Source of the DNA: a virus
Lineage: Duplodnaviria > Caudoviricetes
Strand: one strand, 5' to 3'
Length of the DNA stretch: 64,000 nucleotides
Virus record (IMG/VR): IMGVR_UViG_3300035182_002389
Coordinates: 64,001-128,000 of that record
The first letter of the stretch is position 1; each line of letters begins with the position of its first letter. A model generated the notes under the pieces. That model did not search any database and was not told the DNA's origin. It worked only from the letters and a program-made list of their open reading frames with translations. Of this stretch, positions 1-64,000 are shown in pieces. The position numbers were made by a program, and so were the translations under genes.

Positions 1-92
1 CTCCACGTCCGAAAAGACCCGCGCCGTGAGCGATCTTCTCGTCGAGCTGCGCGCGAAAAGTCGCACGAAGCGTCCGTGATATTCTTGCCCGC

Positions 93-287
93 ATGAGCAT
101 GATCGAGAATGGCCGCAAAGTCCGAAACTACATCCTCAAAGCCTTCCCGCGCGCCGCGTTCGCGAGCTACGCCTCCCGCGGCGACTTCGTCATCGAGATC
201 CGCCTCCCCGGCGCCCTCCAAGACAAAGAAGCCATCGAGTTCGCGAAGGCCATCGGCACCGACCCACGACAGAGTTCGCTCTTCTAA
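93..287 (+). CDS. small hypothetical protein
   Basis: 64-aa ORF preceded by extended -10-like TGATATTCT ending 7 nt before the ATG. Confidence 0.55.
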   Translation: MSMIENGRKVRNYILKAFPRAAFASYASRGDFVIEIRLPGALQDKEAIEFAKAIGTDPRQSSLF

Positions 288-596
288 GAAGCCTCGCACT
301 TCTGACCTGAAGCCGCTGCCGGCGCCCGAGGATGACCCGAGCCTCACTCCACTGCCCCTGGAGGGGGCGGCGAAGGCGTGGGGCATTGCTGACTTCGAGC
401 AGGCGCTCGACGCGTCCTTTGCGGCGCTGAAGGCCATCCGTGCTGCGGCGAGCGGCACGTCGGGAGACATGGGCCCCGTCGGTATGAACGGCAGGGCGTT
501 GAACTACTCCTACTCCGAGATGGCGGAGTGGGGGATCCAGTACGCGGCGCTCATCGAGCAGGCGAAGGCCGCGCGGCGCGGCGCAAAAAAGGCCCC

Positions 597-806
597 ATGA
601 CGAGGGTCGACGCGGCGATCTGCGCGCTTATGACGACGGTGCTCGTCGTCGGCGCTCTCTACCTCGCGCATGGGGCGCACCCCTACGCGGCGGCCTTCGT
701 AGGCTTCATTGCTGGGCTGTTCGCGAACACGTTGTTTGACGGGCTGAGTGCATCAGGAGTCGCGACCTCGGGTCGCATGGAAGAGGGGCAACATGGCGAG
801 AAGTGA
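597..806 (+). CDS. small two-TM membrane protein
   Basis: MTRVDAAICALMTTVLVVGALYL...FVGFIAGLFANTLF; ATGA overlap with the upstream ORF stop. Confidence 0.6.
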   Translation: MTRVDAAICALMTTVLVVGALYLAHGAHPYAAAFVGFIAGLFANTLFDGLSASGVATSGRMEEGQHGEK

Positions 807-1464
807 GCTGACGGACATCACCTTCGTCCTCGACCGTTCGGGGTCGATGGGCACGATCAAGGCCGACACCATCGGCGGGTTCAACCAGTTCCTCGAAGAC
901 CAGAAGAAGGCGGCTGGCGAGGCGCTGATGACGCTGGTGCAGTTCGACGACCAGTACGAGGTGCACTACGCGGGCGTGCCGATCGCCGCGGTGAAATCGC
1001 TCAACAACGACACCTTCGTGCCGCGCGGGTGGACTGCTCTCTACGACGCCATCGGCAAGACCGTGGTCGCGACCGGCAAGCGCATCGCCTCGATGCCCGA
1101 GGCGCAGCGCCCCGGCAAGGTGCTCATCGTCATCATGACCGACGGCGGCGAGAACAAGAGCGTCGAGTTCGTGGGCGAAGCGGGCCGACTCGCCGTGAGC
1201 GAGCTGGTCAAGCACCAGATGGACAAGTACGCCTGGGCGTTCCTGTTCCTCGGCGCGAGCCTCGACGCCCCGAAGGTCGCCGAAGGGCTCGGCATGGGCT
1301 TCAACAACGCCGTCGCCTACACGGCGAGCGGCAAGGGCGTGCAGAGCGTCATGCGGGGCGTGAGCCGCGGCACGGCGAACCTGCGGAGCGCCACGGGGCC
1401 CGTCGACAACCAGAACTTCACGAGCGCCTACATGAACCCGGACGACCCGCCGGCGAAACCGTAG
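793..1464 (+). CDS. von Willebrand factor A (vWA) domain protein
   Basis: MIDAS motif DRSGS (ITFVLDRSGSM), then TALYDAIG and IVIMTDG; SD GAGGGG upstream. Confidence 0.9.
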   Translation: MARSELTDITFVLDRSGSMGTIKADTIGGFNQFLEDQKKAAGEALMTLVQFDDQYEVHYAGVPIAAVKSLNNDTFVPRGWTALYDAIGKTVVATGKRIASMPEAQRPGKVLIVIMTDGGENKSVEFVGEAGRLAVSELVKHQMDKYAWAFLFLGASLDAPKVAEGLGMGFNNAVAYTASGKGVQSVMRGVSRGTANLRSATGPVDNQNFTSAYMNPDDPPAKP

Positions 1465-1564
1465 CGATCGGCTTACCGCAAGTTGCTCCTTCCGACCATG
1501 ATCGATACCCTCATGCGAAACACGACGCCCGCTCCTTGGGCGCGCGAAACGAAGGGTGCCGATC

Positions 1565-2506
1565 ATGGCCGCGAAGAAGTCTGCGAAGAAGAAGACCGCC
1601 AAGAAGAAGGCGAAGAGCGCGAAGAAGCCGGCCGTGACGATGGCCGAGCGAGCGAAGGCCTCCAAGGCCCGCGCGCGCGCGAGGGCCCGCGGCAAGGCTT
1701 CGCGCAAGAGCAAGCGAGAGGCGGCGAGCCAAGATGCCGTGACGCTGAAGACGGTCGTGAACGCGCGCGGTGAGCGCGTCCCGGTCGATGCGAAGGGTTG
1801 GCCCGTCGGCACCTCGGCTTGGACGGCCCCTGCACACGCGACCAAGGGCACGGCGAAGAAGCACTGGATCAACTCGTACAAGCCGATCCGTGTGCCGCCG
1901 GCGAAGCGCGACGGCAACTTCTACTGGCTCACCGACAAGAACCAGATCGTCTACAACGCGACGGGCCTGCTCACCGAGACGCTCGCCTACGCGAAGCCCG
2001 AGGTCGCGAAACGCGTCATGCACCACGCAACCAAGGCCGCGAAGGCTTGGGCGAAGAAGTCCGCGGCGAAGATCGCGAAGCTCGCGAAGTCCGAGGGCAA
2101 GTCGACCATCGCGAAGGTGAAGCCCGCGAAGCGCACGGCGAAGAAGACCGCGAAGAAGACCGCCAAGAAGACCGCCCACCAAGGCCGCGTCCATCCGACC
2201 GCGGCAGTGAACGACAGGCCGCGCTACTGGATGCGCGTCGGCGGCAAGCTGAAGCCGAGCGGCGGCAAGGCGATGGGCATCTTCCCCCACGACAAGTGGG
2301 CCGTGACCTACCTGCTCGCGGGTGAAGACCCGAAGCGCGACGTGGGCGTGCTCTTCGTCAGCGCTCGCAAGAACACTGGCGCGAAGCGGGCGGCCAAAGC
2401 GAAGCTTGGCAAGACCCACAAGGGCTTCCGCATCCTCGCCGCGTTCTCGCCTGCTGTGTACGAGCGCAAGCGGGCCAAGGAGCGCGGGGTCATCATCCGC
2501 GACTGA
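1565..2506 (+). CDS. Lys/Ala-rich histone H1-like basic protein
   Basis: AAKKSAKKKTAKKK and AKRTAKKTAKKTAKKT repeats separated by globular segments. Confidence 0.75.
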   Translation: MAAKKSAKKKTAKKKAKSAKKPAVTMAERAKASKARARARARGKASRKSKREAASQDAVTLKTVVNARGERVPVDAKGWPVGTSAWTAPAHATKGTAKKHWINSYKPIRVPPAKRDGNFYWLTDKNQIVYNATGLLTETLAYAKPEVAKRVMHHATKAAKAWAKKSAAKIAKLAKSEGKSTIAKVKPAKRTAKKTAKKTAKKTAHQGRVHPTAAVNDRPRYWMRVGGKLKPSGGKAMGIFPHDKWAVTYLLAGEDPKRDVGVLFVSARKNTGAKRAAKAKLGKTHKGFRILAAFSPAVYERKRAKERGVIIRD

Positions 2507-2992
2507 CTAGCGACGCGCGCTCCGCCAGCGCCGCACGATGACAGGCACATGGGTGAGCCGGTCGTGCAGCGCGGCGTTGTAGCGGTGGATGCCGTCGTTC
2601 AGGTGCAGCAGCTTGTCCTTGCTGTTGGTCTGGTCGCCAGGGACGACATCGAGAGCGGGCAAGGGGATGCCCGCCTCGATGGCTTCGAGGGCCCTCTGTA
2701 GCCGCTCGGGCTTCCAGACCTTCTCGGGCGCGATCGCGCGAACGTCGGCCCACGTGAAGAACGCACGCTCGTAGAGGCCGTGGCTCACGATGGAGTCGCG
2801 GACAGCCTCCGGGTCGTTGATGTTGTTCAGACGGCGCTGGGCGTCCTGGGCGTCCAAGGCGAACGTGCGCGAGCCCTTCGGGGGCGGCGCGATGTCGGGG
2901 GTCGGGATCGGGGGCCTCGGACGGCGCATGCCAGCGATCCTACGCGATCGGTGCGCTTTTGCGGCCGAAACTGCATTATGAGGTACATGCAC
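2507..2992 (-). CDS. ParB/Srx-like domain protein
   Basis: C-terminal PLPALDV...LNDGIHRYNAA...VPVIV (DGxHR motif). Confidence 0.65.
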   Translation of the reverse strand: MHVPHNAVSAAKAHRSRRIAGMRRPRPPIPTPDIAPPPKGSRTFALDAQDAQRRLNNINDPEAVRDSIVSHGLYERAFFTWADVRAIAPEKVWKPERLQRALEAIEAGIPLPALDVVPGDQTNSKDKLLHLNDGIHRYNAALHDRLTHVPVIVRRWRSARR

Positions 2993-3016
2993 TTGACAGA
3001 TGATGTACGTTGTGAG
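2993..3016 (+). promoter_or_regulatory. early-type promoter motif, copy 1
   Basis: TTGACA-GATGATGTAC-GTTGTG; aligns with the copies at 3432 and 12095. Confidence 0.55.
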
Positions 3017-3116
3017 AGTCTCGGATTCGCAATGAGGCGTGGCCGGGATAGGTCCGGCGGGCCAAGGCGAGGCGAGATTCGGCGAGGCTCCCTTCGGGGA
3101 GAGGACAGGTCAGGCC

Positions 3117-3338
3117 ATGAGCAGGAAGTATTACAGCGTCGAGGTAAGCCTCAAGGTGGCCTTCTTCGTCGATGGTGAGGCGGACGATGTTGCCATTCGC
3201 GACACTGTCGTTCAGGAGCTTTCAGAGGAGATGCACGACGTCGACTTCATGAAGCTCTACGACTTCGAGCCGCCTCCGTGGAAAGAGATCACGCGCAGGG
3301 AGGCTCACGAGATCGGGCTCGCCCACGAAGAGCGCTAG
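3117..3338 (+). CDS. hypothetical protein
   Basis: MSRKYYSVEVSLKVAFF...; acidic, coding-like codon use. Confidence 0.65.
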   Translation: MSRKYYSVEVSLKVAFFVDGEADDVAIRDTVVQELSEEMHDVDFMKLYDFEPPPWKEITRREAHEIGLAHEER

Positions 3339-3376
3339 CTGAGGAGAGTCGAGGGTGAGGGCCGCTTCGGGCGGCA

Positions 3377-3391
3377 GGCTTGCGATAAGCC
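3377..3391. promoter_or_regulatory. dyad motif GGCTT-N5-AAGCC
   Basis: GGCTTGCGATAAGCC, intergenic. Confidence 0.7.
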
Positions 3392-3431
3392 GAAGACGAC
3401 GACGGCGCAAAACGCGCCGAAAACGAATCGT

Positions 3432-3455
3432 TGGACAGGTTATGTACTTTGTGTG
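3432..3455 (+). promoter_or_regulatory. early-type promoter motif, copy 2
   Basis: TGGACA-GGTTATGTAC-TTTGTG upstream of the helicase. Confidence 0.5.
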
Positions 3456-3518
3456 AAGCTCGCATCATTCTCGGCGTCGGCCCGCTGTGGACTCGACCCG
3501 AACCAGAGGAGCGACAAT

Positions 3519-5030
3519 ATGAGCGAGCAGATGTCCCTGACGGGGACAGATACAGGCGCGGCCGTGGACGCCGCGCGCACGTGGAGCCCGTACCAAAAGG
3601 CGGTGTTCCACTTCGTGCAGTTCGGAAAAGGGAACGCGGTCGTCCGCGCGGTGCCGGGGTCGGGCAAGACGACCACCATCGTCGAAGCGGCGAAGCTCGT
3701 TCCGCCCGGCAAGAAAGCCGCCTTCGTCGCCTTCAACGGCAAGATCGCCGAAGAGCTGAAGAAGCGTCTGCCTCGGGGCGTTCCGGCAATGACGACGCAC
3801 AGCTTCGGCCTTCGCGCGCTTCGCAACGTGAGGCCGCAGACGCAGGTGAAGCTCGACAAGGGCGACAAGATCGTCCGCAGCATCCTCGAAGGCTGGGACA
3901 ACAACCGGCGCATCGAAGACGTCGAGCAGGACCCGTACGCGTCCTACGACAACTTCCGCCTCGTGCGAAAGGCGGTGGGACTCGCGAAGGGGATGCTGCG
4001 TCACCGTTCGACCTTCCTCGACATGCTCGACGAGTTCGAGCTGGAGTCGAAGAATCTGACGGCCGACCAAATCTCGGAGGCCGTTCTTCGCACGATGCTC
4101 CAGAGCCGCGAAGACGAAGAGACGGCCGACTACGACGACATGATCTGGCTGCCGTGCATCAAGAAGGTGCCGGTCCCGAAGTTCGACTACATCTTCGTCG
4201 ACGAGACGCAGGACCTGAACGCGTCGAAGATCCACCTCGTGCTCAAGGCGGCCGAGGGCGGGAGGGTCATCGCGGTCGGCGACCCGCGCCAGTCGATCTA
4301 CAGCTTCGCCGGCGCCGACGTGAACACGATGGAGCGCGTGCAAGAGGCGCTGAACGCTGAAGTCTTGCCGCTCAGCGTGTCGTACCGCTGCGCAAAGAGC
4401 ATCGTGCGCGAGGCGCAGCGCATCGAGGCGACCATCGAGCACGCGGAGGGCGCCCCCGAGGGCCTCGTGCGCACGATCCGCATCGAGAAGATCGAGGGCG
4501 AGCTGCGCGGCGGCGATTTTGTCGTGAGCCGCTTGAACGCGCCCATCATCTCGCTCTGCTTCCGGCTCATCTCGCAAGGGCGCCCGGCGTACGTGCAAGG
4601 CCGCGAGATCGGCGCGAGCCTCAAGACCACGATCGACAAGAGCAAGGCCGAGACGGTCGAAGACCTCTTGAAGTTCATCGGCGAGTGGCACACCAAAGAG
4701 ATCCAGCGGCTCACGGCCAAGGGCGTCTCGACGGACTCGGTCGACGACCGCCGCGCGTGCATCGAGGCGCTCGCCGAGGAGAAGGCCGACATCTGGGAGG
4801 TCTACGAGGCCATCGACCGCGTGTTCGCGGACGCCGAGGACTCGGCGAAGATTCGCCTCTCCTCGGTCCATCGCGCGAAGGGGCTCGAAGCGAGCCGCGT
4901 CTTCGTTCTTCAGGACACCTTCTACCTCGAAGACACGATTGAGGAAGCGAACTTGGAGTACGTCGCCTTGACTCGCGCGAAGACCGAGCTGGTCTACGTG
5001 CAGGGCGTCAAAATCTACAAGGCGGGATGA
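3519..5030 (+). CDS. UvrD/Rep-like superfamily 1 helicase
   Basis: Walker A AVPGSGKTT, VDETQD, VGDPRQSIYSFAGA, LSVSYRC, SSVHRAKGLE, YVALTRAK. Confidence 0.93.
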   Translation: MSEQMSLTGTDTGAAVDAARTWSPYQKAVFHFVQFGKGNAVVRAVPGSGKTTTIVEAAKLVPPGKKAAFVAFNGKIAEELKKRLPRGVPAMTTHSFGLRALRNVRPQTQVKLDKGDKIVRSILEGWDNNRRIEDVEQDPYASYDNFRLVRKAVGLAKGMLRHRSTFLDMLDEFELESKNLTADQISEAVLRTMLQSREDEETADYDDMIWLPCIKKVPVPKFDYIFVDETQDLNASKIHLVLKAAEGGRVIAVGDPRQSIYSFAGADVNTMERVQEALNAEVLPLSVSYRCAKSIVREAQRIEATIEHAEGAPEGLVRTIRIEKIEGELRGGDFVVSRLNAPIISLCFRLISQGRPAYVQGREIGASLKTTIDKSKAETVEDLLKFIGEWHTKEIQRLTAKGVSTDSVDDRRACIEALAEEKADIWEVYEAIDRVFADAEDSAKIRLSSVHRAKGLEASRVFVLQDTFYLEDTIEEANLEYVALTRAKTELVYVQGVKIYKAG

Positions 5031-5033
5031 CCC

Positions 5034-5438
5034 GTGAAGCCGATTCTGATCCGCACGTTCGAGAACATCACGCTCCGGTACGACTCGCGGTGCATGAACT
5101 GTCGCGAGCGCATCCTTCGCCAGAATCGCGCTTGGCGCGGTCAAGGGCGAGGAAAGATGCTTTGCACGCCGTGCCACACTGAGATCATCGAACAGCTCTA
5201 TCCGAGCACGTGCTCGTGGGCGCTTACGATCGTACACGTGACCATGTCGCCGATGATGCTTACCAAACACCGCCTGGCCGCCGTTCGATGCGGCAAGGCG
5301 CGCGTGTTCCGGCAGGACGAATACGTTTGCGAGCGGGCGAAAGACCACACGGGGCCCCATTCCAAGCTTCTCGATGCGAACACGGTTGCCGACTGGCTCG
5401 ACGCTGAAGAGCAAGCCGTGTCGGCGGAGGTGCCGTGA
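5034..5438 (+). CDS. Cys-rich (zinc-finger-like) hypothetical protein
   Basis: CMNC, CTPC and C-x9-C-x5-H motifs. Confidence 0.6.
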   Translation: MKPILIRTFENITLRYDSRCMNCRERILRQNRAWRGQGRGKMLCTPCHTEIIEQLYPSTCSWALTIVHVTMSPMMLTKHRLAAVRCGKARVFRQDEYVCERAKDHTGPHSKLLDANTVADWLDAEEQAVSAEVP

Positions 5439-5905
5439 TGGGAACCTATCTCCACATCGCGTACGAGGCTTGGGACAAGTCGGAGAACGCGTGGCGCCAC
5501 CACTTCCACAACGAGCAGGACGGCTCGGCCGACAACCACCCGTTCTACACGGCGTTCAAGAACTACCCGCTCCACTTCTTCTTCCGCCTGCTCGCGGACG
5601 GCGAGCCGTACGACACGCCGTCGCTCCTGCCCGCCTACCCGGAAGAGGGTTTCACGTACAAGTGGCCGTACGCGGCCTCACCCGAGACCTGGAACGCGCT
5701 CGGCGGCGAATCCGACGGCGCGTACATCGCGACGCTCGGCGCTATCTTCGCGCGCATGAAGGTCCTCGACGCGCACGTCGGCGAAGAGGTCTGCAAGGTC
5801 ATGCGAGCCCCCGAGGTCGCCCTCTACCGCGAGCGCGTCCTCACCGTCTTCGCGGCCATGGTCCCGATGCCCTCCTACGGGCGTCTGCTTTGGAGGTTCT
5901 CGTGA
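5438..5905 (+). CDS. hypothetical protein
   Basis: MGTYLHIAYEAWDK...; start overlaps the upstream stop (TGATG). Confidence 0.65.
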   Translation: MGTYLHIAYEAWDKSENAWRHHFHNEQDGSADNHPFYTAFKNYPLHFFFRLLADGEPYDTPSLLPAYPEEGFTYKWPYAASPETWNALGGESDGAYIATLGAIFARMKVLDAHVGEEVCKVMRAPEVALYRERVLTVFAAMVPMPSYGRLLWRFS

Positions 5906-6330
5906 GCCGATCCCCCGATTGCCTCGGTTGTCGAGGCGTGGAACCTGACCTCTGCGGCGAGTGCATGGCGCACCGTTGGCGCGAGGAGGGGCGCGCGCGA
6001 GAGCGAGCCCAGGTGGGCGCTCTCTTCTGCCGAATGCTCGGCAAGGTGATGGACATGGAGGCCATCCGCCGGCTGCTCGACAGCGTGCCGAAGGGCGAGT
6101 GGAAGACGTGCTCCGAGGAGGGGCCGTTTCGCGGCACCAACCGCCAGACGCACTCGGTGTGCATCTACAAGGACGATTTCTCCGAGTCCGACGAAGAGCA
6201 CCAGTGCATCACGACGGGCGTCGGCGACGACGAGAAGAATGCCTACGCCGTCGCGAACTTCGTCGCCCAATCGCACACCATCCTCACCGACCTCTTGGCC
6301 CTCTACGACGGCAAACCAGAGGCGCCGTGA
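5902..6330 (+). CDS. hypothetical protein, paralog of 6327..6743
   Basis: GTGA coupling; CxxC..CxxC N-terminus; VPKGEW...EGP...AVANFVAQSH. Confidence 0.65.
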   Translation: MSRSPDCLGCRGVEPDLCGECMAHRWREEGRARERAQVGALFCRMLGKVMDMEAIRRLLDSVPKGEWKTCSEEGPFRGTNRQTHSVCIYKDDFSESDEEHQCITTGVGDDEKNAYAVANFVAQSHTILTDLLALYDGKPEAP

Positions 6331-6743
6331 CGGACTCCCCCTACTGGAAGGCCATGGCGAAGGGGCTTCACTGCGAGCCGAGCCCGGCCAAACCGTGCCC
6401 GCGGTGCGGAATGCCAACGCCTCGAAGCGTCTGCCTCGGGTGCGACAACAACGACCTGCGCCGCGAGCTGGACAAGGCCCGCGAGCTGCTGCGCCTCATC
6501 GACGCGTCCCAGATTCGCGCGATGCTCGCGAAGGTTCCCCAGGGCATCTGGGAGGCTGTGCAGGACGAAGGGCCGCCTCGGGGTCGTCGGATCGTGACGA
6601 CGAGCGTGTACGCGCGTCGGCACCAAGAGAAGCCCGAACAGGTCACCTTCGGCATCGGCACCGACCACAAGAAGGCGCGCGACATCGCCGATTTCATCGC
6701 GTACGCGCACATGACGCTCGTCACCCTCGGAGGCCGACTGTGA
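6327..6743 (+). CDS. hypothetical protein, paralog of 5902..6330
   Basis: GTGA coupling; CPRC..CLGC; VPQGIW...EGP...DIADFIAYAH. Confidence 0.65.
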   Translation: MTDSPYWKAMAKGLHCEPSPAKPCPRCGMPTPRSVCLGCDNNDLRRELDKARELLRLIDASQIRAMLAKVPQGIWEAVQDEGPPRGRRIVTTSVYARRHQEKPEQVTFGIGTDHKKARDIADFIAYAHMTLVTLGGRL

Positions 6744-7219
6744 GCCGCGGACCCAACACGCCCGGCAAGGTCGGCCGCCTTGCGCACGCGAAGTACCAAG
6801 GGGCTGCCGCGGAGAACGTCAGCCACGCCCAAGGGGCCTCGGCTTGGTCGGTCGGCGCCGAGCATCAGCGAGCCCTCGATCTTCACGACATCGATCGCTG
6901 TCTCGCTGAGCCTCGCTTGAGCCAGGGCGCGCACATGAAGCTGCGCGCGTGGAAGGAGTACCTCGCGAACGTTCCAACGCGAGCGCTCGCTGCCGGCAAC
7001 CGCGAGAACCTCGACCGCATGGTGAAGGTCGTCGAGATGTGGGCGGCCGGCGTCGAGGTCGTGAGCGATCTCGAAAAGAACCAGAAGCGCTGCGCGCTCG
7101 GCCGCATCCACAACGCCGAGGTGCGCCGCGCGAGCAACGCGGTGATGGACCGAGCGTTCGCGAAACCCGGCGAAGCTCCCCGTCCCCCGCGGCGCGCCAC
7201 CTCCGACAACGACGACTGA
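6740..7219 (+). CDS. hypothetical protein
   Basis: GTGA coupling; helical coding-like ORF. Confidence 0.55.
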   Translation: MSRGPNTPGKVGRLAHAKYQGAAAENVSHAQGASAWSVGAEHQRALDLHDIDRCLAEPRLSQGAHMKLRAWKEYLANVPTRALAAGNRENLDRMVKVVEMWAAGVEVVSDLEKNQKRCALGRIHNAEVRRASNAVMDRAFAKPGEAPRPPRRATSDNDD

Positions 7220-7227
7220 GGCCTTCG

Positions 7228-7527
7228 ATGAAGCCCTACGGCTACTACAACATGAATCTCATGTACGAGACGAGCTGCTCGCGCTGCCTTCAGCCGCTCG
7301 GGCGAGGCGCTCGCGTCTGGTACAGTAAATCGCTCGGCCAGGCGCTCTGCCCCGACTGCTTCGTCGTCGAATACCCGACCGACGAGGTGAAGATCCGACC
7401 GCAGGATCTGACGCCCGTCGAGATCCAGATCAGGGACGCTCCCTCGCGCTCGATGGCCCGGCGCCTCGCCGAACAAGCAGGTCTGCCGCCGCCTCGGTTC
7501 GAGAGCGCCCCAAAGAAAGAGGAGTGA
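7228..7527 (+). CDS. zinc-finger-like hypothetical protein
   Basis: CSRC...CPDC. Confidence 0.55.
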   Translation: MKPYGYYNMNLMYETSCSRCLQPLGRGARVWYSKSLGQALCPDCFVVEYPTDEVKIRPQDLTPVEIQIRDAPSRSMARRLAEQAGLPPPRFESAPKKEE

Positions 7528-7529
7528 GC

Positions 7530-7703
7530 ATGCTCGTGAAGGTCCAGTTCGTGATGGAGGTCGAGGTCGATCACCCCGGAGACGAAGAGGAGGCGTACGA
7601 CTACGTGAGCGACGAGCTGGAGCAGCGCGTCTGCACGGCAAAGGACCCCAGCGTCAACGTGATGCGCATCCACTCCTCACTGCTGCCGAAAGGGAAGGTC
7701 TGA
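7530..7703 (+). CDS. small acidic hypothetical protein (57 aa, below the ORF-track cutoff)
   Basis: SD GAGGAG; MLVKVQFVMEVEVDHPGDEEE...KGKV-stop, translated by hand. Confidence 0.6.
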   Translation: MLVKVQFVMEVEVDHPGDEEEAYDYVSDELEQRVCTAKDPSVNVMRIHSSLLPKGKV

Positions 7704-7706
7704 ATC

Positions 7707-8252
7707 ATGGCCGAAGGTCTCAACCGCGTGCTTCTCATCGGCAACCTCGGCGCGGACCCGGAGCTGCGCTACGGACAGGGCTCGGGCAACGCGTTCCTCA
7801 CGCTCCGCATCGCGACGTCGGAGAGCTACTTCGACAAGCGCAGCAACGAGCGGCGCGAGAAGACGGAGTGGCACGACGTGACGCTGTTCGGCAACGCGGC
7901 CGAACCGCTCAGCAAGTTTCTGCGTAAGGGGCGCCAGGTCTTCGTCGAGGGGCGCTTGGAGACCAGTAACTACGAGAAGGACGGGCAGAAGCACTATCGT
8001 ACGCGCGTCATCGCGTCGCGCGTGACGCTGCTCGGCTCCGCACCTTCGCGCGAGGATTCGCCCTCGCCTCGGCCCGACCCGAGCCGGCGCGCGCCGGTGA
8101 CCTCGCAGCGCCGCGAGCCGCCGGACCTCGGCGATTACGATCCGCACGGCGACTACGGCACGCGAGGCGCTCCCGCGCTGCCGAAGGGACCTGCGCGTGA
8201 CGACGATTTCCCGACGCCGTTCGACGGCGACGAAGACGACATCGCCTTCTAG
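7707..8252 (+). CDS. ssb: single-stranded DNA-binding protein
   Basis: LNRVLLIGNLGADPELRY...TEWHDV...GRQVFVEGRL; acidic C-terminal tail DDDIAF. Confidence 0.95.
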   Translation: MAEGLNRVLLIGNLGADPELRYGQGSGNAFLTLRIATSESYFDKRSNERREKTEWHDVTLFGNAAEPLSKFLRKGRQVFVEGRLETSNYEKDGQKHYRTRVIASRVTLLGSAPSREDSPSPRPDPSRRAPVTSQRREPPDLGDYDPHGDYGTRGAPALPKGPARDDDFPTPFDGDEDDIAF

Positions 8253-8259
8253 GAGCGCC

Positions 8260-9045
8260 ATGAGCACCCGTTCGCGTGAAGCCATCGCCATCGAGGGGCG
8301 CCTGACCGCCTATCAGACGCCCGCGCGCAGAGAGGCCATCGCAACCCTTCCCTCGGACGCGCGCAGCGGGTTCACGCTCCTCGATGGCGCCGTGCCCGTA
8401 TCCGCCGGCGAAACGGCGCTCGTGCTCAGTACGCGTGAGCTGGACGCGCTCGCGCCGTTCGAGCCGACCTCGACGCGCATGCGCAACTTCTACGCGTGGG
8501 CGAAGAGGGACTGTGCGACGAGCCGTGCGACGAGCCGTGCGCTGCACGCCGCGCGCACGAAGACGGGCGGCTTCTACGTCTGGTTCTGCTCGACCGACGA
8601 GGCGCTCGCGTTCCTGCGCCTCATCGAAGCCGCCGCTTGGAAGCAGCTCCTGCAAGCGATGACGGACGCCGACAAGACAGGCGTGCACGAGGCCGCGTTC
8701 TGGCTCCAGCGCGCCTCTCAGAACCCCGTGGCGTGGCTCCTTGCGGCAGAAGCGCTCGCGAACGCGGGCCTCGACAGGTACGCCGAGACGCTCTCGTCCC
8801 TCGCGCGTGCGCAGGCGCCCGAGGCGTGCGCGGTCATCGACATGCTGATGATCCACCGCGCCGAGGAGGCCGAAGTCGACCCTCGCTACGCTTCAGCGCC
8901 CGCCGACCGTGAAGCGGACATGCGTCGAGCGTTCGCGCGGCGCGAGGCGTGGCGCAAGCTTCACTGCGAGCCCGCGTGCGACGGCGTGTGGGGCACGGGC
9001 TGCAAGGGATGCCACGAGGCCATCCCGGAAGACTTCGAGGGTTGA
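8260..9045 (+). CDS. hypothetical protein
   Basis: SD AGGAG; 261-aa helical ORF with C-terminal Cys cluster. Confidence 0.6.
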   Translation: MSTRSREAIAIEGRLTAYQTPARREAIATLPSDARSGFTLLDGAVPVSAGETALVLSTRELDALAPFEPTSTRMRNFYAWAKRDCATSRATSRALHAARTKTGGFYVWFCSTDEALAFLRLIEAAAWKQLLQAMTDADKTGVHEAAFWLQRASQNPVAWLLAAEALANAGLDRYAETLSSLARAQAPEACAVIDMLMIHRAEEAEVDPRYASAPADREADMRRAFARREAWRKLHCEPACDGVWGTGCKGCHEAIPEDFEG

Positions 9046-9048
9046 ACG

Positions 9049-9303
9049 ATGGCTTGCGACAAGTCACCAGACCGCGCGCACGTCTCAGGGCGCGCGGAGA
9101 CCGACGAGGAGAAGCGAGCCATCCTCGGCCACATCTACGAGGCGTGGATCAAGGTGCCGACGGCGCGCCTCGGCCAAGTCATCGTCGCGAGGGTGCCCGG
9201 CGTGTACCCCAACGCCTCGCTCTTCTACATCGAGGACGAGAGGCTCGCGTCCGAGATCGAGGATGACGCGACGCTCACCGAGAAGCTGATCGGCGGCAGA
9301 TAG
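9049..9303 (+). CDS. hypothetical protein
   Basis: ...RLGQVI...LFYIEDERL; typical small phage protein composition. Confidence 0.65.
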   Translation: MACDKSPDRAHVSGRAETDEEKRAILGHIYEAWIKVPTARLGQVIVARVPGVYPNASLFYIEDERLASEIEDDATLTEKLIGGR

Positions 9304-9579
9304 ATGCCCGCCGTACTTCTCAAGTTCGAGGACATCGCCCCGCGGCACGTGGCGCTCTTGCGCGAGACGGCGCGCAGAGCCCACAAGCTCTACTACCCCG
9401 ACCGATGGGCGAGCCGAGATGCAGAAGACATTGCCGCGTGGAAGCTCCTGATGGATCGAGGGCTCATCGAGAAGAAGGAGGGGACCATCGCGACCGGCGA
9501 GACTCCTTGGCAGCCCGTCGAATACCTCGACGCTGCCGATGCCGGCCACAAGTTGCTCGAAGCCTACCGCCCGAGGTGA
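9304..9579 (+). CDS. hypothetical protein (possible winged-helix)
   Basis: abuts upstream stop; LMDRGLIEK motif. Confidence 0.6.
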   Translation: MPAVLLKFEDIAPRHVALLRETARRAHKLYYPDRWASRDAEDIAAWKLLMDRGLIEKKEGTIATGETPWQPVEYLDAADAGHKLLEAYRPR

Positions 9580-9582
9580 GCC

Positions 9583-9882
9583 ATGAAGACGACGCAGAAA
9601 CGCGGGATCACGGAGACGACCGTCACCTTTCGGATGTCGAGCGCGCTCAAAGAGGAGGTCGCCTCTTTCGCGCGCGAGCGTGGCGAGACGATGACGGCGT
9701 TCGTCTGCCGCGCCTTGCACGACGCGACCAGACCCGGCGTCCGCGCCGAGGTCATCGAAGAGAAACTCGCCGCCCGCATGAGCGAGCGCGAAGGAGAGCT
9801 TCGCGAGCAGCTCCTCGAAACCCAAGCCGACCTCGACGCCGCGAAACGTGTCATCGCGCGTCTGAAGGGGATCGGGCCATGA
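9583..9882 (+). CDS. ribbon-helix-helix/CopG-like DNA-binding protein with coiled coil
   Basis: TVTFRMSSALKEEVASFARERGETMTAFVCRAL fits the beta-alpha-alpha RHH pattern. Confidence 0.65.
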   Translation: MKTTQKRGITETTVTFRMSSALKEEVASFARERGETMTAFVCRALHDATRPGVRAEVIEEKLAARMSEREGELREQLLETQADLDAAKRVIARLKGIGP

Positions 9883-10295
9883 ACGGGCGTACGGGAATCT
9901 TCCAGCCTCGCCTCGGGGACTACGGTCGCTGCACGGCGCGCCATCGCGTCGGCGACAAGACCTTCCGCTGCTCGAACAAGGGCAGGCGCGTCGAGCGTTT
10001 CGTCGGCGGCGAAGACCAGTGGACGATCATCTGCCCCCTGCACGGGCTCACCAAGGAAGAGGAGCGCATGGGTAAGGAGAACTACGGCGAGGGCGAGGAT
10101 CGCGACGTCCCCGAAGAACCGTACCGCCAACAGCACGACATCTGGTGCGACGCGCGGCCGACCGACGTCCACTGCCAGTGGGTCGAGAACGTCGGCATGA
10201 CGGTCATCGACTGCGTGGCGGCTCGGAGGCGCGAGTTCCTGAGCGACCGCAACGCCCGTCCTCGCGCGCATGACGAAGGTGAGGGCGTGCCGTGA
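9879..10295 (+). CDS. Cys/His-rich hypothetical protein
   Basis: ATGA coupling; C..C..CxxH. Confidence 0.55.
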   Translation: MNGRTGIFQPRLGDYGRCTARHRVGDKTFRCSNKGRRVERFVGGEDQWTIICPLHGLTKEEERMGKENYGEGEDRDVPEEPYRQQHDIWCDARPTDVHCQWVENVGMTVIDCVAARRREFLSDRNARPRAHDEGEGVP

Positions 10296-10504
10296 GCGCG
10301 GACCTGTGCACCGTCTGCCGCCTTCGGCCGAAAGACGGGATGCTCTTCTGCGAACCGTGTCGCAGGAGCTACGACAAGGCCCTGATGAGCGACACCACCA
10401 TCTACGGCGCGATTCGATGGGCGGCGGAACGCGCTCGTCGCTTCGCGCGTGAGCAGGCGCGCGAAGGTCAGGTCCGCTACCTGCGCGGCAAGAGGCTCGC
10501 ATGA
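10292..10504 (+). CDS. small zinc-finger protein
   Basis: CTVC...CEPC; GTGA coupling. Confidence 0.6.
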   Translation: MSADLCTVCRLRPKDGMLFCEPCRRSYDKALMSDTTIYGAIRWAAERARRFAREQAREGQVRYLRGKRLA

Positions 10505-10713
10505 GCTTGCTCTACGATCTCACGAACTGCGAGCACCCCGACGATCGACGCGCGCAGGCGATGCTCACGAACGGGGTCATGCAGTGGTGCGCTTGCTGCG
10601 GCGCGTGCCGTCTTCTGCAAGGGCAGCATCCGGGACCGTGGCGGCGCCCCGATCTCGTGGAGGCTGCCATTCGCCGCGTCGTTGCGGCAGCGAAAGACGA
10701 GGATGCTTCATGA
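10501..10713 (+). CDS. small Cys-rich protein
   Basis: CEH...CACCGAC; ATGA coupling. Confidence 0.55.
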   Translation: MSLLYDLTNCEHPDDRRAQAMLTNGVMQWCACCGACRLLQGQHPGPWRRPDLVEAAIRRVVAAAKDEDAS

Positions 10714-10961
10714 AGGTCTACATGGTCGACGGGCCCTACAAGGTCTTCGTCACGTGCACGTGCATGAAGTGCAAGGCCGAGTACCCAGCCTCGACGCCCG
10801 AGGTCATGCGCGGCCCGGGGCTCGTCGAAGACATCGGCATCTACCGCACCCCGTGCCCGAAGTGTGGTGAGGCCGAACGTGTGATGACCGTCGGCACGCC
10901 GGAACCCTTCAAGGGCCCATCGCCGTGGGCCGGCAAGACCGGCATCGAAAGTTGGCACTGA
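10710..10961 (+). CDS. zinc-ribbon protein
   Basis: CMKC...CPKC; ATGA coupling. Confidence 0.6.
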   Translation: MKVYMVDGPYKVFVTCTCMKCKAEYPASTPEVMRGPGLVEDIGIYRTPCPKCGEAERVMTVGTPEPFKGPSPWAGKTGIESWH

Positions 10962-10962
10962 C

Positions 10963-11910
10963 ATGAGCGACCCTCGCGAACCGACCAAAGAAGACCGCAT
11001 CTACGCGGCACGCGTGACGGGTACCTACCACCACGAGTCCATCAAGAGCTGGATCGAGACGGGCGTTCAAACGGAGGGAACGCCGTCGGAGGATCAGGAA
11101 ACGACCTACGAGCTGGCCGACCGCTTCGCGCGGGTCCGTCTCGAAGGCCGCGCGGCGGGATTCCACGTCGGCTACGAGGACGCCCTGCACAACGTCGAGG
11201 GCGCCATCGCATCGAGCTACTGCTGGCCGGGCGACTGGCGCGAGCACGAGCTGGATCCTGTCCGGTGCGCGAAGGGCATCATCGAAGAAGCATGCAAGGA
11301 GATGCCGGACGCCGAGACGGCGACCGCATGGGTCTGGCGCTTCGAGATGAACGAGGAGCTGTTCGCGGCCGACGAGCGCGGGTTCCGACGCGGCGCCAAG
11401 GTGTGCGGCGCCGTTCTCGGCGACATGTTTCATGGAACGGAGCACGAGACGCTCTGCGAGCTTCCTCGCGAGCACACGGGGCTGCACGAGAAGACGGACG
11501 TCAACGCGCGCTCGACCGTCTCGTGGGGCTCGTGGGGCATCACGGAAGTCGCCCCGCAAGTGATCCCGGAAGTGATCCCGGAAGTCGTCTCGAAGAAGCG
11601 CGAGCCCTGCGATTGCGACCAAGGCTGGGTCCGTCGCTACCTCCCCGACCGCGAGGAGCGCTGTCGCAAATGCAATCCCCTACGCCACAGGGTCGACGAG
11701 TTCGGGCCCGACAGCAACGGGCGCTGCACGGCGTGCCTTTCGCGCGCTGCGTCCGAGCGCCGCATCCCGGACCGAAAGATCCCCTGCCCCGCGCACGGGC
11801 ACATGGGCGACGGGGCTCGGTGCCGCCAGTGCGAGACCCGGCCCGCTGTCGGCGAACCTCCCATCGGTCTCGACGGTCTCTGTGCAGAATGCTGGAAGAA
11901 GGGGCGATGA
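10963..11910 (+). CDS. multi-domain Cys-rich hypothetical protein
   Basis: 315 aa with several CxxC/CxH clusters and a PEVI tandem. Confidence 0.6.
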   Translation: MSDPREPTKEDRIYAARVTGTYHHESIKSWIETGVQTEGTPSEDQETTYELADRFARVRLEGRAAGFHVGYEDALHNVEGAIASSYCWPGDWREHELDPVRCAKGIIEEACKEMPDAETATAWVWRFEMNEELFAADERGFRRGAKVCGAVLGDMFHGTEHETLCELPREHTGLHEKTDVNARSTVSWGSWGITEVAPQVIPEVIPEVVSKKREPCDCDQGWVRRYLPDREERCRKCNPLRHRVDEFGPDSNGRCTACLSRAASERRIPDRKIPCPAHGHMGDGARCRQCETRPAVGEPPIGLDGLCAECWKKGR

Positions 11911-12098
11911 CCTTCTTTGGCAACTACGAGAAGAGCACATGCTGCTTCTGCAAGCGGAGCATCTCGAAGACGAACTGCTCGAAACACGGGGCCGCGTGCT
12001 GGCCGAAGTACGTCGTCGTGATGCTCGCCATCCACGGGGAAGGCTGGGCGCACGAGATTCTTCACGGGCGCAGCTACCCCGTCGAAGAAGTAGATTGA
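11907..12098 (+). CDS. small zinc-finger protein
   Basis: CCFC...HGAAC; ATGA coupling. Confidence 0.55.
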   Translation: MTFFGNYEKSTCCFCKRSISKTNCSKHGAACWPKYVVVMLAIHGEGWAHEILHGRSYPVEEVD

Positions 12099-12118
12099 CA
12101 GGTACATTACTTAGTGCG
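12095..12118 (+). promoter_or_regulatory. early-type promoter motif, copy 3
   Basis: TTGACA-GGTACATTAC-TTAGTG upstream of the ATPase. Confidence 0.5.
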
Positions 12119-12132
12119 ACTATCGGCCCAAG

Positions 12133-13083
12133 ATGATCGAGTCCATCACGGTCAAGAACCCGAAAGCGACGGCGGTCGGCTGGTTCGAGAAGGTGTTCCC
12201 GCAAGGGCTCACCATGAAGTTCTCCCCCGGGCTCAACGTGCTCTGGGGCGCGAACGGCTCGGGGAAAAGCACCATCCTTCGCCTGATCGCGAAGATGCTC
12301 CACTGCGAGCAGGGCTACGAGCCCGTCGTCACGAGCGAGTCGATGCGCTCGTTGACGCCCAGGTACGCAGACCGTTCCTCTTCGTCCAAGGAGGCGACGA
12401 GGAAGGAGAGGTTCGACGCCGTGCAGCTCGTGCACTCGGGCCTCGGCACCTGCCTGTTCGACCCCGACCACAAGGTCGGCCTCATCGGCGGCGCGTTCGA
12501 TGACGATTTCTTCTCGCAGGGGCTCATGAACACGATGTTCCGGGGCTCGTCGGGGCAGGGCACCATGCACCGCTTCGATCGGGTGCTCGTGCGCGCGATG
12601 TCCGGCAAGGCGCCCGAGGTCGTCTGGAAGGTGCGCAAGGAAGACGCGACGAAGCCTCTCAAGGCCGGGGCGTCGGACTACGACATCGAGCGCCACGAGC
12701 AGGCGAAATGGGTCCTCGACACGCTCGCGGGCGACCCCACCATCGCGGACGCGGAGCGCCCCACGTTCATGATGGACGAGCCCGACCGCAGCCTCGACAT
12801 CCTGCGCCAGAAGAGCATCTGGCACATGCTGCGATGCGCCTCGCAGCGCTCGCAGATCATCGTCGCCGCGCACTCGCTGTTCGCGCTCGGTCTCCCCGAG
12901 GCGACGTACCACAAGCTCGGGGCGCCGGGCGCTCCCGCGGACCTCTACTACGACCGCTCGCTCGCGCAGGTCGCGGAGCTGCCCACGTGGCCTTCGATGA
13001 AGATCGAGATGAGCGCGGGCCAGAAAAAGGCCATCGACGCGGCCGTCAAGGACCAAGAGAAAAACAAGGACCCGTTCGGATGA
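12133..13083 (+). CDS. ABC/AAA-type ATPase (AAA_21-like, no TM partner)
   Basis: Walker A GANGSGKS, signature-like SSGQG, Walker B MMDEPD, H-loop VAAHS. Confidence 0.85.
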   Translation: MIESITVKNPKATAVGWFEKVFPQGLTMKFSPGLNVLWGANGSGKSTILRLIAKMLHCEQGYEPVVTSESMRSLTPRYADRSSSSKEATRKERFDAVQLVHSGLGTCLFDPDHKVGLIGGAFDDDFFSQGLMNTMFRGSSGQGTMHRFDRVLVRAMSGKAPEVVWKVRKEDATKPLKAGASDYDIERHEQAKWVLDTLAGDPTIADAERPTFMMDEPDRSLDILRQKSIWHMLRCASQRSQIIVAAHSLFALGLPEATYHKLGAPGAPADLYYDRSLAQVAELPTWPSMKIEMSAGQKKAIDAAVKDQEKNKDPFG

Positions 13084-13271
13084 CCGTTCTGCACCTCGGC
13101 CCCGCTGTCCTGCCCGCGTGGACGTGGCCCGAAGAGGCCACCTACAACACCTGGCACATGGAGCTTCGCAACGACAAGCTCGACCTGCACCACGGCTTCT
13201 ACCTGCTGCTCGCCTACCTCTCGGGCGCGTACTACCCCACCGCCACCATCTCGGAGGGAAACGAGCCGTGA
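13080..13271 (+). CDS. small hypothetical protein
   Basis: ATGA coupling; MTVLHLGPAVLPAW. Confidence 0.5.
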   Translation: MTVLHLGPAVLPAWTWPEEATYNTWHMELRNDKLDLHHGFYLLLAYLSGAYYPTATISEGNEP

Positions 13272-13489
13272 GCGCCCTGAACTGCACTGGCCCGCGCGAC
13301 GGGCAGCCTTTCGCCGAGCGGTGCGGGCTGCCGGCAGCGTACCGCACGCCGAGCGGCGATCGGTGCGAGGCGTGCGCCGAGCGCGAGAAGGCTGCCATCC
13401 GTGACGGCGCGTGCATCCTCGCGATCCTGGCCGACAAGAAGGGCGTTTCACGTGAAACGTTGCTCGCGAAGTACGTGAGGATCCAATGA
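13268..13489 (+). CDS. small Cys-containing hypothetical protein
   Basis: GTGA coupling; CEAC. Confidence 0.5.
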   Translation: MSALNCTGPRDGQPFAERCGLPAAYRTPSGDRCEACAEREKAAIRDGACILAILADKKGVSRETLLAKYVRIQ

Positions 13490-13845
13490 GCGACGACGCA
13501 ATCATCGAACCGCCCGCGCCCGCGACCATCGAAAGTTCCGCGTCCACCGAGGAAGGCGTTTCCGAAGCCTTTGATGTGAGCAACGTCGTGCATCTCGTGC
13601 CTCGCGCGCACGAGGACAAGTGGCCCGAGGCGACCGAGTTCCTCAAGCAGCTCGTCGCGATGTCCGAGCGCGGAGAGCTTGCCCAGATCGGCATCGTCTT
13701 CGAGCGCGTCGACACGGTGTCGAGCTTTCGCGCCATCTTCCGGCCGGGGTCGAGGCCGGCCCGTCTCCTTGGCGAGCTGGAAGTCATGCGCACCGCCATC
13801 GCCATCCACCTCTGCCCGCGCCCCACGACCGAGGTCAAACCATGA
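13486..13845 (+). CDS. hypothetical protein
   Basis: ATGA coupling; coding-like 119 aa. Confidence 0.6.
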   Translation: MSDDAIIEPPAPATIESSASTEEGVSEAFDVSNVVHLVPRAHEDKWPEATEFLKQLVAMSERGELAQIGIVFERVDTVSSFRAIFRPGSRPARLLGELEVMRTAIAIHLCPRPTTEVKP

Positions 13846-13974
13846 CCGACAAGCACGAGCCCGCGCGCCTCGATTTCGACCGGATCCGCGAGCGAAGTCG
13901 CAACTCGAAACCATCTGCCCAACGAATAAATCGCCGTTATACGCAGGACCGATGAACTCGACGTATAACGCGAG

Positions 13975-14065
13975 CGCGAGACGGGACGAAAAGGACGGCC
14001 TTCGGCCGAGCACGGGCTTCGCCCGAGGACGCGCCTTCGGCGCGAGAACGGCCTGCGGCCGAGGC
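13975..14065 (+). repeat. dispersed repeat family C, copy 1 (tandem TTCG-loop mini-hairpins)
   Basis: GACGAAAAGGAC-GGCCttcGGCC-GAGCAC-GGGCttcGCCC-GAGGAC-GCGCCttcGGCGC-GAGAAC-GGCCtgcGGCC; recurs at 49568 and 61661. Confidence 0.85.
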
Positions 14066-14082
14066 GAAAAGGAACGACGAAC

Positions 14083-14466
14083 ATGACGTATGACGAGATT
14101 TCGCCGACCATGCGCCAGGCCCTCGCGACCTGGGAGGCGTTCCGGCGCCTCGGGTTCTCGGCCGCCGACATCTTCTCGATGATTGCGAAGACCCTCGCGC
14201 GCGAGGAGGACGGCCGCGTCGTCGAGGTCTTGGCCTTCTTCATCGCCCTCCGATCGCAGGGTCGAGAGTTCTCCATCACCATCGGCGAGATCGAGGACGC
14301 GGACGCGGCCGAAGCCGAGTGGGCCCGTGTCGCGAACGCTCTACCAGGCATGGACGAAGAAACGGTCCGCCGCATCTGGTTCGAGAGCGAAATCTGCGGC
14401 CGGCTCGTCGCGCTCGGTCAGTCGCTCGCGGCCAAGGGCTTTCACATCCCCATCCTCGGCAACTGA
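14083..14466 (+). CDS. hypothetical protein
   Basis: SD AAGGA; MTYDEISPTMRQALATWEAFRRLGF. Confidence 0.65.
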   Translation: MTYDEISPTMRQALATWEAFRRLGFSAADIFSMIAKTLAREEDGRVVEVLAFFIALRSQGREFSITIGEIEDADAAEAEWARVANALPGMDEETVRRIWFESEICGRLVALGQSLAAKGFHIPILGN

Positions 14467-14468
14467 AC

Positions 14469-14606
14469 ATGCTCGACGTCCAGAAGCTTCGCGAGGAGTT
14501 TGAGAAGGCCGCGGCGCTGCTCGCTTCGATGCCGCCGTGGTTTCAGACCATGAGAGCGAGGCGCCTCGCCTACCTCCAGTACATCGCGAACCAGAAGAAC
14601 CTGTAG
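14469..14606 (+). CDS. small hypothetical protein
   Basis: MLDVQKLREEF...; fills the gap between neighbours. Confidence 0.5.
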   Translation: MLDVQKLREEFEKAAALLASMPPWFQTMRARRLAYLQYIANQKNL

Positions 14607-14623
14607 GCCCGAGGAGCAAGACC

Positions 14624-14890
14624 ATGTGCGAGTGCATTCAGCGCGCGAACGAGATGTTCAAAGAGCACAACATTCGCATCGTCACGCCCATGACGATCGA
14701 CGACAAGCGCAGGCTTGGCCCGCTTGCGAAGGCGACCATCCTCACCGAGAGGCTCGACAAGAAGAAGCGCGGCAACCCGATGTCGCTGGTCGCGACCTTC
14801 TGCCCGTTCTGCGGCGTCAAGTACGACGCAGGCAAGGACGAAGACGTGGAGGTCATCGCCGAGTCAAAACCTCGCGCGAAAGTCGTCTGA
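14624..14890 (+). CDS. zinc-binding hypothetical protein
   Basis: SD GAGGAG; MCEC...FCPFCG. Confidence 0.65.
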   Translation: MCECIQRANEMFKEHNIRIVTPMTIDDKRRLGPLAKATILTERLDKKKRGNPMSLVATFCPFCGVKYDAGKDEDVEVIAESKPRAKVV

Positions 14891-14892
14891 TC

Positions 14893-15093
14893 ATGTCGAA
14901 GAACAAAATCGTCGCCGCGCTCGTGCACTTCATCAACTTCGGCATCAGCTCCGACAGCTACTACTCGTGCGGGGAGGGCAAAGAGCACCTCAAGACCGCC
15001 AAGGCCTTCTGGGACGATCAGCACCGGCTCTGCTTCACGATGAAGGGCAAGACCTACAAGTTCGCGTTCGAGTGCGTCGAGGAAGCGACGTGA
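14893..15093 (+). CDS. small hypothetical protein
   Basis: MSKNKIVAALVHF... Confidence 0.5.
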   Translation: MSKNKIVAALVHFINFGISSDSYYSCGEGKEHLKTAKAFWDDQHRLCFTMKGKTYKFAFECVEEAT

Positions 15094-15413
15094 AGGACCC
15101 CATGCCGAGAGACCTCGCCAAGCTCAAGCTCTTCACCGTTTCCGTTTCTCTGAACTTCGACATGGCCGTCTTCGCGGGCGACGAGAAGGAGGCTCGCAAG
15201 GTCGCGCAGCGGCACTGGTCGACCGACGCCGCAGGCCTCGCGGTCGAGCCCGATTTCATGCCCGTCGAGATGACCGAGCAACGCCACACGCGCGGCGACT
15301 GCGACCTCGACATGTTGCCGTGGGCCCCCGAGGGCACCATCTGCGAGAGCGGATGCGAGAACCCGCAGCGCACGCTCGACGAGTACCTGACCGAGCGCGG
15401 CCTCAAGGGATGA
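15090..15413 (+). CDS. hypothetical protein
   Basis: GTGA coupling; acidic. Confidence 0.55.
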   Translation: MKDPMPRDLAKLKLFTVSVSLNFDMAVFAGDEKEARKVAQRHWSTDAAGLAVEPDFMPVEMTEQRHTRGDCDLDMLPWAPEGTICESGCENPQRTLDEYLTERGLKG

Positions 15414-15417
15414 CGCC

Positions 15418-15843
15418 GTGTTCTTGCGCCACGTGAAATATCACTACGTCATCTACGGCGACGGGGACAGCAGCTACGGGCCCATCACGCCGAAGCGTCT
15501 GTCGCCGGGCGCCAAACGATTCTGGAACCGTTATGGGCTCGGGGATGCGGAAGAGGCCGTCGTCGCGTACGAGAACGGCAGGCTCGTCGGCTTTTTTCGC
15601 TTCTCGGTCGGTGAGAGGTTCCGTCTTCGCACCGATCCGATCGCCATCATGCGTCTGGTCGCGGGCGGCACGTGGGTCGACACTTCGGCGCGCCGGCGAG
15701 GGCTCGGCAAACGCATGTGGAAGTACGCCATCGAGCGTACGAAGCCTGCGGAGATCGACGTGTCCGTCGTCAGTCGAGGGGGAGGCGCGCTCATTCAGAG
15801 CCTCCAACGCGACTACCACACGCTTCGATGGGACACGTACTGA
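15418..15843 (+). CDS. GNAT-family acetyltransferase-like protein
   Basis: TWVDTSARRRGLGKRMW matches GNAT motif A (V..R.RG.G). Confidence 0.7.
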   Translation: MFLRHVKYHYVIYGDGDSSYGPITPKRLSPGAKRFWNRYGLGDAEEAVVAYENGRLVGFFRFSVGERFRLRTDPIAIMRLVAGGTWVDTSARRRGLGKRMWKYAIERTKPAEIDVSVVSRGGGALIQSLQRDYHTLRWDTY

Positions 15844-15873
15844 GCGGCAAGCGAAAGTGGTATCGTTTTCGCC

Positions 15874-16770
15874 ATGCTCCCGCACGGCACGATCTACCTC
15901 TCGGGCGCGAGGACCCGTACGCTCGACGCGCAGATGCGGTACGCGAACGACCACGCAAACACGTGGGACGAGGTGCCGCCCATCGGCATCTTGCTCACGC
16001 CGAAGACGGCCGACCGTGACGACGATCTGCGCCCCGGGATGCAGAACGTCTACCACTACGTCGGCATCGACAACGGTTGCTTCACGCCGAGCGGACGCGC
16101 GAGGTTCGCTCAGCTCGGAATGAGTGGCTACCTCGCGCTCGGACAGAGGGCCTTGTCGCTCTGGGGCGACCACGTGCTCTTCATCACGGCGCCCGACGTG
16201 CCGGGCGATTGGGCAGGCACCCTGCGTGCGAGCTTGCCTGTGCTCCCCGCCCTGCGAAGGGCGATGCCCCACTGCGCGGCCATCGTGCTTCAAGACGGCG
16301 CGACGCCCGCGAACATCCCGTGGGACGAGATCGATTGGGTCTTCATCGGGGGCTCGACCGCGTGGAAGGTGTCGGCCTTCGCGCACGCATGCTCAAAAGA
16401 GGCCCACCGTCGCAGAAAAGGCGTTCACATGGGGCGCGTGAACTCGCTCCAGCGCCTTCGGGTCGCAAGCGAGTTCGGGTGCACGTCGGCCGACGGGACC
16501 TACTTGCGCGAGGAGATGATCACGGGCGGCCTCGTCGGGCTCAAGAAGGCCTTGAACATCGCCGTCGACCTTCGAGACCCTCGCGATCGCGCGCGCGGGG
16601 CCAAGCTCATCAAGGAGGCGCTCGCCAAGTACGGGCCCGAGACCGTCGAGGGCCGGGCGATTCGCACGCCCATGCAGGCGTACGAGGCGCGCGCCATCGA
16701 GACGATCTTCACCTGGGCCCGCGACTCCTGGGCTCGGGCGGGCGGGCTACGGGCGCTGCACGGACGCTAG
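15874..16770 (+). CDS. TGT/DpdA-like (transglycosylase-type TIM-barrel) phage protein
   Basis: GIDNGCF, APDVPGD, LQDG, FIGGSTAWK, VHMGRVNS, SADGT motifs resemble phage tRNA-guanine-transglycosylase-like proteins; family recognised from memory. Confidence 0.55.
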   Translation: MLPHGTIYLSGARTRTLDAQMRYANDHANTWDEVPPIGILLTPKTADRDDDLRPGMQNVYHYVGIDNGCFTPSGRARFAQLGMSGYLALGQRALSLWGDHVLFITAPDVPGDWAGTLRASLPVLPALRRAMPHCAAIVLQDGATPANIPWDEIDWVFIGGSTAWKVSAFAHACSKEAHRRRKGVHMGRVNSLQRLRVASEFGCTSADGTYLREEMITGGLVGLKKALNIAVDLRDPRDRARGAKLIKEALAKYGPETVEGRAIRTPMQAYEARAIETIFTWARDSWARAGGLRALHGR

Positions 16771-17144
16771 ACGGGTGCTCGGCGTCGCCATGGCCACGCT
16801 TCCGGCCCGGGGAGCGTCTGGAGACTCCCAGAGGGCAGCTTGACCCTCCGGCCGAACGTCCACGCGGCAGGGTCCGAAAGTCCGTCCACGAAGCGCTGGA
16901 GGTCCCGCGGCACGCCATAGGAGTAGATCACGACCTCAGCCGGCACCGATCGCCGGCCGTCGAGGATGGCCTCGACGACCCGGTGGGCGCCGTCGAGCAC
17001 GTAGAAGCGGCCCGCGCCGATGGCCGCGAGCTGCACAGGCTCGCCCGCATGCTCGCTCACGAGGCCTCGGCGCACGTGAGCGAGCGTATGGACGATCTTC
17101 TCGTCGGTCTGGTAGAGCCGTCGAAGGCTGATCGAAGACGGCAC
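16767..17144 (-). CDS. ParB/Srx-like domain protein (start uncertain, GTG)
   Basis: RFYVLDGAHRVVEAI...VPAEV; no in-frame ATG; 5' end abuts repeat B. Confidence 0.6.
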   Translation of the reverse strand: MPSSISLRRLYQTDEKIVHTLAHVRRGLVSEHAGEPVQLAAIGAGRFYVLDGAHRVVEAILDGRRSVPAEVVIYSYGVPRDLQRFVDGLSDPAAWTFGRRVKLPSGSLQTLPGPEAWPWRRRAPV

Positions 17145-17158
17145 AGGCAACCTCTTCT

Positions 17159-17379
17159 TCCCCGTTCCCGTTCCCGTTCCCGTTCCCGTTCCCAGCGCGC
17201 CAAAGGCGCGCGTTCCCGTTCCCGTTCCCGTTCCCGTTCCCGTTCCCGTTCCCGTTCCCGTTCCCAGCGCACCAAAGGCGCGCGTTCCCGTTCCCGACTC
17301 CCGAGCGAGACGAGATCGGGCAGCGGGAACGCTCGCTTCGCGAGCTGGAACGGGAACGCTCGCTTTGCTCGCTGGAACG
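17159..17379. repeat. dispersed repeat family B, copy 1: (GTTCCC)n arms plus GAGATCGGG...GGGAAC hairpin core
   Basis: about 5, 9 and 2 GTTCCC units separated by GCGCGCC-AAA-GGCGCGC hairpins, then GAGACGAGATCGGG...GGGAACGCTCGCttcGCGAGC. Confidence 0.9.
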
Positions 17380-17386
17380 AGGACGA

Positions 17387-17926
17387 TCAGGCCGACTTGA
17401 CCGCGAGCGCGGGCACGTCGTCGGGCGTGAGCAGGACGACGGACTTGTCCGTCGTCGCCCGGATGGCGCTGAGCAGGTCTGCGCCCTTGAGCGCGCGCAC
17501 CGGCACGTTGGCGAGCGTCCCGCCCTGCTGGTAGCCGCCGAGGGTGTAGTCCGGGATGACGATCGTGTAGCCGTTCTGCGCGAGGAGCTTGAAGACGTCC
17601 GCGGCCGACTGGCCTGCCGGAATCGTCTGCCCAGCGGCCGGCGACAGCATCGAGATTTCGATGGCCGTCATCGTCGAGTTCGCGCCCTGCTTGTAGCCGA
17701 ACGCGCCGAAGCCGTAGCCCCCGCCGCTCATGAGCAGATCCGCGTCGGACTTCGCGAGCTTGACGGCCTGCACTTCGGGGAGCTTGTACTCGGGCGTCGC
17801 GGCCACGGGCGGCGGCAGCGCGGGCGCACCTCCCGCCGTCGGGGCGGCCGGCTTCTTCTTGTAGTAGTAGACGCCGACACCGATGGCGCCGGCACCGGCG
17901 AGGAGGAGGAGCGTAGAGGTCTTCAT
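17387..17926 (-). CDS. N-terminally membrane-anchored protein
   Basis: LLLLAGAGAIGVGVYYYKKK then Pro/Ala linker. Confidence 0.75.
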   Translation of the reverse strand: MKTSTLLLLAGAGAIGVGVYYYKKKPAAPTAGGAPALPPPVAATPEYKLPEVQAVKLAKSDADLLMSGGGYGFGAFGYKQGANSTMTAIEISMLSPAAGQTIPAGQSAADVFKLLAQNGYTIVIPDYTLGGYQQGGTLANVPVRALKGADLLSAIRATTDKSVVLLTPDDVPALAVKSA

Positions 17927-17953
17927 GGGTTCTCCGAGGGACAGGGACGTGAT

Positions 17954-18008
17954 GAGAAATCGGGAACGGGGACGGGAACGCTCGCTGCGCGAGCTGGAAA
18001 AGGGGACG
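17954..18008 (+). repeat. dispersed repeat family B, copy 2
   Basis: GAGAAATCGGGAACGGGGACGGGAACGCTCGCtgcGCGAGCTGGAA. Confidence 0.8.
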
Positions 18009-18010
18009 GA

Positions 18011-18961
18011 TTACGCCGACGCGGCGGCGTAGAGCTTGTCGAACTCGTCTTGGTTCCAGCCGACCAGAAGGTCGCCGTTCATGTCGATCACGGGGATGGC
18101 GGTCGTTGCGCCGTTGGTCGCGGTGCCGAGCTTCGTCCACATCGTGAGGTTGTTCTGCGAGCAGGTCGCGTCGCCGCACGCCACGTCCGCGAACGTGTAG
18201 GGGATGCCGGCCGCGTCCGCGTAGGCTCTGGCGGCCTTCGTATGCCCACACCACGTCGCGCCGTAGATGGTGATGGCCGGTTCGACCTTCGTCGCCGGCG
18301 CAGGTGGCGTCGAGCTTGCGGGAGGCGTGTCCGATCCGGTGGGAAAGAGCGGAGGCGGCGCATTGTCTGCGGGCGGGGCGTTGTCCGTCGGCCTCGGCGC
18401 GAAGAGTTCGAGGCCGGCTCGAAAGCGCGACGAGAAGGCGGGCTGCAACGCCTTCAGCGCGGCCGGGCGAAACGCGATGAGGGCAGCCGCAGACTTGAGC
18501 ACGGTCGGTTGCAACTGTGCCTGCATCGTGCGCATCGCGCTGAAGCCGACCGGGGCTTGCCACGGCGTGAACCCGGTCGCGGCGTTCTGAAGCGCGTCGA
18601 TGACCACGCGGTTCTGGAGCAGCGGGGCCGATCGGAAGCTCTGCGAAGACGCGGGGCGCACGAGCTGCATCGTGCTCATCTGGACTTGGTCGGGGGCCTG
18701 GGCAGGCACGGGCGGAGGCTGCGCAGGAGGAGACGGCGACGGCGACGGCGCCGGCAGCGTGGCGATGGTCGGGCCCACCCACGCGCATTTTCCGCTTGGG
18801 TCGCACGCGTACTGCTGCGAGACCCCGTCCGGGAGCGTTCGTACGTCGCCGTCCTTCGCCGTGGTCGCAGGCGCCGAGGGCGTCTTCGTCTTCTTGTAGA
18901 GGACGTACGCGACGCCAACACCGGCGGCGCCGAGGAGCAGATGGAGAGGCTTGATCGACAT
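18011..18961 (-). CDS. membrane-anchored protein with C-terminal glutaredoxin-like domain
   Basis: LLLGAAGVGVAYVLYKK; C-term ITIYGATWCGHTKAARAY...IPVIDMNG...VGW. Confidence 0.75.
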   Translation of the reverse strand: MSIKPLHLLLGAAGVGVAYVLYKKTKTPSAPATTAKDGDVRTLPDGVSQQYACDPSGKCAWVGPTIATLPAPSPSPSPPAQPPPVPAQAPDQVQMSTMQLVRPASSQSFRSAPLLQNRVVIDALQNAATGFTPWQAPVGFSAMRTMQAQLQPTVLKSAAALIAFRPAALKALQPAFSSRFRAGLELFAPRPTDNAPPADNAPPPLFPTGSDTPPASSTPPAPATKVEPAITIYGATWCGHTKAARAYADAAGIPYTFADVACGDATCSQNNLTMWTKLGTATNGATTAIPVIDMNGDLLVGWNQDEFDKLYAAASA

Positions 18962-18971
18962 GAGGGTCCTC

Positions 18972-18986
18972 GGCTTACCGCAAGCC
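18972..18986. promoter_or_regulatory. dyad motif
   Basis: GGCTTACCGCAAGCC, 10 nt upstream of the ATG at 18961. Confidence 0.75.
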
Positions 18987-18993
18987 TACACGT

Positions 18994-19416
18994 TCATCCG
19001 CGCGCGAGGTACTTCACGCATTCGGGGCCGATTCCGCTGGCGATGCTGGCCGGCACCGTGAGCCGCCTTCCACAGCGCCCGCAGCGGCCCTCGTGCCAGA
19101 CCTGGACCATCGGCGGCATCCGGCCCGCGGCGATGTATTTCCAGACCCACTCGAACGCCTTCGCGCTCGGGGCGCCTTCGCCGATCGTGCTCTTGTACGA
19201 GTGACGGTAGGCGCCGTCGGGAAAGACCGTGCCGAGGAACTGGAAGTCCGTCTCGTTCGACGAGCCCCGCAGCACGCCGACGAAGGTCGGCATCGTCGGG
19301 TTCTTTCGCCAGAGTCGGTAGGTGAAGCGCGTGCCCGTCTTTTCCGAGACGAGCGTGACCACCGCGCGACCCGCGAGCATGAAGTCGCGGATCTGTTTCG
19401 GGTCGTGCATCTGCAT
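18994..19416 (-). CDS. DUF6011-type phage protein (C-terminal Zn finger)
   Basis: AGRAVVTLVSEKTGTRFTYR...GRCGRCGRRLTVPASIASGIGPEC. Confidence 0.8.
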   Translation of the reverse strand: MQMHDPKQIRDFMLAGRAVVTLVSEKTGTRFTYRLWRKNPTMPTFVGVLRGSSNETDFQFLGTVFPDGAYRHSYKSTIGEGAPSAKAFEWVWKYIAAGRMPPMVQVWHEGRCGRCGRRLTVPASIASGIGPECVKYLARG

Positions 19417-19433
19417 GGGAGGATCCTTCGTGT

Positions 19434-20564
19434 TCAGACGAGCGTGCCGTCGGCGTAGACCCACGCCGTGCCATTCCACCAGATCGGTTTGCCGTTGGCT
19501 CCGAGGGAGGTGTCGAAGTACGGCAGGCCGATGTTCTGCCCCGCGGCGAGAGGCGGACGCTGCGCAGTCGGACCCGCGAACGAGATGCCGCCCGGCAGGT
19601 TCACGAGCGTGCCCGTGAAGCCCACGGTCGGCGGGGTCACCGGCGAAGAGGTGCCGATGATCCAGAGCTGCGTCGTGCCGTCGCCCGAGACGACGTTTGC
19701 GGGAGACTGGCCGGGATTCAGCAGCGAGAGGATGCCGATGGCGTTCGGCGCGATGGCGATGATCGGGGCCGTCGAACCTGGATCGATCACGGAGGCGTTG
19801 TACAGCGCGACGATGACGCCGGGCCCGCCTCCCGTGTTCGGGGCATCCATCAGCGCCCGGCTCCCGAGGTTGCTCAGCGCCGCGCCAAGCTGGAGCACGA
19901 GCGCAGGAGGTTCGGCGGGGTTCGGCGCGTCGAAGGCGAAGGTTGCGAGCGAGGAGGGGATTCCTCGCACGGTCATCGAACCGACGATGCTGCTCAGGTT
20001 GCGAAGCTGCACGCCTTCGGGCGCTTCGAGCCGGTTCATGTCGGGGTTGCTGAAGGCCACCGACCGAAGGGTCGCGAGCTTCATGTCGTAGACGCCGAGC
20101 GGAATCGAGAACGGTCCCGACGTGACGCAGTCGATCCAGACGTCGATGGGCGAGGCGCTGAGGGCGATGAGGTCCATGACCTCGCCCCAGGTGTGCGCGT
20201 AACGAACGTCGGTCGGCGGCGCGTCCGGCTTGAAGATGATGCTGACCGGGTTCTCGTCGATCGCAGGAGCGTCCACGATACTCGTGCGAATCCACCGACC
20301 GATGCCCGTCGCATCGTGCGAAGTGGCCTGCTTTGCGCACAGGGCGCCCATCGCATCGCGTGCTTGCGGACCGTTGCAGGTCGACAGGACGTTGACGCCC
20401 GTGACCGCCGGCGCCGGGACGTGGAAGCTCAACCTATAGTAGCGTTCGAGGCTCTCCACGTGCGCGAGGCAGCCATCTTCGAGGCCGCTCGTGTCCGTGT
20501 TCTGAAGATCGCACGTCGTCTCGACGCGCAGAAATCCCGGGAACGGATTGTAGCCTTCCGTCAT
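19434..20564 (-). CDS. tail fibre/spike-like virion protein
   Basis: shares about 100-aa N-terminus with 20631..22220; C-term GLPYFDTSLG..KPIWWNGTAWV resembles phage fibre tips. Confidence 0.6.
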   Translation of the reverse strand: MTEGYNPFPGFLRVETTCDLQNTDTSGLEDGCLAHVESLERYYRLSFHVPAPAVTGVNVLSTCNGPQARDAMGALCAKQATSHDATGIGRWIRTSIVDAPAIDENPVSIIFKPDAPPTDVRYAHTWGEVMDLIALSASPIDVWIDCVTSGPFSIPLGVYDMKLATLRSVAFSNPDMNRLEAPEGVQLRNLSSIVGSMTVRGIPSSLATFAFDAPNPAEPPALVLQLGAALSNLGSRALMDAPNTGGGPGVIVALYNASVIDPGSTAPIIAIAPNAIGILSLLNPGQSPANVVSGDGTTQLWIIGTSSPVTPPTVGFTGTLVNLPGGISFAGPTAQRPPLAAGQNIGLPYFDTSLGANGKPIWWNGTAWVYADGTLV

Positions 20565-20600
20565 GAAGACCATCGTCCTCGATCTACGCGGGCGAGACAA

Positions 20601-20615
20601 GGCTTACGCCAAGTC
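20601..20615. promoter_or_regulatory. dyad motif
   Basis: GGCTTACGCCAAGTC between fibre genes. Confidence 0.75.
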
Positions 20616-20630
20616 TCACCCGGCCCAGGT

Positions 20631-22220
20631 CTACTTCGACCAGACCTGCCAGTAGACCGTCTGCGCCGCGTCCGCCGCCCCGCCCTTGCTCGTGATCGTG
20701 AAACTGACGCCGGCATTCACGTTCGAGAGGTAGAGAAAGCCCGTCGGCGCGACGCCGTTCGACTGGTAGCTGTACGTGACCGGCGTGCTGCCGCTGATTG
20801 CGGGAAGAAGAACGGTGAGCGCGCCGGCGCCATCCAGGGGGCCCTCACCGCTCGCAAGCGGTACGAGCGCCTTGAGCGCGTCGATTGCGTTCTGCACCGA
20901 TCCGCCAGGGCCGGTGAACGTGGGGAAGAGCACGGGCTGACCGGCAAGGACCGTCGCCCCAGGCGCCGGCGCACCCGGCGAGTTCAGGGCGCGCAGCTCG
21001 ATGTTCTCGCTGTCGAGGATCGTGACCACCGCGTAGCTGCCGCCACCAATCCCGATGAAGTCGCCCACGTGCAGGCACTGCGTCGAGTCGAACTTCGGCG
21101 TGATGGTCGACCAGAAGGCGGGCTGCACGAACGGCGTGATGAGATTCGCTTTGACCAGCGTGGGGGTGTGGGCCGCGTCGTCGTACGAGGCCTGCACGGC
21201 CTGGCTCAGCGTCGCCGCGAACCCGAACGGGCCCTGCCACGCGGGCTGGTTCGGCACGCCGTAGAACCACGTCGAGTCGTAGATGAAGTAGAGCCCAGCA
21301 CCCGGAGGACCCTTGAACGTGTTGTCGTAGCTGGTCGGTCCGAACGCAGGACCTGTCGAGCTGAACGCGATGAAACCGATGCCCGCGCCCGGCGCCGGTC
21401 CGCACTCGACGATCGGGATCGGGAACGAGCCGATGTCGAATGCAAGGTCGTTGAAGGACGCGACGAGGACGCCGCCTTGCGGCAAGTAGAGGCCAGAACG
21501 CGCGGTCGTCGCGACATTCTGGAGCCGAGCGCCTCTTGAGAAGGTGAGCAGGTTCGCGTCGTCCTGGATGATGCAGGGGCCCGTGCGCGCGTCGAGCTGA
21601 ATGACCAGGCCGTCTGTCACCTCGTAGAGATTTCGGATGACTCCGCCGAGGGGCTGGCGGAGGATCAGGTTCGGCGAGACGCCGCTCGGGCCCGTCGGGA
21701 TGTTCGCGCCCGCGAGGGTGAGGCGACCTTGGCCGTCCATCGGCACGGTCCACGGCGCGGGGGTCGCGGGCGGCATGAGCGAGTCGTCGACCTCGACGAT
21801 CAAGGCTCCGTTCGCGAGCGCAACCTGCGCCGCGACCTCGACGTCGGTCGCGAAGACATTGCCCTCGCTCACGCCGTTCGGGCGGTAGATGATCGTGCCC
21901 GAGCCCGAGGGCGAAGCTGTCGAGTCGAGGATCGAGGTGCGCACCCACCGCCCGATGCCGGTCGGGCTGTGCGCGCTCTGCCCCGGCTGCACGCAGGGGG
22001 CTCCGAACGCGTCGAGCCCGTCGGGCCCGTTCCAGGTCGAGAGCACGTTGACGCCGTCGACCGCGGGCGCGGGGACCTTCGTGCTCAGGCGGTAAAACCG
22101 GCCCGTGTCGACCACATATGCGAGGCAGCCCTCTTCGAGCCCGTCGGTCGACGAGTTCTGAAGCTCGCACGTCGTGGGCGCGGTGAGAAAGCCCGGGAAC
22201 GGGTTGTAGCCTTCGGTCAT
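20631..22220 (-). CDS. tail fibre/spike-like virion protein
   Basis: MTEGYNPFPGFL N-terminal module; beta-rich body. Confidence 0.6.
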   Translation of the reverse strand: MTEGYNPFPGFLTAPTTCELQNSSTDGLEEGCLAYVVDTGRFYRLSTKVPAPAVDGVNVLSTWNGPDGLDAFGAPCVQPGQSAHSPTGIGRWVRTSILDSTASPSGSGTIIYRPNGVSEGNVFATDVEVAAQVALANGALIVEVDDSLMPPATPAPWTVPMDGQGRLTLAGANIPTGPSGVSPNLILRQPLGGVIRNLYEVTDGLVIQLDARTGPCIIQDDANLLTFSRGARLQNVATTARSGLYLPQGGVLVASFNDLAFDIGSFPIPIVECGPAPGAGIGFIAFSSTGPAFGPTSYDNTFKGPPGAGLYFIYDSTWFYGVPNQPAWQGPFGFAATLSQAVQASYDDAAHTPTLVKANLITPFVQPAFWSTITPKFDSTQCLHVGDFIGIGGGSYAVVTILDSENIELRALNSPGAPAPGATVLAGQPVLFPTFTGPGGSVQNAIDALKALVPLASGEGPLDGAGALTVLLPAISGSTPVTYSYQSNGVAPTGFLYLSNVNAGVSFTITSKGGAADAAQTVYWQVWSK

Positions 22221-22247
22221 GCGTCCGAGCGTACACGAGCGCGCTCA

Positions 22248-22262
22248 GACTTGCGACAAGTC
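22248..22262. promoter_or_regulatory. dyad motif
   Basis: GACTTGCGACAAGTC. Confidence 0.75.
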
Positions 22263-22270
22263 GGACGAGG

Positions 22271-23647
22271 TCAGCGGATGCGCGTCATCGAAGCCGCGGC
22301 AAAGCCGCTGTTCACGCCTCCGCCGAAACCGGCCGCGTTGGTTGCGAGGTCGAGATTCGCGATGGTGAAGTTGCGCACCGTCGTGAGCGCGGGAGGCGCA
22401 ACCGTCGTGTCGTAGGCCGCCCCAGAAGTCGCCCCGTTCAACTTGAAATCGTAGGTCGCGGTGTCCGCACCGCGAGCCTGCACGCCCCCAGTCCACGTTG
22501 AGGGGAGGCACTGAACGACCCCGCAGCGAACCTCGAAGACGTACGAGCCCGCGACCGCCGAGAGGCCCGCGATGGAGTTCGAGGGACCGTTGACGAAGAA
22601 GCTCGCGCCTCTATCGACTTGGACGGCCGCGTTGGACCAATCCATGAACAGGACCTCGGTCCCAAACACGAAACATCCCGGATGGCCGAGATTCACGGTG
22701 ACGCCTTGAAATAGCGTTCCTTGGCTGAAGATGGTGAAGCCTGGTTCCCCGAAGCCGGGAGCGATGAGGAACAGGCCTCCGCGCCACTGCCACGAAGCCG
22801 GACCCGACGCTCCGAAGGTGATGGCTCCAGCCCCCGTCGGGCTACAGCAGTTGTAGGTCAGAACATTGCCCGACATGTACGTGCCAAACACCGTCGAAGA
22901 GAACCGGCAACTGAACATGTAGAGGTGGGCGTCGTTGCCCACGAAACTGTCCACGATCGTCGACGAGCGGAAATCGCAGAACTGCGCGAACATGCCGTTC
23001 GGTGCGACGAAGATCACGGCTCCCTTCGCATGAAAGCGAACCGCTCCCGTGAACACCGTCATCGTGTAGACGGAGAACGCGTCCGCGCTCACCGGAGCCA
23101 CCTCCGTCGCGAGAATCGTGACCGTGGAAGGCAGAACGCGAAACGTCGGGCAAAGCCGGTAGTGGCCGGCCACCCCGTTCCACGCGGTGACGACCTTGCC
23201 GATCCAGGCGTAACAGTTCGCGGTCGAGTCGTAGAAGAGCGCGCTGCCGACGTAGGCGTCGAGGTTTGCGTTGACCGAGATTTCGAGCGCGAGCCCCGAA
23301 GCCTGCGAGCGCTGATGGTCGACCGTGAGCACGCCGCTCGCGACCGACGTCAGCGTTCCCTGAATGATGACCTGTCCGCCCGACTGGAGATACGGCTCGA
23401 AAGTCAGGTCTTCGGCGACCGTCGCATCGAGGAACGTGATGGTCACGACCGCCGAGACGATCGGCGAGACGCCGTAGCGCTTGATGAATGCTGCGAACGT
23501 CTTCAGTGGCGCGGTCGAGGAGAGGCCGGTGTTCGCGTCGCTGCCGGTCGCGTTGCTGATCCAGATGGACAGGGCGGAGGAGATCGTCGCCGTCGACGTC
23601 TGCTGGATGAACTGCGAGATGCTCCCGGGGCTGTTGACGACGTTCAT
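22271..23647 (-). CDS. beta-helix (pectin-lyase-like) fibre/spike protein
   Basis: IWISNATGSDANTG...APLKT motif; paralog of 23667..25013. Confidence 0.55.
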   Translation of the reverse strand: MNVVNSPGSISQFIQQTSTATISSALSIWISNATGSDANTGLSSTAPLKTFAAFIKRYGVSPIVSAVVTITFLDATVAEDLTFEPYLQSGGQVIIQGTLTSVASGVLTVDHQRSQASGLALEISVNANLDAYVGSALFYDSTANCYAWIGKVVTAWNGVAGHYRLCPTFRVLPSTVTILATEVAPVSADAFSVYTMTVFTGAVRFHAKGAVIFVAPNGMFAQFCDFRSSTIVDSFVGNDAHLYMFSCRFSSTVFGTYMSGNVLTYNCCSPTGAGAITFGASGPASWQWRGGLFLIAPGFGEPGFTIFSQGTLFQGVTVNLGHPGCFVFGTEVLFMDWSNAAVQVDRGASFFVNGPSNSIAGLSAVAGSYVFEVRCGVVQCLPSTWTGGVQARGADTATYDFKLNGATSGAAYDTTVAPPALTTVRNFTIANLDLATNAAGFGGGVNSGFAAASMTRIR

Positions 23648-23666
23648 GGGTTTCTTCCTCTACCGA

Positions 23667-25013
23667 TCAAACCAGAGCCGCGGAGCCGTTCAGTCGAGAC
23701 GTGCTGCCGCCAAACCCAGAGACACCTGCCGCGGCATCGAGATGAGCAAAGGTGTACGTCACCTCGGCGGCTTGGATCCCCGAGCCCGGAACGTAGGGAG
23801 ACCCTTGCGTCTGCAACGGCAGCCCGATTTTGAAATCGTACGATGCAGTAGCCTGCCCTCGCGCATACACGCTTACGGCCCACGACGCCCCGAGATGCTG
23901 GGCGACGCCGCTCTCTCCTCGAATGACGTAGCTGCCCAACGCGGTGCTTGTCCCCGAGAGCTTTGAGATGCTGAACAAGCCTCCGTTGTCGAAACGAAGG
24001 GCTTGAACGGGCCAGTCCTGAACCATGGCATCGCCGATGAAAACCTGAGCGCATTGAGCGTAAGAATCGATCTCTCCGCCCTGCACCGTGAAGCCCGTCA
24101 AAAGGGTCACGGGAGTGCGGAAGGTAAGGTTGTTGATCGCCCCACCGCCAAGCAGATAGTAGGTCTGACCGTTGGAGTCGACGGGCCCTAGACTTGCCGC
24201 CGTCACCAACGCGTTCGAGATGAAGGATCCAGATCCAGTGGCGTATGTGAACGCCCCAGAATAGCGGACGTTTGCGGCGCACCCATACTTCGAGCTGCTT
24301 GTGAAGAGGGCCGGCTGATTGGTCGCGCTGGAGAAATCGGCGTTGATGACCCACATCGCACTGACGCTCGACCAAGTCTCGTTGCCTTGCGCCTGGATGT
24401 TGAACGCCCCCGAGAACTTCGTGAACGATACGAGATTGTAGGTATTGCCGTTCGCGACCGTTGCGACCTCCGTCGGAAACGGTCCGACAGCGACGCCGCA
24501 CTGAACGAGGGGCGTGAGGCGAACCTTGTTCGATCCCGTGTCCTTGATCGGCCAAGCGACCGCGCCGGTTCCCGACCCACTGGTCATGACGATCATGTTG
24601 ATCCCGACGTAGGTTGCCCACGTCTTCGTCGAATCCGTGATTTCGAGCGACGTGTTCGTAGTCGCGTTCCTCTGCGTCGGAACCGCCGTCAGCGAGCCCG
24701 AAGCAACAGTCGTCTGAGTGCCTGCCAAGACCACGGTTCCGCTCGAACCGACGATGGGCGAAAAGAAAATGTCCTCCGTCACCGTCGCGTCCAAAAACGT
24801 GATGATCAGCGAGGCGTTGACGATCGGCGAGACACCGTAGCGCGACACAAACGCGGCGAAGGTTGCGAGCGGCGCCGCCGCCGAGGTCCCCGCGTTCGCG
24901 TCGTTGCCGGTCGCGGCGCTCACCCAGATGCTCAGCGGCGTCGAGATGACGCCGCTCAGGGACGGCGAGAAGAACTGGTTGACGGAGCCGGGGCTGTTGA
25001 TGATGTCGGTCAT
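23667..25013 (-). CDS. beta-helix (pectin-lyase-like) fibre/spike protein
   Basis: IWVSAATGNDANAG...APLAT motif; paralog of 22271..23647. Confidence 0.55.
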   Translation of the reverse strand: MTDIINSPGSVNQFFSPSLSGVISTPLSIWVSAATGNDANAGTSAAAPLATFAAFVSRYGVSPIVNASLIITFLDATVTEDIFFSPIVGSSGTVVLAGTQTTVASGSLTAVPTQRNATTNTSLEITDSTKTWATYVGINMIVMTSGSGTGAVAWPIKDTGSNKVRLTPLVQCGVAVGPFPTEVATVANGNTYNLVSFTKFSGAFNIQAQGNETWSSVSAMWVINADFSSATNQPALFTSSSKYGCAANVRYSGAFTYATGSGSFISNALVTAASLGPVDSNGQTYYLLGGGAINNLTFRTPVTLLTGFTVQGGEIDSYAQCAQVFIGDAMVQDWPVQALRFDNGGLFSISKLSGTSTALGSYVIRGESGVAQHLGASWAVSVYARGQATASYDFKIGLPLQTQGSPYVPGSGIQAAEVTYTFAHLDAAAGVSGFGGSTSRLNGSAALV

Positions 25014-25044
25014 GGGCGTTGCCTCTTCGAGTCCTTGTGGGTTC

Positions 25045-25059
25045 GACTTGCTGCAAGCC
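25045..25059. promoter_or_regulatory. dyad motif
   Basis: GACTTGCTGCAAGCC. Confidence 0.75.
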
Positions 25060-25064
25060 GCCGA

Positions 25065-27782
25065 TTACAGGAGCACCGGCGCTGCGATCTGAACGAGGAC
25101 CGTGCCATTGGTCCCGTCGGCCGCGGCGAGGAGGCCCACGCGCAGGATCCAGTCGCCCTTCACGTACGCGCTCACGTCGAGGGTGAGCTTGCCAGGCGAT
25201 TTCGCCATGAAGACCGGCTGACCTGCGTTGGCCGCGAGGGGTGCTGCGGCCCACACGGTCGCACCCGCGGTCGTCGTGATCTTGCCGCCCGTCTGGATGA
25301 CGACGGAGCCCGGGAAACCGCCCGAGACCGTCGAGAGGCCGAGCGCGTAGCCTGCGAGGGCGCCCTGGCCGCCGACTCCGTCATTGGCCGCGTCGGTGTT
25401 GAAGACCTTTGCCGTGCCCGCGACGTCCTTGTAGAAGACTGGCGAGCCAATGCCGACCATCGCTTCGCCGGCCACCTCGGTGACAACGGTCGTCGATGCT
25501 GCGGCGCCCGAGTGGGTGTGCAGAGCATCCGCGTTCGACGTCGAGCCGGCCGTGAGCGTGTCGAGGTTCGCGGCGGTGACCTGCCCCACGCCGGATACGT
25601 TGTGCACGTGCACGCCGGCAATCGCGAAATTGTCCGTCGCCGTTGCGCTGCCGCCCGGCAGGTCGATGTAGCCCGTCGCGGCGCAGCTCAGGACGATGCC
25701 CGCCTGCACGACGGTGTTCGACGAGAGCTTGACGGAGTTGGTGTTCGCCGCGCCGAGGACGACGTCGCCCTTGGTCGCGCCGTTGCCGGCGTTGAGCGTG
25801 ACGTTGCCGCCCGTCGTCGTGCCCGCACCGCCCGTGAGCGTGACGCCGCCGCCCGTCGTCGTGCCTGCACCGCCCGCGATGGACGTCAGGCCGCCGACCC
25901 CTGCTGCGCCCGAGCCGGCCGCGATGGTAAGCGCGCCGCCCGTCGTCGAGCCCGAGCCTGCCGTGAGGCCGACCGTGCCGCCGCTGCCTCCCGCGCTCGC
26001 GCCCGCCGTGAGCGTGAGGTTGCCTCCAACTGTTCCGCCGGCCGCCGCAGCCACCGCGGCGTTGCCGCCCGCGCCCGCCGCGGAGCTGCCTCCCGTGAGG
26101 CTCGCCGCGCCGCCCGCACCGCTTGCTGCGCCTGCCGCGCCGCCGTTGATGGAGACTGCGCCGCCCGTGCCCGAGGTCGTCGAGGTGCCACCGTTCAATG
26201 TGAGCGCGCCCGAGGCCGCGCTGTCGGCGCCGCCGGCCGAGATCGTCAGGCTGCCGCCCACCGTCGCGCCCGTAGAGGCCGCGACGCCGAACGAATAGGT
26301 GCCCGCGCCCTGCGTCTTGGTGAAGGTCGTCGTCTGGTTCGAGATCGAGAAAACGCCCGAGTTCAGCGCGGCGCCCGTGCCGTGGATCTTGACGAAGCCG
26401 TGCGTCGAAGTGCCGCCGCCGATGAAGATGCTGTCGGTCGTGTAGCTCGCCGTGATCTGCGTACCGATCGAGATGGTGCCGCTCGACGAGACGCCGGTGC
26501 CGCCGTCGATGTTGACCGAACCGCCGCCGGCAGTGTCCGCGATGCCGCCCGCGATCTGAATGGCGCCGCCGACGAAGGTCGCGCCCTTGCTGTTGCCACC
26601 GAGGACCAGGACCGCGCCGCCCGTACCGATGGTGTTCGCGTCGCCGCCGTAGACGTGCACGGCGCCGCCCGTGCTGCTGACGGTGCCCCAGCCTTGGCCA
26701 CCCGTCAGCTCCAATGCGCCACCGACGCCCGACGTCGCACCACCACCGCCGGCCCACACCGAAGTGATGGCACCGTTGCCGGTCGCGCCCGCGTCGCCTG
26801 CGTACAGCAGCAGCGTCCCGCCGCTACCGCTACCGAACCCAAAGCCCGATGAGAAGCTTGCTCCGCCGCCCACATCGTTCGCGCTGTTCGCCGATCCGGC
26901 CCAGATGTCGAGACCGCCGCCATCGCCAGCCGTCGAGCTGCGCACGTACAGCTCGTAGCTGCCGGCGCCGTTGGTCCGCTCGAACCGCGTCGCCTGATTG
27001 AAGATCGTCGTGATCCCCGAGTTCAGAGGCGCCGACGCGATACCGTGAAGGAGGATCGTGCCGTTGGCCGACGTCCCTCCACCGATATGGATGTTGTTGG
27101 TCGTGTACGTCGCGAGAGCCTGTGTACCGATCTTGACGTCGCCCGTCGCGATTGTTGCGACCGTGCCCTTGCCGCCGTCGATGAGGACGTTGCCGCCGGT
27201 GCCCGCGCCAGCGATGTTCGGACCGCCGTAGACATGCGCATCGCCTGCGGTCGACCCTGCGCTCGTACCGCTACCCCCGCGCAGCTCCGAGTTGCCGCCC
27301 GTGAGACCGCCGGTGCCGCCCGCCATGAAAAGCGCGCCACCGACGCCCTGACCCGCCGTACCACCCGCATACCCTCCGAAGATGGAAGCTCCGCCGCCCA
27401 ACGTGTCGTTGGAGGAAAAACCTGCCGAGATGTCCACCGCACCGCCCGTGACACCAGAGCCGCCGCGCAAAGACGCATCGCCGCCCGTGCCGAGCGTGGA
27501 AGCGCCTGCCGTGAGGCTTGCTGCGCCGCCTGTGCTCGCGGTCGAAGAGGCGCCGCCCGTCAGCGAAAGGCCTCCGCCGACCCCGGCCGTCGCGCCACCC
27601 GCGCCCGCTGTCACGCTGAGCGCGTAGCCGACCCCAGTGCCCGCGCCAAAGGGAGCGCTCGTCACCGCGAGCGCGCCGAACGCGTCGATACCGTTGTAGA
27701 CCGACAGCGATTGCGCGGTCTTCAGGCGCGAGTTGACGCCGGCTTGGCTCGTGATCGGGAGGGTCAAGATCGTCGCGGCCAT
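25065..27782 (-). CDS. 905-aa glycine-rich repeat virion fibre protein
   Basis: dozens of GGxxxLxxG repeats; globular C-terminal domain of about 130 aa. Confidence 0.7.
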   Translation of the reverse strand: MAATILTLPITSQAGVNSRLKTAQSLSVYNGIDAFGALAVTSAPFGAGTGVGYALSVTAGAGGATAGVGGGLSLTGGASSTASTGGAASLTAGASTLGTGGDASLRGGSGVTGGAVDISAGFSSNDTLGGGASIFGGYAGGTAGQGVGGALFMAGGTGGLTGGNSELRGGSGTSAGSTAGDAHVYGGPNIAGAGTGGNVLIDGGKGTVATIATGDVKIGTQALATYTTNNIHIGGGTSANGTILLHGIASAPLNSGITTIFNQATRFERTNGAGSYELYVRSSTAGDGGGLDIWAGSANSANDVGGGASFSSGFGFGSGSGGTLLLYAGDAGATGNGAITSVWAGGGGATSGVGGALELTGGQGWGTVSSTGGAVHVYGGDANTIGTGGAVLVLGGNSKGATFVGGAIQIAGGIADTAGGGSVNIDGGTGVSSSGTISIGTQITASYTTDSIFIGGGTSTHGFVKIHGTGAALNSGVFSISNQTTTFTKTQGAGTYSFGVAASTGATVGGSLTISAGGADSAASGALTLNGGTSTTSGTGGAVSINGGAAGAASGAGGAASLTGGSSAAGAGGNAAVAAAAGGTVGGNLTLTAGASAGGSGGTVGLTAGSGSTTGGALTIAAGSGAAGVGGLTSIAGGAGTTTGGGVTLTGGAGTTTGGNVTLNAGNGATKGDVVLGAANTNSVKLSSNTVVQAGIVLSCAATGYIDLPGGSATATDNFAIAGVHVHNVSGVGQVTAANLDTLTAGSTSNADALHTHSGAAASTTVVTEVAGEAMVGIGSPVFYKDVAGTAKVFNTDAANDGVGGQGALAGYALGLSTVSGGFPGSVVIQTGGKITTTAGATVWAAAPLAANAGQPVFMAKSPGKLTLDVSAYVKGDWILRVGLLAAADGTNGTVLVQIAAPVLL

Positions 27783-27867
27783 GCTCTCGGGCTCCTTGTC
27801 GGGCGGTGCTCCGCCATCGTAGCCGACTTACGACAAGCTCCATAGCTCCGCGTGGTACACTCGGGCC

Positions 27868-28116
27868 ATGGCCGCCCGTCGCTCCTCCCTCTCCTCGCTG
27901 CCGCAGTACAGCTCCATCGGCAGCTACACGATCCTCTACCTCGACAAGAAGGGCCACGCGCTCTGTGCGCGTTGCGCGAACAAGCCCGGCGCCGAGATCG
28001 TCCGCGAGAGCACGTACGACGAAGGGCCGGCCATCGAGTGCGACGGCTGCGGCAAGAAGATCAAGTCGTCGTACGGCGTCGCCGTCAGCGCCCGACCCGT
28101 GTCGAAGAAGCGCTGA
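27868..28116 (+). CDS. small Zn-binding phage protein
   Basis: GSYTILY...LCARC...EGPAIECDGCGKKIKSSYG; TACACT 6 nt before the ATG. Confidence 0.7.
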   Translation: MAARRSSLSSLPQYSSIGSYTILYLDKKGHALCARCANKPGAEIVRESTYDEGPAIECDGCGKKIKSSYGVAVSARPVSKKR

Positions 28117-28138
28117 GGCTCCGCGGGCTGACGGTCCG

Positions 28139-28567
28139 TCAGCCGCGTCGAACACGCGCGAGGGTGACGACCTTCGCCGAGAAGTTCTCGCGCGCGTCGT
28201 ACACATCGTCTTCGCTCGTTCGGATGCGCGAGTCGAGGGCGCGTTTTGGGCTGTGGGGGATGAGCCGCAGCGGGACGGTCTTGTAGATGGTCCTGCTCAA
28301 GCGCCGTTTCCATCGGCGAATGAGCCCGTCCGCATCGTGTTCGCCTTCCGCATCGTAGAGATGATCGCCGACGCGAACGACGACGTGCACAACGACGTAC
28401 CAAGCGTCGTCTTCGCGGTGCATGTACACCCCCCGCTCGTCGTCCGTTCGGATGATCAGGTCATAGAGCTGAGGGTCTTGCACGCCCATGCGCAGCATGG
28501 CTTGTTGAAGGCCGATCGCGTACGACCAGCACGCGCCCGTGGTCCAGCGTTTGTCTGAGCGCGCCAT
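28139..28567 (-). CDS. papain/transglutaminase-fold-like small protein
   Basis: TTGACWSYAIGL...HVVVRVGDHLYDAEG (C...H...D). Confidence 0.55.
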   Translation of the reverse strand: MARSDKRWTTGACWSYAIGLQQAMLRMGVQDPQLYDLIIRTDDERGVYMHREDDAWYVVVHVVVRVGDHLYDAEGEHDADGLIRRWKRRLSRTIYKTVPLRLIPHSPKRALDSRIRTSEDDVYDARENFSAKVVTLARVRRG

Positions 28568-28571
28568 CGGC

Positions 28572-29519
28572 TTACAGCAAGTGCCCCGCGGCGATGTCGG
28601 CGGCAATGGCAACTTCGACCTTCGCTAGCTCCTGCACGTTCGTGACGATGACGCCCAGCTCGCGGTTGCGCGTCATCGATCCGGTCGAGAAGTTCACCGA
28701 GCCGATGTACGCCGCGGAGCCGTCCGCGAGGACGACTTTTGCGTGGATGTAGGGGCCGAGGCCCGAGTGTCCCGAGGATGGTGCGCCGCTCACATACACC
28801 TTGCCGCCCGCGGCCTTCACCATCGCGACGGAAGGGTTCGCGGCCGGAAGGTTCCCGGGCGCGTTCGCGACGACGAGGCGCACCTGAACGCCCTTTGCCA
28901 CCGCAGCGATGAGCCCTCTTGCGACGTCGTGGTCGCTGAACTCTTCGCCCTCGACGTCGAGCGTGTGTTTCGCCGACGCGATGAGCGTCATGATCTTCAG
29001 CTTCGCGTTGTCAGGCGCGACGACGAGCGCGCCCGAGGCGACGATTGGCTTGCCTGCGAAGTCGGCTGCGAAGATGGCTTCAGCTTCTGCAACATCAGCC
29101 GGGATCGTGTCGATGACGAGGTACTCGCGGTTGTGCATCGGCCCGGAGATGGACGCGTTCATCGTCATGATCCACGCGACCTTGCCGTCGAGGAGGACGC
29201 ATTTCTCGTGCGTGTACGCGAAATGCGGCGAGGCCCAAGCAACCGACACCTTCGCGCTCGTGAGCGCGGCGAACGCGAGAGAGTTCGGGCTCTCGCCCGG
29301 CGTCGAGAACGCGAAGTGCTCATTGAGCACGACCTTCACGTCGAGCCCTCGCGCGTGCGCGGCGATGATCGCGCCCAGCACCTCGTGCGAGGTGAGCATG
29401 TACATCGTGACGTGGACGCTTTTGTTTGCCGCGTCGATGGCTGCGATCAGCTCCGCGCCGTTATGGCCGTTCGGCTCGACGAGAATCGAGACGCCGCCCG
29501 CAGCCAGATCGTCGACCAT
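28572..29519 (-). CDS. phospholipase D superfamily protein (two HKD motifs)
   Basis: HEKCVLLD and HAKVVLAD...GSVNFS...NRELG. Confidence 0.9.
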   Translation of the reverse strand: MVDDLAAGGVSILVEPNGHNGAELIAAIDAANKSVHVTMYMLTSHEVLGAIIAAHARGLDVKVVLNEHFAFSTPGESPNSLAFAALTSAKVSVAWASPHFAYTHEKCVLLDGKVAWIMTMNASISGPMHNREYLVIDTIPADVAEAEAIFAADFAGKPIVASGALVVAPDNAKLKIMTLIASAKHTLDVEGEEFSDHDVARGLIAAVAKGVQVRLVVANAPGNLPAANPSVAMVKAAGGKVYVSGAPSSGHSGLGPYIHAKVVLADGSAAYIGSVNFSTGSMTRNRELGVIVTNVQELAKVEVAIAADIAAGHLL

Positions 29520-29555
29520 GTGCGCGAGCCTAGCAGATGTCCGACAGACTTGGCG

Positions 29556-29879
29556 TCAGATGACCTTGCCGTCCGGGGAGTAGGCCTTGAGCACACGGTA
29601 GCCCTCGAAGAAGTCCGTCACGGCCCTCTTGTAGTTGTCGTACTCGGAGTGGCCGTAGGGCTCGCGCGTCTCGGAATCGAACCGCGTGATGCGCCAACCG
29701 CCGGGACGGCTCGGATCGGGCGACAGAAGCAGGATGGTGTTCTCGTAGTCGGGGTGCGCGGTGACGGCCATCATGGGCTGCGGCGGCAGCGCTGCGTAAT
29801 GCGCGGCGAGCCTGCGCGTCATGACGCCCACGGCTCGCGAGCGAAGCACGCGACGTCGCATTTCTTCCGAGATGGCCAT
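29556..29879 (-). CDS. hypothetical protein
   Basis: MAISEEMRRR...GWRITRFD...PYGHSEY. Confidence 0.6.
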   Translation of the reverse strand: MAISEEMRRRVLRSRAVGVMTRRLAAHYAALPPQPMMAVTAHPDYENTILLLSPDPSRPGGWRITRFDSETREPYGHSEYDNYKRAVTDFFEGYRVLKAYSPDGKVI

Positions 29880-30940
29880 CAGACAACCCTCACGCGATAC
29901 GTGCCCACGTTCGCGTCGGGCGAAGCGACCGCGAAGTCTGCGCTCCTGCCCTTCGGGTCGGCGGCGAGTCGGTCCAGCTCCGAAGCGTTGAAGAACACCG
30001 CCAAACCTTTGCGCTTTGCCGAGTCCACAACCGACGACGCCTGAATGGTGGGCCCGGAGATCGAGGGGAAGGTCGTGGTGATGTACTCGGCGGCGCCCGG
30101 GACAGGATCGTTCGGGCGGGTCTGCCAGATGTAGCCTTTGTCGATCGCGTCGGCGGCGATCTTTGCGCCGTACGCCGTCACGACGGTTTTGGTCGGATCC
30201 TTCGGGTCCTTCACGTACGCGGGCGGAAGAGGCTCGCTGGTCGCTCTCACGCGCACGTTGAAGAGCTTGCCGTTCGGCGATGCGATCCAACCGTCCGGGT
30301 CCTTCGTCGTCCCGAACGTCAGCATCTTCGGCGTCTTGTAGGCTGCGATGTCGTCGAGGTCGTAGCGCGCGAGGTAGACCGCGGCCTTGCCCTTGTCGAC
30401 CGTCGCCCGGATGGTCTTCGACCCGTTGTACCACGTCGGATCGTTGCGAGCGTCCGACACGTCCGAGTCTGCCATGATGTGAAATACGGCGCCGTCGCCC
30501 TCGTGATTGAGGATGTAGTTCTTGTACGCATCGCCGAAGAGGACGCGCTCCCCCTCCGCCGTGAGAACGAGCCCGTCGGGCCGCCACGGGTCGTACTCGT
30601 AGAGCTGCCCCATGCGAAACTGATCGGGCGCCGCTGCGGCGCTCTCTCGGGCCGGCGTGCCGGAAGGCTGCACCGGAAGACCGAACAGCCCAGGGAGGGC
30701 CGAGAGATCGGGCCACCCGGGCGTCGAGCCGTCCGCGAACGAAGCCCTCTCGCCTGCGGGAGCAACCACGGGCGCCGCGCTCGGAGCCTGACCTTGCAGC
30801 TCCAGAGGTGCCGGGGCCGAACCTGGCGGAGCCGACGCTCCGCTCTGCTTCGTGTAGAGCCAGTAGCCGCCGATCGCGACCGCGCCGAGGCCCACGGTCC
30901 ACAGGAACGCGCTCGACCCGCTGCCCTTGCCGTCCGACAT
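29879..30940 (-). CDS. N-terminally membrane-anchored protein
   Basis: FLWTVGLGAVAIGGYWLYTKQ then Pro/Ala linker; TACGAT 7 nt before the ATG. Confidence 0.75.
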   Translation of the reverse strand: MSDGKGSGSSAFLWTVGLGAVAIGGYWLYTKQSGASAPPGSAPAPLELQGQAPSAAPVVAPAGERASFADGSTPGWPDLSALPGLFGLPVQPSGTPARESAAAAPDQFRMGQLYEYDPWRPDGLVLTAEGERVLFGDAYKNYILNHEGDGAVFHIMADSDVSDARNDPTWYNGSKTIRATVDKGKAAVYLARYDLDDIAAYKTPKMLTFGTTKDPDGWIASPNGKLFNVRVRATSEPLPPAYVKDPKDPTKTVVTAYGAKIAADAIDKGYIWQTRPNDPVPGAAEYITTTFPSISGPTIQASSVVDSAKRKGLAVFFNASELDRLAADPKGRSADFAVASPDANVGTYRVRVV

Positions 30941-30959
30941 GAACGGCATCGTACCTTCT

Positions 30960-30974
30960 GACTTGCGGCAAGTC
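30960..30974. promoter_or_regulatory. dyad motif
   Basis: GACTTGCGGCAAGTC between divergent genes. Confidence 0.75.
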
Positions 30975-31014
30975 GACGCTCGTCATCGACGTCGAGGCCG
31001 CGTACTCTCTGCGA

Positions 31015-31665
31015 GTGGACCGCCGCACCGACAAACGACGCCTGCTCGAAGCTTCCCGCAGCGCCTGGCAAATCGGAAAGAAGGCCGACCGCTACGTGAG
31101 CCAGCAGCGACACCTCGACGCCGCCGATGCGCATTTCAACGCGCACCTCCTGGAGCGTCGATTTCTCGACCGATACGGCAAGGCTCCGCTCGGCGACCGC
31201 TACCCGTTCGACGAACACCTACGCCAGCGCGAGCGCCACTTCGACGCCGTCGCCGAGGTCGAAGCGTGGTGGAAGAAGCGCAACGATCTGACCGTGAGGC
31301 TAGGCGAGTACAGCATCGCGGCGCGTTACGAGCAAAAGACGAATCTGCCGTGGCGCGCCGTCGAATCGCTGCGCCTCGAAGGTCTGTTCGCGGCGCGCGC
31401 CATCAACCTGCGCCACGATCTCATCGATCACGAGGGCCGCTTCAGCCGCTCGACCGACCACTCGGACATCGAGCGCGTCCGCGAACGCCACGCGGAAGCT
31501 CTCGCGGCCTTCCGGCGCGACAAGACCGGGCGCTACATCCTCGACATGAAGGAGCTGGCCGCCGCGCACGCTGCGACCCCCAAGGACCGCTACGGGCGCG
31601 TGCTTGGTCCCCTGTCGAAGTACGAGCGGGCGCGGGCCGCGCAAGGCGGCCGGAGCATGAGCTGA
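31015..31665 (+). CDS. hypothetical protein
   Basis: 216-aa basic helical ORF. Confidence 0.55.
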   Translation: MDRRTDKRRLLEASRSAWQIGKKADRYVSQQRHLDAADAHFNAHLLERRFLDRYGKAPLGDRYPFDEHLRQRERHFDAVAEVEAWWKKRNDLTVRLGEYSIAARYEQKTNLPWRAVESLRLEGLFAARAINLRHDLIDHEGRFSRSTDHSDIERVRERHAEALAAFRRDKTGRYILDMKELAAAHAATPKDRYGRVLGPLSKYERARAAQGGRSMS

Positions 31666-31709
31666 CTCGAACGTGTTCAAAATCGTGCGCGAGGCTCGAC
31701 GACTGAGCT

Positions 31710-32027
31710 TCAACGCAACGACGACCGAGCCTCGGCGTAGTAGCGGTGCGCGAAGTCGTCGGCCATCGAAGCAAACTTCTCGACGTCCGAGCCCTCGATC
31801 TTGATCGGGTTGATGCCCGAGCCGAGGAGCCATTTCGTCCCGTGCTCGGGGAGCGTCGAGTAGTGGATCACGCTCGATGACGCGTCCATGTAGAAGTAGA
31901 GCTGCATCTGCCCGTCGGGCGACGTCGCGATAGAAGGCTTGCTCTTGGTCGCCTTCTTCGGGACCTTCCAGCCGCGCGCCTTCAGGGACAAGAGGATGTT
32001 GTTGATCGCGACGTCGATGGTCTGCAT
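31710..32027 (-). CDS. hypothetical protein
   Basis: 105-aa coding-like ORF. Confidence 0.6.
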   Translation of the reverse strand: MQTIDVAINNILLSLKARGWKVPKKATKSKPSIATSPDGQMQLYFYMDASSSVIHYSTLPEHGTKWLLGSGINPIKIEGSDVEKFASMADDFAHRYYAEARSSLR

Positions 32028-32033
32028 GGCGGC

Positions 32034-32363
32034 CTACTTCGAGCGGCGAAGGCTGCTCTTGTGCGACATCGGAATCGAGAGCGACAGCGGAGCGTCGCCT
32101 GCGCGAACATCGTACACGACAGTTCCCGGCGCGCCGACCTCGTCGTTCTTTCGCGACCAGCGAGCGAGCAACTGTCTCACCTTGCCGCGGACCTCTACGA
32201 CGTCGATGCGCGTTGTGTCGTCGCCGATGTTCGACGGCTCTTGGACGTGCACGTCGAACTCTCGGTAGAGACGGGCGAGATCCGAATAGCCCGTAGCGCC
32301 GGCGCCCAGATGACCGCGCGGAAAGTAGTAGAGCAGACCGTAGTTCGGAGCTTTGGGCGCCAT
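32034..32363 (-). CDS. hypothetical protein
   Basis: 109-aa coding-like ORF. Confidence 0.55.
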   Translation of the reverse strand: MAPKAPNYGLLYYFPRGHLGAGATGYSDLARLYREFDVHVQEPSNIGDDTTRIDVVEVRGKVRQLLARWSRKNDEVGAPGTVVYDVRAGDAPLSLSIPMSHKSSLRRSK

Positions 32364-32432
32364 GGGCGTCCGTCGTACGCGCTCAAGCGAGAAGCCTCAA
32401 CGCCGTCCACCAACCCCCACGGTTCTCTTCCA

Positions 32433-32972
32433 TCACGTCGCTGGAAGCGGCCGAAACCCGTACTTTCCGAGCGCGTAGAACATGAGCAACGCGCGGGCTG
32501 AGAGGAACGGAATCGCTGTCCCTTCGGTGCGCAAGTACGCCTGCGCCACCGTGATCGCGGGCAGCGCAAAGACCGTCTTCGTGCGCAGCGCAAAGGCGCC
32601 CGTGAGCGTCAGGTCGATCGCCCAATCAAGGTTTCCGCCCAGCTCCGAGGTCTGCCCCGTCGCCCGCGCGACTCGGCCGTCCGCTTCGTCCGCGGCGATG
32701 GAAGCCAATGCCCACCACGGCGAGCCGCCCGTGAGATAGGCGAGCCCGGCCACGTAGCCCGCGACGCTGATCGCGTTCGGCAGATTGAAGGGGCTCGGGG
32801 CAGGCTCGGCCGAGGATGCCGGCGGGCGCGCGGGACCGCCCACGCTCGATGTCACATCAGCGGTGGACGCGATGCCAGCGGTGGATGCGATGCCAACGCT
32901 CGACGTGGGGCCTCGCGGACGCAGCCAGTCGAATCCATAGCACGCAGAAAGGTCGGGTCTCACCGGCGCCAT
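32433..32972 (-). CDS. CDP-alcohol phosphatidyltransferase family protein
   Basis: NLPNAIS followed by the signature DEADGRVARATGQTSELGGNLDWAID (DxxDGxxAR-x8-GxxxDxxxD); TAGAAT 7 nt before the ATG. Confidence 0.85.
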   Translation of the reverse strand: MAPVRPDLSACYGFDWLRPRGPTSSVGIASTAGIASTADVTSSVGGPARPPASSAEPAPSPFNLPNAISVAGYVAGLAYLTGGSPWWALASIAADEADGRVARATGQTSELGGNLDWAIDLTLTGAFALRTKTVFALPAITVAQAYLRTEGTAIPFLSARALLMFYALGKYGFRPLPAT

Positions 32973-32998
32973 GGCATCCATTCTACCTGTGAAGATCC

Positions 32999-33544
32999 TC
33001 AGCGACCACGTCGGACTGACACGCTCTGCCACGAGCCCGCCATCGCGCGGCTCAACGGCATGCCGTGCAAGGATCCGCTCCACAAGCGCAACGGAGAGCG
33101 CTCGACGGACTCGATCGCCGAGAGGCGAAAGAGCGCGACGCTCCAGTGTCGATACCCCTCCGCACTGTCGTCGCAGATGACTGCGTCGACGCGGCGAGCG
33201 CGAAAGAACGGAGCGCCCTCGTACAAGTCGAGGTTCTCGTAGGTCGCGTGCTTCTCCCACTCCCACAGGGCCGCGCGCTCGCGCGTCGCGATGTGCTTCT
33301 GGAAGGCTCGAACCGAGGAGCGTTCGAGGTCGAGGATGTCGACGACGTTGCTGCTCGGTCGCAGCATGATCTTCCAGATCGTGCACGAGGGCTTCTGACC
33401 GTGGAACCTTGCGTACGCGTACGCGGCGATGGGGTTCGCCGTGAGCCAGAGGATGCCGTTGCCGTTGAGCGCGAGGCGGTCGTAGTCCTCGCACGTGCCG
33501 TGGTAGAGCGGTTGTCGCCAAACGCGGGAACGTGCGGAGGACAT
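32999..33544 (-). CDS. ADP-ribosyltransferase-fold-like protein
   Basis: LYHGT...GILWLTANPIAAYAYA... Confidence 0.5.
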   Translation of the reverse strand: MSSARSRVWRQPLYHGTCEDYDRLALNGNGILWLTANPIAAYAYARFHGQKPSCTIWKIMLRPSSNVVDILDLERSSVRAFQKHIATRERAALWEWEKHATYENLDLYEGAPFFRARRVDAVICDDSAEGYRHWSVALFRLSAIESVERSPLRLWSGSLHGMPLSRAMAGSWQSVSVRRGR

Positions 33545-33600
33545 GGTCGTTCAATCTGCGTTCGAGGCCGATGAGCAAGACAGGAAGAGAGCGAGAACGC

Positions 33601-33707
33601 TCGGGGGCTGCGCGCCCCCGAACCCCGCGCCACCTGCGGTGGGGCTCCTGTTGGGGCTCTGCCCCAAACCCCGCTGAGGGGCGCTCACAGCGCGCCCCTC
33701 AGACTCC
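33601..33707 (+). repeat. dispersed repeat family A, copy 1 (four-hairpin element)
   Basis: TCGGGGG-ctgcgcg-CCCCCGA; CCACC-tgc-GGTGG; TTGGGG-ctctg-CCCCAA; CTGAGGGGCGC...GCGCCCCTCAG-ACTCCC. Confidence 0.92.
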
Positions 33708-34718
33708 CTACTGCTGAAGCTCTTGCAGGCGCTGGTCGGCCATCTGCGCCAGCTCGCTGCACCCATTCGCGGCAGCCGCGTCGCGCGTCTGCTGGATGGC
33801 GCCCTGATTCTGAGAGTTCATCACTTGGTCGAGGACGTTGCGGTACGCGTCCGCGACGTAACCGTTCGTGCAGCCGACCTGGCCGAACGGCGTGTTGATG
33901 AGCGAGGCCTGCATGCGCTGCTTCGCGTACGTGGCCAGCTCGCTGCAACCGTTTGCTTGGGCGACGTTGAGCGTGTCCTGGAGCTGCGTCTGGTCGGTTG
34001 CCCGACTGACCTGATCGAGCACGCCGCGATACGCGGACGCCACGAGTCCGGCCGAACAGACGACCGGGCCGAAGGGCGTGTTGAACGCGAGCGACTGAAG
34101 CCGCTGCGTCGCTGCATCCGTGAGCGCGGGGCAGTTGTGCGACTGCGCGATGTCGATGATCTGCTGGAGCGCGTCCGCGTCCTGCGAATCGTGAATCCGG
34201 TCGAGGACGTGATCCTGGTCGTCGTACGTCTCGTTGTTCGAGCAGACGATTCGGCCCATCGGCGTCTCGATGGTGAACGCGAGCATTCGGTTGTCGATGG
34301 CCTGCGTCAGATCATCGCAGCCGAGCGATTGGGAGACGTTGCGCGCGTAGTTGAGGTCTTGCATGTTCGACGACGATCGCGCCCCGTCAAGCACGCTGCG
34401 GTAGGCGTTGAGCACGCTCCCGCTCTCACACGCGACCGGCCCAAAGGGCGTGTCGGTCGTCGCCACCGGCGTGGCCGGCGTCGGTTCGGCCGGCTTGGGC
34501 GTGTTGTGGATGACGTCGGGCTGCACGACGGGCGGGACATACGCGGGCGGCGCGGGCGGCGCAGGGAGGACGGGCGTGCCCGGGAGCTTCTGCGAGGGCA
34601 CGATGGGCGGAGCGGCTGCGGGCGCCGCCGCCTTCGACGATTTCGCGATGAGGACGACCGCTGCGATGGCCGCGATGCCGCCGCCGACGAACAGAATCTT
34701 CTTGGTGTTCGGGTCCAT
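33708..34718 (-). CDS. membrane-anchored protein with four 62-aa Cys-pair repeats
   Basis: ILFVGGGIAAIAAVVLIAK, Pro linker, 4 x TP(F/M)G..C...VLD...C..L. Confidence 0.8.
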   Translation of the reverse strand: MDPNTKKILFVGGGIAAIAAVVLIAKSSKAAAPAAAPPIVPSQKLPGTPVLPAPPAPPAYVPPVVQPDVIHNTPKPAEPTPATPVATTDTPFGPVACESGSVLNAYRSVLDGARSSSNMQDLNYARNVSQSLGCDDLTQAIDNRMLAFTIETPMGRIVCSNNETYDDQDHVLDRIHDSQDADALQQIIDIAQSHNCPALTDAATQRLQSLAFNTPFGPVVCSAGLVASAYRGVLDQVSRATDQTQLQDTLNVAQANGCSELATYAKQRMQASLINTPFGQVGCTNGYVADAYRNVLDQVMNSQNQGAIQQTRDAAAANGCSELAQMADQRLQELQQ

Positions 34719-34766
34719 GTTCTTCCTCACCGCTCTCTGATGTGCGGACAGCTTATCACAAGCCGG

Positions 34767-35390
34767 CTACCGACCAATGGACGCGTCGTAGTCCTTCTCT
34801 TCGCGCATCGGCGGCCTGTAGTGCACGTCGACCTTGATGCCGAACTTCGCGACCAGTGCTTCGACGGCCAACTGGTCGATGGACCGCGTGCGCCGATCGA
34901 TCTTCCCCCTGAGCTGACCGCCTTGCCCGAACCGGCCGAACATGAAATGCGGGTGATGTCTCGGCAGAAAATCCGGCACGATGTAACCGCGACAGAGAGA
35001 GCCGTCCTTCTCCCAGACGTACATGTGAATGTGGTCGGGATGGCTCATCGCCGTCGATGAGGAGTTCTTCGGGTACGGCCCGTGTGCGCGTCCTTGCGGC
35101 GGTCGAGGCGTCAACAAAGGCTTGCCGCCCACCTTCAACGCGCCGGCGCCGACGATGTACTGCCCGTCCTTGCGGCTCTCGACCATCATCTGATCGGTCG
35201 GTTTCGAGGATCGCATCTCCGCCGACGCGTACGGCTCGAACATGTTGATCTCGCCGAGCACCTTCACGCGCTCTTTGCCGCGGTAGGCGATGAAGGGGAA
35301 GCGTGCGCGCACGAGCGCCGCAAGCTCAGCGTCCCGCAGCTCCTTGAACCGAAGCTGCTCGGCCGCCGAGAGGTCGTCCCAATACTTCAT
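34767..35390 (-). CDS. hypothetical protein (H-x-x-H-x-H motif)
   Basis: MSHPDHIHMY; TAATCT 6 nt before the ATG. Confidence 0.6.
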   Translation of the reverse strand: MKYWDDLSAAEQLRFKELRDAELAALVRARFPFIAYRGKERVKVLGEINMFEPYASAEMRSSKPTDQMMVESRKDGQYIVGAGALKVGGKPLLTPRPPQGRAHGPYPKNSSSTAMSHPDHIHMYVWEKDGSLCRGYIVPDFLPRHHPHFMFGRFGQGGQLRGKIDRRTRSIDQLAVEALVAKFGIKVDVHYRPPMREEKDYDASIGR

Positions 35391-35436
35391 GGCGCAAGAT
35401 TACTCACAAAGCCGCGTCGCGTATACGTGCCGGCGG

Positions 35437-35451
35437 GGCTTGTGACAAGCC
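35437..35451. promoter_or_regulatory. dyad motif
   Basis: GGCTTGTGACAAGCC between divergent genes. Confidence 0.75.
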
Positions 35452-35491
35452 AGCCTTGGCATGCGTCAGGGCGCGTGCGAAGCTCTCCGCC

Positions 35492-35854
35492 ATGGCCAAG
35501 ACCTCGCTGCAACCGTGGGAGCGCAAGCTGAGCCCCGAAATCCGATCCCGCATCGAGGCGGGTCGCACCCGCGACCTGAAGGACAGGCTTCGTGCGACGT
35601 CGAACGTCATGGCCTCCACCGCCTACGCGTTCTTGGAGACCGCGAAGGAAGACCGAAAGCTCTTCGAGCTTCTCGCGAACCATTTCCACGGCGACCCCTA
35701 CTACATGAGCAAAGAGCGCGCGTGGCACGCGGCCAGCCACGTGATGCAGGCGCTGCGCGCCGAAGCCAAGAAGCTCATGAAACACGCCACGTACGCCAGC
35801 TCGATGGCGCGAGGGGCCGAGCGCAAGCTCTCGAAGCTCGGCGCGCGCCAGTAG
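35492..35854 (+). CDS. hypothetical basic protein
   Basis: MAKTSLQPWERK...; dyad motif upstream. Confidence 0.6.
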   Translation: MAKTSLQPWERKLSPEIRSRIEAGRTRDLKDRLRATSNVMASTAYAFLETAKEDRKLFELLANHFHGDPYYMSKERAWHAASHVMQALRAEAKKLMKHATYASSMARGAERKLSKLGARQ

Positions 35855-35885
35855 ACGTCGACGATCGCTCCCCCATTTCGCGCCC

Positions 35886-35900
35886 GACTTCCGACAAGCC
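35886..35900. promoter_or_regulatory. dyad motif
   Basis: GACTTCCGACAAGCC, 4 nt before TAGAAT. Confidence 0.75.
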
Positions 35901-35916
35901 GTGATAGAATCAGCGG

Positions 35917-36246
35917 ATGTCGAGCCTGTCGCCGCACACCTTCACCGATTCCGATCACCACGTCCTCGACCGCGCCTCGCGCGAGTGGTGGAAGCTCGGA
36001 TGGGACTGCCTCGATTTCACGCTCTCCCACATGCGATGGGTGCGCGGTCGAGAGGGCATCGAAGTGTGGTCGACCGCGCGCGGCATCGACGTCTTCCACG
36101 TGATCGACGGTTCGCGCACCACACTTCGACCTGGAGGGTTTCGCGCGGGCAAGGCCCACGAGATCCTCAAGGTGCTCGCGCCCGTCCTCCATGCGCCGAC
36201 CTCTTCCATCGCGCCGACTTCTTCGCGCCGCGGCTCGCTGCGCTGA
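35917..36246 (+). CDS. hypothetical protein
   Basis: dyad plus TAGAAT 6 nt before the ATG. Confidence 0.6.
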   Translation: MSSLSPHTFTDSDHHVLDRASREWWKLGWDCLDFTLSHMRWVRGREGIEVWSTARGIDVFHVIDGSRTTLRPGGFRAGKAHEILKVLAPVLHAPTSSIAPTSSRRGSLR

Positions 36247-36256
36247 CGCGGGCCTC

Positions 36257-36976
36257 TCACCCCTCGACGTTGCGGAGCACGGTGTTGACGACTCGCTTGC
36301 GGTCGCGCGGCGACCAGTAGGGCGAGTAGAGACGCCATGTCTCACTCTGCTTCAGCATCACGCTCAAGCCTTCGCTCTTGCCGAACAGCTTCACGAACCG
36401 CTCGTACGCGGGGAGGATGTTCGACAGCTCGTCGAGGATGTTGATCAGGTACGCGGACACCTCTTTGCGCTGCGCGTAGTGCGTGCGCGGATCGTGCTCG
36501 ACTCTCCCTCGGGCCGCAGCGAACGCAGCGTCCGCTCCAGGGCCTGCCGTGTACGTCGGTCGAATCCCAGGGTCCGAGGCGTGACCAAGCTCGTGGATGA
36601 GCGTCTTGTAGAACTGCGAGGCGATGAGATCGCTGCCCGCAGCGGAGCGGTGAAGCTCGCTTGCGGGCACGCTGCCGTTGAACAGCAGCACGACGACGGG
36701 TTTGCCGTCGGGGGCGTGGCCGTAGCCGCCCTCGTGGACGTAGGCGCGCTCGTTCATGCGCCTCGCCAAGAGGACGATGTAGACCGTCTTCGACCATCCT
36801 CGGGCGTCGAGGATCTCGTACGGCTTGCCGGCCAAGAGCGTCTGGTCGCCGAGCGCGCCCGAATGCCCCTTCGTCTTCTCTGCGACGACGTCCTGAAGCT
36901 CTTTCGCGAGCCGCCTCGCCGAAGGCTTGTGGACCGGCAGCGTGCGGGCAAACCGATCGGCGGAAGAGTTCATCAT
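36257..36976 (-). CDS. zincin-like metallopeptidase domain protein
   Basis: KTLIHELGHASD plus downstream HYAQRKEVSAY. Confidence 0.65.
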   Translation of the reverse strand: MMNSSADRFARTLPVHKPSARRLAKELQDVVAEKTKGHSGALGDQTLLAGKPYEILDARGWSKTVYIVLLARRMNERAYVHEGGYGHAPDGKPVVVLLFNGSVPASELHRSAAGSDLIASQFYKTLIHELGHASDPGIRPTYTAGPGADAAFAAARGRVEHDPRTHYAQRKEVSAYLINILDELSNILPAYERFVKLFGKSEGLSVMLKQSETWRLYSPYWSPRDRKRVVNTVLRNVEG

Positions 36977-37023
36977 CTCGGACTCAAGCCTATCAGAGCC
37001 AAATCGAATCGAGAGCGAGACGC

Positions 37024-37132
37024 TCGGGGGCTGCGCGCCCCCGAACCCTGCGCCACCTGCGGTGGGGCTACTGTTGGGGGCTCTGCCCCCAAACCCCCGC
37101 TGAGGGCGCTTTCAGCGCGCCCTCAGACTCCC
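37024..37132 (+). repeat. dispersed repeat family A, copy 2
   Basis: near-identical four-hairpin element; contains the stop codon of 37068..37709. Confidence 0.92.
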
Positions 37133-37709
37133 CGCCGACATACCCCCATTCGAGGATCGAGTCGCCGTTCGTGTAGAGCGTGCGCGCGGGGACGACCTTG
37201 CTCACGATGGCGTAGTGGCCGCGCATCGGGCCTTCGCCGTGTGAGGCGGCATACGCGCGGTCGAGCGCCACCCAATCGCCCGGGTTGATGGTCGCGCGCC
37301 GAACCTTCTCGGGCGGCGGCATGGCGCGCAGTTGCGCGAGCGAGGCCACGATCGAGTCGTAGAGAGCAGATTTGGAGTGCGCGCCGTAGACAGCCCTGCG
37401 CGACGGCGGGAGCTGTCCGCGACGAAGCAGAGACGCGCGGTCGGCCTCCATCTGACGGATCTGCGCATCGCGGTTCGCGGGCAGCTTGATCGTCGCGCGG
37501 TAGATGCGCACCGGGCGGTTCGGATGGCCCCGCATGCGGCGGACAATCCCCCACGTGACGAGGTCCGTGCCGTCGCCGACGCCGTAGTACCGAGGGCCAA
37601 GCGACGAGTAGACGTCCTCAGGGTAGACGCTGCCCGCCGTGAGGTCGTGCAGCGGTGCCGCCTCGCGGCCGGGCGCTCTGTGGTCGATCCGGTAGTCGTC
37701 GTTGCTCAT
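37068..37709 (-). CDS. ART-fold-like protein whose C-terminus runs into repeat A
   Basis: VRIYRAT...INPGDWVAL..YA..HG...EWGY; last 20 aa encoded by the repeat. Confidence 0.55.
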   Translation of the reverse strand: MSNDDYRIDHRAPGREAAPLHDLTAGSVYPEDVYSSLGPRYYGVGDGTDLVTWGIVRRMRGHPNRPVRIYRATIKLPANRDAQIRQMEADRASLLRRGQLPPSRRAVYGAHSKSALYDSIVASLAQLRAMPPPEKVRRATINPGDWVALDRAYAASHGEGPMRGHYAIVSKVVPARTLYTNGDSILEWGYVGGESEGALKAPSAGVWGQSPQQ

Positions 37710-37960
37710 GACGTCTTTCGACGAAGGATCGCGAGAAAGTAGCGCACGACATAGAGCCGCGCGCTCTCGGAGAACGTTGCGACCGAGCGGCCTTGCGGAC
37801 TTTTCGGTCGGAGCATGTCGATCTCGTTCAGGACGACGTCGATGGAGACGAGCTTGTGGCGCGCGATGGTCTCGATCGCCTCCCAGAACTCGGGCTCCAG
37901 CGACACGCTGGTGCGCTTGCCGCGAAGACTCACGTTGCGGACGTTGGCAGAGCGAGGCAT
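37706..37960 (-). CDS. ribbon-helix-helix domain protein (RHH_4-like)
   Basis: RNVSLRGKRTSVSLEPEFWEAIETIA...SESARLYVVRYF. Confidence 0.85.
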   Translation of the reverse strand: MPRSANVRNVSLRGKRTSVSLEPEFWEAIETIARHKLVSIDVVLNEIDMLRPKSPQGRSVATFSESARLYVVRYFLAILRRKTS

Positions 37961-38274
37961 CAGCGACCGATCGATCTGGCCCAGAGGTAGGTGCCCTTGG
38001 AGATGGTGTAGAAGGTGTCCCCCTTCCACGCTCGGTACTCGGACTTTTCGGCCTTCTTCTTGAGGTTGGCCTCGTAGATGCGCTGCTCGTCGCCATCCAT
38101 CCGATTGAACTTCACGCGGTCGAAGAAGTCGCGCCAGTTCGGCTTGACCTCCTCCACACGATCCGCGTACTGGCCGACCCACTCCAGCTCCGTCATCACG
38201 CCTTCGGGGAAGCGAAGCAGGCGCGCCGACGTGCCGATCGAAGAGAGTGAGGAGGAGGTCTTTCTCGAAGCCAT
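37960..38274 (-). CDS. hypothetical protein
   Basis: MASRKTSS...; coupled to the RHH start. Confidence 0.55.
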   Translation of the reverse strand: MASRKTSSSLSSIGTSARLLRFPEGVMTELEWVGQYADRVEEVKPNWRDFFDRVKFNRMDGDEQRIYEANLKKKAEKSEYRAWKGDTFYTISKGTYLWARSIGR

Positions 38275-38287
38275 GGAAACCTCTTGC

Positions 38288-38447
38288 GAGCGAAACGAGA
38301 GCGAGACGAGACGAGAGCGAGACGAGAGCGAGACGAGAGTGGGGGCTGCGCACCCCCACACCCCGCGCCACCTGCGGTGGGGCTACTGTTGGGGGCTCTG
38401 CCCCCAAACCCCCGCTGAGGGCGCTTTCAGCGCGCCCTCAGACTCCC
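38288..38447 (+). repeat. dispersed repeat family A, copy 3, with extended (GAGAC/GAGC) leader
   Basis: GAGAGCGAGACGAGACGAGAGCGAGACGAGAGCGAGACGAGA then the four-hairpin element 38339..38447. Confidence 0.92.
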
Positions 38448-38975
38448 GCCGTTGCGGGCCTTGAGCGTCGCGATCTTCGACACGAGCGTGTCGTAGCCGC
38501 GCGGCGTCGGGACGGCCTTCGGAGCGGTCGCCATCATCGGACCCGGCACGCTGCTGGAGGGCGCGGCGACGGGCGCGGGGGCCTGCATGAGCACCTTGAA
38601 CTCGTCGACGACGGCCTGGAGGTTCTGCACGGCCGTCATCAGGTCGGCGATGACCTTCGAGAAGTCGGGGTTGCTCTGCTTCAGGTCGGCGGCGGCCTGC
38701 ACGGAGGCCTGCAAGGCGTCGACGGCGCTGTTGACCGCGAGAACGCTCTCGTCGAACTTCGCCTGCGCGACGGCCTGCTTGTCGGCCGGGATGGCGGGCT
38801 TGATGCTGCCGAACACGACCTCGGCGATCGAGAGGATGGTGCTGATCGACTGGATCAGGCTCTCGGTCTGCGCGACCGGGTCCTTCTGGAAGTTCGACCA
38901 CCACGTCGAGCAACTGGTGAGCGAGAGCACGGGGACGATGAGCGCGATGGCGGTGAACTTGTAGAGCTTTCGCAT
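38427..38975 (-). CDS. putative lipoprotein, coiled-coil
   Basis: MRKLYKFTAIALIVPVLSLTSC lipobox-like; stop lies inside repeat A. Confidence 0.7.
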   Translation of the reverse strand: MRKLYKFTAIALIVPVLSLTSCSTWWSNFQKDPVAQTESLIQSISTILSIAEVVFGSIKPAIPADKQAVAQAKFDESVLAVNSAVDALQASVQAAADLKQSNPDFSKVIADLMTAVQNLQAVVDEFKVLMQAPAPVAAPSSSVPGPMMATAPKAVPTPRGYDTLVSKIATLKARNGGSLRAR

Positions 38976-39029
38976 GGTAGGGCAAGCCTATCCGCAAAGG
39001 CGGTGCGCATCTACGATCGCGCCGAAAAT

Positions 39030-39665
39030 CTACCTCGGCACGATCCAGAGCACGTCCGTGTACTTGACTCCGAGATCGGAGAGGACCGCAAGCCGGTGGA
39101 ACCCATCGAGGATAGCGCCCTGAACGTCCACCAGAACGGGCCAAGGCTTGCCGCCGCGCTTCAACTTGTCGGCGATGGCGTCGTATCGTTCGAGGTGGCT
39201 CATCTCGTCGGAGTCGCCGGAGTCATCAGCGCCTTCGCCGAACGCGTAGACGTTTCGAGAAGCTGGCGCAAAGAGCGCGATGGGCACGCCGCGCACGAGG
39301 TACACGCGACGCTTTGCGATCTCCTGGACGGCGCGCCATTGCACTGAACGTGCAAGTATCGCAGCGACCGATCTTGTCGCAGATGAGACCTCTCGCTTGG
39401 GCGAGTTTTGGATCCAACACAAACGAGGCCACTCCGAAGAAGCGGCGTACGCGGTCGCGCATTTGTTCGCGAGAGCGTGCGTTTTGCCCTCCCCCCGCAT
39501 GAAGGCGTACACGCCCGCATAGGCTCTCGACGGGCTCTGTGACATGCCTTCCACGCGCAGCCGACGGTACTCGGCCGAGAAATGTTCCAGCGTCACGTTC
39601 GACGCCCGGAAGAGCCCCGTCGACTTGACGAAGGCTCGGTACTCTTTGCGGATCTCGCTGAGCAT
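39030..39665 (-). CDS. protein with C-terminal ParB-like domain
   Basis: PVLVDVQGAILDGFHRLAVL; TAATCT 6 nt before the ATG. Confidence 0.6.
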   Translation of the reverse strand: MLSEIRKEYRAFVKSTGLFRASNVTLEHFSAEYRRLRVEGMSQSPSRAYAGVYAFMRGEGKTHALANKCATAYAASSEWPRLCWIQNSPKREVSSATRSVAAILARSVQWRAVQEIAKRRVYLVRGVPIALFAPASRNVYAFGEGADDSGDSDEMSHLERYDAIADKLKRGGKPWPVLVDVQGAILDGFHRLAVLSDLGVKYTDVLWIVPR

Positions 39666-39733
39666 GAGGTCAGATTATCCGCGAAGGCGGCGCACATCCA
39701 TGGCGCGACGAGCTTGTGGTAAGTTCGAGCCCC

Positions 39734-40222
39734 ATGAACTCTGTGGTCCTCAGTTCAGGCAACAGCTTCATCGTTCACGGGCGCGGGGCGTTCCGTGAAA
39801 GGCGCTTCCACTCGGGGAGCGAAGCGGCCCTCTACGCGGCCAAGAAATCCATGGCGGGCCATGGCCTCGTCCTGATCGACGTTGTCGAGGCGCCGCGCGG
39901 CGCCGTTCAAGGATCGCTCTGGAAGACCTTCGGGCGAGGCGCGCATCGCGCCTTGCAGACCCTCAAAATCTTCGTCGAGCACCGCCCGAACGAACACCTG
40001 TCGAGCTTCCAAGGCTCCGTCGATCCTGCGGTCACGGGCTATCGCATCTCCTCGCGCAAGCTCGGATCGGGCCACCGGACCATGGTCAAGGACCTCGGCC
40101 GGGCGTTCAAGGAGGCCATCTGGGGCAGCTTGCGGACCGGCGAGGCCGCCGTCATCTGGGAGGTCAGTCGCGACGGCAACAACCGCTCCCCGTACACCGT
40201 CTCGGCCGAGCAGGTCCAATAG
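39734..40222 (+). CDS. hypothetical protein
   Basis: 162-aa coding-like ORF downstream of a dyad-like site. Confidence 0.55.
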   Translation: MNSVVLSSGNSFIVHGRGAFRERRFHSGSEAALYAAKKSMAGHGLVLIDVVEAPRGAVQGSLWKTFGRGAHRALQTLKIFVEHRPNEHLSSFQGSVDPAVTGYRISSRKLGSGHRTMVKDLGRAFKEAIWGSLRTGEAAVIWEVSRDGNNRSPYTVSAEQVQ

Positions 40223-40231
40223 AGCTTCGCC

Positions 40232-40711
40232 TTACATTCGAGGCTCGCGGATCATGACGCCGGGAAGAAAATCCGGGGCCTTCTCCAGCTTGAAGCCGAA
40301 CCGCTCGTAGTAGGCCACGAGTCGAGCGCGCTGCTTGTGCTCTGGATAGAGCGCGATTCGATACCCTCGCTCGTCGGCGAAATCCGTGAGCGCCTGGACT
40401 GCGCGCGATCCGAGGCCTTGGCCGCGCATCTTCATCGGCACCTTGAGGTCGATGAGCATGACGATGGGCGGGCCAGCCTTGTACTCCACGAGCGCTGTCG
40501 CGAACTCGCCGCGAACACCGAGCGTTCGACGCACGGTTGCACTGAATCGAGCCAGCTCGTCGGCGCGTGCGCGAGAGGGTGAGCGGTGCACGGGAGTCAG
40601 CCTACCGGCAACGGTGATGCGCATCCACCCCCTCGCTCTCGCCCTCACAATCTGATGCCTCATCCGAGGCCGCTGCCGAGCCTGGGGCGGGCCCAGGCGG
40701 GGACGGGGCAT
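40232..40711 (-). CDS. GNAT-family acetyltransferase-like protein (start may be 40624)
   Basis: LKVPMKMRGQGLGSRAV...LVAYYERFGF. Confidence 0.8.
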   Translation of the reverse strand: MPRPRLGPPQARQRPRMRHQIVRARARGWMRITVAGRLTPVHRSPSRARADELARFSATVRRTLGVRGEFATALVEYKAGPPIVMLIDLKVPMKMRGQGLGSRAVQALTDFADERGYRIALYPEHKQRARLVAYYERFGFKLEKAPDFLPGVMIREPRM

Positions 40712-40754
40712 CAGATTCTACGATGAGCAGGTGGTTGCGGCGGCGCGCCTCAGC

Positions 40755-41015
40755 TCACGTGAAGGTCTTGAGGTACTTCAAACCGGCGATCTCATCGGGC
40801 TCGTACTTCTCAGCTCCGAAGAGATCGAGCGTCGCATCGCGATAGTCGTGGATAGCGCCAGATGCGATTTGCTTCGCGTCGGACGCTGTTGCTACGAGAC
40901 CGTCTCGCGAGGGGGCCACCTTCGCCACCATGTCGAGGCGCTGAGCCCGCGAAAGAACGCTGCCCCACAGGATGCCGCAGAGCTTTTTCTCAATGGTCAC
41001 AGCGCGTCGGGCCAT
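40755..41015 (-). CDS. hypothetical protein
   Basis: 86-aa coding-like ORF. Confidence 0.55.
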   Translation of the reverse strand: MARRAVTIEKKLCGILWGSVLSRAQRLDMVAKVAPSRDGLVATASDAKQIASGAIHDYRDATLDLFGAEKYEPDEIAGLKYLKTFT

Positions 41016-41126
41016 ACGAGCGAGGGTAGATCGTCAAAGCGGAAAGTTCAACGAAGCGGGCCGGGGCATCAGATTCTACGATGAGCAGGTGAGTGCGGTG
41101 GCGCAGCTCATGGCAGATTTCTCGCC

Positions 41127-41390
41127 ATGTCCAAAGACAAGGCCAAGGCGCAGCTCGTTGACGAACTGATGCACCGTTACAAGCACATGACCGACCTCGA
41201 AGCCTACGATCTCGTCGAGCGCTTCGAGCGCGTCATCAAGCCGAACCTGCCCGCCGCCGCGAACTTCATCCGGCTCGAAGACGCGGCCCTCGCGGCGAGC
41301 TTGGATCTGGGGCTCGGCACTTCCTACGGAACGAGCTACCGACACCGCGGAACGCCGACGAGTCTCAGCGTCCCTCACCGGCGCCGCTGA
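41127..41390 (+). CDS. hypothetical protein
   Basis: 87-aa ORF. Confidence 0.5.
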   Translation: MSKDKAKAQLVDELMHRYKHMTDLEAYDLVERFERVIKPNLPAAANFIRLEDAALAASLDLGLGTSYGTSYRHRGTPTSLSVPHRRR

Positions 41391-41395
41391 CGTTC

Positions 41396-41410
41396 GACTT
41401 GCGGCAAGCC
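41396..41410. promoter_or_regulatory. dyad motif
   Basis: GACTTGCGGCAAGCC. Confidence 0.75.
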
Positions 41411-41502
41411 GCATGCGACGATGCGGGCCATGGCTGCCAAACGCCGCACGAAGGAGTGCGGCGGCGCAGTTCCGCCTCACGCCTCGTGATACGATCGCGA
41501 AC

Positions 41503-41865
41503 ATGGTCACGATCCGCGCCGTGCGCGCCCCTACGGACTACATCTTCTTCCATGCGACTCGGCACAAGTCGCCCAGGAAAAGCGGCCCTGTCTACCTGAC
41601 GCCAGATCGCGCGAGAGCCTCAACGTACGGCCCGAACATGTTCGTTGGCGCGCTCACGAAAAGCGTCAACCTGCTTTTCGCAACCTCCGGCGACGAGATC
41701 GTAGACGCGGTCGGCGGCGATTCCTCCGAACAGGTCGTCGGCGAGGTTGTCGACCTACTGCGCGATCGTGGGGACGTCGACGGCTTCTGGATCAAGCGCC
41801 CGAACGATCTCGAAGAGATCCTTCTGCTCGACGCGAGTCTCCTGAAGTGGAGGGCCGCCCGTTGA
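41503..41865 (+). CDS. ART-fold-like small protein
   Basis: FFHAT...GPVYLTPDRARASTYG...; TACGAT 7 nt before the ATG. Confidence 0.5.
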   Translation: MVTIRAVRAPTDYIFFHATRHKSPRKSGPVYLTPDRARASTYGPNMFVGALTKSVNLLFATSGDEIVDAVGGDSSEQVVGEVVDLLRDRGDVDGFWIKRPNDLEEILLLDASLLKWRAAR

Positions 41866-42052
41866 GCGCGCAAACTCCCGACGCCCCCTTCGATTGGGAC
41901 TGCGCTGCCCGCGGACACGACATGTCCGGCGGCTGCGCGGCGTGCGGCGAAGACGCCTACGTGATTGTCGATGCCTTGCTCGCCGAAAACGCAGAGCTGC
42001 GCGCCAAGTTTGCCCGATACGAAACGCCCGAAGCATCGTAAGATTCGACATC

Positions 42053-42523
42053 ATGGCTGCCAAGCGCCGCGCGAAGTTCGGCAAAGAGGACATCGGAGCC
42101 ATCACCTACGTCAGCGCAGGGTCGCCCGCGGCGATGGAGTTCGGCCTGGTCGGCAACGTGCGGTGCACGGCGTGCGGCACGCGCATCTCACACGTCTACA
42201 TGACGGACGTCGGACCGCTCGGCGGCGATTGTCTCGCGACCATCACAGGGGACGAGACCACGCGCGCTGCCGTTCGCGGGCTCGTCACCAAACTGCGCAG
42301 TCTTCCTTGGATCGAGCTGTACAAGTTCGAGGTCGAGCAGACGGGGCCGCGCACCACATGCGTCCGCGCGTACTGGCAAGAGTCGGGACGCCTCTACGTC
42401 ATCTGGTGCGGGGCTCTTGTGCCCGACATCGCGGCGTCCATCATGCGCGACCGGATCGCCGCATGGGCCGAGGAGCGCGGCTTGATGGGACGCCCCGTCA
42501 GCATCGTCTCCGCGAAGCGGTGA
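42053..42523 (+). CDS. Zn-finger protein
   Basis: CTACGTRISHVY...GGDC; similar to the N-terminus of 43571..44101. Confidence 0.6.
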   Translation: MAAKRRAKFGKEDIGAITYVSAGSPAAMEFGLVGNVRCTACGTRISHVYMTDVGPLGGDCLATITGDETTRAAVRGLVTKLRSLPWIELYKFEVEQTGPRTTCVRAYWQESGRLYVIWCGALVPDIAASIMRDRIAAWAEERGLMGRPVSIVSAKR

Positions 42524-42527
42524 GCCG

Positions 42528-42809
42528 TCAGCGGAACACGCGGTTTCGGCAACTGCGGATGGTCTCCTCGTAGGACGTCGCCTTCGCGGGCATGTACGCG
42601 CCGATGGACCCGTCCCAGGTCTTGCCGACGAACACGGCGTGCCACGGTTTCGCGATGCCTGCGCGGTTGTAGAGGATGACGAACGTCCCCTTCGGGCCCT
42701 TCCAGGCCTCGTAGACCGCCCACTGTTTGTCGTCGTACGCGATGCCGTGCCGACGCATGTCGGCGAGCGTGACGGTCGCGGGCTCTGCGAAGTCGGCGAT
42801 GACGGACAT
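42528..42809 (-). CDS. hypothetical protein
   Basis: TAGGAT 6 nt before the ATG. Confidence 0.6.
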   Translation of the reverse strand: MSVIADFAEPATVTLADMRRHGIAYDDKQWAVYEAWKGPKGTFVILYNRAGIAKPWHAVFVGKTWDGSIGAYMPAKATSYEETIRSCRNRVFR

Positions 42810-42818
42810 GGGCCAATC

Positions 42819-43196
42819 CTATCGCCGAACAGAAGCGCGCGCGAGAAGCGCTTGCGCTTCGCGGATCTCGCTCGCCTTGTAGGCGTACAGCGGCTTGCTT
42901 GCGCCCATGTACTTGCGTCGCAACTTCGCCTCCGAATCGAAGTGCTCGATCGTGGGCTTCACGAGATCGAACCATCGGTCCTTGAGACTCGCGATCGTCT
43001 TGCGCCCTTCGACGTCGATGGCCTCGTTTGTCGCCGGGTCGAGGACGAACACGTGCGCGACGCTCGGCAACGAACGACTCCATCGCGAGCCTTCATCGAC
43101 CAGCGCGGCCAGCGGAAATCCTGTCCGACGATGAAGGGCAATCGCGAAGTACGCGCAGCCTTCGAGCATGTAGTAGTCAAGAACCGCGTTGCTCAT
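42819..43196 (-). CDS. papain/transglutaminase-fold-like small protein
   Basis: LEGCAYFAIAL...AHVFV...AIDVEG. Confidence 0.55.
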   Translation of the reverse strand: MSNAVLDYYMLEGCAYFAIALHRRTGFPLAALVDEGSRWSRSLPSVAHVFVLDPATNEAIDVEGRKTIASLKDRWFDLVKPTIEHFDSEAKLRRKYMGASKPLYAYKASEIREAQALLARASVRR

Positions 43197-43556
43197 TCAC
43201 CCCTCGCCGCGGCGACGCATGGACGCGTACCAGCGTGAGCCGTGCGCCGACCAATCACCACGCAGCTTGATCGAAGGGTCAATGCGCCGGGCCTCTCGAA
43301 AGAGGGCGGTCGCGACGCCGCGGCCCCGATAGGCGGGGTCGGCCTCGATGTGGGCGATGCCTCCTCCCGAGTACCACTGCAAGAGGCCGACGACCTTGCT
43401 CCCGCGCGTGATGCGTCCGAAGCCTTCGACGCCTTCGAGCGGCGTCTTCTCGGTGCCGGCCGAGCGATGCCCGGATACCGTCGCCGCGACGTGCGAATCG
43501 CTGCTCTCGTCGTACTCGTGCGAAAAGGCGACCTTCTTGCGAGCTTCCTTGGCCAT
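43197..43556 (-). CDS. GNAT-family acetyltransferase-like protein
   Basis: IAHIEADPAYRGRGVATALF. Confidence 0.8.
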   Translation of the reverse strand: MAKEARKKVAFSHEYDESSDSHVAATVSGHRSAGTEKTPLEGVEGFGRITRGSKVVGLLQWYSGGGIAHIEADPAYRGRGVATALFREARRIDPSIKLRGDWSAHGSRWYASMRRRGEG

Positions 43557-43570
43557 GATTCGAGGTTATC

Positions 43571-44101
43571 TCACCCGAGCGACGAACCGTAGATGGACGT
43601 GACGAGGCGATCCGGGCTCTCGACGTCCTCTTTACGGGCGCCTCGAACGCGAGCTTCGAGCGCGCTGGCCTGCGCGGCGGCCATCGGCAAGCCCGCAGCG
43701 ACGCGCCCCGCATCCGTCAGGCGAATCCCTCGATCGATGGTCAAGAGACCTTTCTTTTCGAGCGCTTTGGCCGCTGTTCAGCCCGCGCCGGCGGGGTTCT
43801 GCATGCTGAAGATCAGGTCGCGACGCTCGACGAGCGCAAGATCCTCGATGACCTTCTTCTGCGCGGGCGGCAGACAGCCCTCCTTTTCGCGAAGGGCACG
43901 GCGCGCGGCGGCAAGCTCGGCGCGGAACGCTGCGAGCCCCTCGCCGCCTTCGAGCGTCGCTGCGCAGTCCATACCGACGATCATCTTGCGACCGTCCGAG
44001 TGCTCGACGTAGACGGGGACGTCGATGCGCTGGCCGCACCGCTCGCAGAACGTGCGGAACTTCTTTGCGCCGAGCGCGTGCCAGCGGCCCTTGGAGGACA
44101 T
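43571..44101 (-). pseudogene. Zn-finger plus winged-helix protein interrupted by an in-frame TGA at 43778-43780
   Basis: frame continues 68 codons past the stop: NPAGAG*TAAKALEKKGLLTIDRGIRLTDAGR. Confidence 0.6.
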
Positions 44102-44116
44102 GGGCGCAATCCTAGC

Positions 44117-44131
44117 GGCTTGTCAGAAGTC
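44117..44131. promoter_or_regulatory. dyad motif
   Basis: GGCTTGTCAGAAGTC between divergent genes. Confidence 0.75.
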
Positions 44132-44176
44132 GGCGCGCTCTTTTTCGATCCAGGAGCGCGTGGCACGTTTGGCGTC

Positions 44177-44463
44177 ATGAATCGCTACAGCCGCCGAGGT
44201 GAGACGGACAAGGACGACATCATCGCGACCTCTCCTACGACGCTGCTCTTCGTCTCGCCGCCTACGAGGCGCTCTACGACCACCTCAAGCGCGATCCGGC
44301 CATGCTCGCGAAGGTGCCGAAGCGTCAGTAGGGCGTCCCCTGGGAGCCCGAGGACGGGCCGATGGAGCCCGGCGATCGGCTCATCTACGAGCTGAAGGTC
44401 GACCCGGCGTGGCTGCATCGGGCCGCATCGAAGATCGCGAAGGGTCTCGGCGGCGTTCTCTGA
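44177..44463 (+). pseudogene. degraded small gene (1-nt frameshift near 44224, in-frame TAG at 44329)
   Basis: MNRYSRRGETDKDDII / RDLSYDAALRLAAYEALYDHLKRDPAMLAKVPKRQ*GVPWEPEDG...GGVL*. Confidence 0.5.
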
Positions 44464-44479
44464 GCGCAGGCAGCGCGTG

Positions 44480-44494
44480 GACTTGTGCCAAGTC
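44480..44494. promoter_or_regulatory. dyad motif
   Basis: GACTTGTGCCAAGTC. Confidence 0.75.
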
Positions 44495-44514
44495 CTCGTG
44501 ATAATCTGCTCTCC

Positions 44515-44910
44515 ATGGCCTCCAAGCATTCGATGCGCGGTTCGCTGACCTCCCTCGATCCCGTCGAACCGGCGCCGGAGGTCACGATCGAGCTGCTGCC
44601 GCAGTACAGCCGCGCGTCGAACGGCAAGAAGACGCTCTCGCGCGTCGTCTCGTCCGTTCGGGTGCACTGGCTCGGCACCGGGCAGTGGCCGTCCAAGCCG
44701 CGCGTCCAGGTACTTCGCGAGCGAAGCGTCGCCGAGCTGACGAACGTCGGTGGGACCTTCGTCGGAGACGCAACCAAGACGGAGATCAAGGCGGAGATCC
44801 TCCTGCGCGTCGAGCGCGAGCTTCGCCGCCTCCACATCGTGCCGTCTCGCGTGCGCGTGAGCTGGGTGAAGGCCATCTCCTCCATGCCGTCGAGCCTCTC
44901 GATCGGGTGA
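44515..44910 (+). CDS. hypothetical protein
   Basis: dyad plus TAATCT 7 nt before the ATG. Confidence 0.6.
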   Translation: MASKHSMRGSLTSLDPVEPAPEVTIELLPQYSRASNGKKTLSRVVSSVRVHWLGTGQWPSKPRVQVLRERSVAELTNVGGTFVGDATKTEIKAEILLRVERELRRLHIVPSRVRVSWVKAISSMPSSLSIG

Positions 44911-45422
44911 TGGTCCACGCGCCGCGCTTCTCGTTCCGCGTCGACCCGAAGACGGGCGCTGTCCGCGGCCATCTTTCGAGCGTGCCGTCGATCAGCTCCA
45001 TCGGCTTCTACCCGGCGTCGTTCGGGCGAGACAGCTACGTGCGCGGCAAGGAGGCGCCCGAGTTCCTCCGCGTCGAGCTGGTGAAAGAAGGCGAGAAGGC
45101 GCCCGGGTTCGTCCTCGCACGCAAGCTCGACGCAAAGGACGTCAACAAGCACTGCCGGCAAGGGCTCGAAGAGCTGAGCCGCTCGCCGATCGTGTACCTC
45201 GTCTACGCTTCGGCCGTGCACCACCCGCATCGCGGCCAGGGGCTCGGCGCGCTACTCTACGCAACGGCGCTGGTCCTCGCGAGCGTGGAGGGCGCGCCCA
45301 TCGTTGCCGACGACTGCTTCGGTGGCATCACGAGCGAGCTTGCTTCACAGGTCTGGCGAAGCCGCGCGCTCGCCGAGGTCGCGCACGTGCGAGGCAACGT
45401 TGCCGTCTTGAAGCGTCAGTAG
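44910..45422 (+). CDS. GNAT-like protein (paralog family with 53382 and 56092)
   Basis: SAVHHPHRGQGLGALLYATAL...ADDC..G.TS..A.QVW.SR.L. Confidence 0.65.
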   Translation: MVHAPRFSFRVDPKTGAVRGHLSSVPSISSIGFYPASFGRDSYVRGKEAPEFLRVELVKEGEKAPGFVLARKLDAKDVNKHCRQGLEELSRSPIVYLVYASAVHHPHRGQGLGALLYATALVLASVEGAPIVADDCFGGITSELASQVWRSRALAEVAHVRGNVAVLKRQ

Positions 45423-45907
45423 GTGACGCCCGCGACCTCGGCCGCGTCGACGTGCGAGCCCACGCTGTCGTGCCAGGCGATCGTGACCGTCACGGGCTTT
45501 GCGTCCATCACCGTGAAATCGGGCGCGTCGATCGGGGAGCGGTAGGCCAGCACGCCCGAGGGGCTCACGTCGATCTTGTCGACGACGGCGCCAGAGGCTG
45601 CCGGGATGAACTTCACCCCTGCGCCGATGGGCAACTGGTTCGGCGTCGCGATGCCGCCACTGAGGACCACGGGCAGGGTCGTCTCGGCATACGGGCCCGA
45701 GCCCGGCGAGGTCCCCTTGAGCGGAGGGAAGGTCGGGGGCGCGTTCTTCACCGCGCTCACGTTCGAGCCGCCGGCGGGCGCCGTGTTCGCGGTCCCGCGG
45801 TTCTTCAGGAGCAGATAGCCGACCGCGACGACGCCAGCGGCTCCGAGCAGGAGCAGCGTCGTGTTCGATCCGGGCGAGGTCTTCGGGCTGAGCGAGTCGC
45901 CGGACAT
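45416..45907 (-). CDS. N-terminally membrane-anchored protein
   Basis: LLLLGAAGVVAVGYLLLKNR. Confidence 0.7.
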   Translation of the reverse strand: MSGDSLSPKTSPGSNTTLLLLGAAGVVAVGYLLLKNRGTANTAPAGGSNVSAVKNAPPTFPPLKGTSPGSGPYAETTLPVVLSGGIATPNQLPIGAGVKFIPAASGAVVDKIDVSPSGVLAYRSPIDAPDFTVMDAKPVTVTIAWHDSVGSHVDAAEVAGVTY

Positions 45908-45932
45908 CAGTTTGTCTTCCTTGCGACCCGCT

Positions 45933-46340
45933 TCAGGACGGCGTGTAGCCGAGCGCTGCCGCCAGATCGGCGATCTGCTTTGCGGCGGCCGTAAAACCGT
46001 TCGCGACGAGCTTGTTGTAGTACGACTCGTAGAGGAACTTGCCCGTCGATGCCGTCGCGGTCCCCGCCTTCTGCATGAGGACGGCCTTGTCGTAGTTGCC
46101 CTTCACCATGTCCCAATCGCTCGACAGATCGGCGATCGTCGTCGTCGATGGAGACGCTACGGGCGCGGCCGGCGTGGAAGGCGCGGCCGGCGTGGAAGGC
46201 GCGGCGGGCGCAGCAGGCGCAGCCGGTGTGGAAGGAGCAGCGGGCGCGATCAACGACTGCGCCGCGGTGCTCTTGCGAGTGAAGAGGTAGATCGCGGCGC
46301 CGGCAACGCCGACCCCCAACAGAAGGTGAATGGTCTTCAT
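45933..46340 (-). CDS. N-terminally membrane-anchored protein with Pro/Ala linker
   Basis: LLLGVGVAGAAIYLFTRK; PAAPSTPAAP repeats. Confidence 0.75.
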   Translation of the reverse strand: MKTIHLLLGVGVAGAAIYLFTRKSTAAQSLIAPAAPSTPAAPAAPAAPSTPAAPSTPAAPVASPSTTTIADLSSDWDMVKGNYDKAVLMQKAGTATASTGKFLYESYYNKLVANGFTAAAKQIADLAAALGYTPS

Positions 46341-46359
46341 TGGTCTGCGTTCGCCTTTC

Positions 46360-46617
46360 CTACAACCCGAGGGAGGTCTTCACGTGCTTCATTGCGGCGA
46401 GCGCGTCGTCGCGCTCTTCGCGCGGGCTCTCTTCGTCTTTCGCCGCTTCCTTGAGCCACCACCAGAAGGTCTGGAGCTGCTTTGCGTTCTTGAACGTCAC
46501 GTACGATCCGTTGCGATCGTACTCGTACTTCGCGTCCGACATGTCCACCGCGAGGGTGATGAAGTGCTTGATCGCCATCGGCGCAAAGCGGACCGTCGCC
46601 GGGAAGGTGAGGCTCAT
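46360..46617 (-). CDS. hypothetical protein
   Basis: 85-aa ORF with a dyad-like site and TACGTT upstream. Confidence 0.6.
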   Translation of the reverse strand: MSLTFPATVRFAPMAIKHFITLAVDMSDAKYEYDRNGSYVTFKNAKQLQTFWWWLKEAAKDEESPREERDDALAAMKHVKTSLGL

Positions 46618-46663
46618 GGTTCGCCCAACGTATCACAGCTTGTCGCGAGCCACTCTCAAACGC

Positions 46664-47236
46664 TCAGCCCTGTGCGGTGTTGGAGGCCCAGAGGACTTCC
46701 TGCGACGGACCGTAGACGACGAGGTTGCCGTCGTCCTGCATCGCGAGGAGCGCGCCGGGATGGCCGTCTGTCCCGGTTGCCCAAAGGGCGGCTCCCGCGT
46801 CGTTGTAGACGACCGCATTGCCGTCCTCTTGCATGATGAGGAACGACTTTCCGTCGCTCCGCGTGTCCGAACTCCACAGCGCCGCGCTGCCTGCGTAGAG
46901 CACGAGGTTGCCGTCCGACTGCATCGTCAGGTGGTAGGCCCCGTTGCAGGAGGCCATGGTGCTGCCGTTGTTCACCCTTTGCATCGCCGAGATGTGCGCG
47001 CCGCCGCCCGTGCAGTACGGGTTCGTCGGCACGCCCGGCACGGGACCGGCCGGCGCAGGGGCCGGCGCAGGGGCCGGCGCAGGGGCCGGCGCGGGAGCCG
47101 GCGCAGGGGCGCTGAGCACAATCCTCTTCGTGATCGAGGGCATGGCCACGAGCGCGGGCTTCTTGTTCTTCGAGTGCAGGTAGTACCCGACGACCGCGAG
47201 CGCCACGCCACCGCCGACGAGGTAGGAGGTCTTCAT
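46664..47236 (-). CDS. membrane-anchored bulb-type (mannose-binding B-lectin) domain protein
   Basis: three QxDxNxVxY motifs (QSDGNLVLY, QEDGNAVVY, QDDGNLVVY); TM plus (PA)n linker. Confidence 0.9.
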   Translation of the reverse strand: MKTSYLVGGGVALAVVGYYLHSKNKKPALVAMPSITKRIVLSAPAPAPAPAPAPAPAPAPAPAGPVPGVPTNPYCTGGGAHISAMQRVNNGSTMASCNGAYHLTMQSDGNLVLYAGSAALWSSDTRSDGKSFLIMQEDGNAVVYNDAGAALWATGTDGHPGALLAMQDDGNLVVYGPSQEVLWASNTAQG

Positions 47237-47268
47237 GGTCGCCATCGTACCACGGCGATCGCCCGCAT

Positions 47269-47283
47269 GACTTGTCGCAAGCC
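47269..47283. promoter_or_regulatory. dyad motif
   Basis: GACTTGTCGCAAGCC. Confidence 0.75.
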
Positions 47284-47335
47284 TGAGCGCGATTGAGCGT
47301 TTGACGTCATCCAAATCCGAATCCGAACCGCTGAA

Positions 47336-47459
47336 CGAGACGAGCGAGAGAGCGGGGGCTGCGCACCCCCACACCCCGCGCCACCTGCGGTGGGGCCACT
47401 GTTGGGGGCTCTGCCCCCAAACCCCCGCTGAGGGCGCTCTCGGCGCGCCCTCAGACTCC
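47336..47459 (+). repeat. dispersed repeat family A, copy 4
   Basis: GA-rich leader plus the four-hairpin element. Confidence 0.9.
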
Positions 47460-47481
47460 TGCCGTGATACCCTACCCTTCA

Positions 47482-48060
47482 ATGGCCAAGCGGGCGATCC
47501 TCCCCTACGTGCTCGGCGGAGCGGCGCTCCTCGGCGTCATCGTTCTTGCACGCCGAAGCAGCGCCCAGGCGCTCGCCCCAAGTCCGAGCGTGCGCACGTG
47601 GCCCGTGGTCCCCAACCGGGGCACCATCAGCGGGTTTGGGGCTCCGCGCCCTGCGGGAAAGTACCCCGCGCGCTACCACGCCGCCGTGGACGTCGGCGCG
47701 CAGGACGGGGACAAGGTCGTCGCGATCGACGACGGCGAAGTGCTCAAGCTCGTCACGGGCTACCAGATTGGCGCAGGCCTTCAAGCGGTCGCCATCCGTC
47801 ACCCCGACGCCGACTACATCTACGCCGAGATCCAGGTGACGGCGGTGCCCGGCCAGCGTGTCAAGGCGGGCGACGTCATCGGCGTCGTGCGCCAGAACGA
47901 CTCTGGTCCGGGGCACCAGATGCTTCACCTCGAAGCGTGGCAGACCGGGATGGTGCCGGACGCTTTCAAACCGTGGTACGTGGGCCAGGCCGCGCCGCCG
48001 GGCCTGCTCGACGTAGGCAAGATTCTCGCGCCCCTCGCGAACACGGGAGTGAAGCCGTGA
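47482..48060 (+). CDS. M23 family metallopeptidase with N-terminal TM
   Basis: YHAAVD (HxxxD), GQRVKAGDVIG, MLHLE. Confidence 0.88.
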   Translation: MAKRAILPYVLGGAALLGVIVLARRSSAQALAPSPSVRTWPVVPNRGTISGFGAPRPAGKYPARYHAAVDVGAQDGDKVVAIDDGEVLKLVTGYQIGAGLQAVAIRHPDADYIYAEIQVTAVPGQRVKAGDVIGVVRQNDSGPGHQMLHLEAWQTGMVPDAFKPWYVGQAAPPGLLDVGKILAPLANTGVKP

Positions 48061-48088
48061 CCTTCATCCGAGCTGTTGAGAAGATCGC

Positions 48089-48199
48089 TCGGGGGGTTGC
48101 GCACCCCCCGAACCCCCGCGCCACCTGCGGTGGGACTTTTGTTGGGGCTCTGCCCCAAACCCTGCTGAGGGGCGCTTCCAGCGCGCCCCTCAGACTCCC
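48089..48199 (+). repeat. dispersed repeat family A, copy 5
   Basis: four-hairpin element with compensatory variation. Confidence 0.9.
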
Positions 48200-48217
48200 T
48201 GCCGCGGGAGTGAAGCC

Positions 48218-48997
48218 GTGAGCCGCTCTCTTTCCGTCAAGGCCTCGCGCTGGTCAACCACGGAGATCGCCATGGCGGTCGGCGGAGGACTCCTTGCTGT
48301 CGCGGCTTTTGCGATCGCGAAGAAGACCTTCGAGCAACGCCCCCTCGCGGTCGGCAACTACTTCTTCCCGTTCCACGACGCCGAATACCTCAGCCCCGGG
48401 CAGAGTCTGGGTGGACAGGCCTTCGTCCCTCCCGGCGCGCGAGACAACGCCCGCCTCCTCGTCTACCTGCACGGCAACAACGACGGCGGCATGATGCACG
48501 GCGGGATGGGCGCGACCGACACGGCCTACGACCTTCGCAAGATCGTGCCTTCGGACACCATCGTCGCGGCGCCCAGCCAGACGCGAAACGCCTCGGGCGC
48601 GGGGCTCTGGGCGGGCTTCAACCTCGACGAGTTCGTTGCCGCGGTCGAGCGCGCGACAGGGGCCACGATCGACAAATCGCGCGTGATTCTCATGGGCCAC
48701 AGCGGCGCCGGATGCAGCTCGGTCGGCGGCCTCTTCGGCAAGCTCGGGGTCATCAAACCGCAGCTCGTCGCCGTCGTCGACGTCTGCGCGGGGCCCATGT
48801 ACGGAGAGGCATACGGCAGGCTCGCCGAACAAGTTCCCGTGCGCGTGTTCTACCAAACGCGCACGTGGTCGCGAGACTTCGCGGGCTTCCAAGCGGGCTT
48901 GAGGGGCCGCGCGACCTTCGAGGAGGTTCAGACCCCAGCCGGGCAGAGTCCCCACAGCGCCATCGTCCCCATCGTCGCGAAGATGGTGCTCACGTGA
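48218..48997 (+). CDS. membrane-anchored alpha/beta-hydrolase
   Basis: TM; LLVYLHGNN; nucleophile elbow GHSGAG; C-terminal His (PHSAI). Confidence 0.75.
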   Translation: MSRSLSVKASRWSTTEIAMAVGGGLLAVAAFAIAKKTFEQRPLAVGNYFFPFHDAEYLSPGQSLGGQAFVPPGARDNARLLVYLHGNNDGGMMHGGMGATDTAYDLRKIVPSDTIVAAPSQTRNASGAGLWAGFNLDEFVAAVERATGATIDKSRVILMGHSGAGCSSVGGLFGKLGVIKPQLVAVVDVCAGPMYGEAYGRLAEQVPVRVFYQTRTWSRDFAGFQAGLRGRATFEEVQTPAGQSPHSAIVPIVAKMVLT

Positions 48998-49005
48998 GTC
49001 TCCCC

Positions 49006-49158
49006 CTTCCCGTTCCCGTTCCCGTTCCCAGCGTGCCGAAGGCGCGCGTTCCCCCTTCCCGAATCCCGCGCCGAAGGCGCGTCTCGGTCCTGCGAGCCCC
49101 CACAAGACGAGATCGGGAACGCTCGCTGCGCGAGCTGGCAACGGGAACGGGGACGGAA
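49006..49158. repeat. dispersed repeat family B, copy 3
   Basis: (GTTCCC)n arm with GCC-GAA-GGC hairpins, then AGACGAGATCGGGAACGCTCGCtgcGCGAGC..GGGAACGGGGAC. Confidence 0.88.
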
Positions 49159-49160
49159 GC

Positions 49161-49511
49161 ATGAGAAAGCTCACCTTCTCGCACGACGACCCGTGGCCGG
49201 ACGGGCTCGTCGTGAAGTTCTACCTCGTGCCCTTTCCTTACCGCCGCAAGCCCGTCATCACCGTGCGCGAGGAGGCGGCAAGGCCGCAGCGCATCGCAGA
49301 CGTCCCCATGACTCTGCTCAACGCGTCACAGCGCGGCGTGACGGACACGGGGCTCGCCAAAGCCCACAAGGTGACCGCCCTTCCTCGCGCGTACGAGGAA
49401 GAGGACGGCCGCTACACCATTGCCGACGGCCACCACCGCGTCGTTGCCGCGTGGCTGCGCGGCGAAGATCAGGTCCGCATTCGCATCATCGGACTGCCTC
49501 GCAAGAAGTGA
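49161..49511 (+). CDS. ParB/Srx-like small protein
   Basis: GRYTIADGHHRVVAAWLRG. Confidence 0.7.
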   Translation: MRKLTFSHDDPWPDGLVVKFYLVPFPYRRKPVITVREEAARPQRIADVPMTLLNASQRGVTDTGLAKAHKVTALPRAYEEEDGRYTIADGHHRVVAAWLRGEDQVRIRIIGLPRKK

Positions 49512-49567
49512 GACGAGATCGGGAACAGGAACGCGCCTTCGGCGCTGGGAACGGGAACGGGAACGGG
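49511..49567 (+). repeat. dispersed repeat family B, copy 4
   Basis: GAGACGAGATCGGGAAC..GCGCCttcGGCGC-TGGGAACGGGAACGGGAACGGG. Confidence 0.88.
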
Positions 49568-49656
49568 CGAGACAAGACGAAAAGGACGGCCTGCGGCCGA
49601 GCACGGGCTTCGCCCGAGGACGCGCCTTCAGCGCGAGGACGGGCTTCGCCCGAGGG
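49568..49656 (+). repeat. dispersed repeat family C, copy 2 (fused to B copy 4)
   Basis: GACGAAAAGGAC-GGCCtgcGGCC-GAGCAC-GGGCttcGCCC-GAGGAC-GCGCCttcAGCGC-GAGGAC-GGGCttcGCCC. Confidence 0.88.
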
Positions 49657-49657
49657 T

Positions 49658-50230
49658 TCAATGATAGTCGTACTCGATGCCCTGTGCGCGCATCGCGCGA
49701 CGCAGGTCTTCGATGCCCATGCGACCGGCCGCGGCGAGATTCTTCTGGAGCCACGCGTAAAAGCGCTCGGCGTCCTTCTTCTTGACGGCGTAGTAGAGGG
49801 TGTCCTGGTAGAGACTCGTGCCGCCTTGCAGAAGCGAGCTTCGATCGAGCGGCCAGCTTGACCGGATCGAGAAGCGGTGCGGGGTCGCGTCGATCGAGAT
49901 GCGGTCGCCGTTGTCGAGCTTGTGGCTCAGGTGAATCGCGGTCGACATCGGCTCGACGTCGATCGCACGAAGCTCGCGCTCCTCGACGTGGAACCCGTAG
50001 CGGTGCGCGAGAGCTTGGGCGTACGAGCGAGCGTGCGCGTACGTCGGCGCTTGCAGCAGGATGTCGCCGAGACGGTCGAGCGCCGACCCCTTCTCCGACG
50101 ACGCGGTGAGCTGCAAGATCCGCTTGCCGCGCTTGCCTGCGAGGGCCGTGTCGGTGACGACCAGCGAGTTCGCATAGCGATGGACACGCAGCGTGCCCAC
50201 GTGTGCGGTACGACCGATTTCGATGGGCAT
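49658..50230 (-). CDS. hypothetical phage protein
   Basis: LRVHRYANSLVVTD...AGKRGKR; 190-aa coding-like ORF. Confidence 0.65.
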   Translation of the reverse strand: MPIEIGRTAHVGTLRVHRYANSLVVTDTALAGKRGKRILQLTASSEKGSALDRLGDILLQAPTYAHARSYAQALAHRYGFHVEERELRAIDVEPMSTAIHLSHKLDNGDRISIDATPHRFSIRSSWPLDRSSLLQGGTSLYQDTLYYAVKKKDAERFYAWLQKNLAAAGRMGIEDLRRAMRAQGIEYDYH

Positions 50231-50239
50231 GGGGTCCTG

Positions 50240-51535
50240 TTAGATCCTGACCGGCACGAGAGCCTTGTCGGAGGGAAGCAGTGCGAGGCGCATGCCGGGC
50301 ATCTTCCCGGTCGCGACCACGTCACCATTCACGAACGTGAGGGTCTGCCCGACAACGGGAACGGGCTGCCCTGCTGCCACGGCCGCACGAAGGTCCTGGA
50401 GCAGCGCGTCCGAGATGGCCAGCGATCGGCCGCCGTCGAGCGCCGAGGCGATCTTCCCCGCGTTGAGCTGCGGGGTCTGCTGGATCAGAGGCGCGCTGCC
50501 CGTGAAGGCCCGTCCGCGCACACCGGCCGTCGCCGCGACCGGCAGGACGTTCACGCCGATGTCATAGGGAGCGCTCGGATCGACGCCCTGCACGTCGTGG
50601 AGATCGAGGAGCACGTTCAGGCTCACCAGCGCGTCGATGAGCGCCTTCTTCTCGGCGTCGGACAGCTCCGAAGCAAGAACGGTCATCGACACGGGGGGAG
50701 GCGTGTCGAGAGGAATGGGCGTCATGCCGCCGCCCGGCCCGACTCCACCCGGCCCGACAGGCGGCCTCCCAAGCCCCGGCGGCGCGGACGGCACCGGAGG
50801 CGGCGGGGGAGGCGTCGGGTTGAACGCGGGGCCCGCGCCCTTGAGCACGCTTGCGGCCTCGTTCGGGCGCAGAAAGAGCAGATCGGTCGGATCCGTCGAC
50901 GTCGGCGTCGAGGAGGTCCTGATCGTTTTCCCGTCCGCGCTCACGAACACGTACAGGCCGGGGAACGCGGGAACACTCGGCGAAGGCTTCGGGCACTGGT
51001 CAGGAGGCGTGCCCATCAGGCAGGGCGACGACGTGCTCGTCGGAATCTCTGCGCGCGGCGTGTTCGCGCTCTGGATCCAGACGAGAATCGAGTCGCTCGC
51101 ATCGGGCGCCTGCATCGCGTACGTCCGCGCCAGCGGCTGATAGCCGGGAGGAGGGGCCATCCCCATTCCCGGGGAGTAGACGGCCTTGGAAATCTGCACG
51201 GGAAGCAGCGCAAGCGGGACGCTGTTCGGCGTCTCGATGGCCCCTCTCCGGTTCGTCGCGAACGCGTTGTAGTCGCTGCCGACACCGGGAGGAGGCGGCA
51301 GGACGGGCGCGATCGAGGTCGCCTTCGAGAGCGCCTTCCACATGCCGACCTTCTCGTCGGCCGTCAGCTCGCCCGTCGCGGTCGAGGGACCGAGATTCGC
51401 GCCGCCCGGAGCCAGCACGTTGCGCATGCCTTGGGCGCCCGCTCCGCCCGACGAGGGCTGGCCCGCGTACCACTTGTAGAGCAGCACGCCGCCGACGGCA
51501 GCACCACCGAGCATCAGGAGCGAGCTTGCCTTCAT
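50240..51535 (-). CDS. N-terminally membrane-anchored Pro-rich protein
   Basis: LLMLGGAAVGGVLLYKWY; Pro-rich body. Confidence 0.75.
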   Translation of the reverse strand: MKASSLLMLGGAAVGGVLLYKWYAGQPSSGGAGAQGMRNVLAPGGANLGPSTATGELTADEKVGMWKALSKATSIAPVLPPPPGVGSDYNAFATNRRGAIETPNSVPLALLPVQISKAVYSPGMGMAPPPGYQPLARTYAMQAPDASDSILVWIQSANTPRAEIPTSTSSPCLMGTPPDQCPKPSPSVPAFPGLYVFVSADGKTIRTSSTPTSTDPTDLLFLRPNEAASVLKGAGPAFNPTPPPPPPVPSAPPGLGRPPVGPGGVGPGGGMTPIPLDTPPPVSMTVLASELSDAEKKALIDALVSLNVLLDLHDVQGVDPSAPYDIGVNVLPVAATAGVRGRAFTGSAPLIQQTPQLNAGKIASALDGGRSLAISDALLQDLRAAVAAGQPVPVVGQTLTFVNGDVVATGKMPGMRLALLPSDKALVPVRI

Positions 51536-51559
51536 GGCGTCGAGCGTATTCTTCCGTTC

Positions 51560-51574
51560 GGCTTGCGACAAGTC
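51560..51574. promoter_or_regulatory. dyad motif
   Basis: GGCTTGCGACAAGTC between divergent genes. Confidence 0.75.
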
Positions 51575-51600
51575 GATAAGGCTCGTGATACGATCCCGGG

Positions 51601-52125
51601 ATGGCGAACACCGGGCTCATCGTCGGCGGCGTCGGCATCGCAGCGCTCGCTGCCTACGCGGCATTCGGCAAAGAGAAGCCGCGATTTGCCGACGAGCCGA
51701 TGCCGCGGCCGGGACCGCGATCTACGGGGCCGACCTCCATGCGCTTGGGCCCGTCCTCGATGCGCTCCAGCGTCGTCCAAGGCGCGCCGCGGCCTCAGCC
51801 GGCCCCCTCCGTCGAGACGCGCGAGCCGGCGTCGGGGAGGCCTACGACCCACAAGCGAGCGTTCCAGATCGGACCCTATCAGGTGTCGATTCAGGACGGC
51901 CCCTACCACTACGCTTCTCCGGGCGAAACCGTCGAGATCGGCATCTTCCTGCGAGGGTCGCTCATCAACCCGAAGCGCATCGGCCTGCACAAGTACGCGA
52001 AGTTCTGGGAGAAGGGCAACAACCCCGTGGGCGTCCACGTGCCCATCGCCGCCGCCAACCAGCTCCTTCGCGACATCGAGCGGCATGCCGGTTACAAGGC
52101 TCAGCCCCTGAAGAGGAAATCGTGA
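51601..52125 (+). CDS. N-terminally membrane-anchored protein
   Basis: LIVGGVGIAALAAYAAFGKEK; dyad plus TACGAT 6 nt before the ATG. Confidence 0.7.
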   Translation: MANTGLIVGGVGIAALAAYAAFGKEKPRFADEPMPRPGPRSTGPTSMRLGPSSMRSSVVQGAPRPQPAPSVETREPASGRPTTHKRAFQIGPYQVSIQDGPYHYASPGETVEIGIFLRGSLINPKRIGLHKYAKFWEKGNNPVGVHVPIAAANQLLRDIERHAGYKAQPLKRKS

Positions 52126-52754
52126 CGCCTTCCGCGCTCTCGCTGTGGCCGTGGAAGGGGCAAGAGCGATACTGGCCCTCCGTCGCGGGGTTTCATCTCG
52201 AAGCGCGCGGGTACGGCAAGTACGGCGACGCGAGCGCCGTCGAGTACCGCTACGAGGGGCGCGGCAAGCAGTTCGCGAACCTCGTCGTCACGTTCAGCGC
52301 GCACCGCCACGAAGCGACGGACGGCAAGGCGCCGATCGCGTGGAAGGCAGAATCCTACGGGCCGAAGATCGACGGCACCGTCGCGACGCTCGAAGAGATC
52401 CCGAGGAAGCTCGCCGCGCTCGCGCGATGGGCGCTTCAACGCAAGCACGCCGCGAACGCGTACTTCGCCAAAGCTCTGCCGAGCAGCACGCACTGGAACG
52501 TGAACCACGACGTCGAGTTCTTCGGCGCGACGTACAAGAACCCGCACAGCGACGCGTACATGTCCGTCACCTTCGACGATCCCGCGAGCTTGCTCCTCGG
52601 GCAAAGGGACACGGCCCACATCCGATTCGCGCGCGGCAGCGACTATCAGGGGGCGTACGGGACGAGCCAACACATCGTCACCTACGGCACCCTCGACGAG
52701 ATGCGTGGCGTGCTGAAGATCGCCGAGACGCACTGGAAGGCGTGGAACCGATGA
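52122..52754 (+). CDS. hypothetical protein
   Basis: GTGA coupling; aromatic-rich beta protein. Confidence 0.6.
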   Translation: MTPSALSLWPWKGQERYWPSVAGFHLEARGYGKYGDASAVEYRYEGRGKQFANLVVTFSAHRHEATDGKAPIAWKAESYGPKIDGTVATLEEIPRKLAALARWALQRKHAANAYFAKALPSSTHWNVNHDVEFFGATYKNPHSDAYMSVTFDDPASLLLGQRDTAHIRFARGSDYQGAYGTSQHIVTYGTLDEMRGVLKIAETHWKAWNR

Positions 52755-53377
52755 CCAACCACAAAGAAGCGCTCGCCAACCTCGAATCTCGCGAGGCGAA
52801 GGTCGCGTACGCGATCAAACACAAGCTGCGCGTGTCGGTCCGTCCCACCCGAGATCGGCACAGGTTCGTCTTTCGCATCGTCACGCCCGATCGCCAGGTG
52901 CTCGACACGTTCGACTGCTCTCGGGCGAACTACGCGCGCATCTCCCGAGCCGGCGCGGACATGGACAAAATCAGCAACGAGCCCGTTCGTCGGTGGCGGC
53001 TCTACGAGACCGCCTCGGGCAACTCTCCCGTGCGCGACTACCTCCTCACGCTCACCGAAGACGAGCAGAGCCGCGTCCGCGCGAAGATGCACATCATCAA
53101 GACCCAGGGCCTCTCGAAAGCCATTCGCATGGCCGCAGAAAAGAGCGACCTCTACGAGATCCATGCCGACGCGAGCAATCGAGCCCTGCGGCTCATCTTC
53201 GCTCCCGAAGGCAAGCGGGGCCACGTTCTGCTCGGCCTCAACGCTTTTGAGAAGCGGTCGCAGAAGACGCCGCGCAGTGCCATCGACACCGCTCTCGCCC
53301 GCCTCGCCGACTGGCGCGAACGACACGAGAAGAGGCGCAGGACAAGCTCGCTCGGGCGCGTCTCTGCCCGGCGGTAG
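52751..53377 (+). CDS. RelE/HigB (phage Gp49/DUF891-like) toxin domain with N-terminal extension
   Basis: WRLYETASGNSPVRDYL...LYEI...RLIF...LNAFEKRSQKTPRSAIDTALAR. Confidence 0.85.
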   Translation: MTNHKEALANLESREAKVAYAIKHKLRVSVRPTRDRHRFVFRIVTPDRQVLDTFDCSRANYARISRAGADMDKISNEPVRRWRLYETASGNSPVRDYLLTLTEDEQSRVRAKMHIIKTQGLSKAIRMAAEKSDLYEIHADASNRALRLIFAPEGKRGHVLLGLNAFEKRSQKTPRSAIDTALARLADWRERHEKRRRTSSLGRVSARR

Positions 53378-53381
53378 GTCC

Positions 53382-53906
53382 ATGACCATTCGCTTCACCG
53401 TCGACAAGAAGAGGAAGATCGTCCGCGCTGTCTTCGCCAAAGAGAGCGAGCCGCCGACGTATGCACTCGCCTTCTTCTACAAGATCCGCCGCGCCGATCC
53501 CTACCTCGGCATGGGCGTGCGACTGCTCGTGAAGGGAGAGAGGGGTCGCATGGGGGCTATGATCCTTTCTCTCACCACGCCTGCGCCCGGGGAAATGTCC
53601 ACCGCGTGTGAGAAGGACTACCGCGCGCTGAGGCCCGCGCTCTTTCAGGCGCGCACTCCCCTCTACCGCGTTCGGTCCTCGGACGTGCGCTCGCCCTACC
53701 AAGGCTCCGGTTTTGGCGTCCTCATGTACGCCGCGGCCATCGTTCTCGCCGACCTCCAGGGCACCGGCATCGCCGCCGACGAATGCTACATGGAAAAGGG
53801 CTACGAGGGCATCACGAGCGAAGCCGCACGCCGCGTCTGGGACTCGCGACGGCTCGCGAAGATCGCCAACGTGCGCGGCAGCGTCGCGTTCCTTCGACGC
53901 TCCTAG
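53382..53906 (+). CDS. GNAT-like protein (paralog family)
   Basis: SDVRSPYQGSGFGVLMYAAA...ADEC...TSEAARRVWDSRRL. Confidence 0.65.
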   Translation: MTIRFTVDKKRKIVRAVFAKESEPPTYALAFFYKIRRADPYLGMGVRLLVKGERGRMGAMILSLTTPAPGEMSTACEKDYRALRPALFQARTPLYRVRSSDVRSPYQGSGFGVLMYAAAIVLADLQGTGIAADECYMEKGYEGITSEAARRVWDSRRLAKIANVRGSVAFLRRS

Positions 53907-54268
53907 CGCCTCGGCCGCTTGAGATCGACGATTTCGAGCACCTTGATGCGATTCGGATCGAACATGATCCAGTTGTCGTCGAGGTGCACGCTGTCGTAGC
54001 CGAGCTGCGTGAGCTGATCGAGCAGGTATCGATCGTACTCTTTCCAGCCCGCGGTCTTCTGCGCCCGGAGCACGACCTTCATCAGATAGTTGAGACTGCC
54101 TGCGCCGCTCTCGCCGCGCAGGATCACGTCCTTGTCCTCGCTGAACCAGAAGATCCCGCCCATCGCGGAGAAGCTCCGCTGAAAGCGTCGAATGGGGTGC
54201 GAGCCGCCATGATAGGCGATAACCGTTCGCTCGGGCGCGAGGCTCGTTCCGAGGGAGGCCTTGCTCAT
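53903..54268 (-). CDS. ART-fold-like small protein
   Basis: VIAYHGG...GGIFWFSED...GYDSV. Confidence 0.55.
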   Translation of the reverse strand: MSKASLGTSLAPERTVIAYHGGSHPIRRFQRSFSAMGGIFWFSEDKDVILRGESGAGSLNYLMKVVLRAQKTAGWKEYDRYLLDQLTQLGYDSVHLDDNWIMFDPNRIKVLEIVDLKRPRR

Positions 54269-55350
54269 CGACCGGACCCCGGCAGAGGACGGCGCTTCCA
54301 ACCCTTCACGCGGGCGGCGTCTTCGGCGATCTCCTTCTGGATCGTCTCGATGCTGCGGTCGATCTTGCGCATCCGAGAGCCCCACTCGCCGTCGTAGCGC
54401 CGGTCCGAAGGTGTGATGACCTCCTTCTGGCCGCGGTAGTTCTCGATGGTCAGAGAGGGCTTCAGGCGCAGCTCGGCGCGGTTCTCTTGCATCCGCGCCT
54501 CGGTCGGCCGAAGGACCTTCGCGATGTACTCGATCGTGCCTTGCGGGCTCAGCTCAAAAGGCGGGCAGTGAAAACCGAAGCAGGGGCCCGTGTGCCACGA
54601 CATTCCCTGCGCGCCCTTGTAGCGCGTGCCGCTCACGCTCCACCCGTGGCGCATCATCATGCGCTCGTGGAGCTTCACGTTGCTGAAGCACGCGGGGCAA
54701 GTGCCGGTGTCTTCGAGCGAGCGCGCGCTCACGGGACGAAGGGCCGCAGCGACCGACTCTGCCCCAAGCTTCGTGATGGCTTCCGCAGCCTTTGCCTTCA
54801 ACCCGCTCTTGTACGCGAAGGTCCAGAACCTATCGGAGCCCGTTTCGGTGAGCGGCTCGACGCGGCCCGTGTAACTCAGCTTCGGCGTGAAGACGACGTC
54901 TCCCGATTCGGTGCGCACTCGATACCCGGGCATCCCGCGCCACACCTCGCGCAGCTCGACGCCGTGCCTGCCGCCCACGTACGGCCCGATACCTCGCGTC
55001 GCCATCTGCCCCGCGCCGAGCGCGATGGGAGGGCCCTTGCTGCTCCACGAGAGGAGGGTCTGCCGAAGGATCGTGACGAGGGTCGCGGCCTGCTCGCGCG
55101 TGCCGACCAGCGCGATGATCGGGTCCTTGCCGCCGAGGCCGACGAAATCCGCGGCAATGCCCGCGTGCGCGGCGACGGGTTTGAGGAACGCGCCCGCCTT
55201 CTCCCCGTCGAGCGACGCGGGCACGACCTCTTGCCCGATCGCCCAGCCGAGCAAGGGAAGCGCCTCGGCCAAGGCGGCGGGATCGAACCCGCCCTTGATC
55301 CCTTTGGCCGCTTTCGTGAGAAAAGCGAGCGCGTTCTTCGAGAGCGTCAT
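54265..55350 (-). CDS. hypothetical protein with Zn-binding module
   Basis: GTCPAC...RHGW...HTGPCFG. Confidence 0.65.
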   Translation of the reverse strand: MTLSKNALAFLTKAAKGIKGGFDPAALAEALPLLGWAIGQEVVPASLDGEKAGAFLKPVAAHAGIAADFVGLGGKDPIIALVGTREQAATLVTILRQTLLSWSSKGPPIALGAGQMATRGIGPYVGGRHGVELREVWRGMPGYRVRTESGDVVFTPKLSYTGRVEPLTETGSDRFWTFAYKSGLKAKAAEAITKLGAESVAAALRPVSARSLEDTGTCPACFSNVKLHERMMMRHGWSVSGTRYKGAQGMSWHTGPCFGFHCPPFELSPQGTIEYIAKVLRPTEARMQENRAELRLKPSLTIENYRGQKEVITPSDRRYDGEWGSRMRKIDRSIETIQKEIAEDAARVKGWKRRPLPGSGR

Positions 55351-55360
55351 GGCGGGTCTT

Positions 55361-56008
55361 TCAGAGGAAGGCGGCGACGGGGTAGCTGCCGAGATAGTCG
55401 CTCTGCACGGCGTCGTAGTCGATGTTGATCCCCGCCGCGATCGTTCGGTTGCCGGGGTAGAGCTGGAGCATCTGGTAGCCGCGCACGTCGACGTCGGGCG
55501 CGCGGCCGGCCGTCTTCCAGTAGCGCGAGACCGAGAGCGAGTGGTAGAGCTGGCTGCTCGTCAGCGGCACGCCGGGCTCGCAGTAGATGCCGAGGGCCGC
55601 GCCGAACATCCCGCCCGCGACTGCCCCCTTGTACCAGGCGTTCGCGTAGGCGATGCACGCCTCCGCCGTCCCTGCATTGGCCAAATCCAACCAGAGACAA
55701 CCTCCCGCGGGATAGCCCATCGAGATGGCGTACGAAGCTGCGGCTTGGCCGTCCGCGAACCCGATCGACTCGCTCCAGCCGCTCGTGCGCCCGAACTGCA
55801 CGAGCATCACGCCGAGCCCCGCTTGGGTGAGCGCGGCCAGCTCCGTTTTTCCGATCGCGAACGGCGACGACTGCCCCGCGAGCGGGACGTACCGCACGCC
55901 GAACTTCATGCCGGCCTTCACGAGCGTTGCGGCCTGGGCCGCGCTGAGCGCCTCGATCGTGTCGAACCCGAGCATGCCCACGGAGAGAGGCTTCAGGGAA
56001 AGGGTCAT
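55361..56008 (-). CDS. DUF1906/Rv2525c-like glycoside hydrolase (putative peptidoglycan hydrolase)
   Basis: GFDT...A..LVKAGMKFGVRYV...K.EL..L...GLGVMLV...DG..AA..A...GYP...LWLD. Confidence 0.8.
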   Translation of the reverse strand: MTLSLKPLSVGMLGFDTIEALSAAQAATLVKAGMKFGVRYVPLAGQSSPFAIGKTELAALTQAGLGVMLVQFGRTSGWSESIGFADGQAAASYAISMGYPAGGCLWLDLANAGTAEACIAYANAWYKGAVAGGMFGAALGIYCEPGVPLTSSQLYHSLSVSRYWKTAGRAPDVDVRGYQMLQLYPGNRTIAAGINIDYDAVQSDYLGSYPVAAFL

Positions 56009-56048
56009 CGTCGTTCCTCCTTCAATCCACCGCGGCCGATCGTACCAC

Positions 56049-56063
56049 GGCTTATCGCAAGCC
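56049..56063. promoter_or_regulatory. dyad motif
   Basis: GGCTTATCGCAAGCC between divergent genes. Confidence 0.75.
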
Positions 56064-56091
56064 GAGGCGATTCGTGCGACCATTGCGATCG

Positions 56092-56598
56092 ATGAACGCG
56101 TTTCGCTACACCCTCGACAAGACGAGGCGCATCGCGCGCGTACAGCTCTCGGGCGACGACCAGGCCGTCGCCCTCGCGTCGTTCGAGAAGTCGGAGGAGT
56201 TCCCGTTCGGCAAGATGTGCGTTCGGCTTCTTCGGCGCGGCAGCGCGATGTACGTCGGCGAGATGCAGCTCAACCCTCGTAGGCCTCACGTCCGCGACAT
56301 GGACCCTACCTGTCTCAACCACTACGAGCGGCTCCGGCCGGCCCTCTACCGCGCCAACGTCGCCCTCTACCGCGTGAGGTCTTCGGACATCTACCTCACC
56401 CATCTCTGGCGCCACGGCTACGGCGTGCTCATGTACGCGGCGGCGCTTCTGCTCGCCGACATGCAAGGGACCGGCATCGGATCGGATGAGTGCTTCTACG
56501 GCTCGACGAGTCGGCGCGCCGGGCGCGTCTGGGAATCGCGGCGCCTCGCTTCGATCGCCGACGTGATGGGCGACATCGCGTTTCTCAAGCGGCGCTGA
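56092..56598 (+). CDS. GNAT-like protein (close paralog of 53382..53906)
   Basis: RPALY...LYRVRSSD...GYGVLMYAAA..LADMQGTGI..DEC. Confidence 0.65.
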   Translation: MNAFRYTLDKTRRIARVQLSGDDQAVALASFEKSEEFPFGKMCVRLLRRGSAMYVGEMQLNPRRPHVRDMDPTCLNHYERLRPALYRANVALYRVRSSDIYLTHLWRHGYGVLMYAAALLLADMQGTGIGSDECFYGSTSRRAGRVWESRRLASIADVMGDIAFLKRR

Positions 56599-56616
56599 GG
56601 TGATACGGTGACCGCC

Positions 56617-56952
56617 ATGGGCAAGAGCCTCCAGAAGTACGCGTCGAGCTTGCGGCGCCCGCGGTTCGTGCACGACTGCAACCGCTGCATCTTCCTCGGA
56701 GGCTCCACGATCGAGGGCGGTCGGCCGGCCGACTTCTACTGGTGCCCCGATCGGCGCAACGAGACCATGAGCAGCATGATCGCGCGCTACGGCGACGACG
56801 GGCCCGAGTATCTCTCGTCCTCGCCGCCCGAGGCCTTCGCCGACCCGCTGTACCTGCTCCAGAAGCGGAAATGGTACAGGACTCTTCTGCGTCGCGCGCA
56901 TCGCGCGGGGCTCTACGCGAACAAGCACAACTACAACCTCTCGGAGCCTTGA
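56617..56952 (+). CDS. hypothetical phage protein
   Basis: PRFVHDCNRCIFLG...DFYWC...ARYGDDGPEYLS; TACGGT 7 nt before the ATG. Confidence 0.65.
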   Translation: MGKSLQKYASSLRRPRFVHDCNRCIFLGGSTIEGGRPADFYWCPDRRNETMSSMIARYGDDGPEYLSSSPPEAFADPLYLLQKRKWYRTLLRRAHRAGLYANKHNYNLSEP

Positions 56953-57494
56953 TGAGCGACCTCAAGCAAATCCAAGAGGCCATCTGGGGGGATCGCGAGA
57001 CCCTCTCACACCTCGAAGGCGCCTACCGAAACTTCTTTCAGACGCGCGACGTCGGCGTCTTGCGACCGTCCAAGACCCTCGTGTACGCGCTCGCGAAGAA
57101 GTACGGCGCCAGCTTCGACGTCGTCCAGGCCGCCATCGGCAAGCTCGTCGCCAACGTCCAGTACGAGATGATGGTCGACTACGTCGCGCGTCTGCCCCAC
57201 ATCCGAGGCCATCTTCGCGAACTCGCCCTTCTCACCTACTCGCCCGATGGCGCGCTCGGGTCGATGAAGAAGCTCACGCCCGAGGTCGAAGAGAGCCTCC
57301 GCTCTTTCTACGCGCCCCTTCGCTGGAAGAGCCCCATGGGCTTGGAGCTGCTCAGCGGCGCGGTCTCGAAGGAGAAGCGCAAGCTCCAAGGCCTTTCGAG
57401 CATGGGCCGAACCGCTCCTTCACCGTTCTCGGAGCCCGCGTCTCTCGGTCCCGTCACCTACCCCGCGCGCCGCAAACCTTCCAGCTCAAACTGA
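56952..57494 (+). CDS. hypothetical protein
   Basis: TGATG coupling; 180 aa. Confidence 0.6.
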   Translation: MSDLKQIQEAIWGDRETLSHLEGAYRNFFQTRDVGVLRPSKTLVYALAKKYGASFDVVQAAIGKLVANVQYEMMVDYVARLPHIRGHLRELALLTYSPDGALGSMKKLTPEVEESLRSFYAPLRWKSPMGLELLSGAVSKEKRKLQGLSSMGRTAPSPFSEPASLGPVTYPARRKPSSSN

Positions 57495-57505
57495 ATCGGA
57501 GTCAC

Positions 57506-57727
57506 ATGGACAAGCTCACTCTTCTCGGTCTTGGCCTCATGGGCGCAGGCGTCGCGACCAAGCTCATCGAGCCGCCCAAGATGGGACAGTCCGCAGAAGT
57601 CATGCGCGGATACGGCGCGCTCGAAATCGTTCTCATCGGCGGCGGCGCGTCGCTCGCCTTCTACGGCGCGTTCGTGAAGGGCAAGACGCCCATGCTCACG
57701 AGCGGACCGCCGTCGTCCTACCGCTGA
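57506..57727 (+). CDS. small two-TM membrane protein
   Basis: LTLLGLGLMGAGVA and IVLIGGGASLAFY. Confidence 0.65.
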   Translation: MDKLTLLGLGLMGAGVATKLIEPPKMGQSAEVMRGYGALEIVLIGGGASLAFYGAFVKGKTPMLTSGPPSSYR

Positions 57728-57731
57728 ACCG

Positions 57732-58076
57732 TCAGTAGTTGTCGATGTAGCGCTTCGCTTCGCGCAACGTCGCCAGGTACTTGCCGCCGCCCGAGTCGGG
57801 GTAGTGAACGCACCAGCCGTGCTTGTCGTGCTCGATCTCCCACCCCTTGTAGATGGTGATCTTCCCACGCTCAGGCACAAACGTGTAGCTCGGGAGCCGT
57901 GCTGTGAGAGACGCCTTTCGGGCGGCCTCCTCACGCTCCGCGGCTTCGCGCGCAGGGCGCTCTGCCTCCCAGCGGAGGTCGGCGAGTCGATCGGCCTCAT
58001 CGGCCGCGGCCAGCTCCGCGGGCGTGTAGCGTGCCGAAGAGACGGAGCGGCTCACAGGACGCTTTCGGATCGTCAT
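57732..58076 (-). CDS. hypothetical protein
   Basis: C-term IYKGWEI...W.V...YLATLREAKRYID. Confidence 0.6.
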   Translation of the reverse strand: MTIRKRPVSRSVSSARYTPAELAAADEADRLADLRWEAERPAREAAEREEAARKASLTARLPSYTFVPERGKITIYKGWEIEHDKHGWCVHYPDSGGGKYLATLREAKRYIDNY

Positions 58077-58080
58077 CGAG

Positions 58081-58440
58081 TCATCTCCCCGAGGAGTGAA
58101 CATTGAGCGTCACCATCACGACCTTCTCGCCGCCGTAGTCGTACGTGTCGACGCTCGGCGCATACTTCGCGACGGCCCCTCGCGCGTCCGTGTGGACCTT
58201 GCGCACGCCGGCGGCCCTCAGCGTTTTTGCGATCCAGTTGGCCGCGCGCAGCTCCAACTTCGCGTCGCCCGAGTCGACGCGGATGCCGCCCGCGTCGTAC
58301 CCTTCGACGTGCAGGGTCTCGGCCGAGAGTGCGACGAGGCGCACGCGGCTGCGAGGCTTCATGTAGCCGGCCTTCACCATCGCAGCGTCGAGCCTGCGTT
58401 GAAGTTCCATGCGGGCGAGGATGGTTTCGGCGCGACTCAT
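58081..58440 (-). CDS. hypothetical protein
   Basis: dyad-like site plus TACGCT 6 nt before the ATG. Confidence 0.6.
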   Translation of the reverse strand: MSRAETILARMELQRRLDAAMVKAGYMKPRSRVRLVALSAETLHVEGYDAGGIRVDSGDAKLELRAANWIAKTLRAAGVRKVHTDARGAVAKYAPSVDTYDYGGEKVVMVTLNVHSSGR

Positions 58441-58489
58441 CCTCGAAGCGTAGACGATCCCGATCCGCTTGTCGCAAGCCGCACAGCAC

Positions 58490-58611
58490 GGAGAACGAGA
58501 ATCGCTCGGGGGCTACGCGCCCCCGAACCCCGCGCCACCTGCGGCGGGGCTATTGTCGGGGCTCTGTCCCGAACCCCGCTGAGGACGCTCACGGCGCGCC
58601 CTCAGACTCCC
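58490..58611 (+). repeat. dispersed repeat family A, copy 6 (most diverged)
   Basis: TCGGGGG-ctacgcg-CCCCCGA...TCGGGG-ctctg-TCCCGA...CTGAGG...CCTCAG-ACTCCC. Confidence 0.88.
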
Positions 58612-58627
58612 GCCGTCATAACAACTC

Positions 58628-59197
58628 CTACGCGTGCGATGCGACAGCGTAAGCCGCGTCGAAGGTCGGCTGATCCCAGCCCACGTAGATCGCGCCGTTG
58701 AGGTCGATGACCGGGATCGCGGTCGCTCCGCTCGGGGGGTTGCCGAGCTTCTTGAACAGCTCGTACGACGTCGTCGGATCCGCGAGGTCGCCGAATGCGT
58801 ACGGCAGACCGCGGCCCTCGAAGTACGCCCTCGCGCGTTTGGTGCGCGGGCAGCTCGTCGTGCCGTAGATGGTCAGCGGGACGACGACCTGCGGAAGAAC
58901 GGGCGACGGAGGCGGAGGCGGAGCGGGCGCCTGAACGGGCACCGGCACGACCGCAGGGGTCAGAGAGCACGACGGCACCTTGTCGGTCGGGCCTCCCGAA
59001 GACGGCACGCCGTCCAAACCCGTGAAGGTCCAAGACCCGTCCGAGTGCACCTCGATCGAACCTCCGTCCGTGGTTGCGAGGGTCGCGACGACCCAAGGCA
59101 TCGGCGCCGGCTCGGCCCGAGGAACGAACCTTTCGTAGCTGTAGCCATACGCCCCGACGGACGCGTGGGTCTTTCCGCAAGAGGCGCAGGAGGGCAT
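58628..59197 (-). CDS. protein with C-terminal glutaredoxin-like domain
   Basis: LTIYGTTSCPRTKRARAY...IPVIDLNG..YVGW; paralogous domain to 18011..18961. Confidence 0.7.
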   Translation of the reverse strand: MPSCASCGKTHASVGAYGYSYERFVPRAEPAPMPWVVATLATTDGGSIEVHSDGSWTFTGLDGVPSSGGPTDKVPSCSLTPAVVPVPVQAPAPPPPPSPVLPQVVVPLTIYGTTSCPRTKRARAYFEGRGLPYAFGDLADPTTSYELFKKLGNPPSGATAIPVIDLNGAIYVGWDQPTFDAAYAVASHA

Positions 59198-59223
59198 GCG
59201 CGAGAGCATAGACGATCTTCGCA

Positions 59224-59238
59224 GACTTGTCGCAAGCC
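59224..59238. promoter_or_regulatory. dyad motif
   Basis: GACTTGTCGCAAGCC between divergent genes. Confidence 0.75.
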
Positions 59239-59293
59239 GTGTAGAAGGCGCCGCGAAGCATTCCTCGCGCCCGCGCCATGATAGGATCCGCCC

Positions 59294-59635
59294 ATGGCCG
59301 ACCCGACTGCCGATCCGACGCCCGCACCTGCCGACCCGACGCCCTCGCCCTCCGACCCTATTCCGGCCCCACTGCCCACGGTCGATCCGGCGAAGATCCT
59401 CCCCTTCGTCAACGCGCTGCGAGCGCTCGCGACGGGGCGCAAGGGCGTTATCGTGCTCGGGGCCATCGCCTTCTGCATCGTCGTCTACTTCAAGGACCCG
59501 ACCAAGCTCACGCAACTCCTCGCGTTCCTCGGCGTGCTGCTCCCTTCGTTCTTCGGCGCGCAGGCGTACGAAGACGGCAAGAAGCAAGAGGCGCTCGCCA
59601 CTGCGAAGCGGTTCGCCACACCGGGCCAAGGGTGA
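59294..59635 (+). CDS. two-TM membrane protein, holin-like
   Basis: GRKGVIVLGAIAFCIVVY and LLAFLGVLLPSFFG; TAGGAT 6 nt before the ATG. Confidence 0.55.
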   Translation: MADPTADPTPAPADPTPSPSDPIPAPLPTVDPAKILPFVNALRALATGRKGVIVLGAIAFCIVVYFKDPTKLTQLLAFLGVLLPSFFGAQAYEDGKKQEALATAKRFATPGQG

Positions 59636-59636
59636 G

Positions 59637-60104
59637 ATGGCTTCGCGCATGTCTGACGCCGACGCGGCTCGCGTCGTCGACGCCATCCGACGAGCCCCCT
59701 ACCGGGCCCGCATGGGAGGGTACTGCTACCCGTGGGCGATCGCGATTCGACGTGCTCTATTGCCCCAGGGCCGTCTTTGCATCGCCGTCAACGACCCCAT
59801 CTTCGTCGCGAGCCGAAACAAACGCCTCGTCGGACATGCCGCGGTTCGATTCAAAGACCGATGGTTCGACGGTGAAGGGGAGACGTCCCTCGGCGCTCTG
59901 AAGGATTGGGCCATGCTCGACGAGCATGACCCGGCCTACGCTCTCGCCGCGGGCGTCGACCTCACACGGTGGGCCTTGCTCGCGGACAAGGTCGGCGTCT
60001 ACGAGGTCACGGAGAAGGAGCTGATCGCGCTCGTTCCCAGCGCCCGAATCGACGCTGCTGACATCGAGAAGGCGATCAAGCGCGTCCGCCCTGAGATGCG
60101 CTGA
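59637..60104 (+). CDS. papain/transglutaminase-fold-like small protein
   Basis: MGGYCYPWAIAI...GHAAVRFKDRWFDGEG. Confidence 0.55.
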   Translation: MASRMSDADAARVVDAIRRAPYRARMGGYCYPWAIAIRRALLPQGRLCIAVNDPIFVASRNKRLVGHAAVRFKDRWFDGEGETSLGALKDWAMLDEHDPAYALAAGVDLTRWALLADKVGVYEVTEKELIALVPSARIDAADIEKAIKRVRPEMR

Positions 60105-60155
60105 AGAACGAGCGAAGATGATGTAGAGTCCCACCTCGGGGAAGGCTCGGGAGAC

Positions 60156-61124
60156 ATGGCCGAACATCTCATTTTCGACGGGCACAACCTTGCCGTGCGG
60201 TGCGCGCACGCCATCGAGGCGGCAGGGCTCACGAACGCGGACGGCGTGCCGACCGGCGAAGCGTTCGCCTTCCTCAAGGCCCTCGGCGGCTTCAAGACGC
60301 GCTTCCCACTCGCGAAGGTCACCGTCGTGTGGGACGGGTCGAGCCACAAGCGCAAGGCCGTCTTCGACGGGTACAAGGCCAGCCGCGGGATGCTCCGCAA
60401 GACCTTCCCCGTCGAGTACCTGAAGGGTCTTCTGCCCTTCCTTTCCGTTCGTCAGGCCATGAGCCCGACCGACGAGGCGGACGACGTCATCGGCGTCCTC
60501 GTGCGCGTTCGCTCCAGCGCAGAGCGAGATCGGGAACGCTCGCCTTCGGCGAGCTGGGAACGGGAACGGGAACGGGAAGAAGACCGCTTCACCATCGTCA
60601 CGACCGACTGCGATCTCCTTCAAACCGTCACGCCGAAGGTCCGCGTCCTCATGCCGCCAGCGGGCGCTGCAAAAGATCGCCGCGAGACCTTGTACGGCGA
60701 GATCGAGGTGCTTGCCGAGTACGGCGTGCCTGTCGGCCAGCTCCTCGACCTTCGCGCGCTCGCGGGAGACGTCTCCGACGAGATCCCCGGCGTGCCCGAG
60801 CTGGGGCCCAAGCGCGCCGCAAAACTCCTCACCTTCCACGGATCACTCGACGCCGTCTTCGAGGAGGCGCTGCGTGACAAGGCTCGCAAGCGCAAAGGCA
60901 TCCTCGCCTCGCCGATGACGGACCTTCAGCGCAAGAACCTGCGCGAGCACGAAGGAATCGTTCGACGCAATCTTGCGATCATGCGCCTCTCGGACGTCGA
61001 CGAGATCACGTACACCGAAGGCGCTTTCAAGGCTCTTCAAGCGGCCGTGCTTCTCCAGAAGCTCGACATCAAGGTCGACCCCATCCTCGACTTGTTCTTC
61101 CCGAAGCAGACCGCGTTCGCGTAG
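60156..61124 (+). CDS. stand-alone 5'-3' exonuclease/flap endonuclease (Pol I N-terminal type)
   Basis: IFDGHNL, VVWD, YKASR, EADDVIG, TTDCDLLQ, GDVSDEIPGVPELGPKRA (H3TH). Confidence 0.92.
   Translation: MAEHLIFDGHNLAVRCAHAIEAAGLTNADGVPTGEAFAFLKALGGFKTRFPLAKVTVVWDGSSHKRKAVFDGYKASRGMLRKTFPVEYLKGLLPFLSVRQAMSPTDEADDVIGVLVRVRSSAERDRERSPSASWEREREREEDRFTIVTTDCDLLQTVTPKVRVLMPPAGAAKDRRETLYGEIEVLAEYGVPVGQLLDLRALAGDVSDEIPGVPELGPKRAAKLLTFHGSLDAVFEEALRDKARKRKGILASPMTDLQRKNLREHEGIVRRNLAIMRLSDVDEITYTEGAFKALQAAVLLQKLDIKVDPILDLFFPKQTAFA
60522..60581 (+). repeat. dispersed repeat family B, copy 5, in-frame inside the exonuclease
   Basis: GAGCGAGATCGGGAACGCTCGCCttcGGCGAGCTGGGAACGGGAACGGGAACGGGAA = ERDRERSPSASWEREREREE. 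Confidence 0.88.
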
Positions 61125-61161
61125 CGGTGCTTCAGGGCGTACGCTTCCTTTCGAGGTAAGC

Positions 61162-61350
61162 ATGCCCAACAGTCGAACGCGCATTTGCTCACTCACGTGT
61201 CCCGAGCGCGTCGATTGCGAGGTGTGCGGCAAAAAGCTCTGCCACGCGCACGAGCCTCACCACGCAGATGGCTCCGTCGCAAGTTTTTCCGACGGCCACT
61301 ACCTTACGCCGACAGGCGTCGTCTGCGTCGCGCGTCACGCGCGAGGATGA
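61162..61350 (+). CDS. small Cys/His-rich protein
   Basis: CEVCGKKLCHAH; SD GAGGT. Confidence 0.45.
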   Translation: MPNSRTRICSLTCPERVDCEVCGKKLCHAHEPHHADGSVASFSDGHYLTPTGVVCVARHARG

Positions 61351-61351
61351 G

Positions 61352-61633
61352 TCAGTCGTCTTCATCGACGGAAATCCACCATCCCTCGGCGTGCTTGAAG
61401 CCCGCAGGGACGTGCCAGACGTAGAGCGGGTCGCCTTTGCGCGATCGCCCCGTCGTCAAAGAGGGGCGAACCGAGACGACGTAGTACGTGCGCGTCGGAT
61501 CTTTGCCGGCGACGCTCTTCGCGAGCGCTGCGAGCAGGCGCTCTTCGTTGCCTGCGCCAACCTCATGCGGACCGTCCACGATGGTCGAGTTCTTTACGCC
61601 GTGGACGACGACCGCGAGGGCTCTTTTCGACAT
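61352..61633 (-). CDS. hypothetical protein
   Basis: TAAAAT 6 nt before the ATG. Confidence 0.6.
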   Translation of the reverse strand: MSKRALAVVVHGVKNSTIVDGPHEVGAGNEERLLAALAKSVAGKDPTRTYYVVSVRPSLTTGRSRKGDPLYVWHVPAGFKHAEGWWISVDEDD

Positions 61634-61650
61634 GGGCGTATTTTACTTTG

Positions 61651-61756
61651 AGACGAGACAAGAGCGAGACTCAGACGAAAAGAACGACCTTCGGTCGAGC
61701 ACGGGCTTCGCCCGAGGACGCGCCTGCGGCACGAGGACGCGCCTTCGGCGCGAGGA
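61651..61756 (+). repeat. dispersed repeat family C, copy 3
   Basis: GA-rich leader, GACGAAAAGAAC-GACCttcGGTC-GAGCAC-GGGCttcGCCC-GAGGAC-GCGCCtgcGGCAC-GAGGAC-GCGCCttcGGCGC. Confidence 0.88.
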
Positions 61757-62485
61757 TTAGCTTAGCCAGTTCTGCACGGCCTGAAAGAGCCGAGGGGCCT
61801 TCCTCTGCATCGCGGAAGGGTCGAGCGCCCACCACGCGGCGGCATCCATCGCGCCCTCGAAGTTGCCCGCGAGCGCGTGGTAGGCCGTGATGGGCCGGTT
61901 CATCGACCCAAGGACTGCAATGACCTCTCGACCCGCCTCGGGGTTCAACGAGAAGGCGGCGTGGGCAGCTTCGTGCGCTGCGACCTTGCTGCCGCCGTGC
62001 ATCCGCGAGCCTGCGATCTCCGTCATCACGGGCAGGTGCGCGTTGATGACCGTCGCGCGGCCCGCGTGACACTCGCCAGAAGAGGTCGAAGAGCCCTCGA
62101 TGACGAGGAACTTGATGCGGATGCCGCGAAAGACGCGCCGCGCCACGATCATCGCTTCGCGTAGCAGCTCGCCGCCGCCGTCCATCGGGCGCCAGAGCCT
62201 CGCTTTTCCGAGCACTGGAGCCCACTTCTTCCAGCGCTCGACGTCGAGCGTCCACTTCGCGAGCGCGCGCGGCGGTCCGAGCACGGCGCCCACCGACCCG
62301 TTGCGACCTTGGTAGACGAGGTAGCCGTCCTTCAGGTCGTAGCCTGCGATGGCCGGCGCGAACGTGTCTTCGGTGTCGAAGGACTCCGCGTAGACCTTGC
62401 CGACGCCTTCGACGCGCACCCATCCCGCGGAGCCTTCCAGGCTCTTCTTCGCTCGCTTGCGAAGGGTGTCAGGGGTGAGCGGCAT
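61757..62485 (-). CDS. HExxH metallopeptidase-like protein
   Basis: VAAHEAAHAAF. Confidence 0.6.
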   Translation of the reverse strand: MPLTPDTLRKRAKKSLEGSAGWVRVEGVGKVYAESFDTEDTFAPAIAGYDLKDGYLVYQGRNGSVGAVLGPPRALAKWTLDVERWKKWAPVLGKARLWRPMDGGGELLREAMIVARRVFRGIRIKFLVIEGSSTSSGECHAGRATVINAHLPVMTEIAGSRMHGGSKVAAHEAAHAAFSLNPEAGREVIAVLGSMNRPITAYHALAGNFEGAMDAAAWWALDPSAMQRKAPRLFQAVQNWLS

Positions 62486-62524
62486 CTTCTGCTCATTCTG
62501 CGTACGTCAGGGCTCGCTGTCGAT

Positions 62525-62539
62525 GACTTTCAGTAAGCC
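62525..62539. promoter_or_regulatory. dyad motif
   Basis: GACTTTCAGTAAGCC. Confidence 0.7.
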
Positions 62540-62549
62540 AGCCGCCCGA

Positions 62550-62615
62550 AACAAGATCGGGAAACGCTCGCTGCGCTCGCTGGGAACGGGAACGGGAACG
62601 GGAACGGGAGCGGGC
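62550..62615 (+). repeat. dispersed repeat family B, copy 6
   Basis: AACAAGATCGGGAAACGCTCGCTGCGCTCGCTGGGAACGGGAACGGGAACGGGAACGGGAGCGGG. Confidence 0.85.
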
Positions 62616-62657
62616 AAGGCTTTGCCTCGCCCGCGTCGATCGGCGTAGACTCACGCC

Positions 62658-63758
62658 ATGCCGTACATCAAAGGCGCCTCCGAAGAGTCCGTCGCACAAA
62701 ATGTGGATTTTGCCCTTCGCGAAGGAAAAAGCCACGATCAGGCGATGGCCATCGCGCGCTCCTACGCGAACCGCGTGCTCAAGGCACGCCGCCACGTCTG
62801 GACCCAAGAGCGCGAGCGCATCTTCCAGGTCGGCGTTCGGATGGGCGTCGCGAAGTACCACGGCAAACGAGCGCGCCGCGACGCTCCGCCGAAGCATGTC
62901 CGCAAAGCTCGCGTCTTCGTTCGCCTCTCCTACCCCCTCGGCGACGGGACGCAGAAGCAGCAAGAGGCCGTCGCGCGAAAAGCCGACATGCGCATCTACG
63001 AAGCTGCCGGGGGCCGTCTCACGACCAAATCGGGCGGCGCGTATGGCCGCCTCGGGCATCGCTCGCACTCGTTCGAGTACGCGACCCCCGACAGCGCCCA
63101 GCGCGTGCTCCACGCCATCGAGAAGCTCAAGATCAAGGGCCTGAAGATCGGCATCGTCTCGATCGTATGGGACGAATCGGGCCGCGCGCAGTCGACCTCG
63201 CTGACCTCCTTGCCGGCCGCGAAGCCAGCCAAGAAGCCGGCCAAGAAGCCGGCGAAGGCCGCGAAGAAGCCGGCCAAGAAGAAGCCGGCGAAAGCCGCGA
63301 AGAAGAGGCCCGCGAAGGCCGCGAAGAAGCCTGCGAAGGCCGCGAAGAAGAAGCCCGCGAAGGCCGCGAAGAGGCCGGCGAAGGCTGCGAAGAAGCCGGT
63401 CAAGACCTCGACCAAGACCTCGACCAAGAGGACCTCCGCCAAGAAGGTCGTCCCGACCTTCGAGGTGTGGGGCTGGAAGGGCAACAAGGGTCACAAGCTC
63501 TCGACCCACACCCGCGAGACCAACGCCATCGAAGCGGCGAAAAAGATCAAGGGCTACGACAAGGTCCGAGTGCAAGTTCACATGGGGCGCGAAACCAAGA
63601 GCTTCACCGTGCAGGGGCCGCGCGGCGGCGTCGGCCGCGTCGGCGGCACGATGCCGAAGTCGCGCGGACCTGCGAAGAAGACGACCAAGAAGACGGCCAA
63701 GAAAGCGGCAAAGAAGTCTGCCAAGACCACGCGCCGGCAGAGCGTGCCGCCGTTCTGA
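62658..63758 (+). CDS. histone H1/AlgP-like Lys/Ala-rich protein with globular N-terminal domain
   Basis: KSHDQAMAIA N-terminal motif; many (P)AK(K/A)(P/A)AKK repeats; TAGACT 6 nt before the ATG. Confidence 0.8.
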   Translation: MPYIKGASEESVAQNVDFALREGKSHDQAMAIARSYANRVLKARRHVWTQERERIFQVGVRMGVAKYHGKRARRDAPPKHVRKARVFVRLSYPLGDGTQKQQEAVARKADMRIYEAAGGRLTTKSGGAYGRLGHRSHSFEYATPDSAQRVLHAIEKLKIKGLKIGIVSIVWDESGRAQSTSLTSLPAAKPAKKPAKKPAKAAKKPAKKKPAKAAKKRPAKAAKKPAKAAKKKPAKAAKRPAKAAKKPVKTSTKTSTKRTSAKKVVPTFEVWGWKGNKGHKLSTHTRETNAIEAAKKIKGYDKVRVQVHMGRETKSFTVQGPRGGVGRVGGTMPKSRGPAKKTTKKTAKKAAKKSAKTTRRQSVPPF

Positions 63759-63761
63759 GCT

Positions 63762-64000
63762 TCACCCTCCCGCGCCCACGCGAAGCGTGAGGAACAAGTG
63801 AGCGCCTTCGGCAAAACCGTAGGCGCTCACGAGTTTTGTGGTGCACGCAATCGTCACTCCATTTTCGTGGCGCAGCTCCCAATCCTCGCGCGGGCGCGAG
63901 GCATTCTGGCTCATGGAAAGCGCCTCTTCGATGAGGCTGTCGAGCGGCACGGCCTCGTGAAATCCAAGCGCAACTTCCTGCCCGTTCACGACGAAGGTGA
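63762..64000 (-). CDS. ubiquitin-like (beta-grasp, DUF2604-like) protein, 5' end outside the window
   Basis: TFVVNGQEV...EEAL..SQN...REDWELR...LFLTLRVGAGG-stop; C-terminal GG. Confidence 0.75.
   Translation of the reverse strand, partial: TFVVNGQEVALGFHEAVPLDSLIEEALSMSQNASRPREDWELRHENGVTIACTTKLVSAYGFAEGAHLFLTLRVGAGG

What the first reader, a model, noticed from the sequence alone, without database searches (positions are those of the whole stretch)
1470..62539. A 15-bp dyad (RRCTT-N5-AAGYC) marks gene starts across the non-early genome: a large regulon
Seen: 16 strict G[GA]CTT-N5-AAG[CT]C sites (3377, 18972, 20601, 22248, 25045, 30960, 35437, 35886, 41396, 44117, 44480, 47269, 51560, 56049, 59224, 62525). 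There are also 7 near matches (1470, 27825, 28569, 34750, 39711, 46637, 58466). Almost all are intergenic and upstream of a start codon, often between divergent genes. The spacer is biased to GTCGC/GCGAC. I found none in the co-oriented block from 3392 to 18971. A hand estimate of chance strict matches in 64 kb at about 68% GC is well below 1. Where a -10 box is visible, the dyad-to-box gap clusters at 2-7 nt or 13-19 nt (4 and 14 recur, one helical turn apart). Inference: a dimeric element-encoded activator or repressor controls dozens of single-gene units, including the fibre genes. The in-window DNA-binder candidates are the RHH proteins at 37706 and 9583, but the factor may lie outside the window.
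Basis: partly seen in the sequence, partly recalled or inferred. Interest (0 to 1): 0.85.

Follow-up and report, generated by a model that had tools for sequence, protein, structure and literature searches.

The report
Dispersed palindromic operator of giant virus
A 15-17 bp symmetric DNA word is repeated 54-77 times along a 202-kb uncultured virus, mostly on top of its gene promoters, and is most likely the docking site of one dimeric regulator (probably a repressor) that controls much of the viral genome: real and well supported, but a familiar kind of viral gene switch whose protein is still unidentified.

Summary
The motif is real. GRCTT-N5-AAGYC occurs 18 times in the window (0.19 expected) and 54 times in the whole 202.5-kb virus record; a weight matrix finds 77 sites against 3.6 in null sequence. 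The full site is a 17-bp palindrome, c-GRCTTG-YSR-CAAGYC-g. The half-sites pair only at spacer 5. The two halves are equivalent whatever the gene direction, and inner positions do not co-vary. This points to a rigid homodimer on DNA, not a hairpin. Sites sit in 14 of 21 divergent, 28 of 142 tandem and 0 of 9 convergent intergenic regions. They lie just upstream of, or on, -10-only leaderless promoters, at variable distance (centre about -22 to -39, some on the -10/+1). That favours repression by occlusion. The closest relative (helicase 64-68% identical) has its own version, GACTTCC-N-GGAAGTC. It includes a conserved double site ahead of the orthologous first gene of the virion block, so site and reader seem to co-evolve. 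The sites are not confined to a 'non-early' part, the 4/14 spacing rhythm is not significant, and no evidence ties the RHH proteins to the site. The scan already noted this motif in the neighbouring window of this genome, and analogous dispersed operators in other genomes.

The parts
1470..1484 (.). near dyad GGCTTACCGCAAGTT (1 mismatch), tandem intergenic, 71 nt upstream of gene 1556-2506 (+)
3377..3391 (.). strict dyad, tandem intergenic, 61 nt upstream of the helicase gene 3453-5030 (+)
18972..18986 (.). strict dyad 10 nt upstream of the ATG of gene 18011-18961 (-); lies on the -10/+1 or 5' leader region
20601..20615 (.). strict dyad 27 nt upstream of gene 19434-20573 (-), a weak virion-structural PHROG hit
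22248..22262 (.). strict dyad; 14 nt, then TACGCT, then 7 nt, then the ATG of gene 20631-22220 (-)
25045..25059 (.). strict dyad 31 nt upstream of gene 23667-25013 (-), which has a Shine-Dalgarno leader
27825..27839 (.). near dyad (1 mismatch) in the divergent region between the 905-aa gene 25065-27782 (-) and 27868-28116 (+); 16 nt from TGgTACACT on the + side and 3 nt from TACGAT on the - side
28569..28583 (.). near dyad GGCTTACAGCAAGTG (1 mismatch) at the junction of genes 28139-28567 (-) and 28572-29519 (-); below my matrix threshold
30960..30974 (.). strict dyad shared by divergent leaderless promoters: 6 nt from TACGAT (- side) and 28 nt from TACTCT (+ side)
34750..34764 (.). near dyad (1 mismatch) 19 nt upstream of gene 33708-34730 (-)
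35437..35451 (.). strict dyad in the divergent region 35391-35491
35886..35900 (.). strict dyad; 4 nt, then TGaTAGAAT, then 6 nt, then the ATG of gene 35917-36246 (+)
41396..41410 (.). strict dyad just after gene 41127-41390 (+), 92 nt upstream of gene 41503-41865 (+)
44117..44131 (.). strict dyad; 2 nt, then TAGGAT, then 7 nt, then the ATG of gene 43778-44101 (-)
44480..44494 (.). strict dyad; 7 nt, then TGaTAATCT, then 7 nt, then the ATG of gene 44515-44910 (+); untouched in a 3.5%-diverged strain that has changes at 44477 and 44496
47269..47283 (.). strict dyad; 19 nt, then TGgTACGAT, then 7 nt, then the ATG of the lectin-like gene 46664-47245 (-)
51560..51574 (.). strict consensus dyad centred between two divergent leaderless promoters (11 nt from TACGCT on the - side, 14 nt from TGaTACGAT on the + side)
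56049..56063 (.). strict dyad in a divergent region; 4 nt from TGgTACGAT on the - side
58466..58480 (.). near dyad (1 mismatch); 13 nt, then TACGCT, then 6 nt, then the ATG of gene 58081-58440 (-)
59224..59238 (.). strict dyad in a divergent region; 13 nt from TATGCT (- side), 43 nt from TGaTAGGAT (+ side)
62525..62539 (.). strict dyad in the divergent region 62486-62657, which also holds a (GGGAAC)n array
37706..37960 (-).
9583..9882 (+).

Best explanation
The dyad is the operator of one symmetric (homodimeric) sequence-specific DNA-binding regulator. That regulator is most likely virus-encoded, and it acts mainly as a repressor. Each site is a self-contained 17-bp palindrome whose two arms lie one helical turn apart. 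It sits on or just upstream of the virus's -10-only (often extended -10) promoters, which mostly serve leaderless single-gene units. A bound dimer would therefore block the host RNA polymerase. About 30 more copies inside genes would act as extra binding or roadblock sites. Shown here: the motif, its symmetry, its rigid spacing, its association with promoters, and its conservation with altered specificity in a relative. Inferred: protein binding, the direction of the effect, and a viral origin of the factor. Whether the repressor silences the whole genome in a dormant or carrier state, or shuts genes off during infection, is not decided.
For: Counts: 18 sites against 0.19 expected in the window; 54 against 1 for the reversed control in the genome; 77 matrix sites against 3.6 in Markov-3 nulls. 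Symmetry and rigidity: inverted half-sites occur only at spacer 5 (54 against 0.7), never at other spacings or everted, and lone half-sites are at background (789 against 714). The upstream and downstream halves do not differ with respect to gene direction. Not a hairpin: complementarity at positions 6/10 and 7/9 equals the independence expectation (0.40 against 0.41; 0.38 against 0.45). Promoter link: 44 of 77 sites lie in the 11% of non-coding DNA (p = 1e-22). Divergent regions 14/21 (4.5 per kb), tandem 28/142 (1.8 per kb), convergent 0/9, coding 0.17 per kb. TAnnnT peaks 6-7 nt before start codons, marking leaderless promoters, and 22 of 54 such promoters carry a dyad upstream. A -10 box lies within 20 nt of 41% of intergenic sites against 14% background. 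Repressor-type geometry: gaps of 2-19 nt put the centre at about -22 to -39 without periodicity. Some sites overlap the -10 itself (TAAGCT at genome 152230), lie 3-10 nt before the ATG (window 18972), or lie at codon 2 to +29 (window 9051 and 5467). The -35 boxes are equally weak with and without a dyad. Co-evolution: the closest relative has GACTTCC-N-GGAAGTC, again only at spacer 5 (6 strict sites in 41 kb). Position is conserved too: a doublet 23-24 bp apart precedes the orthologous first gene of the virion block, and a site follows the 136-aa orthologue.
Against: No protein has been linked to the site. The five recognisable DNA binders are a 385-aa double HTH_3 protein, a 569-aa sigma-4.2-like protein, an ECF sigma, an RHH_4 protein and an RHH-like 99-aa protein. 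Each is absent from the searchable relatives, of the wrong type for a symmetric site, or widespread and unlinked. No integrase, M78 protease or clear ParB was found to argue for a dormant state. There are no RNA data, so promoters and the direction of regulation are predictions. A minority of sites lie 28-43 nt or more upstream of the -10, where activation would also be possible. My gene calls come from a home-made caller.
Confidence: 0.55

Rival explanations
1. The same dimeric factor acts as an activator, or as a dual activator/repressor, that switches on middle or late genes from weak -10-only promoters.
For: Dyad promoters have poor -35 boxes. The conserved doublet lies about 130 nt upstream of the first gene of the virion block. 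A few sites lie 28-43 nt upstream of the -10.
Against: Dyad-less promoters have equally poor -35 boxes and as many extended -10s. The spacing to the -10 is spread over 2-19 nt without phase, which does not fit one contact geometry. Several sites overlap the -10/+1 or the first codons. About 30 sites are intragenic.
Confidence: 0.15
2. The site is read by a host-encoded regulator that the virus has co-opted, as host LexA is used by the tectivirus GIL01 (own knowledge).
For: No conserved viral DNA binder could be assigned.
Against: The relative's sites differ at the inner arm positions while keeping spacing and position, which is what a co-evolving viral pair predicts, although different hosts could give the same picture. 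The word resembles no regulator site that I know. The host is unknown, so its chromosome could not be scanned.
Confidence: 0.15
3. The dyad is a -35-like promoter element for a virus-encoded sigma: the ECF sigma at 150287-150865, or the 569-aa protein with a sigma region 4.2-like helix-turn-helix.
For: The virus encodes both proteins. Each half-site contains CTTG, which resembles the TTG of a -35 box.
Against: No conserved element lies at any fixed offset from the dyad (information content about 0 beyond +/-1). The distance to the -10 varies by 17 nt or more. Half-sites count only when paired at exactly N5. The associated -10 boxes are of the housekeeping TAnnnT type, not the ECF type. The 569-aa protein has no homologue in the database that holds the relative's proteins.
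Confidence: 0.04
4. The dyad works as an RNA or DNA hairpin: a terminator, a processing site or a stability element.
For: It is a 6-bp inverted repeat with a 3-nt centre.
Against: There is no compensatory variation, and no site in any of the 9 convergent regions. Sites lie upstream of the -10, so the local promoter does not transcribe them. There is no T-run. A/C and T/C mismatches at positions 6/10 are common.
Confidence: 0.03
5. The sites have a non-transcriptional role: docking for a genome-organising, partition or packaging protein, or boundaries at which gene cassettes are exchanged.
For: 31 sites are intragenic and mostly lack a -10 box. The sites are spread over the whole genome. The window's right half is a mosaic of single-gene units bounded by sites.
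Against: The strong preference for divergent over tandem over convergent regions, and the closeness to -10 boxes, are not expected for such roles. No clear ParB was found.
Confidence: 0.08

Closest known systems
17-bp palindrome TGTTCGG-N3-CCGAACA of Cluster O mycobacteriophages (Corndog and relatives; PMC4351075)
   Same: A short perfect-arm palindrome with a 3-bp centre and more than 30 copies per genome. Copies lie between genes, near 5' ends and inside genes. Orientation shows no link to transcription. The phages use SigA-type promoters and some leaderless mRNAs, and the binding protein is unknown.
   Different: The sequence is unrelated. Those are tailed phages of 70 kb. There the repeat was not shown to sit on promoters; here the promoter association is quantified and a relative carries a diverged version.
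Immunity repressor and stoperators of Cluster A mycobacteriophages (L5, Bxb1; PMC6550527, PMC9283540)
   Same: One virus-encoded repressor has 20-30 sites across the genome. Some are true operators in promoters and most are elsewhere, blocking elongation. The site motif diverges between related phages together with the repressor.
   Different: Stoperators are asymmetric 13-14 bp sites read by a monomer and are oriented with transcription. Here the site is symmetric and orientation-free, and most copies are at promoters. No repressor or prophage-maintenance gene has been identified.
Phage P1 C1 repressor with dispersed operators; phiC31 repressor with conserved inverted repeats (own knowledge, not checked here)
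   Same: A single repressor controls many scattered promoters of a large viral genome through a repeated 17-bp site. In phiC31 the site is an inverted repeat in a high-GC host with leaderless genes.
   Different: The P1 operators are asymmetric. Both phages are tailed and temperate, with known repressors. I could not retrieve the phiC31 papers, so this comparison rests on memory.
Host LexA plus gp7 control of the tectivirus GIL01 (own knowledge)
   Same: A tailless, membrane-containing virus with a protein-primed polymerase whose promoters are held off through palindromic operators.
   Different: Only a few operators at two or three promoters are involved, and a host protein reads them.

Membership tests
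Dispersed-operator master repressor systems (P1 C1 / Cluster A type) | One short site repeated many times across the viral genome, far above chance | tested here: met
   54 strict and 77 matrix sites against 0.7-3.6 expected
Dispersed-operator master repressor systems (P1 C1 / Cluster A type) | Sites overlap promoters of lytic genes | tested here: met
   By prediction only. Divergent 14/21, tandem 28/142 and convergent 0/9 regions carry sites; the site centre lies at about -22 to -39 from predicted starts. There are no transcript data.
Dispersed-operator master repressor systems (P1 C1 / Cluster A type) | A cognate virus-encoded repressor | tested here: inconclusive
   Five recognisable DNA binders were found and none could be linked to the site
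Dispersed-operator master repressor systems (P1 C1 / Cluster A type) | A temperate or plasmid-prophage lifestyle (integrase or partition genes) | tested here: inconclusive
   No integrase and no M78 protease; a ParB_N hit only at E = 0.05. The record is 94% complete, and a protein-primed linear replicon would not need an integrase.
Cluster A stoperators specifically | An asymmetric site oriented with transcription | tested here: not met
   The site is symmetric and its halves are equivalent relative to gene direction
Sigma-dependent bipartite promoter (-35 element) | Fixed spacing (+/-1) to a -10 element | tested here: not met
   Gaps of 2-19 nt and more; no positional information outside the 17-mer
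Structured RNA or intrinsic terminator | Compensatory base changes; location at gene ends | tested here: not met
   No covariation; 0 of 9 convergent regions carry a site
Cluster O-type palindromic repeat | A perfect-arm palindrome with a 3-bp centre, 30 or more copies, both inter- and intragenic, no orientation | tested here: met
   against PMC4351075. This is a resemblance of form, not homology.

The most novel reading that the evidence does not exclude
The palindrome is the handle of a genome-wide silencer that lets an exceptionally large, apparently tailless virus with a protein-primed polymerase persist quietly (as a carrier or linear-plasmid state). It would be read by a homodimer with a DNA-binding fold that current profile libraries do not recognise. 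Its specificity would drift between related viruses, so that they form immunity groups, and the intragenic copies would act as transcription roadblocks.
Probability: 0.2. Interest if true: 0.6.

Novelty: new member of a known kind. Interest (0 to 1): 0.45.

Why it matters
The virus belongs to a barely described lineage: 202 kb, with almost no protein matching known phage families. Its gene control is otherwise opaque. The palindrome gives a ready map of about 45 promoter-linked control points and a bait sequence for fishing out the regulator. Because a relative carries a shifted version at the same places, the pair of viruses offers a natural experiment on how an operator and its reader change specificity together. 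The mechanism itself, one regulator with many scattered operators, is well known from tailed phages. The value therefore lies in annotating and opening up this lineage, not in a new principle.

Tried and rejected
1. Known-phage similarity: megablast and tblastn against 50,697 phage records found nothing.

2. Distant relatives from IMG/VR (L014 and L015; 37-43% identity, low GC) lack the motif and were uninformative.

3. ECF sigma as host marker: the only genome hit was a 28%-identical Acidobacteriota MAG, which says nothing about the host. 'relatives' is not available for virus records, so the host-chromosome test could not be run.

4. The whole 160-kb relative record is not searchable.

5. 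Candidate regulators:
- 385-aa double HTH_3: no homologue, and a two-head monomer fits a perfectly symmetric site poorly.
- 569-aa sigma-4.2-like protein: no homologue.
- RHH-like 99 aa: one homologue, on a 1.2-kb contig.
- RHH_4: relatives widespread on unrelated contigs.
- Pfam on about 70 proteins and nine six-frame family scans of the virus's own genome: HTH_17, RHH_1, AbrB/MazE, MerR, GerE, integrase and M78 all empty; ParB sub-threshold.
- ESM Atlas on three small switch-positioned proteins: uninformative.

6. RNA evidence: no RNA run holds the virus.

7. Population constraint: the variant table was truncated, leaving only one anecdotal case of a dyad untouched between two flanking substitutions.

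8. The helical-phase idea was tested and rejected.

9. The -35 substitution idea was tested and rejected.


Full report
**What the window is.** The window is bases 64001-128000 of a 202,518-bp virus record with 65% G+C, judged 94% complete. It matches no catalogued phage at the DNA or protein level, and few of its proteins hit any family. Those that do are a helicase, RtcB, a protein-primed type B polymerase, an ECF-type sigma, a collagen-like protein and a lysozyme. I made my own gene calls with a codon-usage caller: 330 genes, 89% coding.

**The observation.** GRCTT-N5-AAGYC occurs 18 times in the window against 0.19 expected. It occurs 54 times in the whole record against 1 for the reversed control. 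A count matrix shows that the inner positions are constrained too: the full site is c-GRCTTG-Y-S-R-CAAGYC-g. With that matrix, 77 sites score 10 or more, against 3.6 in Markov-3 simulated genomes.

**Nature of the element.**
- *Spacing.* The two arms are found together only at a spacer of exactly 5 (54 cases against 0.7 expected). There is nothing above chance at spacers 0-20 otherwise, nor in everted arrangement, and single arms are at background.
- *Symmetry.* In one-directional contexts the upstream and downstream arms have the same base preferences.
- *No covariation.* Positions 6/10 and 7/9 are complementary no more often than independent choice predicts.
- *No flanking element.* Nothing is conserved at any fixed offset within 40 nt on either side.
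- *Coding copies.* The 31 copies inside genes lie in different proteins and in two reading frames, so they are kept at the DNA level.

Together these features describe a self-contained site for a rigid symmetric dimer. They do not fit a hairpin, a repeated peptide, or half of a bipartite promoter.

**Where the sites lie.**
- 44 of the 77 sites are in the 11% of the genome that is non-coding (p = 1e-22). In the window, 16 of the 18 strict sites are intergenic (p = 6e-15).
- By region type: 14 of 21 divergent regions carry a site (4.5 per kb), 28 of 142 tandem regions do (1.8 per kb), and none of 9 convergent regions does. Coding DNA has 0.17 per kb. The element therefore follows promoters, not gene ends.
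- The promoters themselves are visible. TAnnnT piles up 6-7 nt before start codons (33 genes at those two offsets against 1-2 per offset elsewhere), often as TGnTAnnnT. This is the architecture of leaderless mRNAs.
- Of 54 such promoters, 22 have a dyad upstream. The dyad-to-box gaps are 2-19 nt, plus four of 28-43 nt. There is no 10-11 bp rhythm (p about 0.5).
- That places the centre of the site at about -22 to -39.
- Other sites overlap the -10 itself (TAAGCT at genome 152230), lie 3-10 nt before the ATG (window 18972), or lie at codon 2 to +29 of a gene (window 9051 and 5467).
- Promoters with and without a dyad have equally poor -35 boxes and similar extended -10 usage.

A factor bound at such varied positions inside the polymerase footprint is most simply a repressor. 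An activator would need a fixed geometry.

**Comparative evidence.** An exhaustive search with the helicase found one clearly closer relative, 68% identical. It lies on a 160.8-kb metagenomic contig, of which I read 41 kb.
- That virus has six strict matches and about four one-mismatch matches, again only at spacer 5. Its arms read GACTTCC-N-GGAAGTC. The outer five bases are the same; positions 6-7 differ.
- Two sites are positionally orthologous. First, a doublet 23-24 bp apart lies in the divergent region ahead of the orthologous membrane-protein gene that opens the virion block (genome 128038 and 128061, ahead of gene 128206; relative 92218 and 92242, ahead of gene 92562; the proteins are 39% identical). 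Second, a site lies directly after a 136-aa orthologue that is 69% identical.
- Conserved placement with shifted sequence is what a co-evolving operator and reader pair shows in Cluster A mycobacteriophages (PMC6550527).
- More distant relatives lack the word.

**Who reads it.** This remains open. I ran six-frame scans of the virus's own genome with nine DNA-binding or lifestyle families, and Pfam on about 70 proteins. They found only five recognisable DNA binders:
- *385-aa protein with two Xre-type HTH domains.* It is the last gene of a right-end operon that has a near-dyad at its head. It has no detectable homologue, although the database holds the relative's proteins. A monomer with two different heads also fits a symmetric site poorly.
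- *569-aa protein.* It has a sigma-4.2-like helix-turn-helix, a long coiled coil and a one-mismatch dyad upstream. It too has no detectable homologue.
- *ECF sigma*.
- *RHH_4 protein at window 37706*. Its relatives are common on unrelated contigs.
- *RHH-like 99-aa protein at window 9583*. It has one homologue, on a 1.2-kb contig.

A host-encoded reader cannot be excluded, because the host is unknown.

**Lifestyle.** No integrase or M78 protease was found, and ParB only below threshold. No RNA run holds the virus. In a strain about 3.5% diverged, substitutions fall 3 nt before and 2 nt after the dyad at 44480-44494 but not inside it. That is anecdotal, since only about 0.5 changes would be expected inside it.

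**Comparison with known systems.** In form, the closest precedent is the 17-bp palindrome of Cluster O mycobacteriophages: more than 30 copies, between and within genes, function unknown (PMC4351075). In logic, the closest are the dispersed operators of P1 C1 and the stoperators of Cluster A phages (PMC6550527, PMC9283540). Stoperators differ in being asymmetric, oriented and read by a monomer. An earlier agent of this scan reached the same general reading for the neighbouring window of this genome, and similar dispersed operators were noted in phage-plasmids.

**Verdict.** The feature is real and statistically very strong, and it is a new instance of a known kind of control. What is added here:
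- the proof of rigid symmetric recognition;
- the promoter-class distribution;
- the repressor-type geometry;
- the diverged but positionally conserved sites in a relative;
- the exclusion of several candidate readers.

Noticed in passing
window 17165-17356; also 49007-49147, 49551-49563, 60560-60578, 62586-62604 (genome 19.9, 27.9, 54.5 and 142.2 kb as well): Arrays of the hexamer TTCCCG / CGGGAA (up to about 20 units), several of them paired as inverted arrays 60-130 bp apart. The largest lies in the gene-free gap where the plus-strand block meets the minus-strand block. Other readers of this genome noted hairpin-repeat families.
   Followed up: partly
genome 150287-150865 (-), outside the window: A complete ECF-type sigma factor (regions 2 and 4), a lone minus-strand gene within the virion block. 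It is leaderless, and its divergent control region has no dyad.
   Followed up: partly
genome 51439-53148 (+), outside the window: A 569-aa protein combining Cys clusters, a helix-turn-helix almost identical in pattern to sigma-70 region 4.2, a long coiled coil and a C-terminal stretch reminiscent of the RNA polymerase alpha C-terminal domain. No homologue was found in 5.8 billion proteins. It is possibly a polymerase-directed factor.
   Followed up: partly
genome 199203-200360 (-), outside the window: A 385-aa protein with two Xre-type HTH domains and long low-complexity linkers, without any detectable homologue. My codon-based caller did not call it.
   Followed up: partly
window-wide; statistics on the whole genome: About 54 genes have TAnnnT (often TGnTAnnnT) 6-9 nt before the ATG and no Shine-Dalgarno box, which implies widespread leaderless mRNAs. 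About 186 other genes have a Shine-Dalgarno-like box. This may help to narrow down the host.
   Followed up: partly
window 2507-2929 (-): A lone minus-strand, leaderless 140-aa gene with a sub-threshold ParB_N/sulfiredoxin-like match (E = 0.05; a DGIHR-type motif is visible by eye).
   Followed up: no
window 47005-47099: ARAGORN calls a 95-nt tRNA-Pro(CGG) that overlaps a predicted lectin-like gene on the other strand, so it is possibly a false call. A normal tRNA-Gln lies at genome 145865-145937 and is followed 13 nt later by a dyad.
   Followed up: no
window 44102-44514: A 413-bp divergent non-coding region with one dyad at each end, each on its own leaderless promoter. About 350 bp between them has no called gene. 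This region is among the most variable between strains.
   Followed up: no
L022 13784-15767 (relative contig, record about 77.2-79.2 kb): A 2-kb stretch without called genes in the related virus, starting right at one of its dyads.
   Followed up: no

Follow-up and report, generated by a model that had tools for sequence, protein, structure and literature searches.

Small mobile repeats that fold into hairpins are well known from bacteria and hardly described for viruses. REP/REPIN sequences of the RAYT system are short GC-rich hairpins with a conserved 5' tag, present in many intergenic copies as singlets and inverted doublets, and they share with IS200/IS605 elements a strand-biased orientation unrelated to transcription. 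Fungal mitochondria harbor GC clusters and double-hairpin elements, which are tiny, gene-less and GC-rich and spread between genes, occasionally in frame. IS608 and ISDra2 are insertion sequences whose target is the lagging-strand template (PMC6006769, PMC5027513). RPEs are palindromic repeats located between genes and also, in frame and free of stop codons, in unrelated conserved enzyme genes (PMC10969869). In large T4-type phages, PeSLs are dispersed as intergenic stem-loop repeats in variable regions, at indel or replacement differences (PMC2839356, PMC4122927). Integron attC sites are imperfect palindromes recombined as folded single strands, and the orientation of their arrays is constant and tied to replication (PMC5371416). 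Mini-hairpins of the d(GCGAAGC) type are extraordinarily stable in DNA (PMC13037366, PMC3201870).

The 202-kb record of an uncultured bacterial virus (giant virus) studied here carries three families (A, B and C) of small hairpin-forming insertions. They were analysed in a window of 64 kb, to which positions refer unless given as genome positions. The assembled sequence comprises the first 202.5 kb of the genome only, without terminal repeats, and its left contig end breaks within a copy of a diverged A' subfamily. Across the elements, six independent assemblies agree at 99.97-100% identity, ruling out an assembly artefact. Each arm is built from three kinds of module: a GA-rich leader with GAGAC/GAGCGA-type units in variable number, one to four perfect GC stems of 5-10 bp, most with TTC or TGC triloops, and hexamer linkers or tails, e.g. 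GGGAAC or GAGGAC. Read from the strand opposite the leader, these triloops are GAA or GCA, as are most loops, with C-G as closing pair. Arms are found alone or as head-to-head pairs, a pair forming one long quasi-palindrome. Stems co-vary or are longer on both of their sides at once, and for family A and the B pair the z-scores of folding lie at about -4.2 to -4.6. Terminal inverted repeats are absent from families A and C, inverted arms being confined to full B and C pairs.

Family A, in which the leader is followed by four hairpins, is represented in the window by copies at 33572-33722, 36995-37140, 38303-38455 (profile match from 38311), 47333-47470, 48061-48221 (profile match from 48069; 144 nt plus a 17-nt target duplication) and 58476-58622 (E 5e-37). 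The copies at 33572, 36995, 38303 and 58476 lie between minus-strand genes; that at 36995 overlaps the 3' end of the gene at 37068-37709, and that at 38303 has an expanded GAGAC/GAGCGA leader. The copy at 47333 is located between divergent genes, with an M23 peptidase gene downstream. A family C copy at 13972-14066 (nhmmer E 4.8e-26) lies between two plus-strand genes, 17 nt before a start codon, and folds behind its GA-rich leader into four triloop hairpins with stems of 5-6 bp and 3-nt loops. Another (61650-61756, profile match from 61660) lies between minus-strand genes, and a third directly follows a single B unit in a contiguous locus between convergent genes (49510-49657). Further single B units were detected at 17955-18003 (nhmmer E 1.5e-9), flanked by two minus-strand genes, at 62549-62615 between divergent genes, and at 60520-60578 inside a 5'-3' exonuclease gene. 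Two full B elements are head-to-head pairs. In the pair at 17160-17377, between minus-strand genes and with hexamer runs on both strands, minus arms (17182-17226, 17254-17297) face plus arms (17312-17355, 17348-17377). The pair at 49005-49157 folds into one long branched hairpin (-44.4 kcal/mol, z -4.6), and its right arm extends into the ribosome-binding site of the gene at 49161-49511.

A preliminary description of this DNA stated that all three families point one way. This was borne out by profile searches for family A (6 of 6 copies on the plus strand, E 1e-37 to 1e-43) and family C (3 of 3, at 13972, 49562 and 61660, E about 1e-26), and all leader-bearing single B copies in the window are likewise plus. 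It does not apply to the left arms of the B pairs, which give minus-strand profile matches at 17182, 17254 and 49018. These left arms have a leader variant of their own, longer by one T, so that a search with the 11-mer B core is blind to them; with up to one mismatch, it returned 6 plus and no minus matches in the window, versus 1.5 expected by chance. One match (21416) lies inside a gene and was rejected as an element; the sixth B copy counted earlier is probably the interrupted core at 17311. Counted as loci, all 12 singles in the window are plus (p about 5e-4, hand calculation). Profile searches of both strands of the whole record found 7 of 7 A copies and 6 of 6 C copies on the plus strand, and the total tally is 25 singles (19 plus, 6 minus) and 6 head-to-head pairs. 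Leader-type singles are plus in 19 of 21 cases (p 2e-4), and a leader 9-mer occurs 11 times on the plus and once on the minus strand. The minus singles, namely four A' copies (genome positions 19, 3679, 3988 and 11256) and two left-arm singles (genome positions 47535 and 55185), are all situated in the left 56 kb (p 7e-4). The right 60 kb of the record contain no elements. Some copies may not be independent events, if they arose via recombination into an existing copy.

Orientation of the elements is independent of local transcription. Among the 12 single loci of the window, six lie between minus-strand genes, two between plus-strand genes, two between divergent and one between convergent genes, and one inside a plus-strand gene, confirming the mixture of contexts seen earlier; the underlying gene calls match those made independently for identical contigs. 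The virus has most of its genes on the plus strand, and all seven singles located between minus-strand genes in the whole record are plus, none minus. The elements resemble neither promoters nor terminators nor Rfam RNAs. A search of both strands of the window against Rfam 15 at gathering score gave no match, promoter-like sites numbered 2 (1.1 expected) with none at an element, and terminator-like sites 14 (10.5 expected).

Empty sites were found for at least 10 loci in relatives of 87-97% identity, and these comparisons show that the elements are recent insertions. The clearest case is the A copy at 48061, which separates the GTGA stop/start overlap of the M23 and hydrolase genes and is flanked by a 17-nt target duplication (48044-48060 and 48205-48221). 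The site is empty in relatives; one of them with 87% nucleotide identity (L158) lacks both A copies flanking the M23 gene and has the intact GTGA junction, as predicted from the duplication. The A site at 47333 is empty in two relatives, with junctions showing only 4-nt microhomology. At 33572, 305 nt of unrelated sequence take the place of the element in a 93-96% identical relative. At 36995, a 98% identical relative keeps only the leader and hairpin 1, and a second one has no gap at all. The copy at 38303 has a shorter leader in a 98% relative, and in another relative it is missing together with two small genes. At the C site 61650 the gap measures 123 nt, against 8 nt in a close relative; at the B site 62549 it measures 172 nt, against 105 nt in two relatives, the difference of 67 nt being the element length. 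A relative probably lacks the B pair at 49005, to judge from gene spacing. Spacings in contigs of the ENA sample ERZ1426824 exclude seven elements (C 61650, B 62549, A 37020, 38335, 47333 and 48061, and the B pair 49005), and an ERZ27248036 contig likewise excludes B at 62549. Two further relatives (L144 and L145) have replacement and partial forms at A sites.

Three or four copies lie in frame within enzyme genes. The B unit at 60520 adds 19 codons to the exonuclease gene and is absent from a homologue with 94% identity over aligned columns (BLASTP: 89%). The 19 residues are also missing from an outgroup homologue of 41% identity, which for this copy argues against a precise deletion from an occupied ancestor; a 97% relative has one hexamer more. 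A 150-nt pair lies in frame inside a Metallophos (metallophosphatase) gene, and an A-like copy in a gene for an 800-aa VWA-like protein, where a local dip in GC3 marks it. The suspicion of REP-like mobile DNA thus gains support from empty sites in relatives, one target duplication and copies in frame within genes.

Compared with REP/REPIN, the viral elements have the hairpins, a conserved 5' leader and six head-to-head pairs, but there are four hairpins in family A, the leader consists of a GAGAC-type run in place of a GTAG-type tag, and the record has no Y1 HUH gene. IS200/IS605 elements make no target duplication, whereas the A copy at 48088 (within 48061-48221) has one, confirmed by the empty site. 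Insertion 3' of a fixed target of 4-5 nt, typical of IS200/IS605 (PATE), is not seen either, and no common target word was apparent among the insertion sites. REP and IS200/IS605 also differ in that here the host is a protein-primed virus whose repeat polarity does not switch at the skew midpoint. Unlike classical MITEs with terminal inverted repeats and a fixed-length duplication, the elements have flank duplications of 17 nt, 4 nt or none: apart from the duplication at one A copy and the microhomology at another, nothing of 9 nt or more was found. Such inconsistent flanks are unlike any single known transposase. The copies in the exonuclease, metallophosphatase and VWA-like genes resemble RPEs, and the exonuclease copy shows RPE-like behaviour, i.e. 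insertion in frame, without stop codon and absent from orthologues. RPEs, however, are about 150 bp long, bacterial and encode a conserved peptide, while the viral inserts measure 57-150 nt and belong to several modular families. RPEs are not known to follow a polarity rule. As with PeSLs, the viral repeats lie where close relatives differ by insertion, deletion or replacement; PeSLs, though, combine a strong sigma-70-like promoter with a working terminator and are gene-oriented, whereas signatures of neither were found for the viral elements, whose orientation ignores the genes. The viral elements resemble attC sites in that nearly all single copies keep one orientation whatever direction genes run, but are dispersed, form no array with one site per cassette and insert inside genes, too. 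The likeness to d(GCGAAGC) mini-hairpins, given by the opposite-strand loops, is to a structural motif, not a genetic element. Fungal mitochondrial elements differ in genome type and sequences.

An HUH partner, for which the preliminary description had suggested a search, did not turn up: a six-frame search of the 202-kb record for the Y1 transposase (RAYT, PF01797) gave no match at E <= 1, while the same search gave matches in 10 of 14 control genomes. Tyrosine integrase (PF00589) had no match in the record at E <= 0.1, so no tyrosine recombinase of the attC kind was seen, and TnpB and reverse transcriptase were not found there. No transposase was detected among 102 proteins scanned in Pfam; since about three quarters of these have no Pfam match, this negative result is weak either way. 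The sole polymerase match is DNA_pol_B_2, the protein-primed type (E 1.7e-27), PolA and classical PolB being absent from the searches of the record; SSB, helicase and flap exonuclease are encoded. Between genes, GC skew declines from left (+0.06) to right (-0.14), changing sign near 80-100 kb, which suggests replication from both genome ends. One check named in the preliminary description was whether repeat polarity flips at an origin or terminus; no flip occurs where the skew changes sign: placing the switch at 90 kb accounts for 17 of 25 singles, the best switch point (anywhere at 4-48 kb) for 22 of 25. Within the left half, orientation is mixed (6 minus and 8 plus singles left of 90 kb), the very outcome inside one replichore that the preliminary description had named as refuting its reading. 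All 11 singles right of 90 kb are plus, while the minus singles lie left of 56 kb (Fisher p 0.02); this link of position and orientation hangs on the left-end A' cluster, without which p is 0.19. Repeat polarity may be linked to replication.

In our view there is about an even chance that the three families are non-autonomous modular insertion elements, a viral counterpart of REP/REPIN, MITE and RPE, with a DNA-level polarity acquired by copy-and-paste. Recent pasting has placed the elements at gene junctions and, in frame, inside genes, and their sites today match breakpoints of recombination between strains. The plus bias of singles would have been fixed at the DNA level during copying, the likeliest routes being one strand of single-stranded DNA or template switching of a nascent strand; plentiful single-stranded DNA is to be expected with a protein-primed, strand-displacing enzyme as the sole polymerase. 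The polarity has exceptions, the six minus singles and six pairs standing against this reading. A more specific version, which we regard as decidedly unlikely, is spread through the single-stranded DNA exposed by protein-primed strand-displacement replication, perhaps without a dedicated transposase. For example, the polymerase could switch template at the very stable hairpins. The pattern along the genome (minus copies at the left end, then head-to-head pairs, plus copies through the middle and right) would then record the strand usually displaced at each position. If true, this would constitute a new mobility route with a built-in read-out of the way in which a protein-primed genome of 200 kb replicates.

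Alternatively, the repeats might be PeSL-like boundary modules that mainly act, or are kept, as homology patches for cassette swaps between co-infecting genomes, with orientation inherited because each new copy would arise through recombination into an existing one. Breakpoints against 95-98% identical relatives lie at or within A copies: in L145, unrelated genes of 954 nt occupy the stretch between two A sites, one breakpoint being right after hairpin 1, L144 carries other DNA at the A site 33597, and L128 joins the A copy at 48088 to the homologue of a gene 53 kb away, although this 1.5-kb metagenome contig is possibly chimeric at the repeat. The A clusters (33.6, 37.0 and 38.3 kb; 47.3 and 48.1 kb) lie in a region of mixed gene orientation and high gene turnover. 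We consider this explanation unlikely, as the A copies beside the M23 gene went in separately, each as a simple insertion, while the gene order there is otherwise conserved, B and C copies lie within genes or in 8-nt gaps, and the promoter/terminator signature is absent. Chance, or an artefact of family definition, would gain from the smallness of each family and from the B count of 6 of 6, which rests on an 11-mer found in right arms only; given the genome-wide A, C and leader-type counts on both strands, it is practically negligible.

Two functional explanations appear very doubtful to us. The earlier proposal of polar DNA signals, by which hairpins on displaced single strands act as priming (ssi/sso-like), pause or translocase-guiding sites and would have to keep one direction with respect to replication or packaging, can draw on the opposite-strand GAA/GCA loops closed by C-G, which belong to the very stable d(cGNAg) mini-hairpin type (PMC13037366; PMC3201870), on the replication proteins of the virus, and on the direction of minus copies left of 56 kb and plus copies right of 90 kb, as expected if the GNA-loop strand is displaced. 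Yet left of 90 kb, 8 of the 14 singles have the 'wrong' orientation, hexamer runs occupy both strands (about 10 plus and 7 minus loci), and an essential role in priming, pausing or packaging fits poorly, because the elements are dispensable in close relatives, partly in frame in enzyme genes and missing from the right 60 kb. To the same degree doubtful are RNA-level elements of plus transcripts, either processing or stabilising hairpin arrays or AGGA/GGGAA decoys (Shine-Dalgarno-like or CsrA-like) between stems. The AGGA or AGCA linkers of C and the repeated GGGAA of B tails would suit this, as would the plus-strand majority of genes and several copies that abut a start codon and provide a purine-rich ribosome-binding site (13972 to 14083; 49107 to 49161; genome 28660 to 28727). 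On the other hand, seven singles are antisense to both neighbours, copies sit between convergent and also divergent genes, in-frame copies are translated and not removed, relatives do without the elements, and neither adjoining promoter-like sites nor an Rfam family were found.

As insertion elements, the viral repeats appear to be caught in the act of moving, since closely related strains in public metagenomes include some with occupied and some with empty sites, and they enter replication and repair enzymes in frame. Their strong, gene-independent strand bias occurs in a genome whose sole polymerase is protein-primed; if it reflects single-stranded intermediates, it offers a handle on the replication of such a large linear genome and on a transposase-independent or new way of moving DNA. 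In practice, the repeats break assemblies, mark mosaic boundaries between strains and risk being misread as regulatory signals. The virus is probably tailless. Leader units and hexamers turn over fast in number; at 49510-49657, for instance, the number of hexamers differs in other sequencing runs (a 6-nt deletion at 49522 in three runs).

The hairpin-repeat elements of families A, B and C are real, recently active insertion modules. A 144-nt A copy together with a 17-nt junction duplication (window 48061-48221) separates the M23 peptidase gene from the hydrolase gene; in L158, a contig with 87% nucleotide identity from an unrelated ENA sample, these two genes are joined by a GTGA stop/start overlap. 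Judged by this sequence comparison, the 17-nt target duplication is confirmed by the empty site. The A copy upstream of M23 (47333) is also missing from L158, and its ends show only 4-nt microhomology. In a systematic search for flanking direct repeats the 17-nt case was the only one found.

Further altered sites were detected in three contigs of relatives from the ENA sample ERZ1426824, compared by gene coordinates and not by DNA sequence. The intergenic gap holding the C element at 61650 is 123 nt long here vs 8 nt in these contigs, and the gap at B 62549 is 172 nt vs 105 nt, the difference of 67 nt being the element length; a contig of ERZ27248036 has the same 105-nt gap. In ERZ1426824 the genes flanking the B pair at 49005 overlap by 4 nt, there is no gap at all at the site of A37020, and the genes separated here by A38335 and two small genes abut directly. 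Contigs of four DNA runs covering 43.5-63 kb, too fragmented at the repeats for clean empty-site joints, exhibited small indels only, in B and C elements; none of the listed runs containing this sequence is of RNA. In L144, a contig of a relative, 305 unrelated bases occupy the A33597 site. In another, L145, the A37020 site is reduced to the leader and hairpin 1, the A38335 leader is shorter, and 954 bases of different genes lie between these two sites.

Some copies are located within genes. The B copy in the 5'-3' exonuclease comprises 19 residues, and exactly these are missing in the protein of the ERZ1426824 lineage (94% identity across aligned columns, 89% by BLASTP). An outgroup exonuclease (41% identical) lacks the insert, too, and the exonuclease of a 97% relative contains it with one extra hexamer. 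Other in-frame copies were found in a metallophosphatase gene and in the gene of an 800-residue protein, the latter with a local GC3 dip. Since the in-frame copies are stop-free multiples of three, spliced inserts were ruled out.

Gene content also varies in this part of the genome. Window 32027-33020 and 37048-37959 differ from relatives of 93-98% identity and are a region of high gene turnover: L144 lacks about 1 kb with two small genes, and unrelated genes replace 954 nt in L145. Beside the C and B insertions, a small Cys-rich ORF (window 61125-61351), annotated in identical contigs as a 58-aa minus-strand gene, occupies a gap of 227 nt. In a close relative this gap measures 13 nt, so the ORF is a gene-sized insertion.

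All families are built from the same kinds of modules, i.e. a GA-rich leader with GAGAC/GAGCGA-type units, GC stems, and hexamer linkers or tails such as GGGAAC and GAGGAC in varying number. The stems are perfect GC stems with loops of mostly three bases; the leader strand has TTC or TGC in these loops, the opposite strand GAA or GCA, closed by C-G. Family A comprises four hairpins, in which stem changes or lengthening occur jointly on both arms. The diverged subfamily A' has hairpins 3-4 almost exactly in common with A, differs in hairpins 1-2 and has no leader. Stem mismatches (two C-A in C stems, one G-T and one A-C in A) are too few to tell which strand is folded. GATC, present in the B leader, occurs 1365 times in the genome, where base composition predicts about 650; genome 61339-62181 encodes an adenine methyltransferase of the D12 class (Dam-like).

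The preliminary description had placed the A and C copies and the B core on the + strand, with an inverted arm as well in two of the B copies. For lone arms (singles) in the window this holds: a profile of the A family's six copies recovered exactly those six, all + (E 1e-37 to 1e-43), and the C profile gave three matches, likewise all +. With up to one mismatch, the 11-mer B core occurs six times on the + strand and never on the minus strand (1.5 expected); one of these six, at 21416 inside a gene, was dismissed as chance. For B the description is not complete. At 17182, 17254 and 49018 a profile search located true B units on the minus strand; they have a leader variant of their own, and each is the left part of a head-to-head pair. 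At 49006-49152 the pair folds into one branched hairpin (-44 kcal/mol, z -4.6).

In the whole record we counted 31 loci: 19 singles on the plus strand, 6 on the minus strand, and 6 pairs; beyond 142 kb there is no repeat of these families. Family A proper is + in 7/7 and C in 6/6 cases, leader-type singles are + in 19 of 21 (p 2e-4), and the leader 9-mer GAGACGAGA occurs 11 times on the + and once on the minus strand. On the minus strand are four A' singles (genome 19, 3679, 3988 and 11256) and two left-arm singles (47535 and 55185). Of the 12 window singles, six have minus-strand genes on both sides and two have plus-strand genes on both sides; two lie between divergent and one between convergent genes, and one is inside a gene. 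Genome-wide, seven plus and no minus singles are found between minus-strand genes, and six plus and three minus singles between plus-strand genes, indicating that orientation does not follow local transcription, as had been proposed. The strong strand bias is thus not explicable by transcription. The window gave no Rfam match at gathering thresholds. Promoter-like and terminator-like sites were not enriched, and none was located at an element; because there is neither a T tract nor such an enrichment, we rejected canonical terminators or promoters.

A link of the polarity to replication was suggested earlier, too. The sole DNA polymerase of the record is of the protein-primed type (DNA_pol_B_2, E 1.7e-27; genome 39343-39987); there is neither PolA nor classical PolB. 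Polymerases of this kind initiate from both ends of the DNA in phi29, displacing one strand (PMC4974454). Between genes, GC skew declines steadily and linearly, with +0.06 on the left, -0.14 on the right and zero near 80-100 kb; after correction for the coding-strand effect, the third-position skews of plus- and minus-strand genes follow this trend. This is consistent with replication from both ends. Polarity, however, follows replication only loosely. In favour, no minus single is found outside the left 56 kb (rank test p 7e-4), and right of 90 kb all 11 singles are + (Fisher p 0.02), the expected direction if the strand with the GAA/GCA loops is the displaced one. Left of 90 kb, 8 of 14 singles are oriented against this expectation. 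The best-fitting switch of polarity falls between 4 and 48 kb and not at the skew midpoint of 80-100 kb. Orientation is therefore mixed within one replichore in the left half, the result that the preliminary description had set as refuting its reading. The position effect disappears without the A' cluster (p 0.19), which could be a local amplification. Copying from or into single-stranded DNA is probably the step at which polarity is set.

Of the HUH nucleases proposed as partner, the Y1 transposase type was not found in six-frame searches of the whole record, nor were TnpB, a tyrosine integrase or a reverse transcriptase. Pfam scans of 102 proteins of at least 150 residues from the first 128 kb gave no transposase, about three quarters remaining without any match; they revealed an SSB, a UvrD-type helicase, a flap exonuclease, a Dam-type methyltransferase, an SMC-like ATPase, RtcB and RlaP. 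The same virus encodes an SMC/RecF-like ATPase (window 12133-13083) and the metallophosphatase (genome 54173-55180), whose gene carries a 150-nt B pair in frame; together they could form an SbcCD/Mre11-Rad50-like hairpin nuclease.

In form and polarity the elements are similar to REP/REPIN and IS200-type systems; their in-frame insertion recalls Rickettsia palindromic elements, and like PeSLs they mark mosaic boundaries. Each of these comparisons fails on defining tests: there is no HUH gene, flank duplications are variable, and promoters or terminators are lacking. We take the elements to be a new viral variation on the theme of mobile hairpin repeats; strand-polar hairpin repeats as a general phenomenon are not unique to this record.

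The families are present in other assemblies of the same virus and in near relatives, and were not found in other IMG/VR contigs or in representative prokaryote genomes. Megablast of 24 kb against a phage collection gave no match, scans of viral contigs with exact B and C patterns no further contig, and the exonuclease as single-protein query no relative there. A 19-mer from A hairpin 2 matched more than 120 genome contigs, mostly of Acidobacteriaceae. These are unrelated, the A profile matching just the short hairpin; in two IMG/VR contigs, too, this 19-mer is all that is shared. None of 12 scattered genomic matches to a four-unit hexamer run is a B element. With neither A nor B elements in these scans, there is no sign of a host-borne source in representative prokaryote genomes. 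A two-part A pattern detected one 1.5-kb metagenome contig (L128), which may be chimeric. Several look-ups of identical proteins gave identical strains only. The distant relative L001 (exonuclease 41% identical) contains other tandem arrays and none of the families A, B and C.

The single virus record, of which the window covers bases 64001-128000, comprises 202,518 bp with 65% G+C, is linear by IMG/VR class and 94% complete by CheckV estimate. A codon-bias gene caller gave 323 genes, nearly all on the + strand with the exception of a mixed-orientation block occupying most of the window; calls near the elements match independent calls on identical contigs. No terminal repeats were found. At the left end (genome 1-77), about 20 consecutive C are followed directly by the interior of an A' copy in minus orientation; probably the assembly was interrupted at this repeat, so that the true left end is missing. 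A 95-nt tRNA-Pro(CGG) called by ARAGORN (window 47005-47099) is probably false, because it overlaps a 12-nt tandem repeat (47048-47110) in a lectin-like gene (46664-47245). Two genes contain long Lys/Ala-rich coding repeats with AAGAAG/GCC periodicity (window 1555-2170 and 63188-63725), recalling histone-H1-like or AlgP-like tails. Metagenome run depth over window 62379-63000 was 40 to 1360 times, indicating that low-complexity sequence of this type is frequent in the samples. The product of window 28572-29519 contains a pair of PLD-like domains (PLDc_2, E 7e-41) and could either act on phospholipids or be a Nuc-type nuclease. The virus also encodes the RNA ligase RtcB (E 1e-84) and a nucleotidyltransferase of the RlaP type (genome 13768-15174 and 30067-32388), together suggestive of an RNA-repair set.

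Follow-up and report, generated by a model that had tools for sequence, protein, structure and literature searches.

A 202-kb uncultured bacterial virus probably fits one standard uncleaved anchor onto unrelated proteins

Why should a bacterial virus place the same short hydrophobic segment in front of a lectin, a peptidase, an esterase and a set of Cys repeats, and on which face of which membrane would these proteins then lie? The question is raised by a stretch of 64,000 nucleotides (IMGVR_UViG_3300035182_002389:64001-128000, hereafter the window) from the 202-kb genome of an uncultured bacterial virus (65% GC; completeness rating in the record 94%), in which a sequence-only reading had listed eleven proteins built from an anchor, a linker and interchangeable payloads. 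All eleven ORFs are present, with a GC3 of 0.82–0.93 in their frames, and the shared anchor–stalk–payload design was borne out once three start codons had been corrected. The virus probably fits one standard uncleaved anchor onto unrelated proteins and thereby tethers them to a viral membrane.

The genes are real, and the corrections concern where three of them begin. The start of the lectin gene was re-assigned from 47482 to 47245 (MATMK), that of the gene at 50240 lies at 51535, and that of the gene at 33708 is probably at 34718. Position 47482 is the ATG of the M23 gene (47482–48060, + strand); a − strand ORF at 47479–47928 was considered for this entry and rejected. A twelfth member, absent from the original list, is found at 57506–57727 (+), where 73 aa hold two Gly-rich helices with KGK after the second.

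The cassette begins with an N-tail of 2–16 residues, continues through a short, moderately hydrophobic helix that is rich in Gly/Ala and closes on aromatics, and adds a juxtamembrane Lys/Arg cluster and, usually, an extended Pro/Ala/Thr stalk. Twenty-six N-terminal anchors were counted across the genome and further ones were detected by profile; in all, about forty proteins bear an anchor. Among the 26, the helix measures 18.1 ± 2.9 residues (15–20 in the eleven listed window members), with a mean Kyte-Doolittle value over 15 residues of 1.7–2.65, a Gly content of 19% (Gly+Ala 38%, Gly+Ala+Ser+Thr 44%) and GG or GxG in 24 cases, and Tyr peaks 4–5 residues ahead of the helix end. Past the helix, K is the first charged residue in 21 cases and R in five, the five residues directly following it hold 2.15 K/R on average, and the stalks of Pro/Ala/Gly/Ser/Thr run from 0 to 75 residues. 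A Pro/Ala linker had been claimed for all of the listed proteins; most do have such a stalk, while the esterase has none.

Could the pattern be an artefact, arising from composition at 65% GC or from misplaced start codons? High GC does enrich Gly, Ala and Pro, and three starts needed moving, but the strict architecture, which occurs in 17 of the 249 ORFs of this virus, was found in 0 of 266 control ORFs that were of 67% GC or derived from Myxococcota (0/55 in Mx8, 0/63 in bases 1–50000 of phiCbK and 0/148 chromosomal Myxococcota ORFs). Moreover, helix and cluster are kept in orthologues at 40–94% identity, and the cassette also occurs on neighbouring genes in related viruses, including an anchored phage lysozyme. 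We regard this explanation as scarcely credible.

The payloads are mostly unrelated to each other, and five belong to recognizable types or resemble one. The bulb-type lectin (46664–47245, −; 193 aa) reads MATMK, helix, HSKNKK, a rigid (AP)n stalk whose run begins about 20 residues past the helix, and a B_lectin domain (PF01453; 36.5 bits against a gathering threshold of 32.4) in which all three sugar-binding motifs QxDxNxVxY are intact. The M23 domain protein (47482–48060, +; 192 aa) has MAKR, helix, RR and a short Ser/Ala/Pro stalk before a Peptidase_M23 domain (PF01551; 42.3 bits, cut-off 28.7), in which HxxxD is present as HAAVD and the HxH position reads MLH, a reading conserved in two relatives. 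The protein encoded at 48218–48997 (+; 259 aa), with a basic N-tail of 16 residues, helix and KK, is an alpha/beta hydrolase of the esterase/PHB-depolymerase type: its AlphaFold2 model (pLDDT 93) matches esterases and PHB depolymerases in Foldseek with probability 1.0 at TM-scores of ~0.45–0.54, and 32 sequences show no variation at Ser162 (in GHSGAG), Asp188 or His246. In the Cys-repeat protein (33708–34718, −; 336 aa from the ATG), MDPNTKK, helix, KSSK and a stalk of ~38 aa by a crude measure lead to four units of 62 residues with Cys fixed at positions 8 and 45, and no repeat was detected at the DNA level.

These four assignments, made by the sequence-only reading, held, and the fifth, a glutaredoxin-like domain, is weak and sub-threshold. 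It lies at aa 228–310, at the C-terminus of a 316-aa protein (18011–18961, −) with KKTK after the helix and a Pro-rich middle. No match exceeded the curated cut-offs (Pfam 17 bits against 22.9, NCBIfam 29 against 88.6; PHROG thioredoxin 1e-4), and the active site, WCGHT, reads CGHT where CxxC was sought, so that any resemblance to the glutaredoxin/thioredoxin group is a weak one at the level of the fold only. The cassette also carries peptidoglycan-binding domains and GDSL hydrolases. The bacterial relatives of these payloads, where any were found, are secreted.

The other members carry payloads of no such recognizable kind. The 179-aa protein at 17387–17926 (−) has MK, the helix TSTLLLLAGAGAIGVGVYYY, KKK, a Pro/Ala stalk of ~23 aa and ~110 aa devoid of Cys; it had no match in Pfam, PHROG, NCBIfam or Atlas, and a weak paralogue lies at genome position 159285–159854. 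A Cys-free payload of ~250 aa on a ~50-aa stalk is found in the 356-aa protein at 29879–30949 (−), whose two homologues (40% identity) keep the helix and the subsequent RK(S/K) cluster and, on the related contig L003, lie next to further anchored genes. Two short neighbours follow on the same strand: 45416–45907 (−; 163 aa), in which an N-tail of 15 aa, helix and KNR lead through a Gly/Ala/Thr/Pro stalk to a small payload, and 45933–46340 (−; 135 aa), the top match to the anchor profile (28 bits), in which MKTIH, helix and RK are followed by an (A/P/S/T) stalk of 50 aa and ~65 aa of helical payload. The largest protein (50240–51535, −; 431 aa), in which a Gly/Ser/Ala stalk joins MK, helix and KWY to a large Pro-rich payload, matched only itself and one weak entry among 1.84 billion representatives. 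In the protein at 51601–52125 (+; 174 aa), MAN, helix and GKEKPR lead through a Pro/Arg/Ser-rich linker to a small payload.

The helices might be ordinary cleaved signal peptides, with soluble secreted payloads; such signal peptides had been named beforehand, along with N-in anchors and lipid-free particles lacking these proteins, as what would overturn the idea. A signal of this kind has a basic n-region, an h-region of 7–15 residues and an uncharged c-region that closes small-x-small. The helices do lie N-terminally, and the M23 protein has AQA 5–7 residues past its helix, but basic residues directly follow the 18-residue core and occupy the cleavage-region position in 26/26, and a cleavable Sec signal peptide was rejected. 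The helices are unlike cleaved signal peptides because the K/R cluster abuts them, unlike in the 66 esterase homologues on Myxococcota chromosomes, which have classical signal peptides, 50 of them with AXA-like ends. Of 18 viral esterases, 14 have at least two K/R within five residues past the hydrophobic core; of the 66 chromosomal ones, 6 do. The 18011–18961 protein gives a similar picture: its sole non-self homologue (P0038) combines a lipoprotein signal and a Pro/Ala linker with a WCGAC domain. None of the twelve window members has a lipobox (L-(A/S)-(G/A)-C closing the h-region), and the virus's own lipoprotein (38427–38975), serving as a control gene, has an ordinary MRKLYK...LTSC signal. 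What is new here is that the Polyangia/Myxococcota esterases and one redox homologue use cleavable export signals and the viral copies an anchor instead; soluble secretion of the payloads is very improbable.

A signal-arrest-release (SAR) anchor is another possibility for two members, the M23 protein and the anchored lysozyme found in a relative: the helix would hold the lysin at the membrane until depolarisation frees it into the periplasm. SAR lysins such as P1 Lyz and phage 21 R have a weakly hydrophobic helix, rich in Gly/Ala/Ser/Thr, that is fused directly to the muralytic domain; their N-tail is basic, their C-flank is neutral or acidic, and a stalk is lacking. A Gly/Ala-rich helix at the N-terminus of a wall-degrading enzyme is common to them and the present proteins, and both the small-residue content of the helices and the lysin payloads found on them speak for such a mechanism. 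The charge pattern, however, is another one, with RR or RPK after the helix; stalks are present; and the majority of the ~forty proteins sharing the anchor are non-lysins, the M23 protein, with its RR, being the only one with a lytic payload. A soluble GH25-like candidate endolysin is already encoded at 55361–56083, and we consider SAR release unlikely.

If the helix is retained, the topology has to be decided. The sequence-only reading had placed the C-terminus inside by the positive-inside rule, which holds in this genome and weakens in related viruses. Here, basic residues are more frequent in the C-flank than in the N-flank in 21/26 (Wilcoxon p=4e-5) and the reverse, a feature of type II signal-anchors, occurs in 0/26, whereas among 21 orthologues the C-flank is the more basic in 11, the two are equal in six and the N-flank prevails in four. 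Since orthologue N-tails are often as basic as the C-flank, the argument is not robust family-wide; the N-tail of the esterase itself has a charge of +3.

A less probable but substantial alternative is that these are type II (N-in, C-out) inner-membrane proteins of the infected cell, in which an uncleaved signal-anchor is followed by a stalk that takes the payload across the periplasm to the wall or the outer membrane. Such proteins could serve in lysis, in remodelling of the envelope or in superinfection exclusion, or else be displayed on an outward-budding envelope. A helix, a Pro-rich stalk and a peptidoglycan-directed domain form the classic N-in/C-out build of TonB, FtsN and MotB, and the N-terminal helix, the extended Pro-rich linker (here up to 75 residues) and the C-terminal domain binding the wall or outer membrane are alike, which counts against a cytoplasmic-face location; in those proteins, though, the basic residues lie on the N-side, whereas here the cluster comes after the helix. 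Bacterial members of the payload families are periplasmic or secreted, and several orthologue N-tails (P0008, P0009) are more basic than the C-flank. Cys pairs are conserved (C166 and C190 of the esterase are invariant, and each repeat of the 33708 gene has two), which would fit periplasmic folding of some payloads; a viral sulfhydryl oxidase was looked for and not found. The M23–esterase gene pair is conserved with a 4-nt overlap on a related 160-kb contig (L025), where it lies amid DNA-metabolism genes of early type and not structural ones, which again favours the type II arrangement. Against it stand the cluster abutting the helix in 26/26, as such a cluster strongly hinders Sec export of the downstream chain, the normal signal of the viral lipoprotein, and a second class of proteins that it leaves unexplained.

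In this second class, about eight proteins without signal peptides, the same cassette is found at the C-terminus, ending in KTRAR, KESVRRPRLVRA or KKA. Among them are a GDSL hydrolase whose catalytic motif begins at residue 12, and a three-copy family of 370 aa whose closest structural matches in Atlas come from bacterial proteins that bear T9SS secretion tails. Because these tail-anchored proteins have no signal peptide, some such payloads would be made facing the cytoplasm.

The explanation we favour, at about even chances, is a virus-specific class of single-pass anchored proteins whose payloads pass from the cytoplasmic face to the outward face of the virion for host recognition and wall penetration. 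One uncleaved cassette would carry payloads aimed at the cell envelope; the basic cluster would keep the helix from cleavage and the payload from Sec export, whereby the N- and C-terminal classes would both have their payloads on the cytoplasmic face. This face would become the outward one of a membrane pinched off intracellularly for the virion, and the payloads would act at entry. Several observations are counted in its favour. Composition suggests an extracytoplasmic type: 15 of the 26 anchored proteins lack Cys (expected 2.4; Fisher p=0.002), with Arg at 3.3% versus 7.7% and Glu at 2.6% versus 5.5%. Genes for a double-HKD PLD-family protein and for a CDP-alcohol phosphatidyltransferase-like protein lie among the anchored genes, and a promoter-proximal palindrome, present at 12/34 anchored genes and 23/215 others (p=6e-4), is common to the anchored genes and the spike and fibre genes. 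Terminase_6N and the HK97 capsid had no match in the 94%-complete record. A point against is that tail-anchors would have to move up to five basic residues through the membrane. By analogy with PRD1, PM2 and the signal- and tail-anchors of organelles, the proteins may plausibly be displayed on a lipid-containing particle. A packaging ATPase of the double-jelly-roll lineage, which would speak for kinship to PRD1 or PM2, was looked for and not found (no match to the FtsK/HerA-type PF01580 at E<=1 in the genome).

More tentatively, this tethering could amount to an organelle-style code, in which a moderately hydrophobic Gly-rich helix and its basic flank, set at one or the other terminus of the protein, divert ~forty envelope-directed proteins from Sec and allow their post-translational loading onto the cytoplasmic face of an intracellular viral membrane. 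This face would come to lie outward on a lipid-containing particle, tailless and very large, and the basic cluster would serve both for Sec evasion and as a virion-sorting signal. The membrane-containing phages known to us have genomes of 10–15 kb and few membrane proteins, and we know of no rule for protein sorting in them. If true, the present set would provide a simple sorting code in sequence, for which ~26 examples are N-terminal (a profile adds more) and about eight C-terminal. It would also provide a natural series of secreted host-lineage enzymes re-addressed by the swap of a signal peptide for an anchor, and a membrane-tethered lectin, peptidase and esterase for crossing the myxobacterial envelope. 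The cassette might also be used for protein display on vesicles. Should the payloads be periplasmic instead, they would form a large yet ordinary set of viral inner-membrane proteins.

How does the cassette compare with known anchors? The major coat proteins of Pf3 and M13 are N-out, C-in and YidC-dependent, and have a similar short N-tail, a Gly-containing helix and a basic aromatic C-flank kept cytoplasmic; they end after this flank, whereas here a stalk and a payload of 60–500 residues follow. A post-translational anchor pathway of the organelle type is, to our knowledge, without precedent in bacterial viruses, and its features are found here at the level of sequence. Signal- and tail-anchors of organelles combine a moderately hydrophobic helix with a basic C-flank, and most of the protein is cytosolic (PMC4010795). 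Tom20 and OEP7 have the helix at the N-terminus with about three basic residues in the C-flank, Fis1 and Toc33 a short C-terminal helix with a basic tail, and all are uncleaved (PMC4010795). They belong to the eukaryotic mitochondrial and chloroplast outer membranes, and the analogy is a functional one.

The closest virion membrane proteins are those of PRD1 (P7/P14 among them) and PM2 (P8 among them), in which a single N- or C-terminal Gly-containing helix is likewise followed by basic or aromatic residues. The P16 product has a hydrophobic helix at its start, and the helix ends with their flanks read, in PRD1, ...WLWFRNRPAAQ (P16) and ...LLLKNRGGG (P11), those of PM2 ...VWFYQK (P6), ...MRGNK-end (P3) and ...IKRK-end (P8); PRD1 P7 is, moreover, a tail-anchored lytic enzyme without a signal peptide. 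In PRD1 a patch of membrane pinches off inward (PMC6356626) and the membrane protein P16 contacts the vertex (PMC3782422), and PM2 P3 has its N-terminal domain beneath the capsid while its C-terminal helix reaches the membrane (PMC13552765). The sequence-only reading had called the predicted orientation odd for a lectin or a peptidase; this does not apply to membranes pinched off into the cytoplasm, because the same orientation, with soluble parts on the capsid-facing side, is known in both phages (PMC6356626, PMC3782422, PMC13552765). The cytoplasmic-face placement proposed for the present proteins may thus be likened to that of P16, P7, P3 and P6 and of the organelle outer-membrane anchors. 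The differences are as marked: sequence homology is absent, genomes of 10–15 kb with a handful of membrane proteins compare with 202 kb and ~forty, and this virus alone has Pro/Ala stalks of such length and payloads as large as its enzymes and lectin.

The record, a single IMG/VR virus of 202,518 bp (65% GC, linear, CheckV completeness 94%) of which the window spans bases 64001–128000, yielded 249 ORFs when genes were called by third-position GC. No deposited phage matches it (a 20-kb megablast query drew no match from phage records), and the sequencing-run listing places its DNA in sediment and microbial-mat metagenomes, with no RNA dataset among the runs listed as containing it. The sequence-only reading had described eleven genes whose products share an N-terminal membrane anchor, and all eleven (11/11) are present as ORFs and coding by GC3, but four details needed correction: the identity of 47482, which is the ATG of the M23 gene (47482–48060, + strand), and the starts of the lectin, 50240 and 33708 genes (proteins are named by window coordinate), re-assigned to 47245, 51535 and, probably, 34718. 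A twelfth anchored member, absent from that list, lies at 57506–57727.

Genome-wide, 26 proteins carry N-terminal anchors of the same style, and the positional consensus obtained by aligning them on the first charged residue after the helix consists of Met plus 2–6 residues, often with one Lys among them, then a helix of 18.1 ± 2.9 residues (19% Gly) that is Leu-rich at its start, has GG about 12–13 residues before its end and Tyr at −4 or −5. The first charged residue is K in 21 anchors and R in 5, a second basic residue usually comes next, and Ala, Pro, Thr and Ser follow. The stalk ranges from 0 to ~75 residues, and the earlier wording, that a Pro/Ala linker is “usually” present, fits, since the stalk of the esterase is zero. 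A profile built from the 26 anchors gave 34 matches at ≥8 bits, ~8 of them beyond its source proteins, and also detects uncalled ORFs and C-terminal copies. Two familiar signals were considered and rejected: the G|F/M-T-L-x-E motif of a type IV prepilin leader is absent, and RR stands after the helix rather than before it as in a Tat signal. The pattern is unlikely to be an artefact, for instance of GC content: the strict architecture occurs in 17 of the 249 ORFs and, with the same pipeline, in 0/55 ORFs of Myxococcus phage Mx8, 0/63 of Caulobacter phage phiCbK (first 50 kb) and 0/148 Myxococcota chromosomal ORFs, and since it is missing from every control, it is not a by-product of base composition. 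The anchored proteins also have an extracytoplasmic type of composition, with 15 of 26 lacking Cys altogether where 2.4 would be expected (Fisher p = 0.002 versus length-matched others), Arg at 3.3% versus 7.7% and Glu at 2.6% versus 5.5%. Very probably, these proteins share an uncleaved cassette, specific to the virus, by which envelope-directed payloads are anchored to a membrane.

Most of these payloads are mutually unrelated, so that their description as interchangeable is a fair one. The lectin exceeds its Pfam threshold and has all three QxDxNxVxY sugar sites intact. An unrelated low-GC viral contig (L109, 2317–3726) encodes a convergent membrane-tethered lectin built to the same plan, in which an N-terminal helix and a basic patch lead into a stalk of Thr/Gly/Ser repeats, followed by the B-lectin domain, an (APITAP)n repeat and a further C-terminal region. 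The M23 domain is likewise above its threshold; HxxxD is present, HxH reads Met-Leu-His (kept in two relatives), and among solved structures the closest in sequence is that of a phage internal virion protein (9k2v_E). The proposed alpha/beta hydrolase was borne out by a model (pLDDT 93) resembling esterases and PHB depolymerases, and the Ser-Asp-His triad is invariant across its 32 homologues; a sequence search against the PDB gave nothing significant. The Cys repeats of the 33708 protein are real, being four 62-residue units with two Cys at fixed positions in each, and at the DNA level Tandem Repeats Finder did not detect them. The glutaredoxin-like assignment of the 18011 payload fared less well: some matches exist, but all are sub-threshold and the active site is CGHT. 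For the payloads of 17387, 29879, 45416, 45933, 50240 and 51601 the searches run gave no matches; the 50240 protein had no relatives among 1.84 billion representatives, in the Atlas neither the 29879 nor the 17387 payload had a usable neighbour, and a search of viral contigs found no relatives of the 17387, 29879 and 33708 proteins. N-anchors outside the window carry three peptidoglycan-binding proteins and one GDSL hydrolase. Also encoded in the window are a protein with a Gp49-like domain (52145–53377, + strand) and a soluble, Rv2525c-like glycoside-hydrolase-like protein (55361–56083, − strand), a candidate conventional endolysin.

The 19 closest homologues of the esterase (44–94% identity) come from metagenomes, at least one of them from a virus-like contig of 160 kb. 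All begin with a Gly-rich helix, and 14 of the 18 viral esterases scored have at least two K/R within five residues after it. Distant homologues have classical Sec, Tat or lipoprotein signals. A chromosomal scan in which each prokaryotic species was represented by one genome gave 82 relatives, and the 80 kept are all titled Myxococcota or a broader label that includes it (Deltaproteobacteria, Proteobacteria), most being Polyangiaceae/Polyangiales, which suggests a Polyangia host that has exchanged genes with the virus. A signal peptide precedes the payload in 66 chromosomal copies, 50 of them with an AXA-like end, and at least two K/R follow the hydrophobic core in 6 of these 66 as against 14/18 in the viral set; that the viral helices are themselves cleaved signal peptides is unlikely. 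The redox protein (18011) has a single non-self homologue, with a lipobox, a Pro/Ala linker and a WCGAC domain. Because the esterase relatives and this homologue carry export signals, the virus or its lineage holds domains of a secreted type in which a non-cleavable anchor has taken the place of the export signal, and we regard this as the firmest of the new results. The 29879 protein has two homologues (40% identity), and both retain the helix and the basic cluster, and on their contig further anchored genes adjoin, among them an anchored phage lysozyme; release of the signal-arrest-release type may occur, limited to the lysins. The M23 and esterase genes form a conserved pair (window 47482–48997; 9444–10768 on the related 160-kb contig L025), overlapping by 4 nt in L025 and separated in the window by 157 nt that hold a palindromic repeat, with a similar repeat also preceding the M23 gene.

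On which side of the membrane the payloads lie was approached through the charges. Sec translocation of the following chain is hindered where basic residues stand immediately behind a hydrophobic core. Within 15-residue flanks, K/R are more numerous on the C-terminal side in 21 of the 26 anchors and on the N-terminal side in none (Wilcoxon p = 4e-5), with a mean of 2.15 in the five residues after the helix and 0.77 in the five before; given this bias and the known hindrance, a cytoplasmic C-terminus is a reasonable prediction. The same orientation had been proposed earlier from the positive-inside rule, and it holds in this genome but is not robust in relatives, where 21 orthologues divide into 11 with the C-flank more basic, 6 equal and 4 reversed, and the 16-residue N-tail of the esterase has a charge of +3. 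Normal export signals are used by the virus when needed: a canonical lipoprotein (38427–38975, − strand; MRKLYK, h-region, LTSC lipobox), conserved at 3920–4378 of the related contig L003, serves as an internal control. The main rival, to which we give a minor though real share of belief, is tethering in the inner membrane of the infected cell with the N-terminus in and the payload in the periplasm; it draws on a build like that of TonB, on basic N-tails in some orthologues, on the conserved Cys pairs and on the location of the M23–esterase pair among DNA-metabolism genes in a relative.

A second argument for payloads on the cytoplasmic side comes from anchors at the C-terminus. A GDSL hydrolase, whose catalytic motif begins at residue 12, and three 370-aa paralogues with 6–8 conserved Cys (genome 18457–19578, 160377–161492 and 195672–196799) are alike at their C-termini: in all four a Pro/Ala linker leads into the same Gly-rich helix, and a basic tail closes the chain. 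All four lack a signal peptide at the N-terminus, and since sorting signals of the MYXO-CTERM, PEP-CTERM and LPXTG types need one, these were rejected. Without such a peptide, the hydrolase and the paralogues must, on their predicted architecture, be synthesised with the payload in the cytoplasm, and with this set both anchor classes exist, each with a basic segment after the helix. The AlphaFold2 model of the 370-aa family has a pLDDT of 33, and its nearest Atlas structures (TM-score 0.77) comprise one bacterial cluster with T9SS secretion tails and three other close clusters without an annotated family; this predicted structural likeness is the only lead to its function.

The reading that we favour, with confidence about evenly divided, is that the payloads would face the cytoplasm while being synthesised, that a viral membrane would form inside the cell with the payloads ending on its outward face, and that they would then be used at entry. 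Among the anchored genes lie two enzymes of lipid type, a double-HKD PLD-family protein (28572–29519, − strand; PLDc_2, 139.6 bits), whose best NCBIfam matches (DISARM DrmC, cardiolipin synthase and NucT) are all below cut-off, and a CDP-alcohol phosphatidyltransferase-like domain (32529–32789, − strand; 27.5 bits against a cut-off of 22). Family searches of the virus's own genome at E ≤ 1 found no Erv1/ALR sulfhydryl oxidase, thioredoxin, YidC or PspA/IM30, and no FtsK-type ATPase, Terminase_6N or HK97 capsid, so that a viral cytoplasmic disulfide pathway and a viral insertase are unsupported. The anchored genes adjoin a cluster at 19434–27782 that encodes a protein beginning MTEGYNPFPG, the spike-anchor motif (19434–20600), a protein with a K1-lyase C-terminal domain (20631–22220; 25.5 bits, just under cut-off) and a 905-aa Gly-rich repeat fibre (25065–27782), all on the − strand, and that looks to be a host-recognition cluster. 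The palindrome CTT-N5-AAG (typically GCTTGCGACAAGC), with 99 strand-matches genome-wide against 2–6 expected, usually lies 5–40 nt upstream of start codons (window 18973, 20602, 22249, 27826, 30961, 34751, 35438, 47270 and 51561, and ~50 more sites genome-wide) and probably serves the virus as a promoter or operator. Of the 34 anchored genes 12 have it in front, versus 23 of 215 others (p = 6e-4); the spike and fibre genes are preceded by it too, and this common element suggests that they are co-regulated.

The anchors resemble the signal-anchored and tail-anchored proteins of mitochondrial and chloroplast outer membranes, the bulk of which stays in the cytosol (PMC4010795), in the same defining pair of an N- or C-terminal helix and a basic segment after it. 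Among viruses with internal membranes, PM2 and PRD1 likewise have both kinds, the helix being N-terminal in PM2 P6 and PRD1 P16 and C-terminal in PM2 P3 and PRD1 P7. The soluble part lies on the capsid-facing side of the membrane in PM2 P3 (PMC13552765) and PRD1 P16 (PMC3782422), for PM2 P6 only membrane contact is described (PMC13552765, PMC3782422), and for PRD1 P7 we infer a capsid-facing orientation from the absent signal peptide. In phage phi6, the envelope is acquired within the cytosol (PMC6366064).
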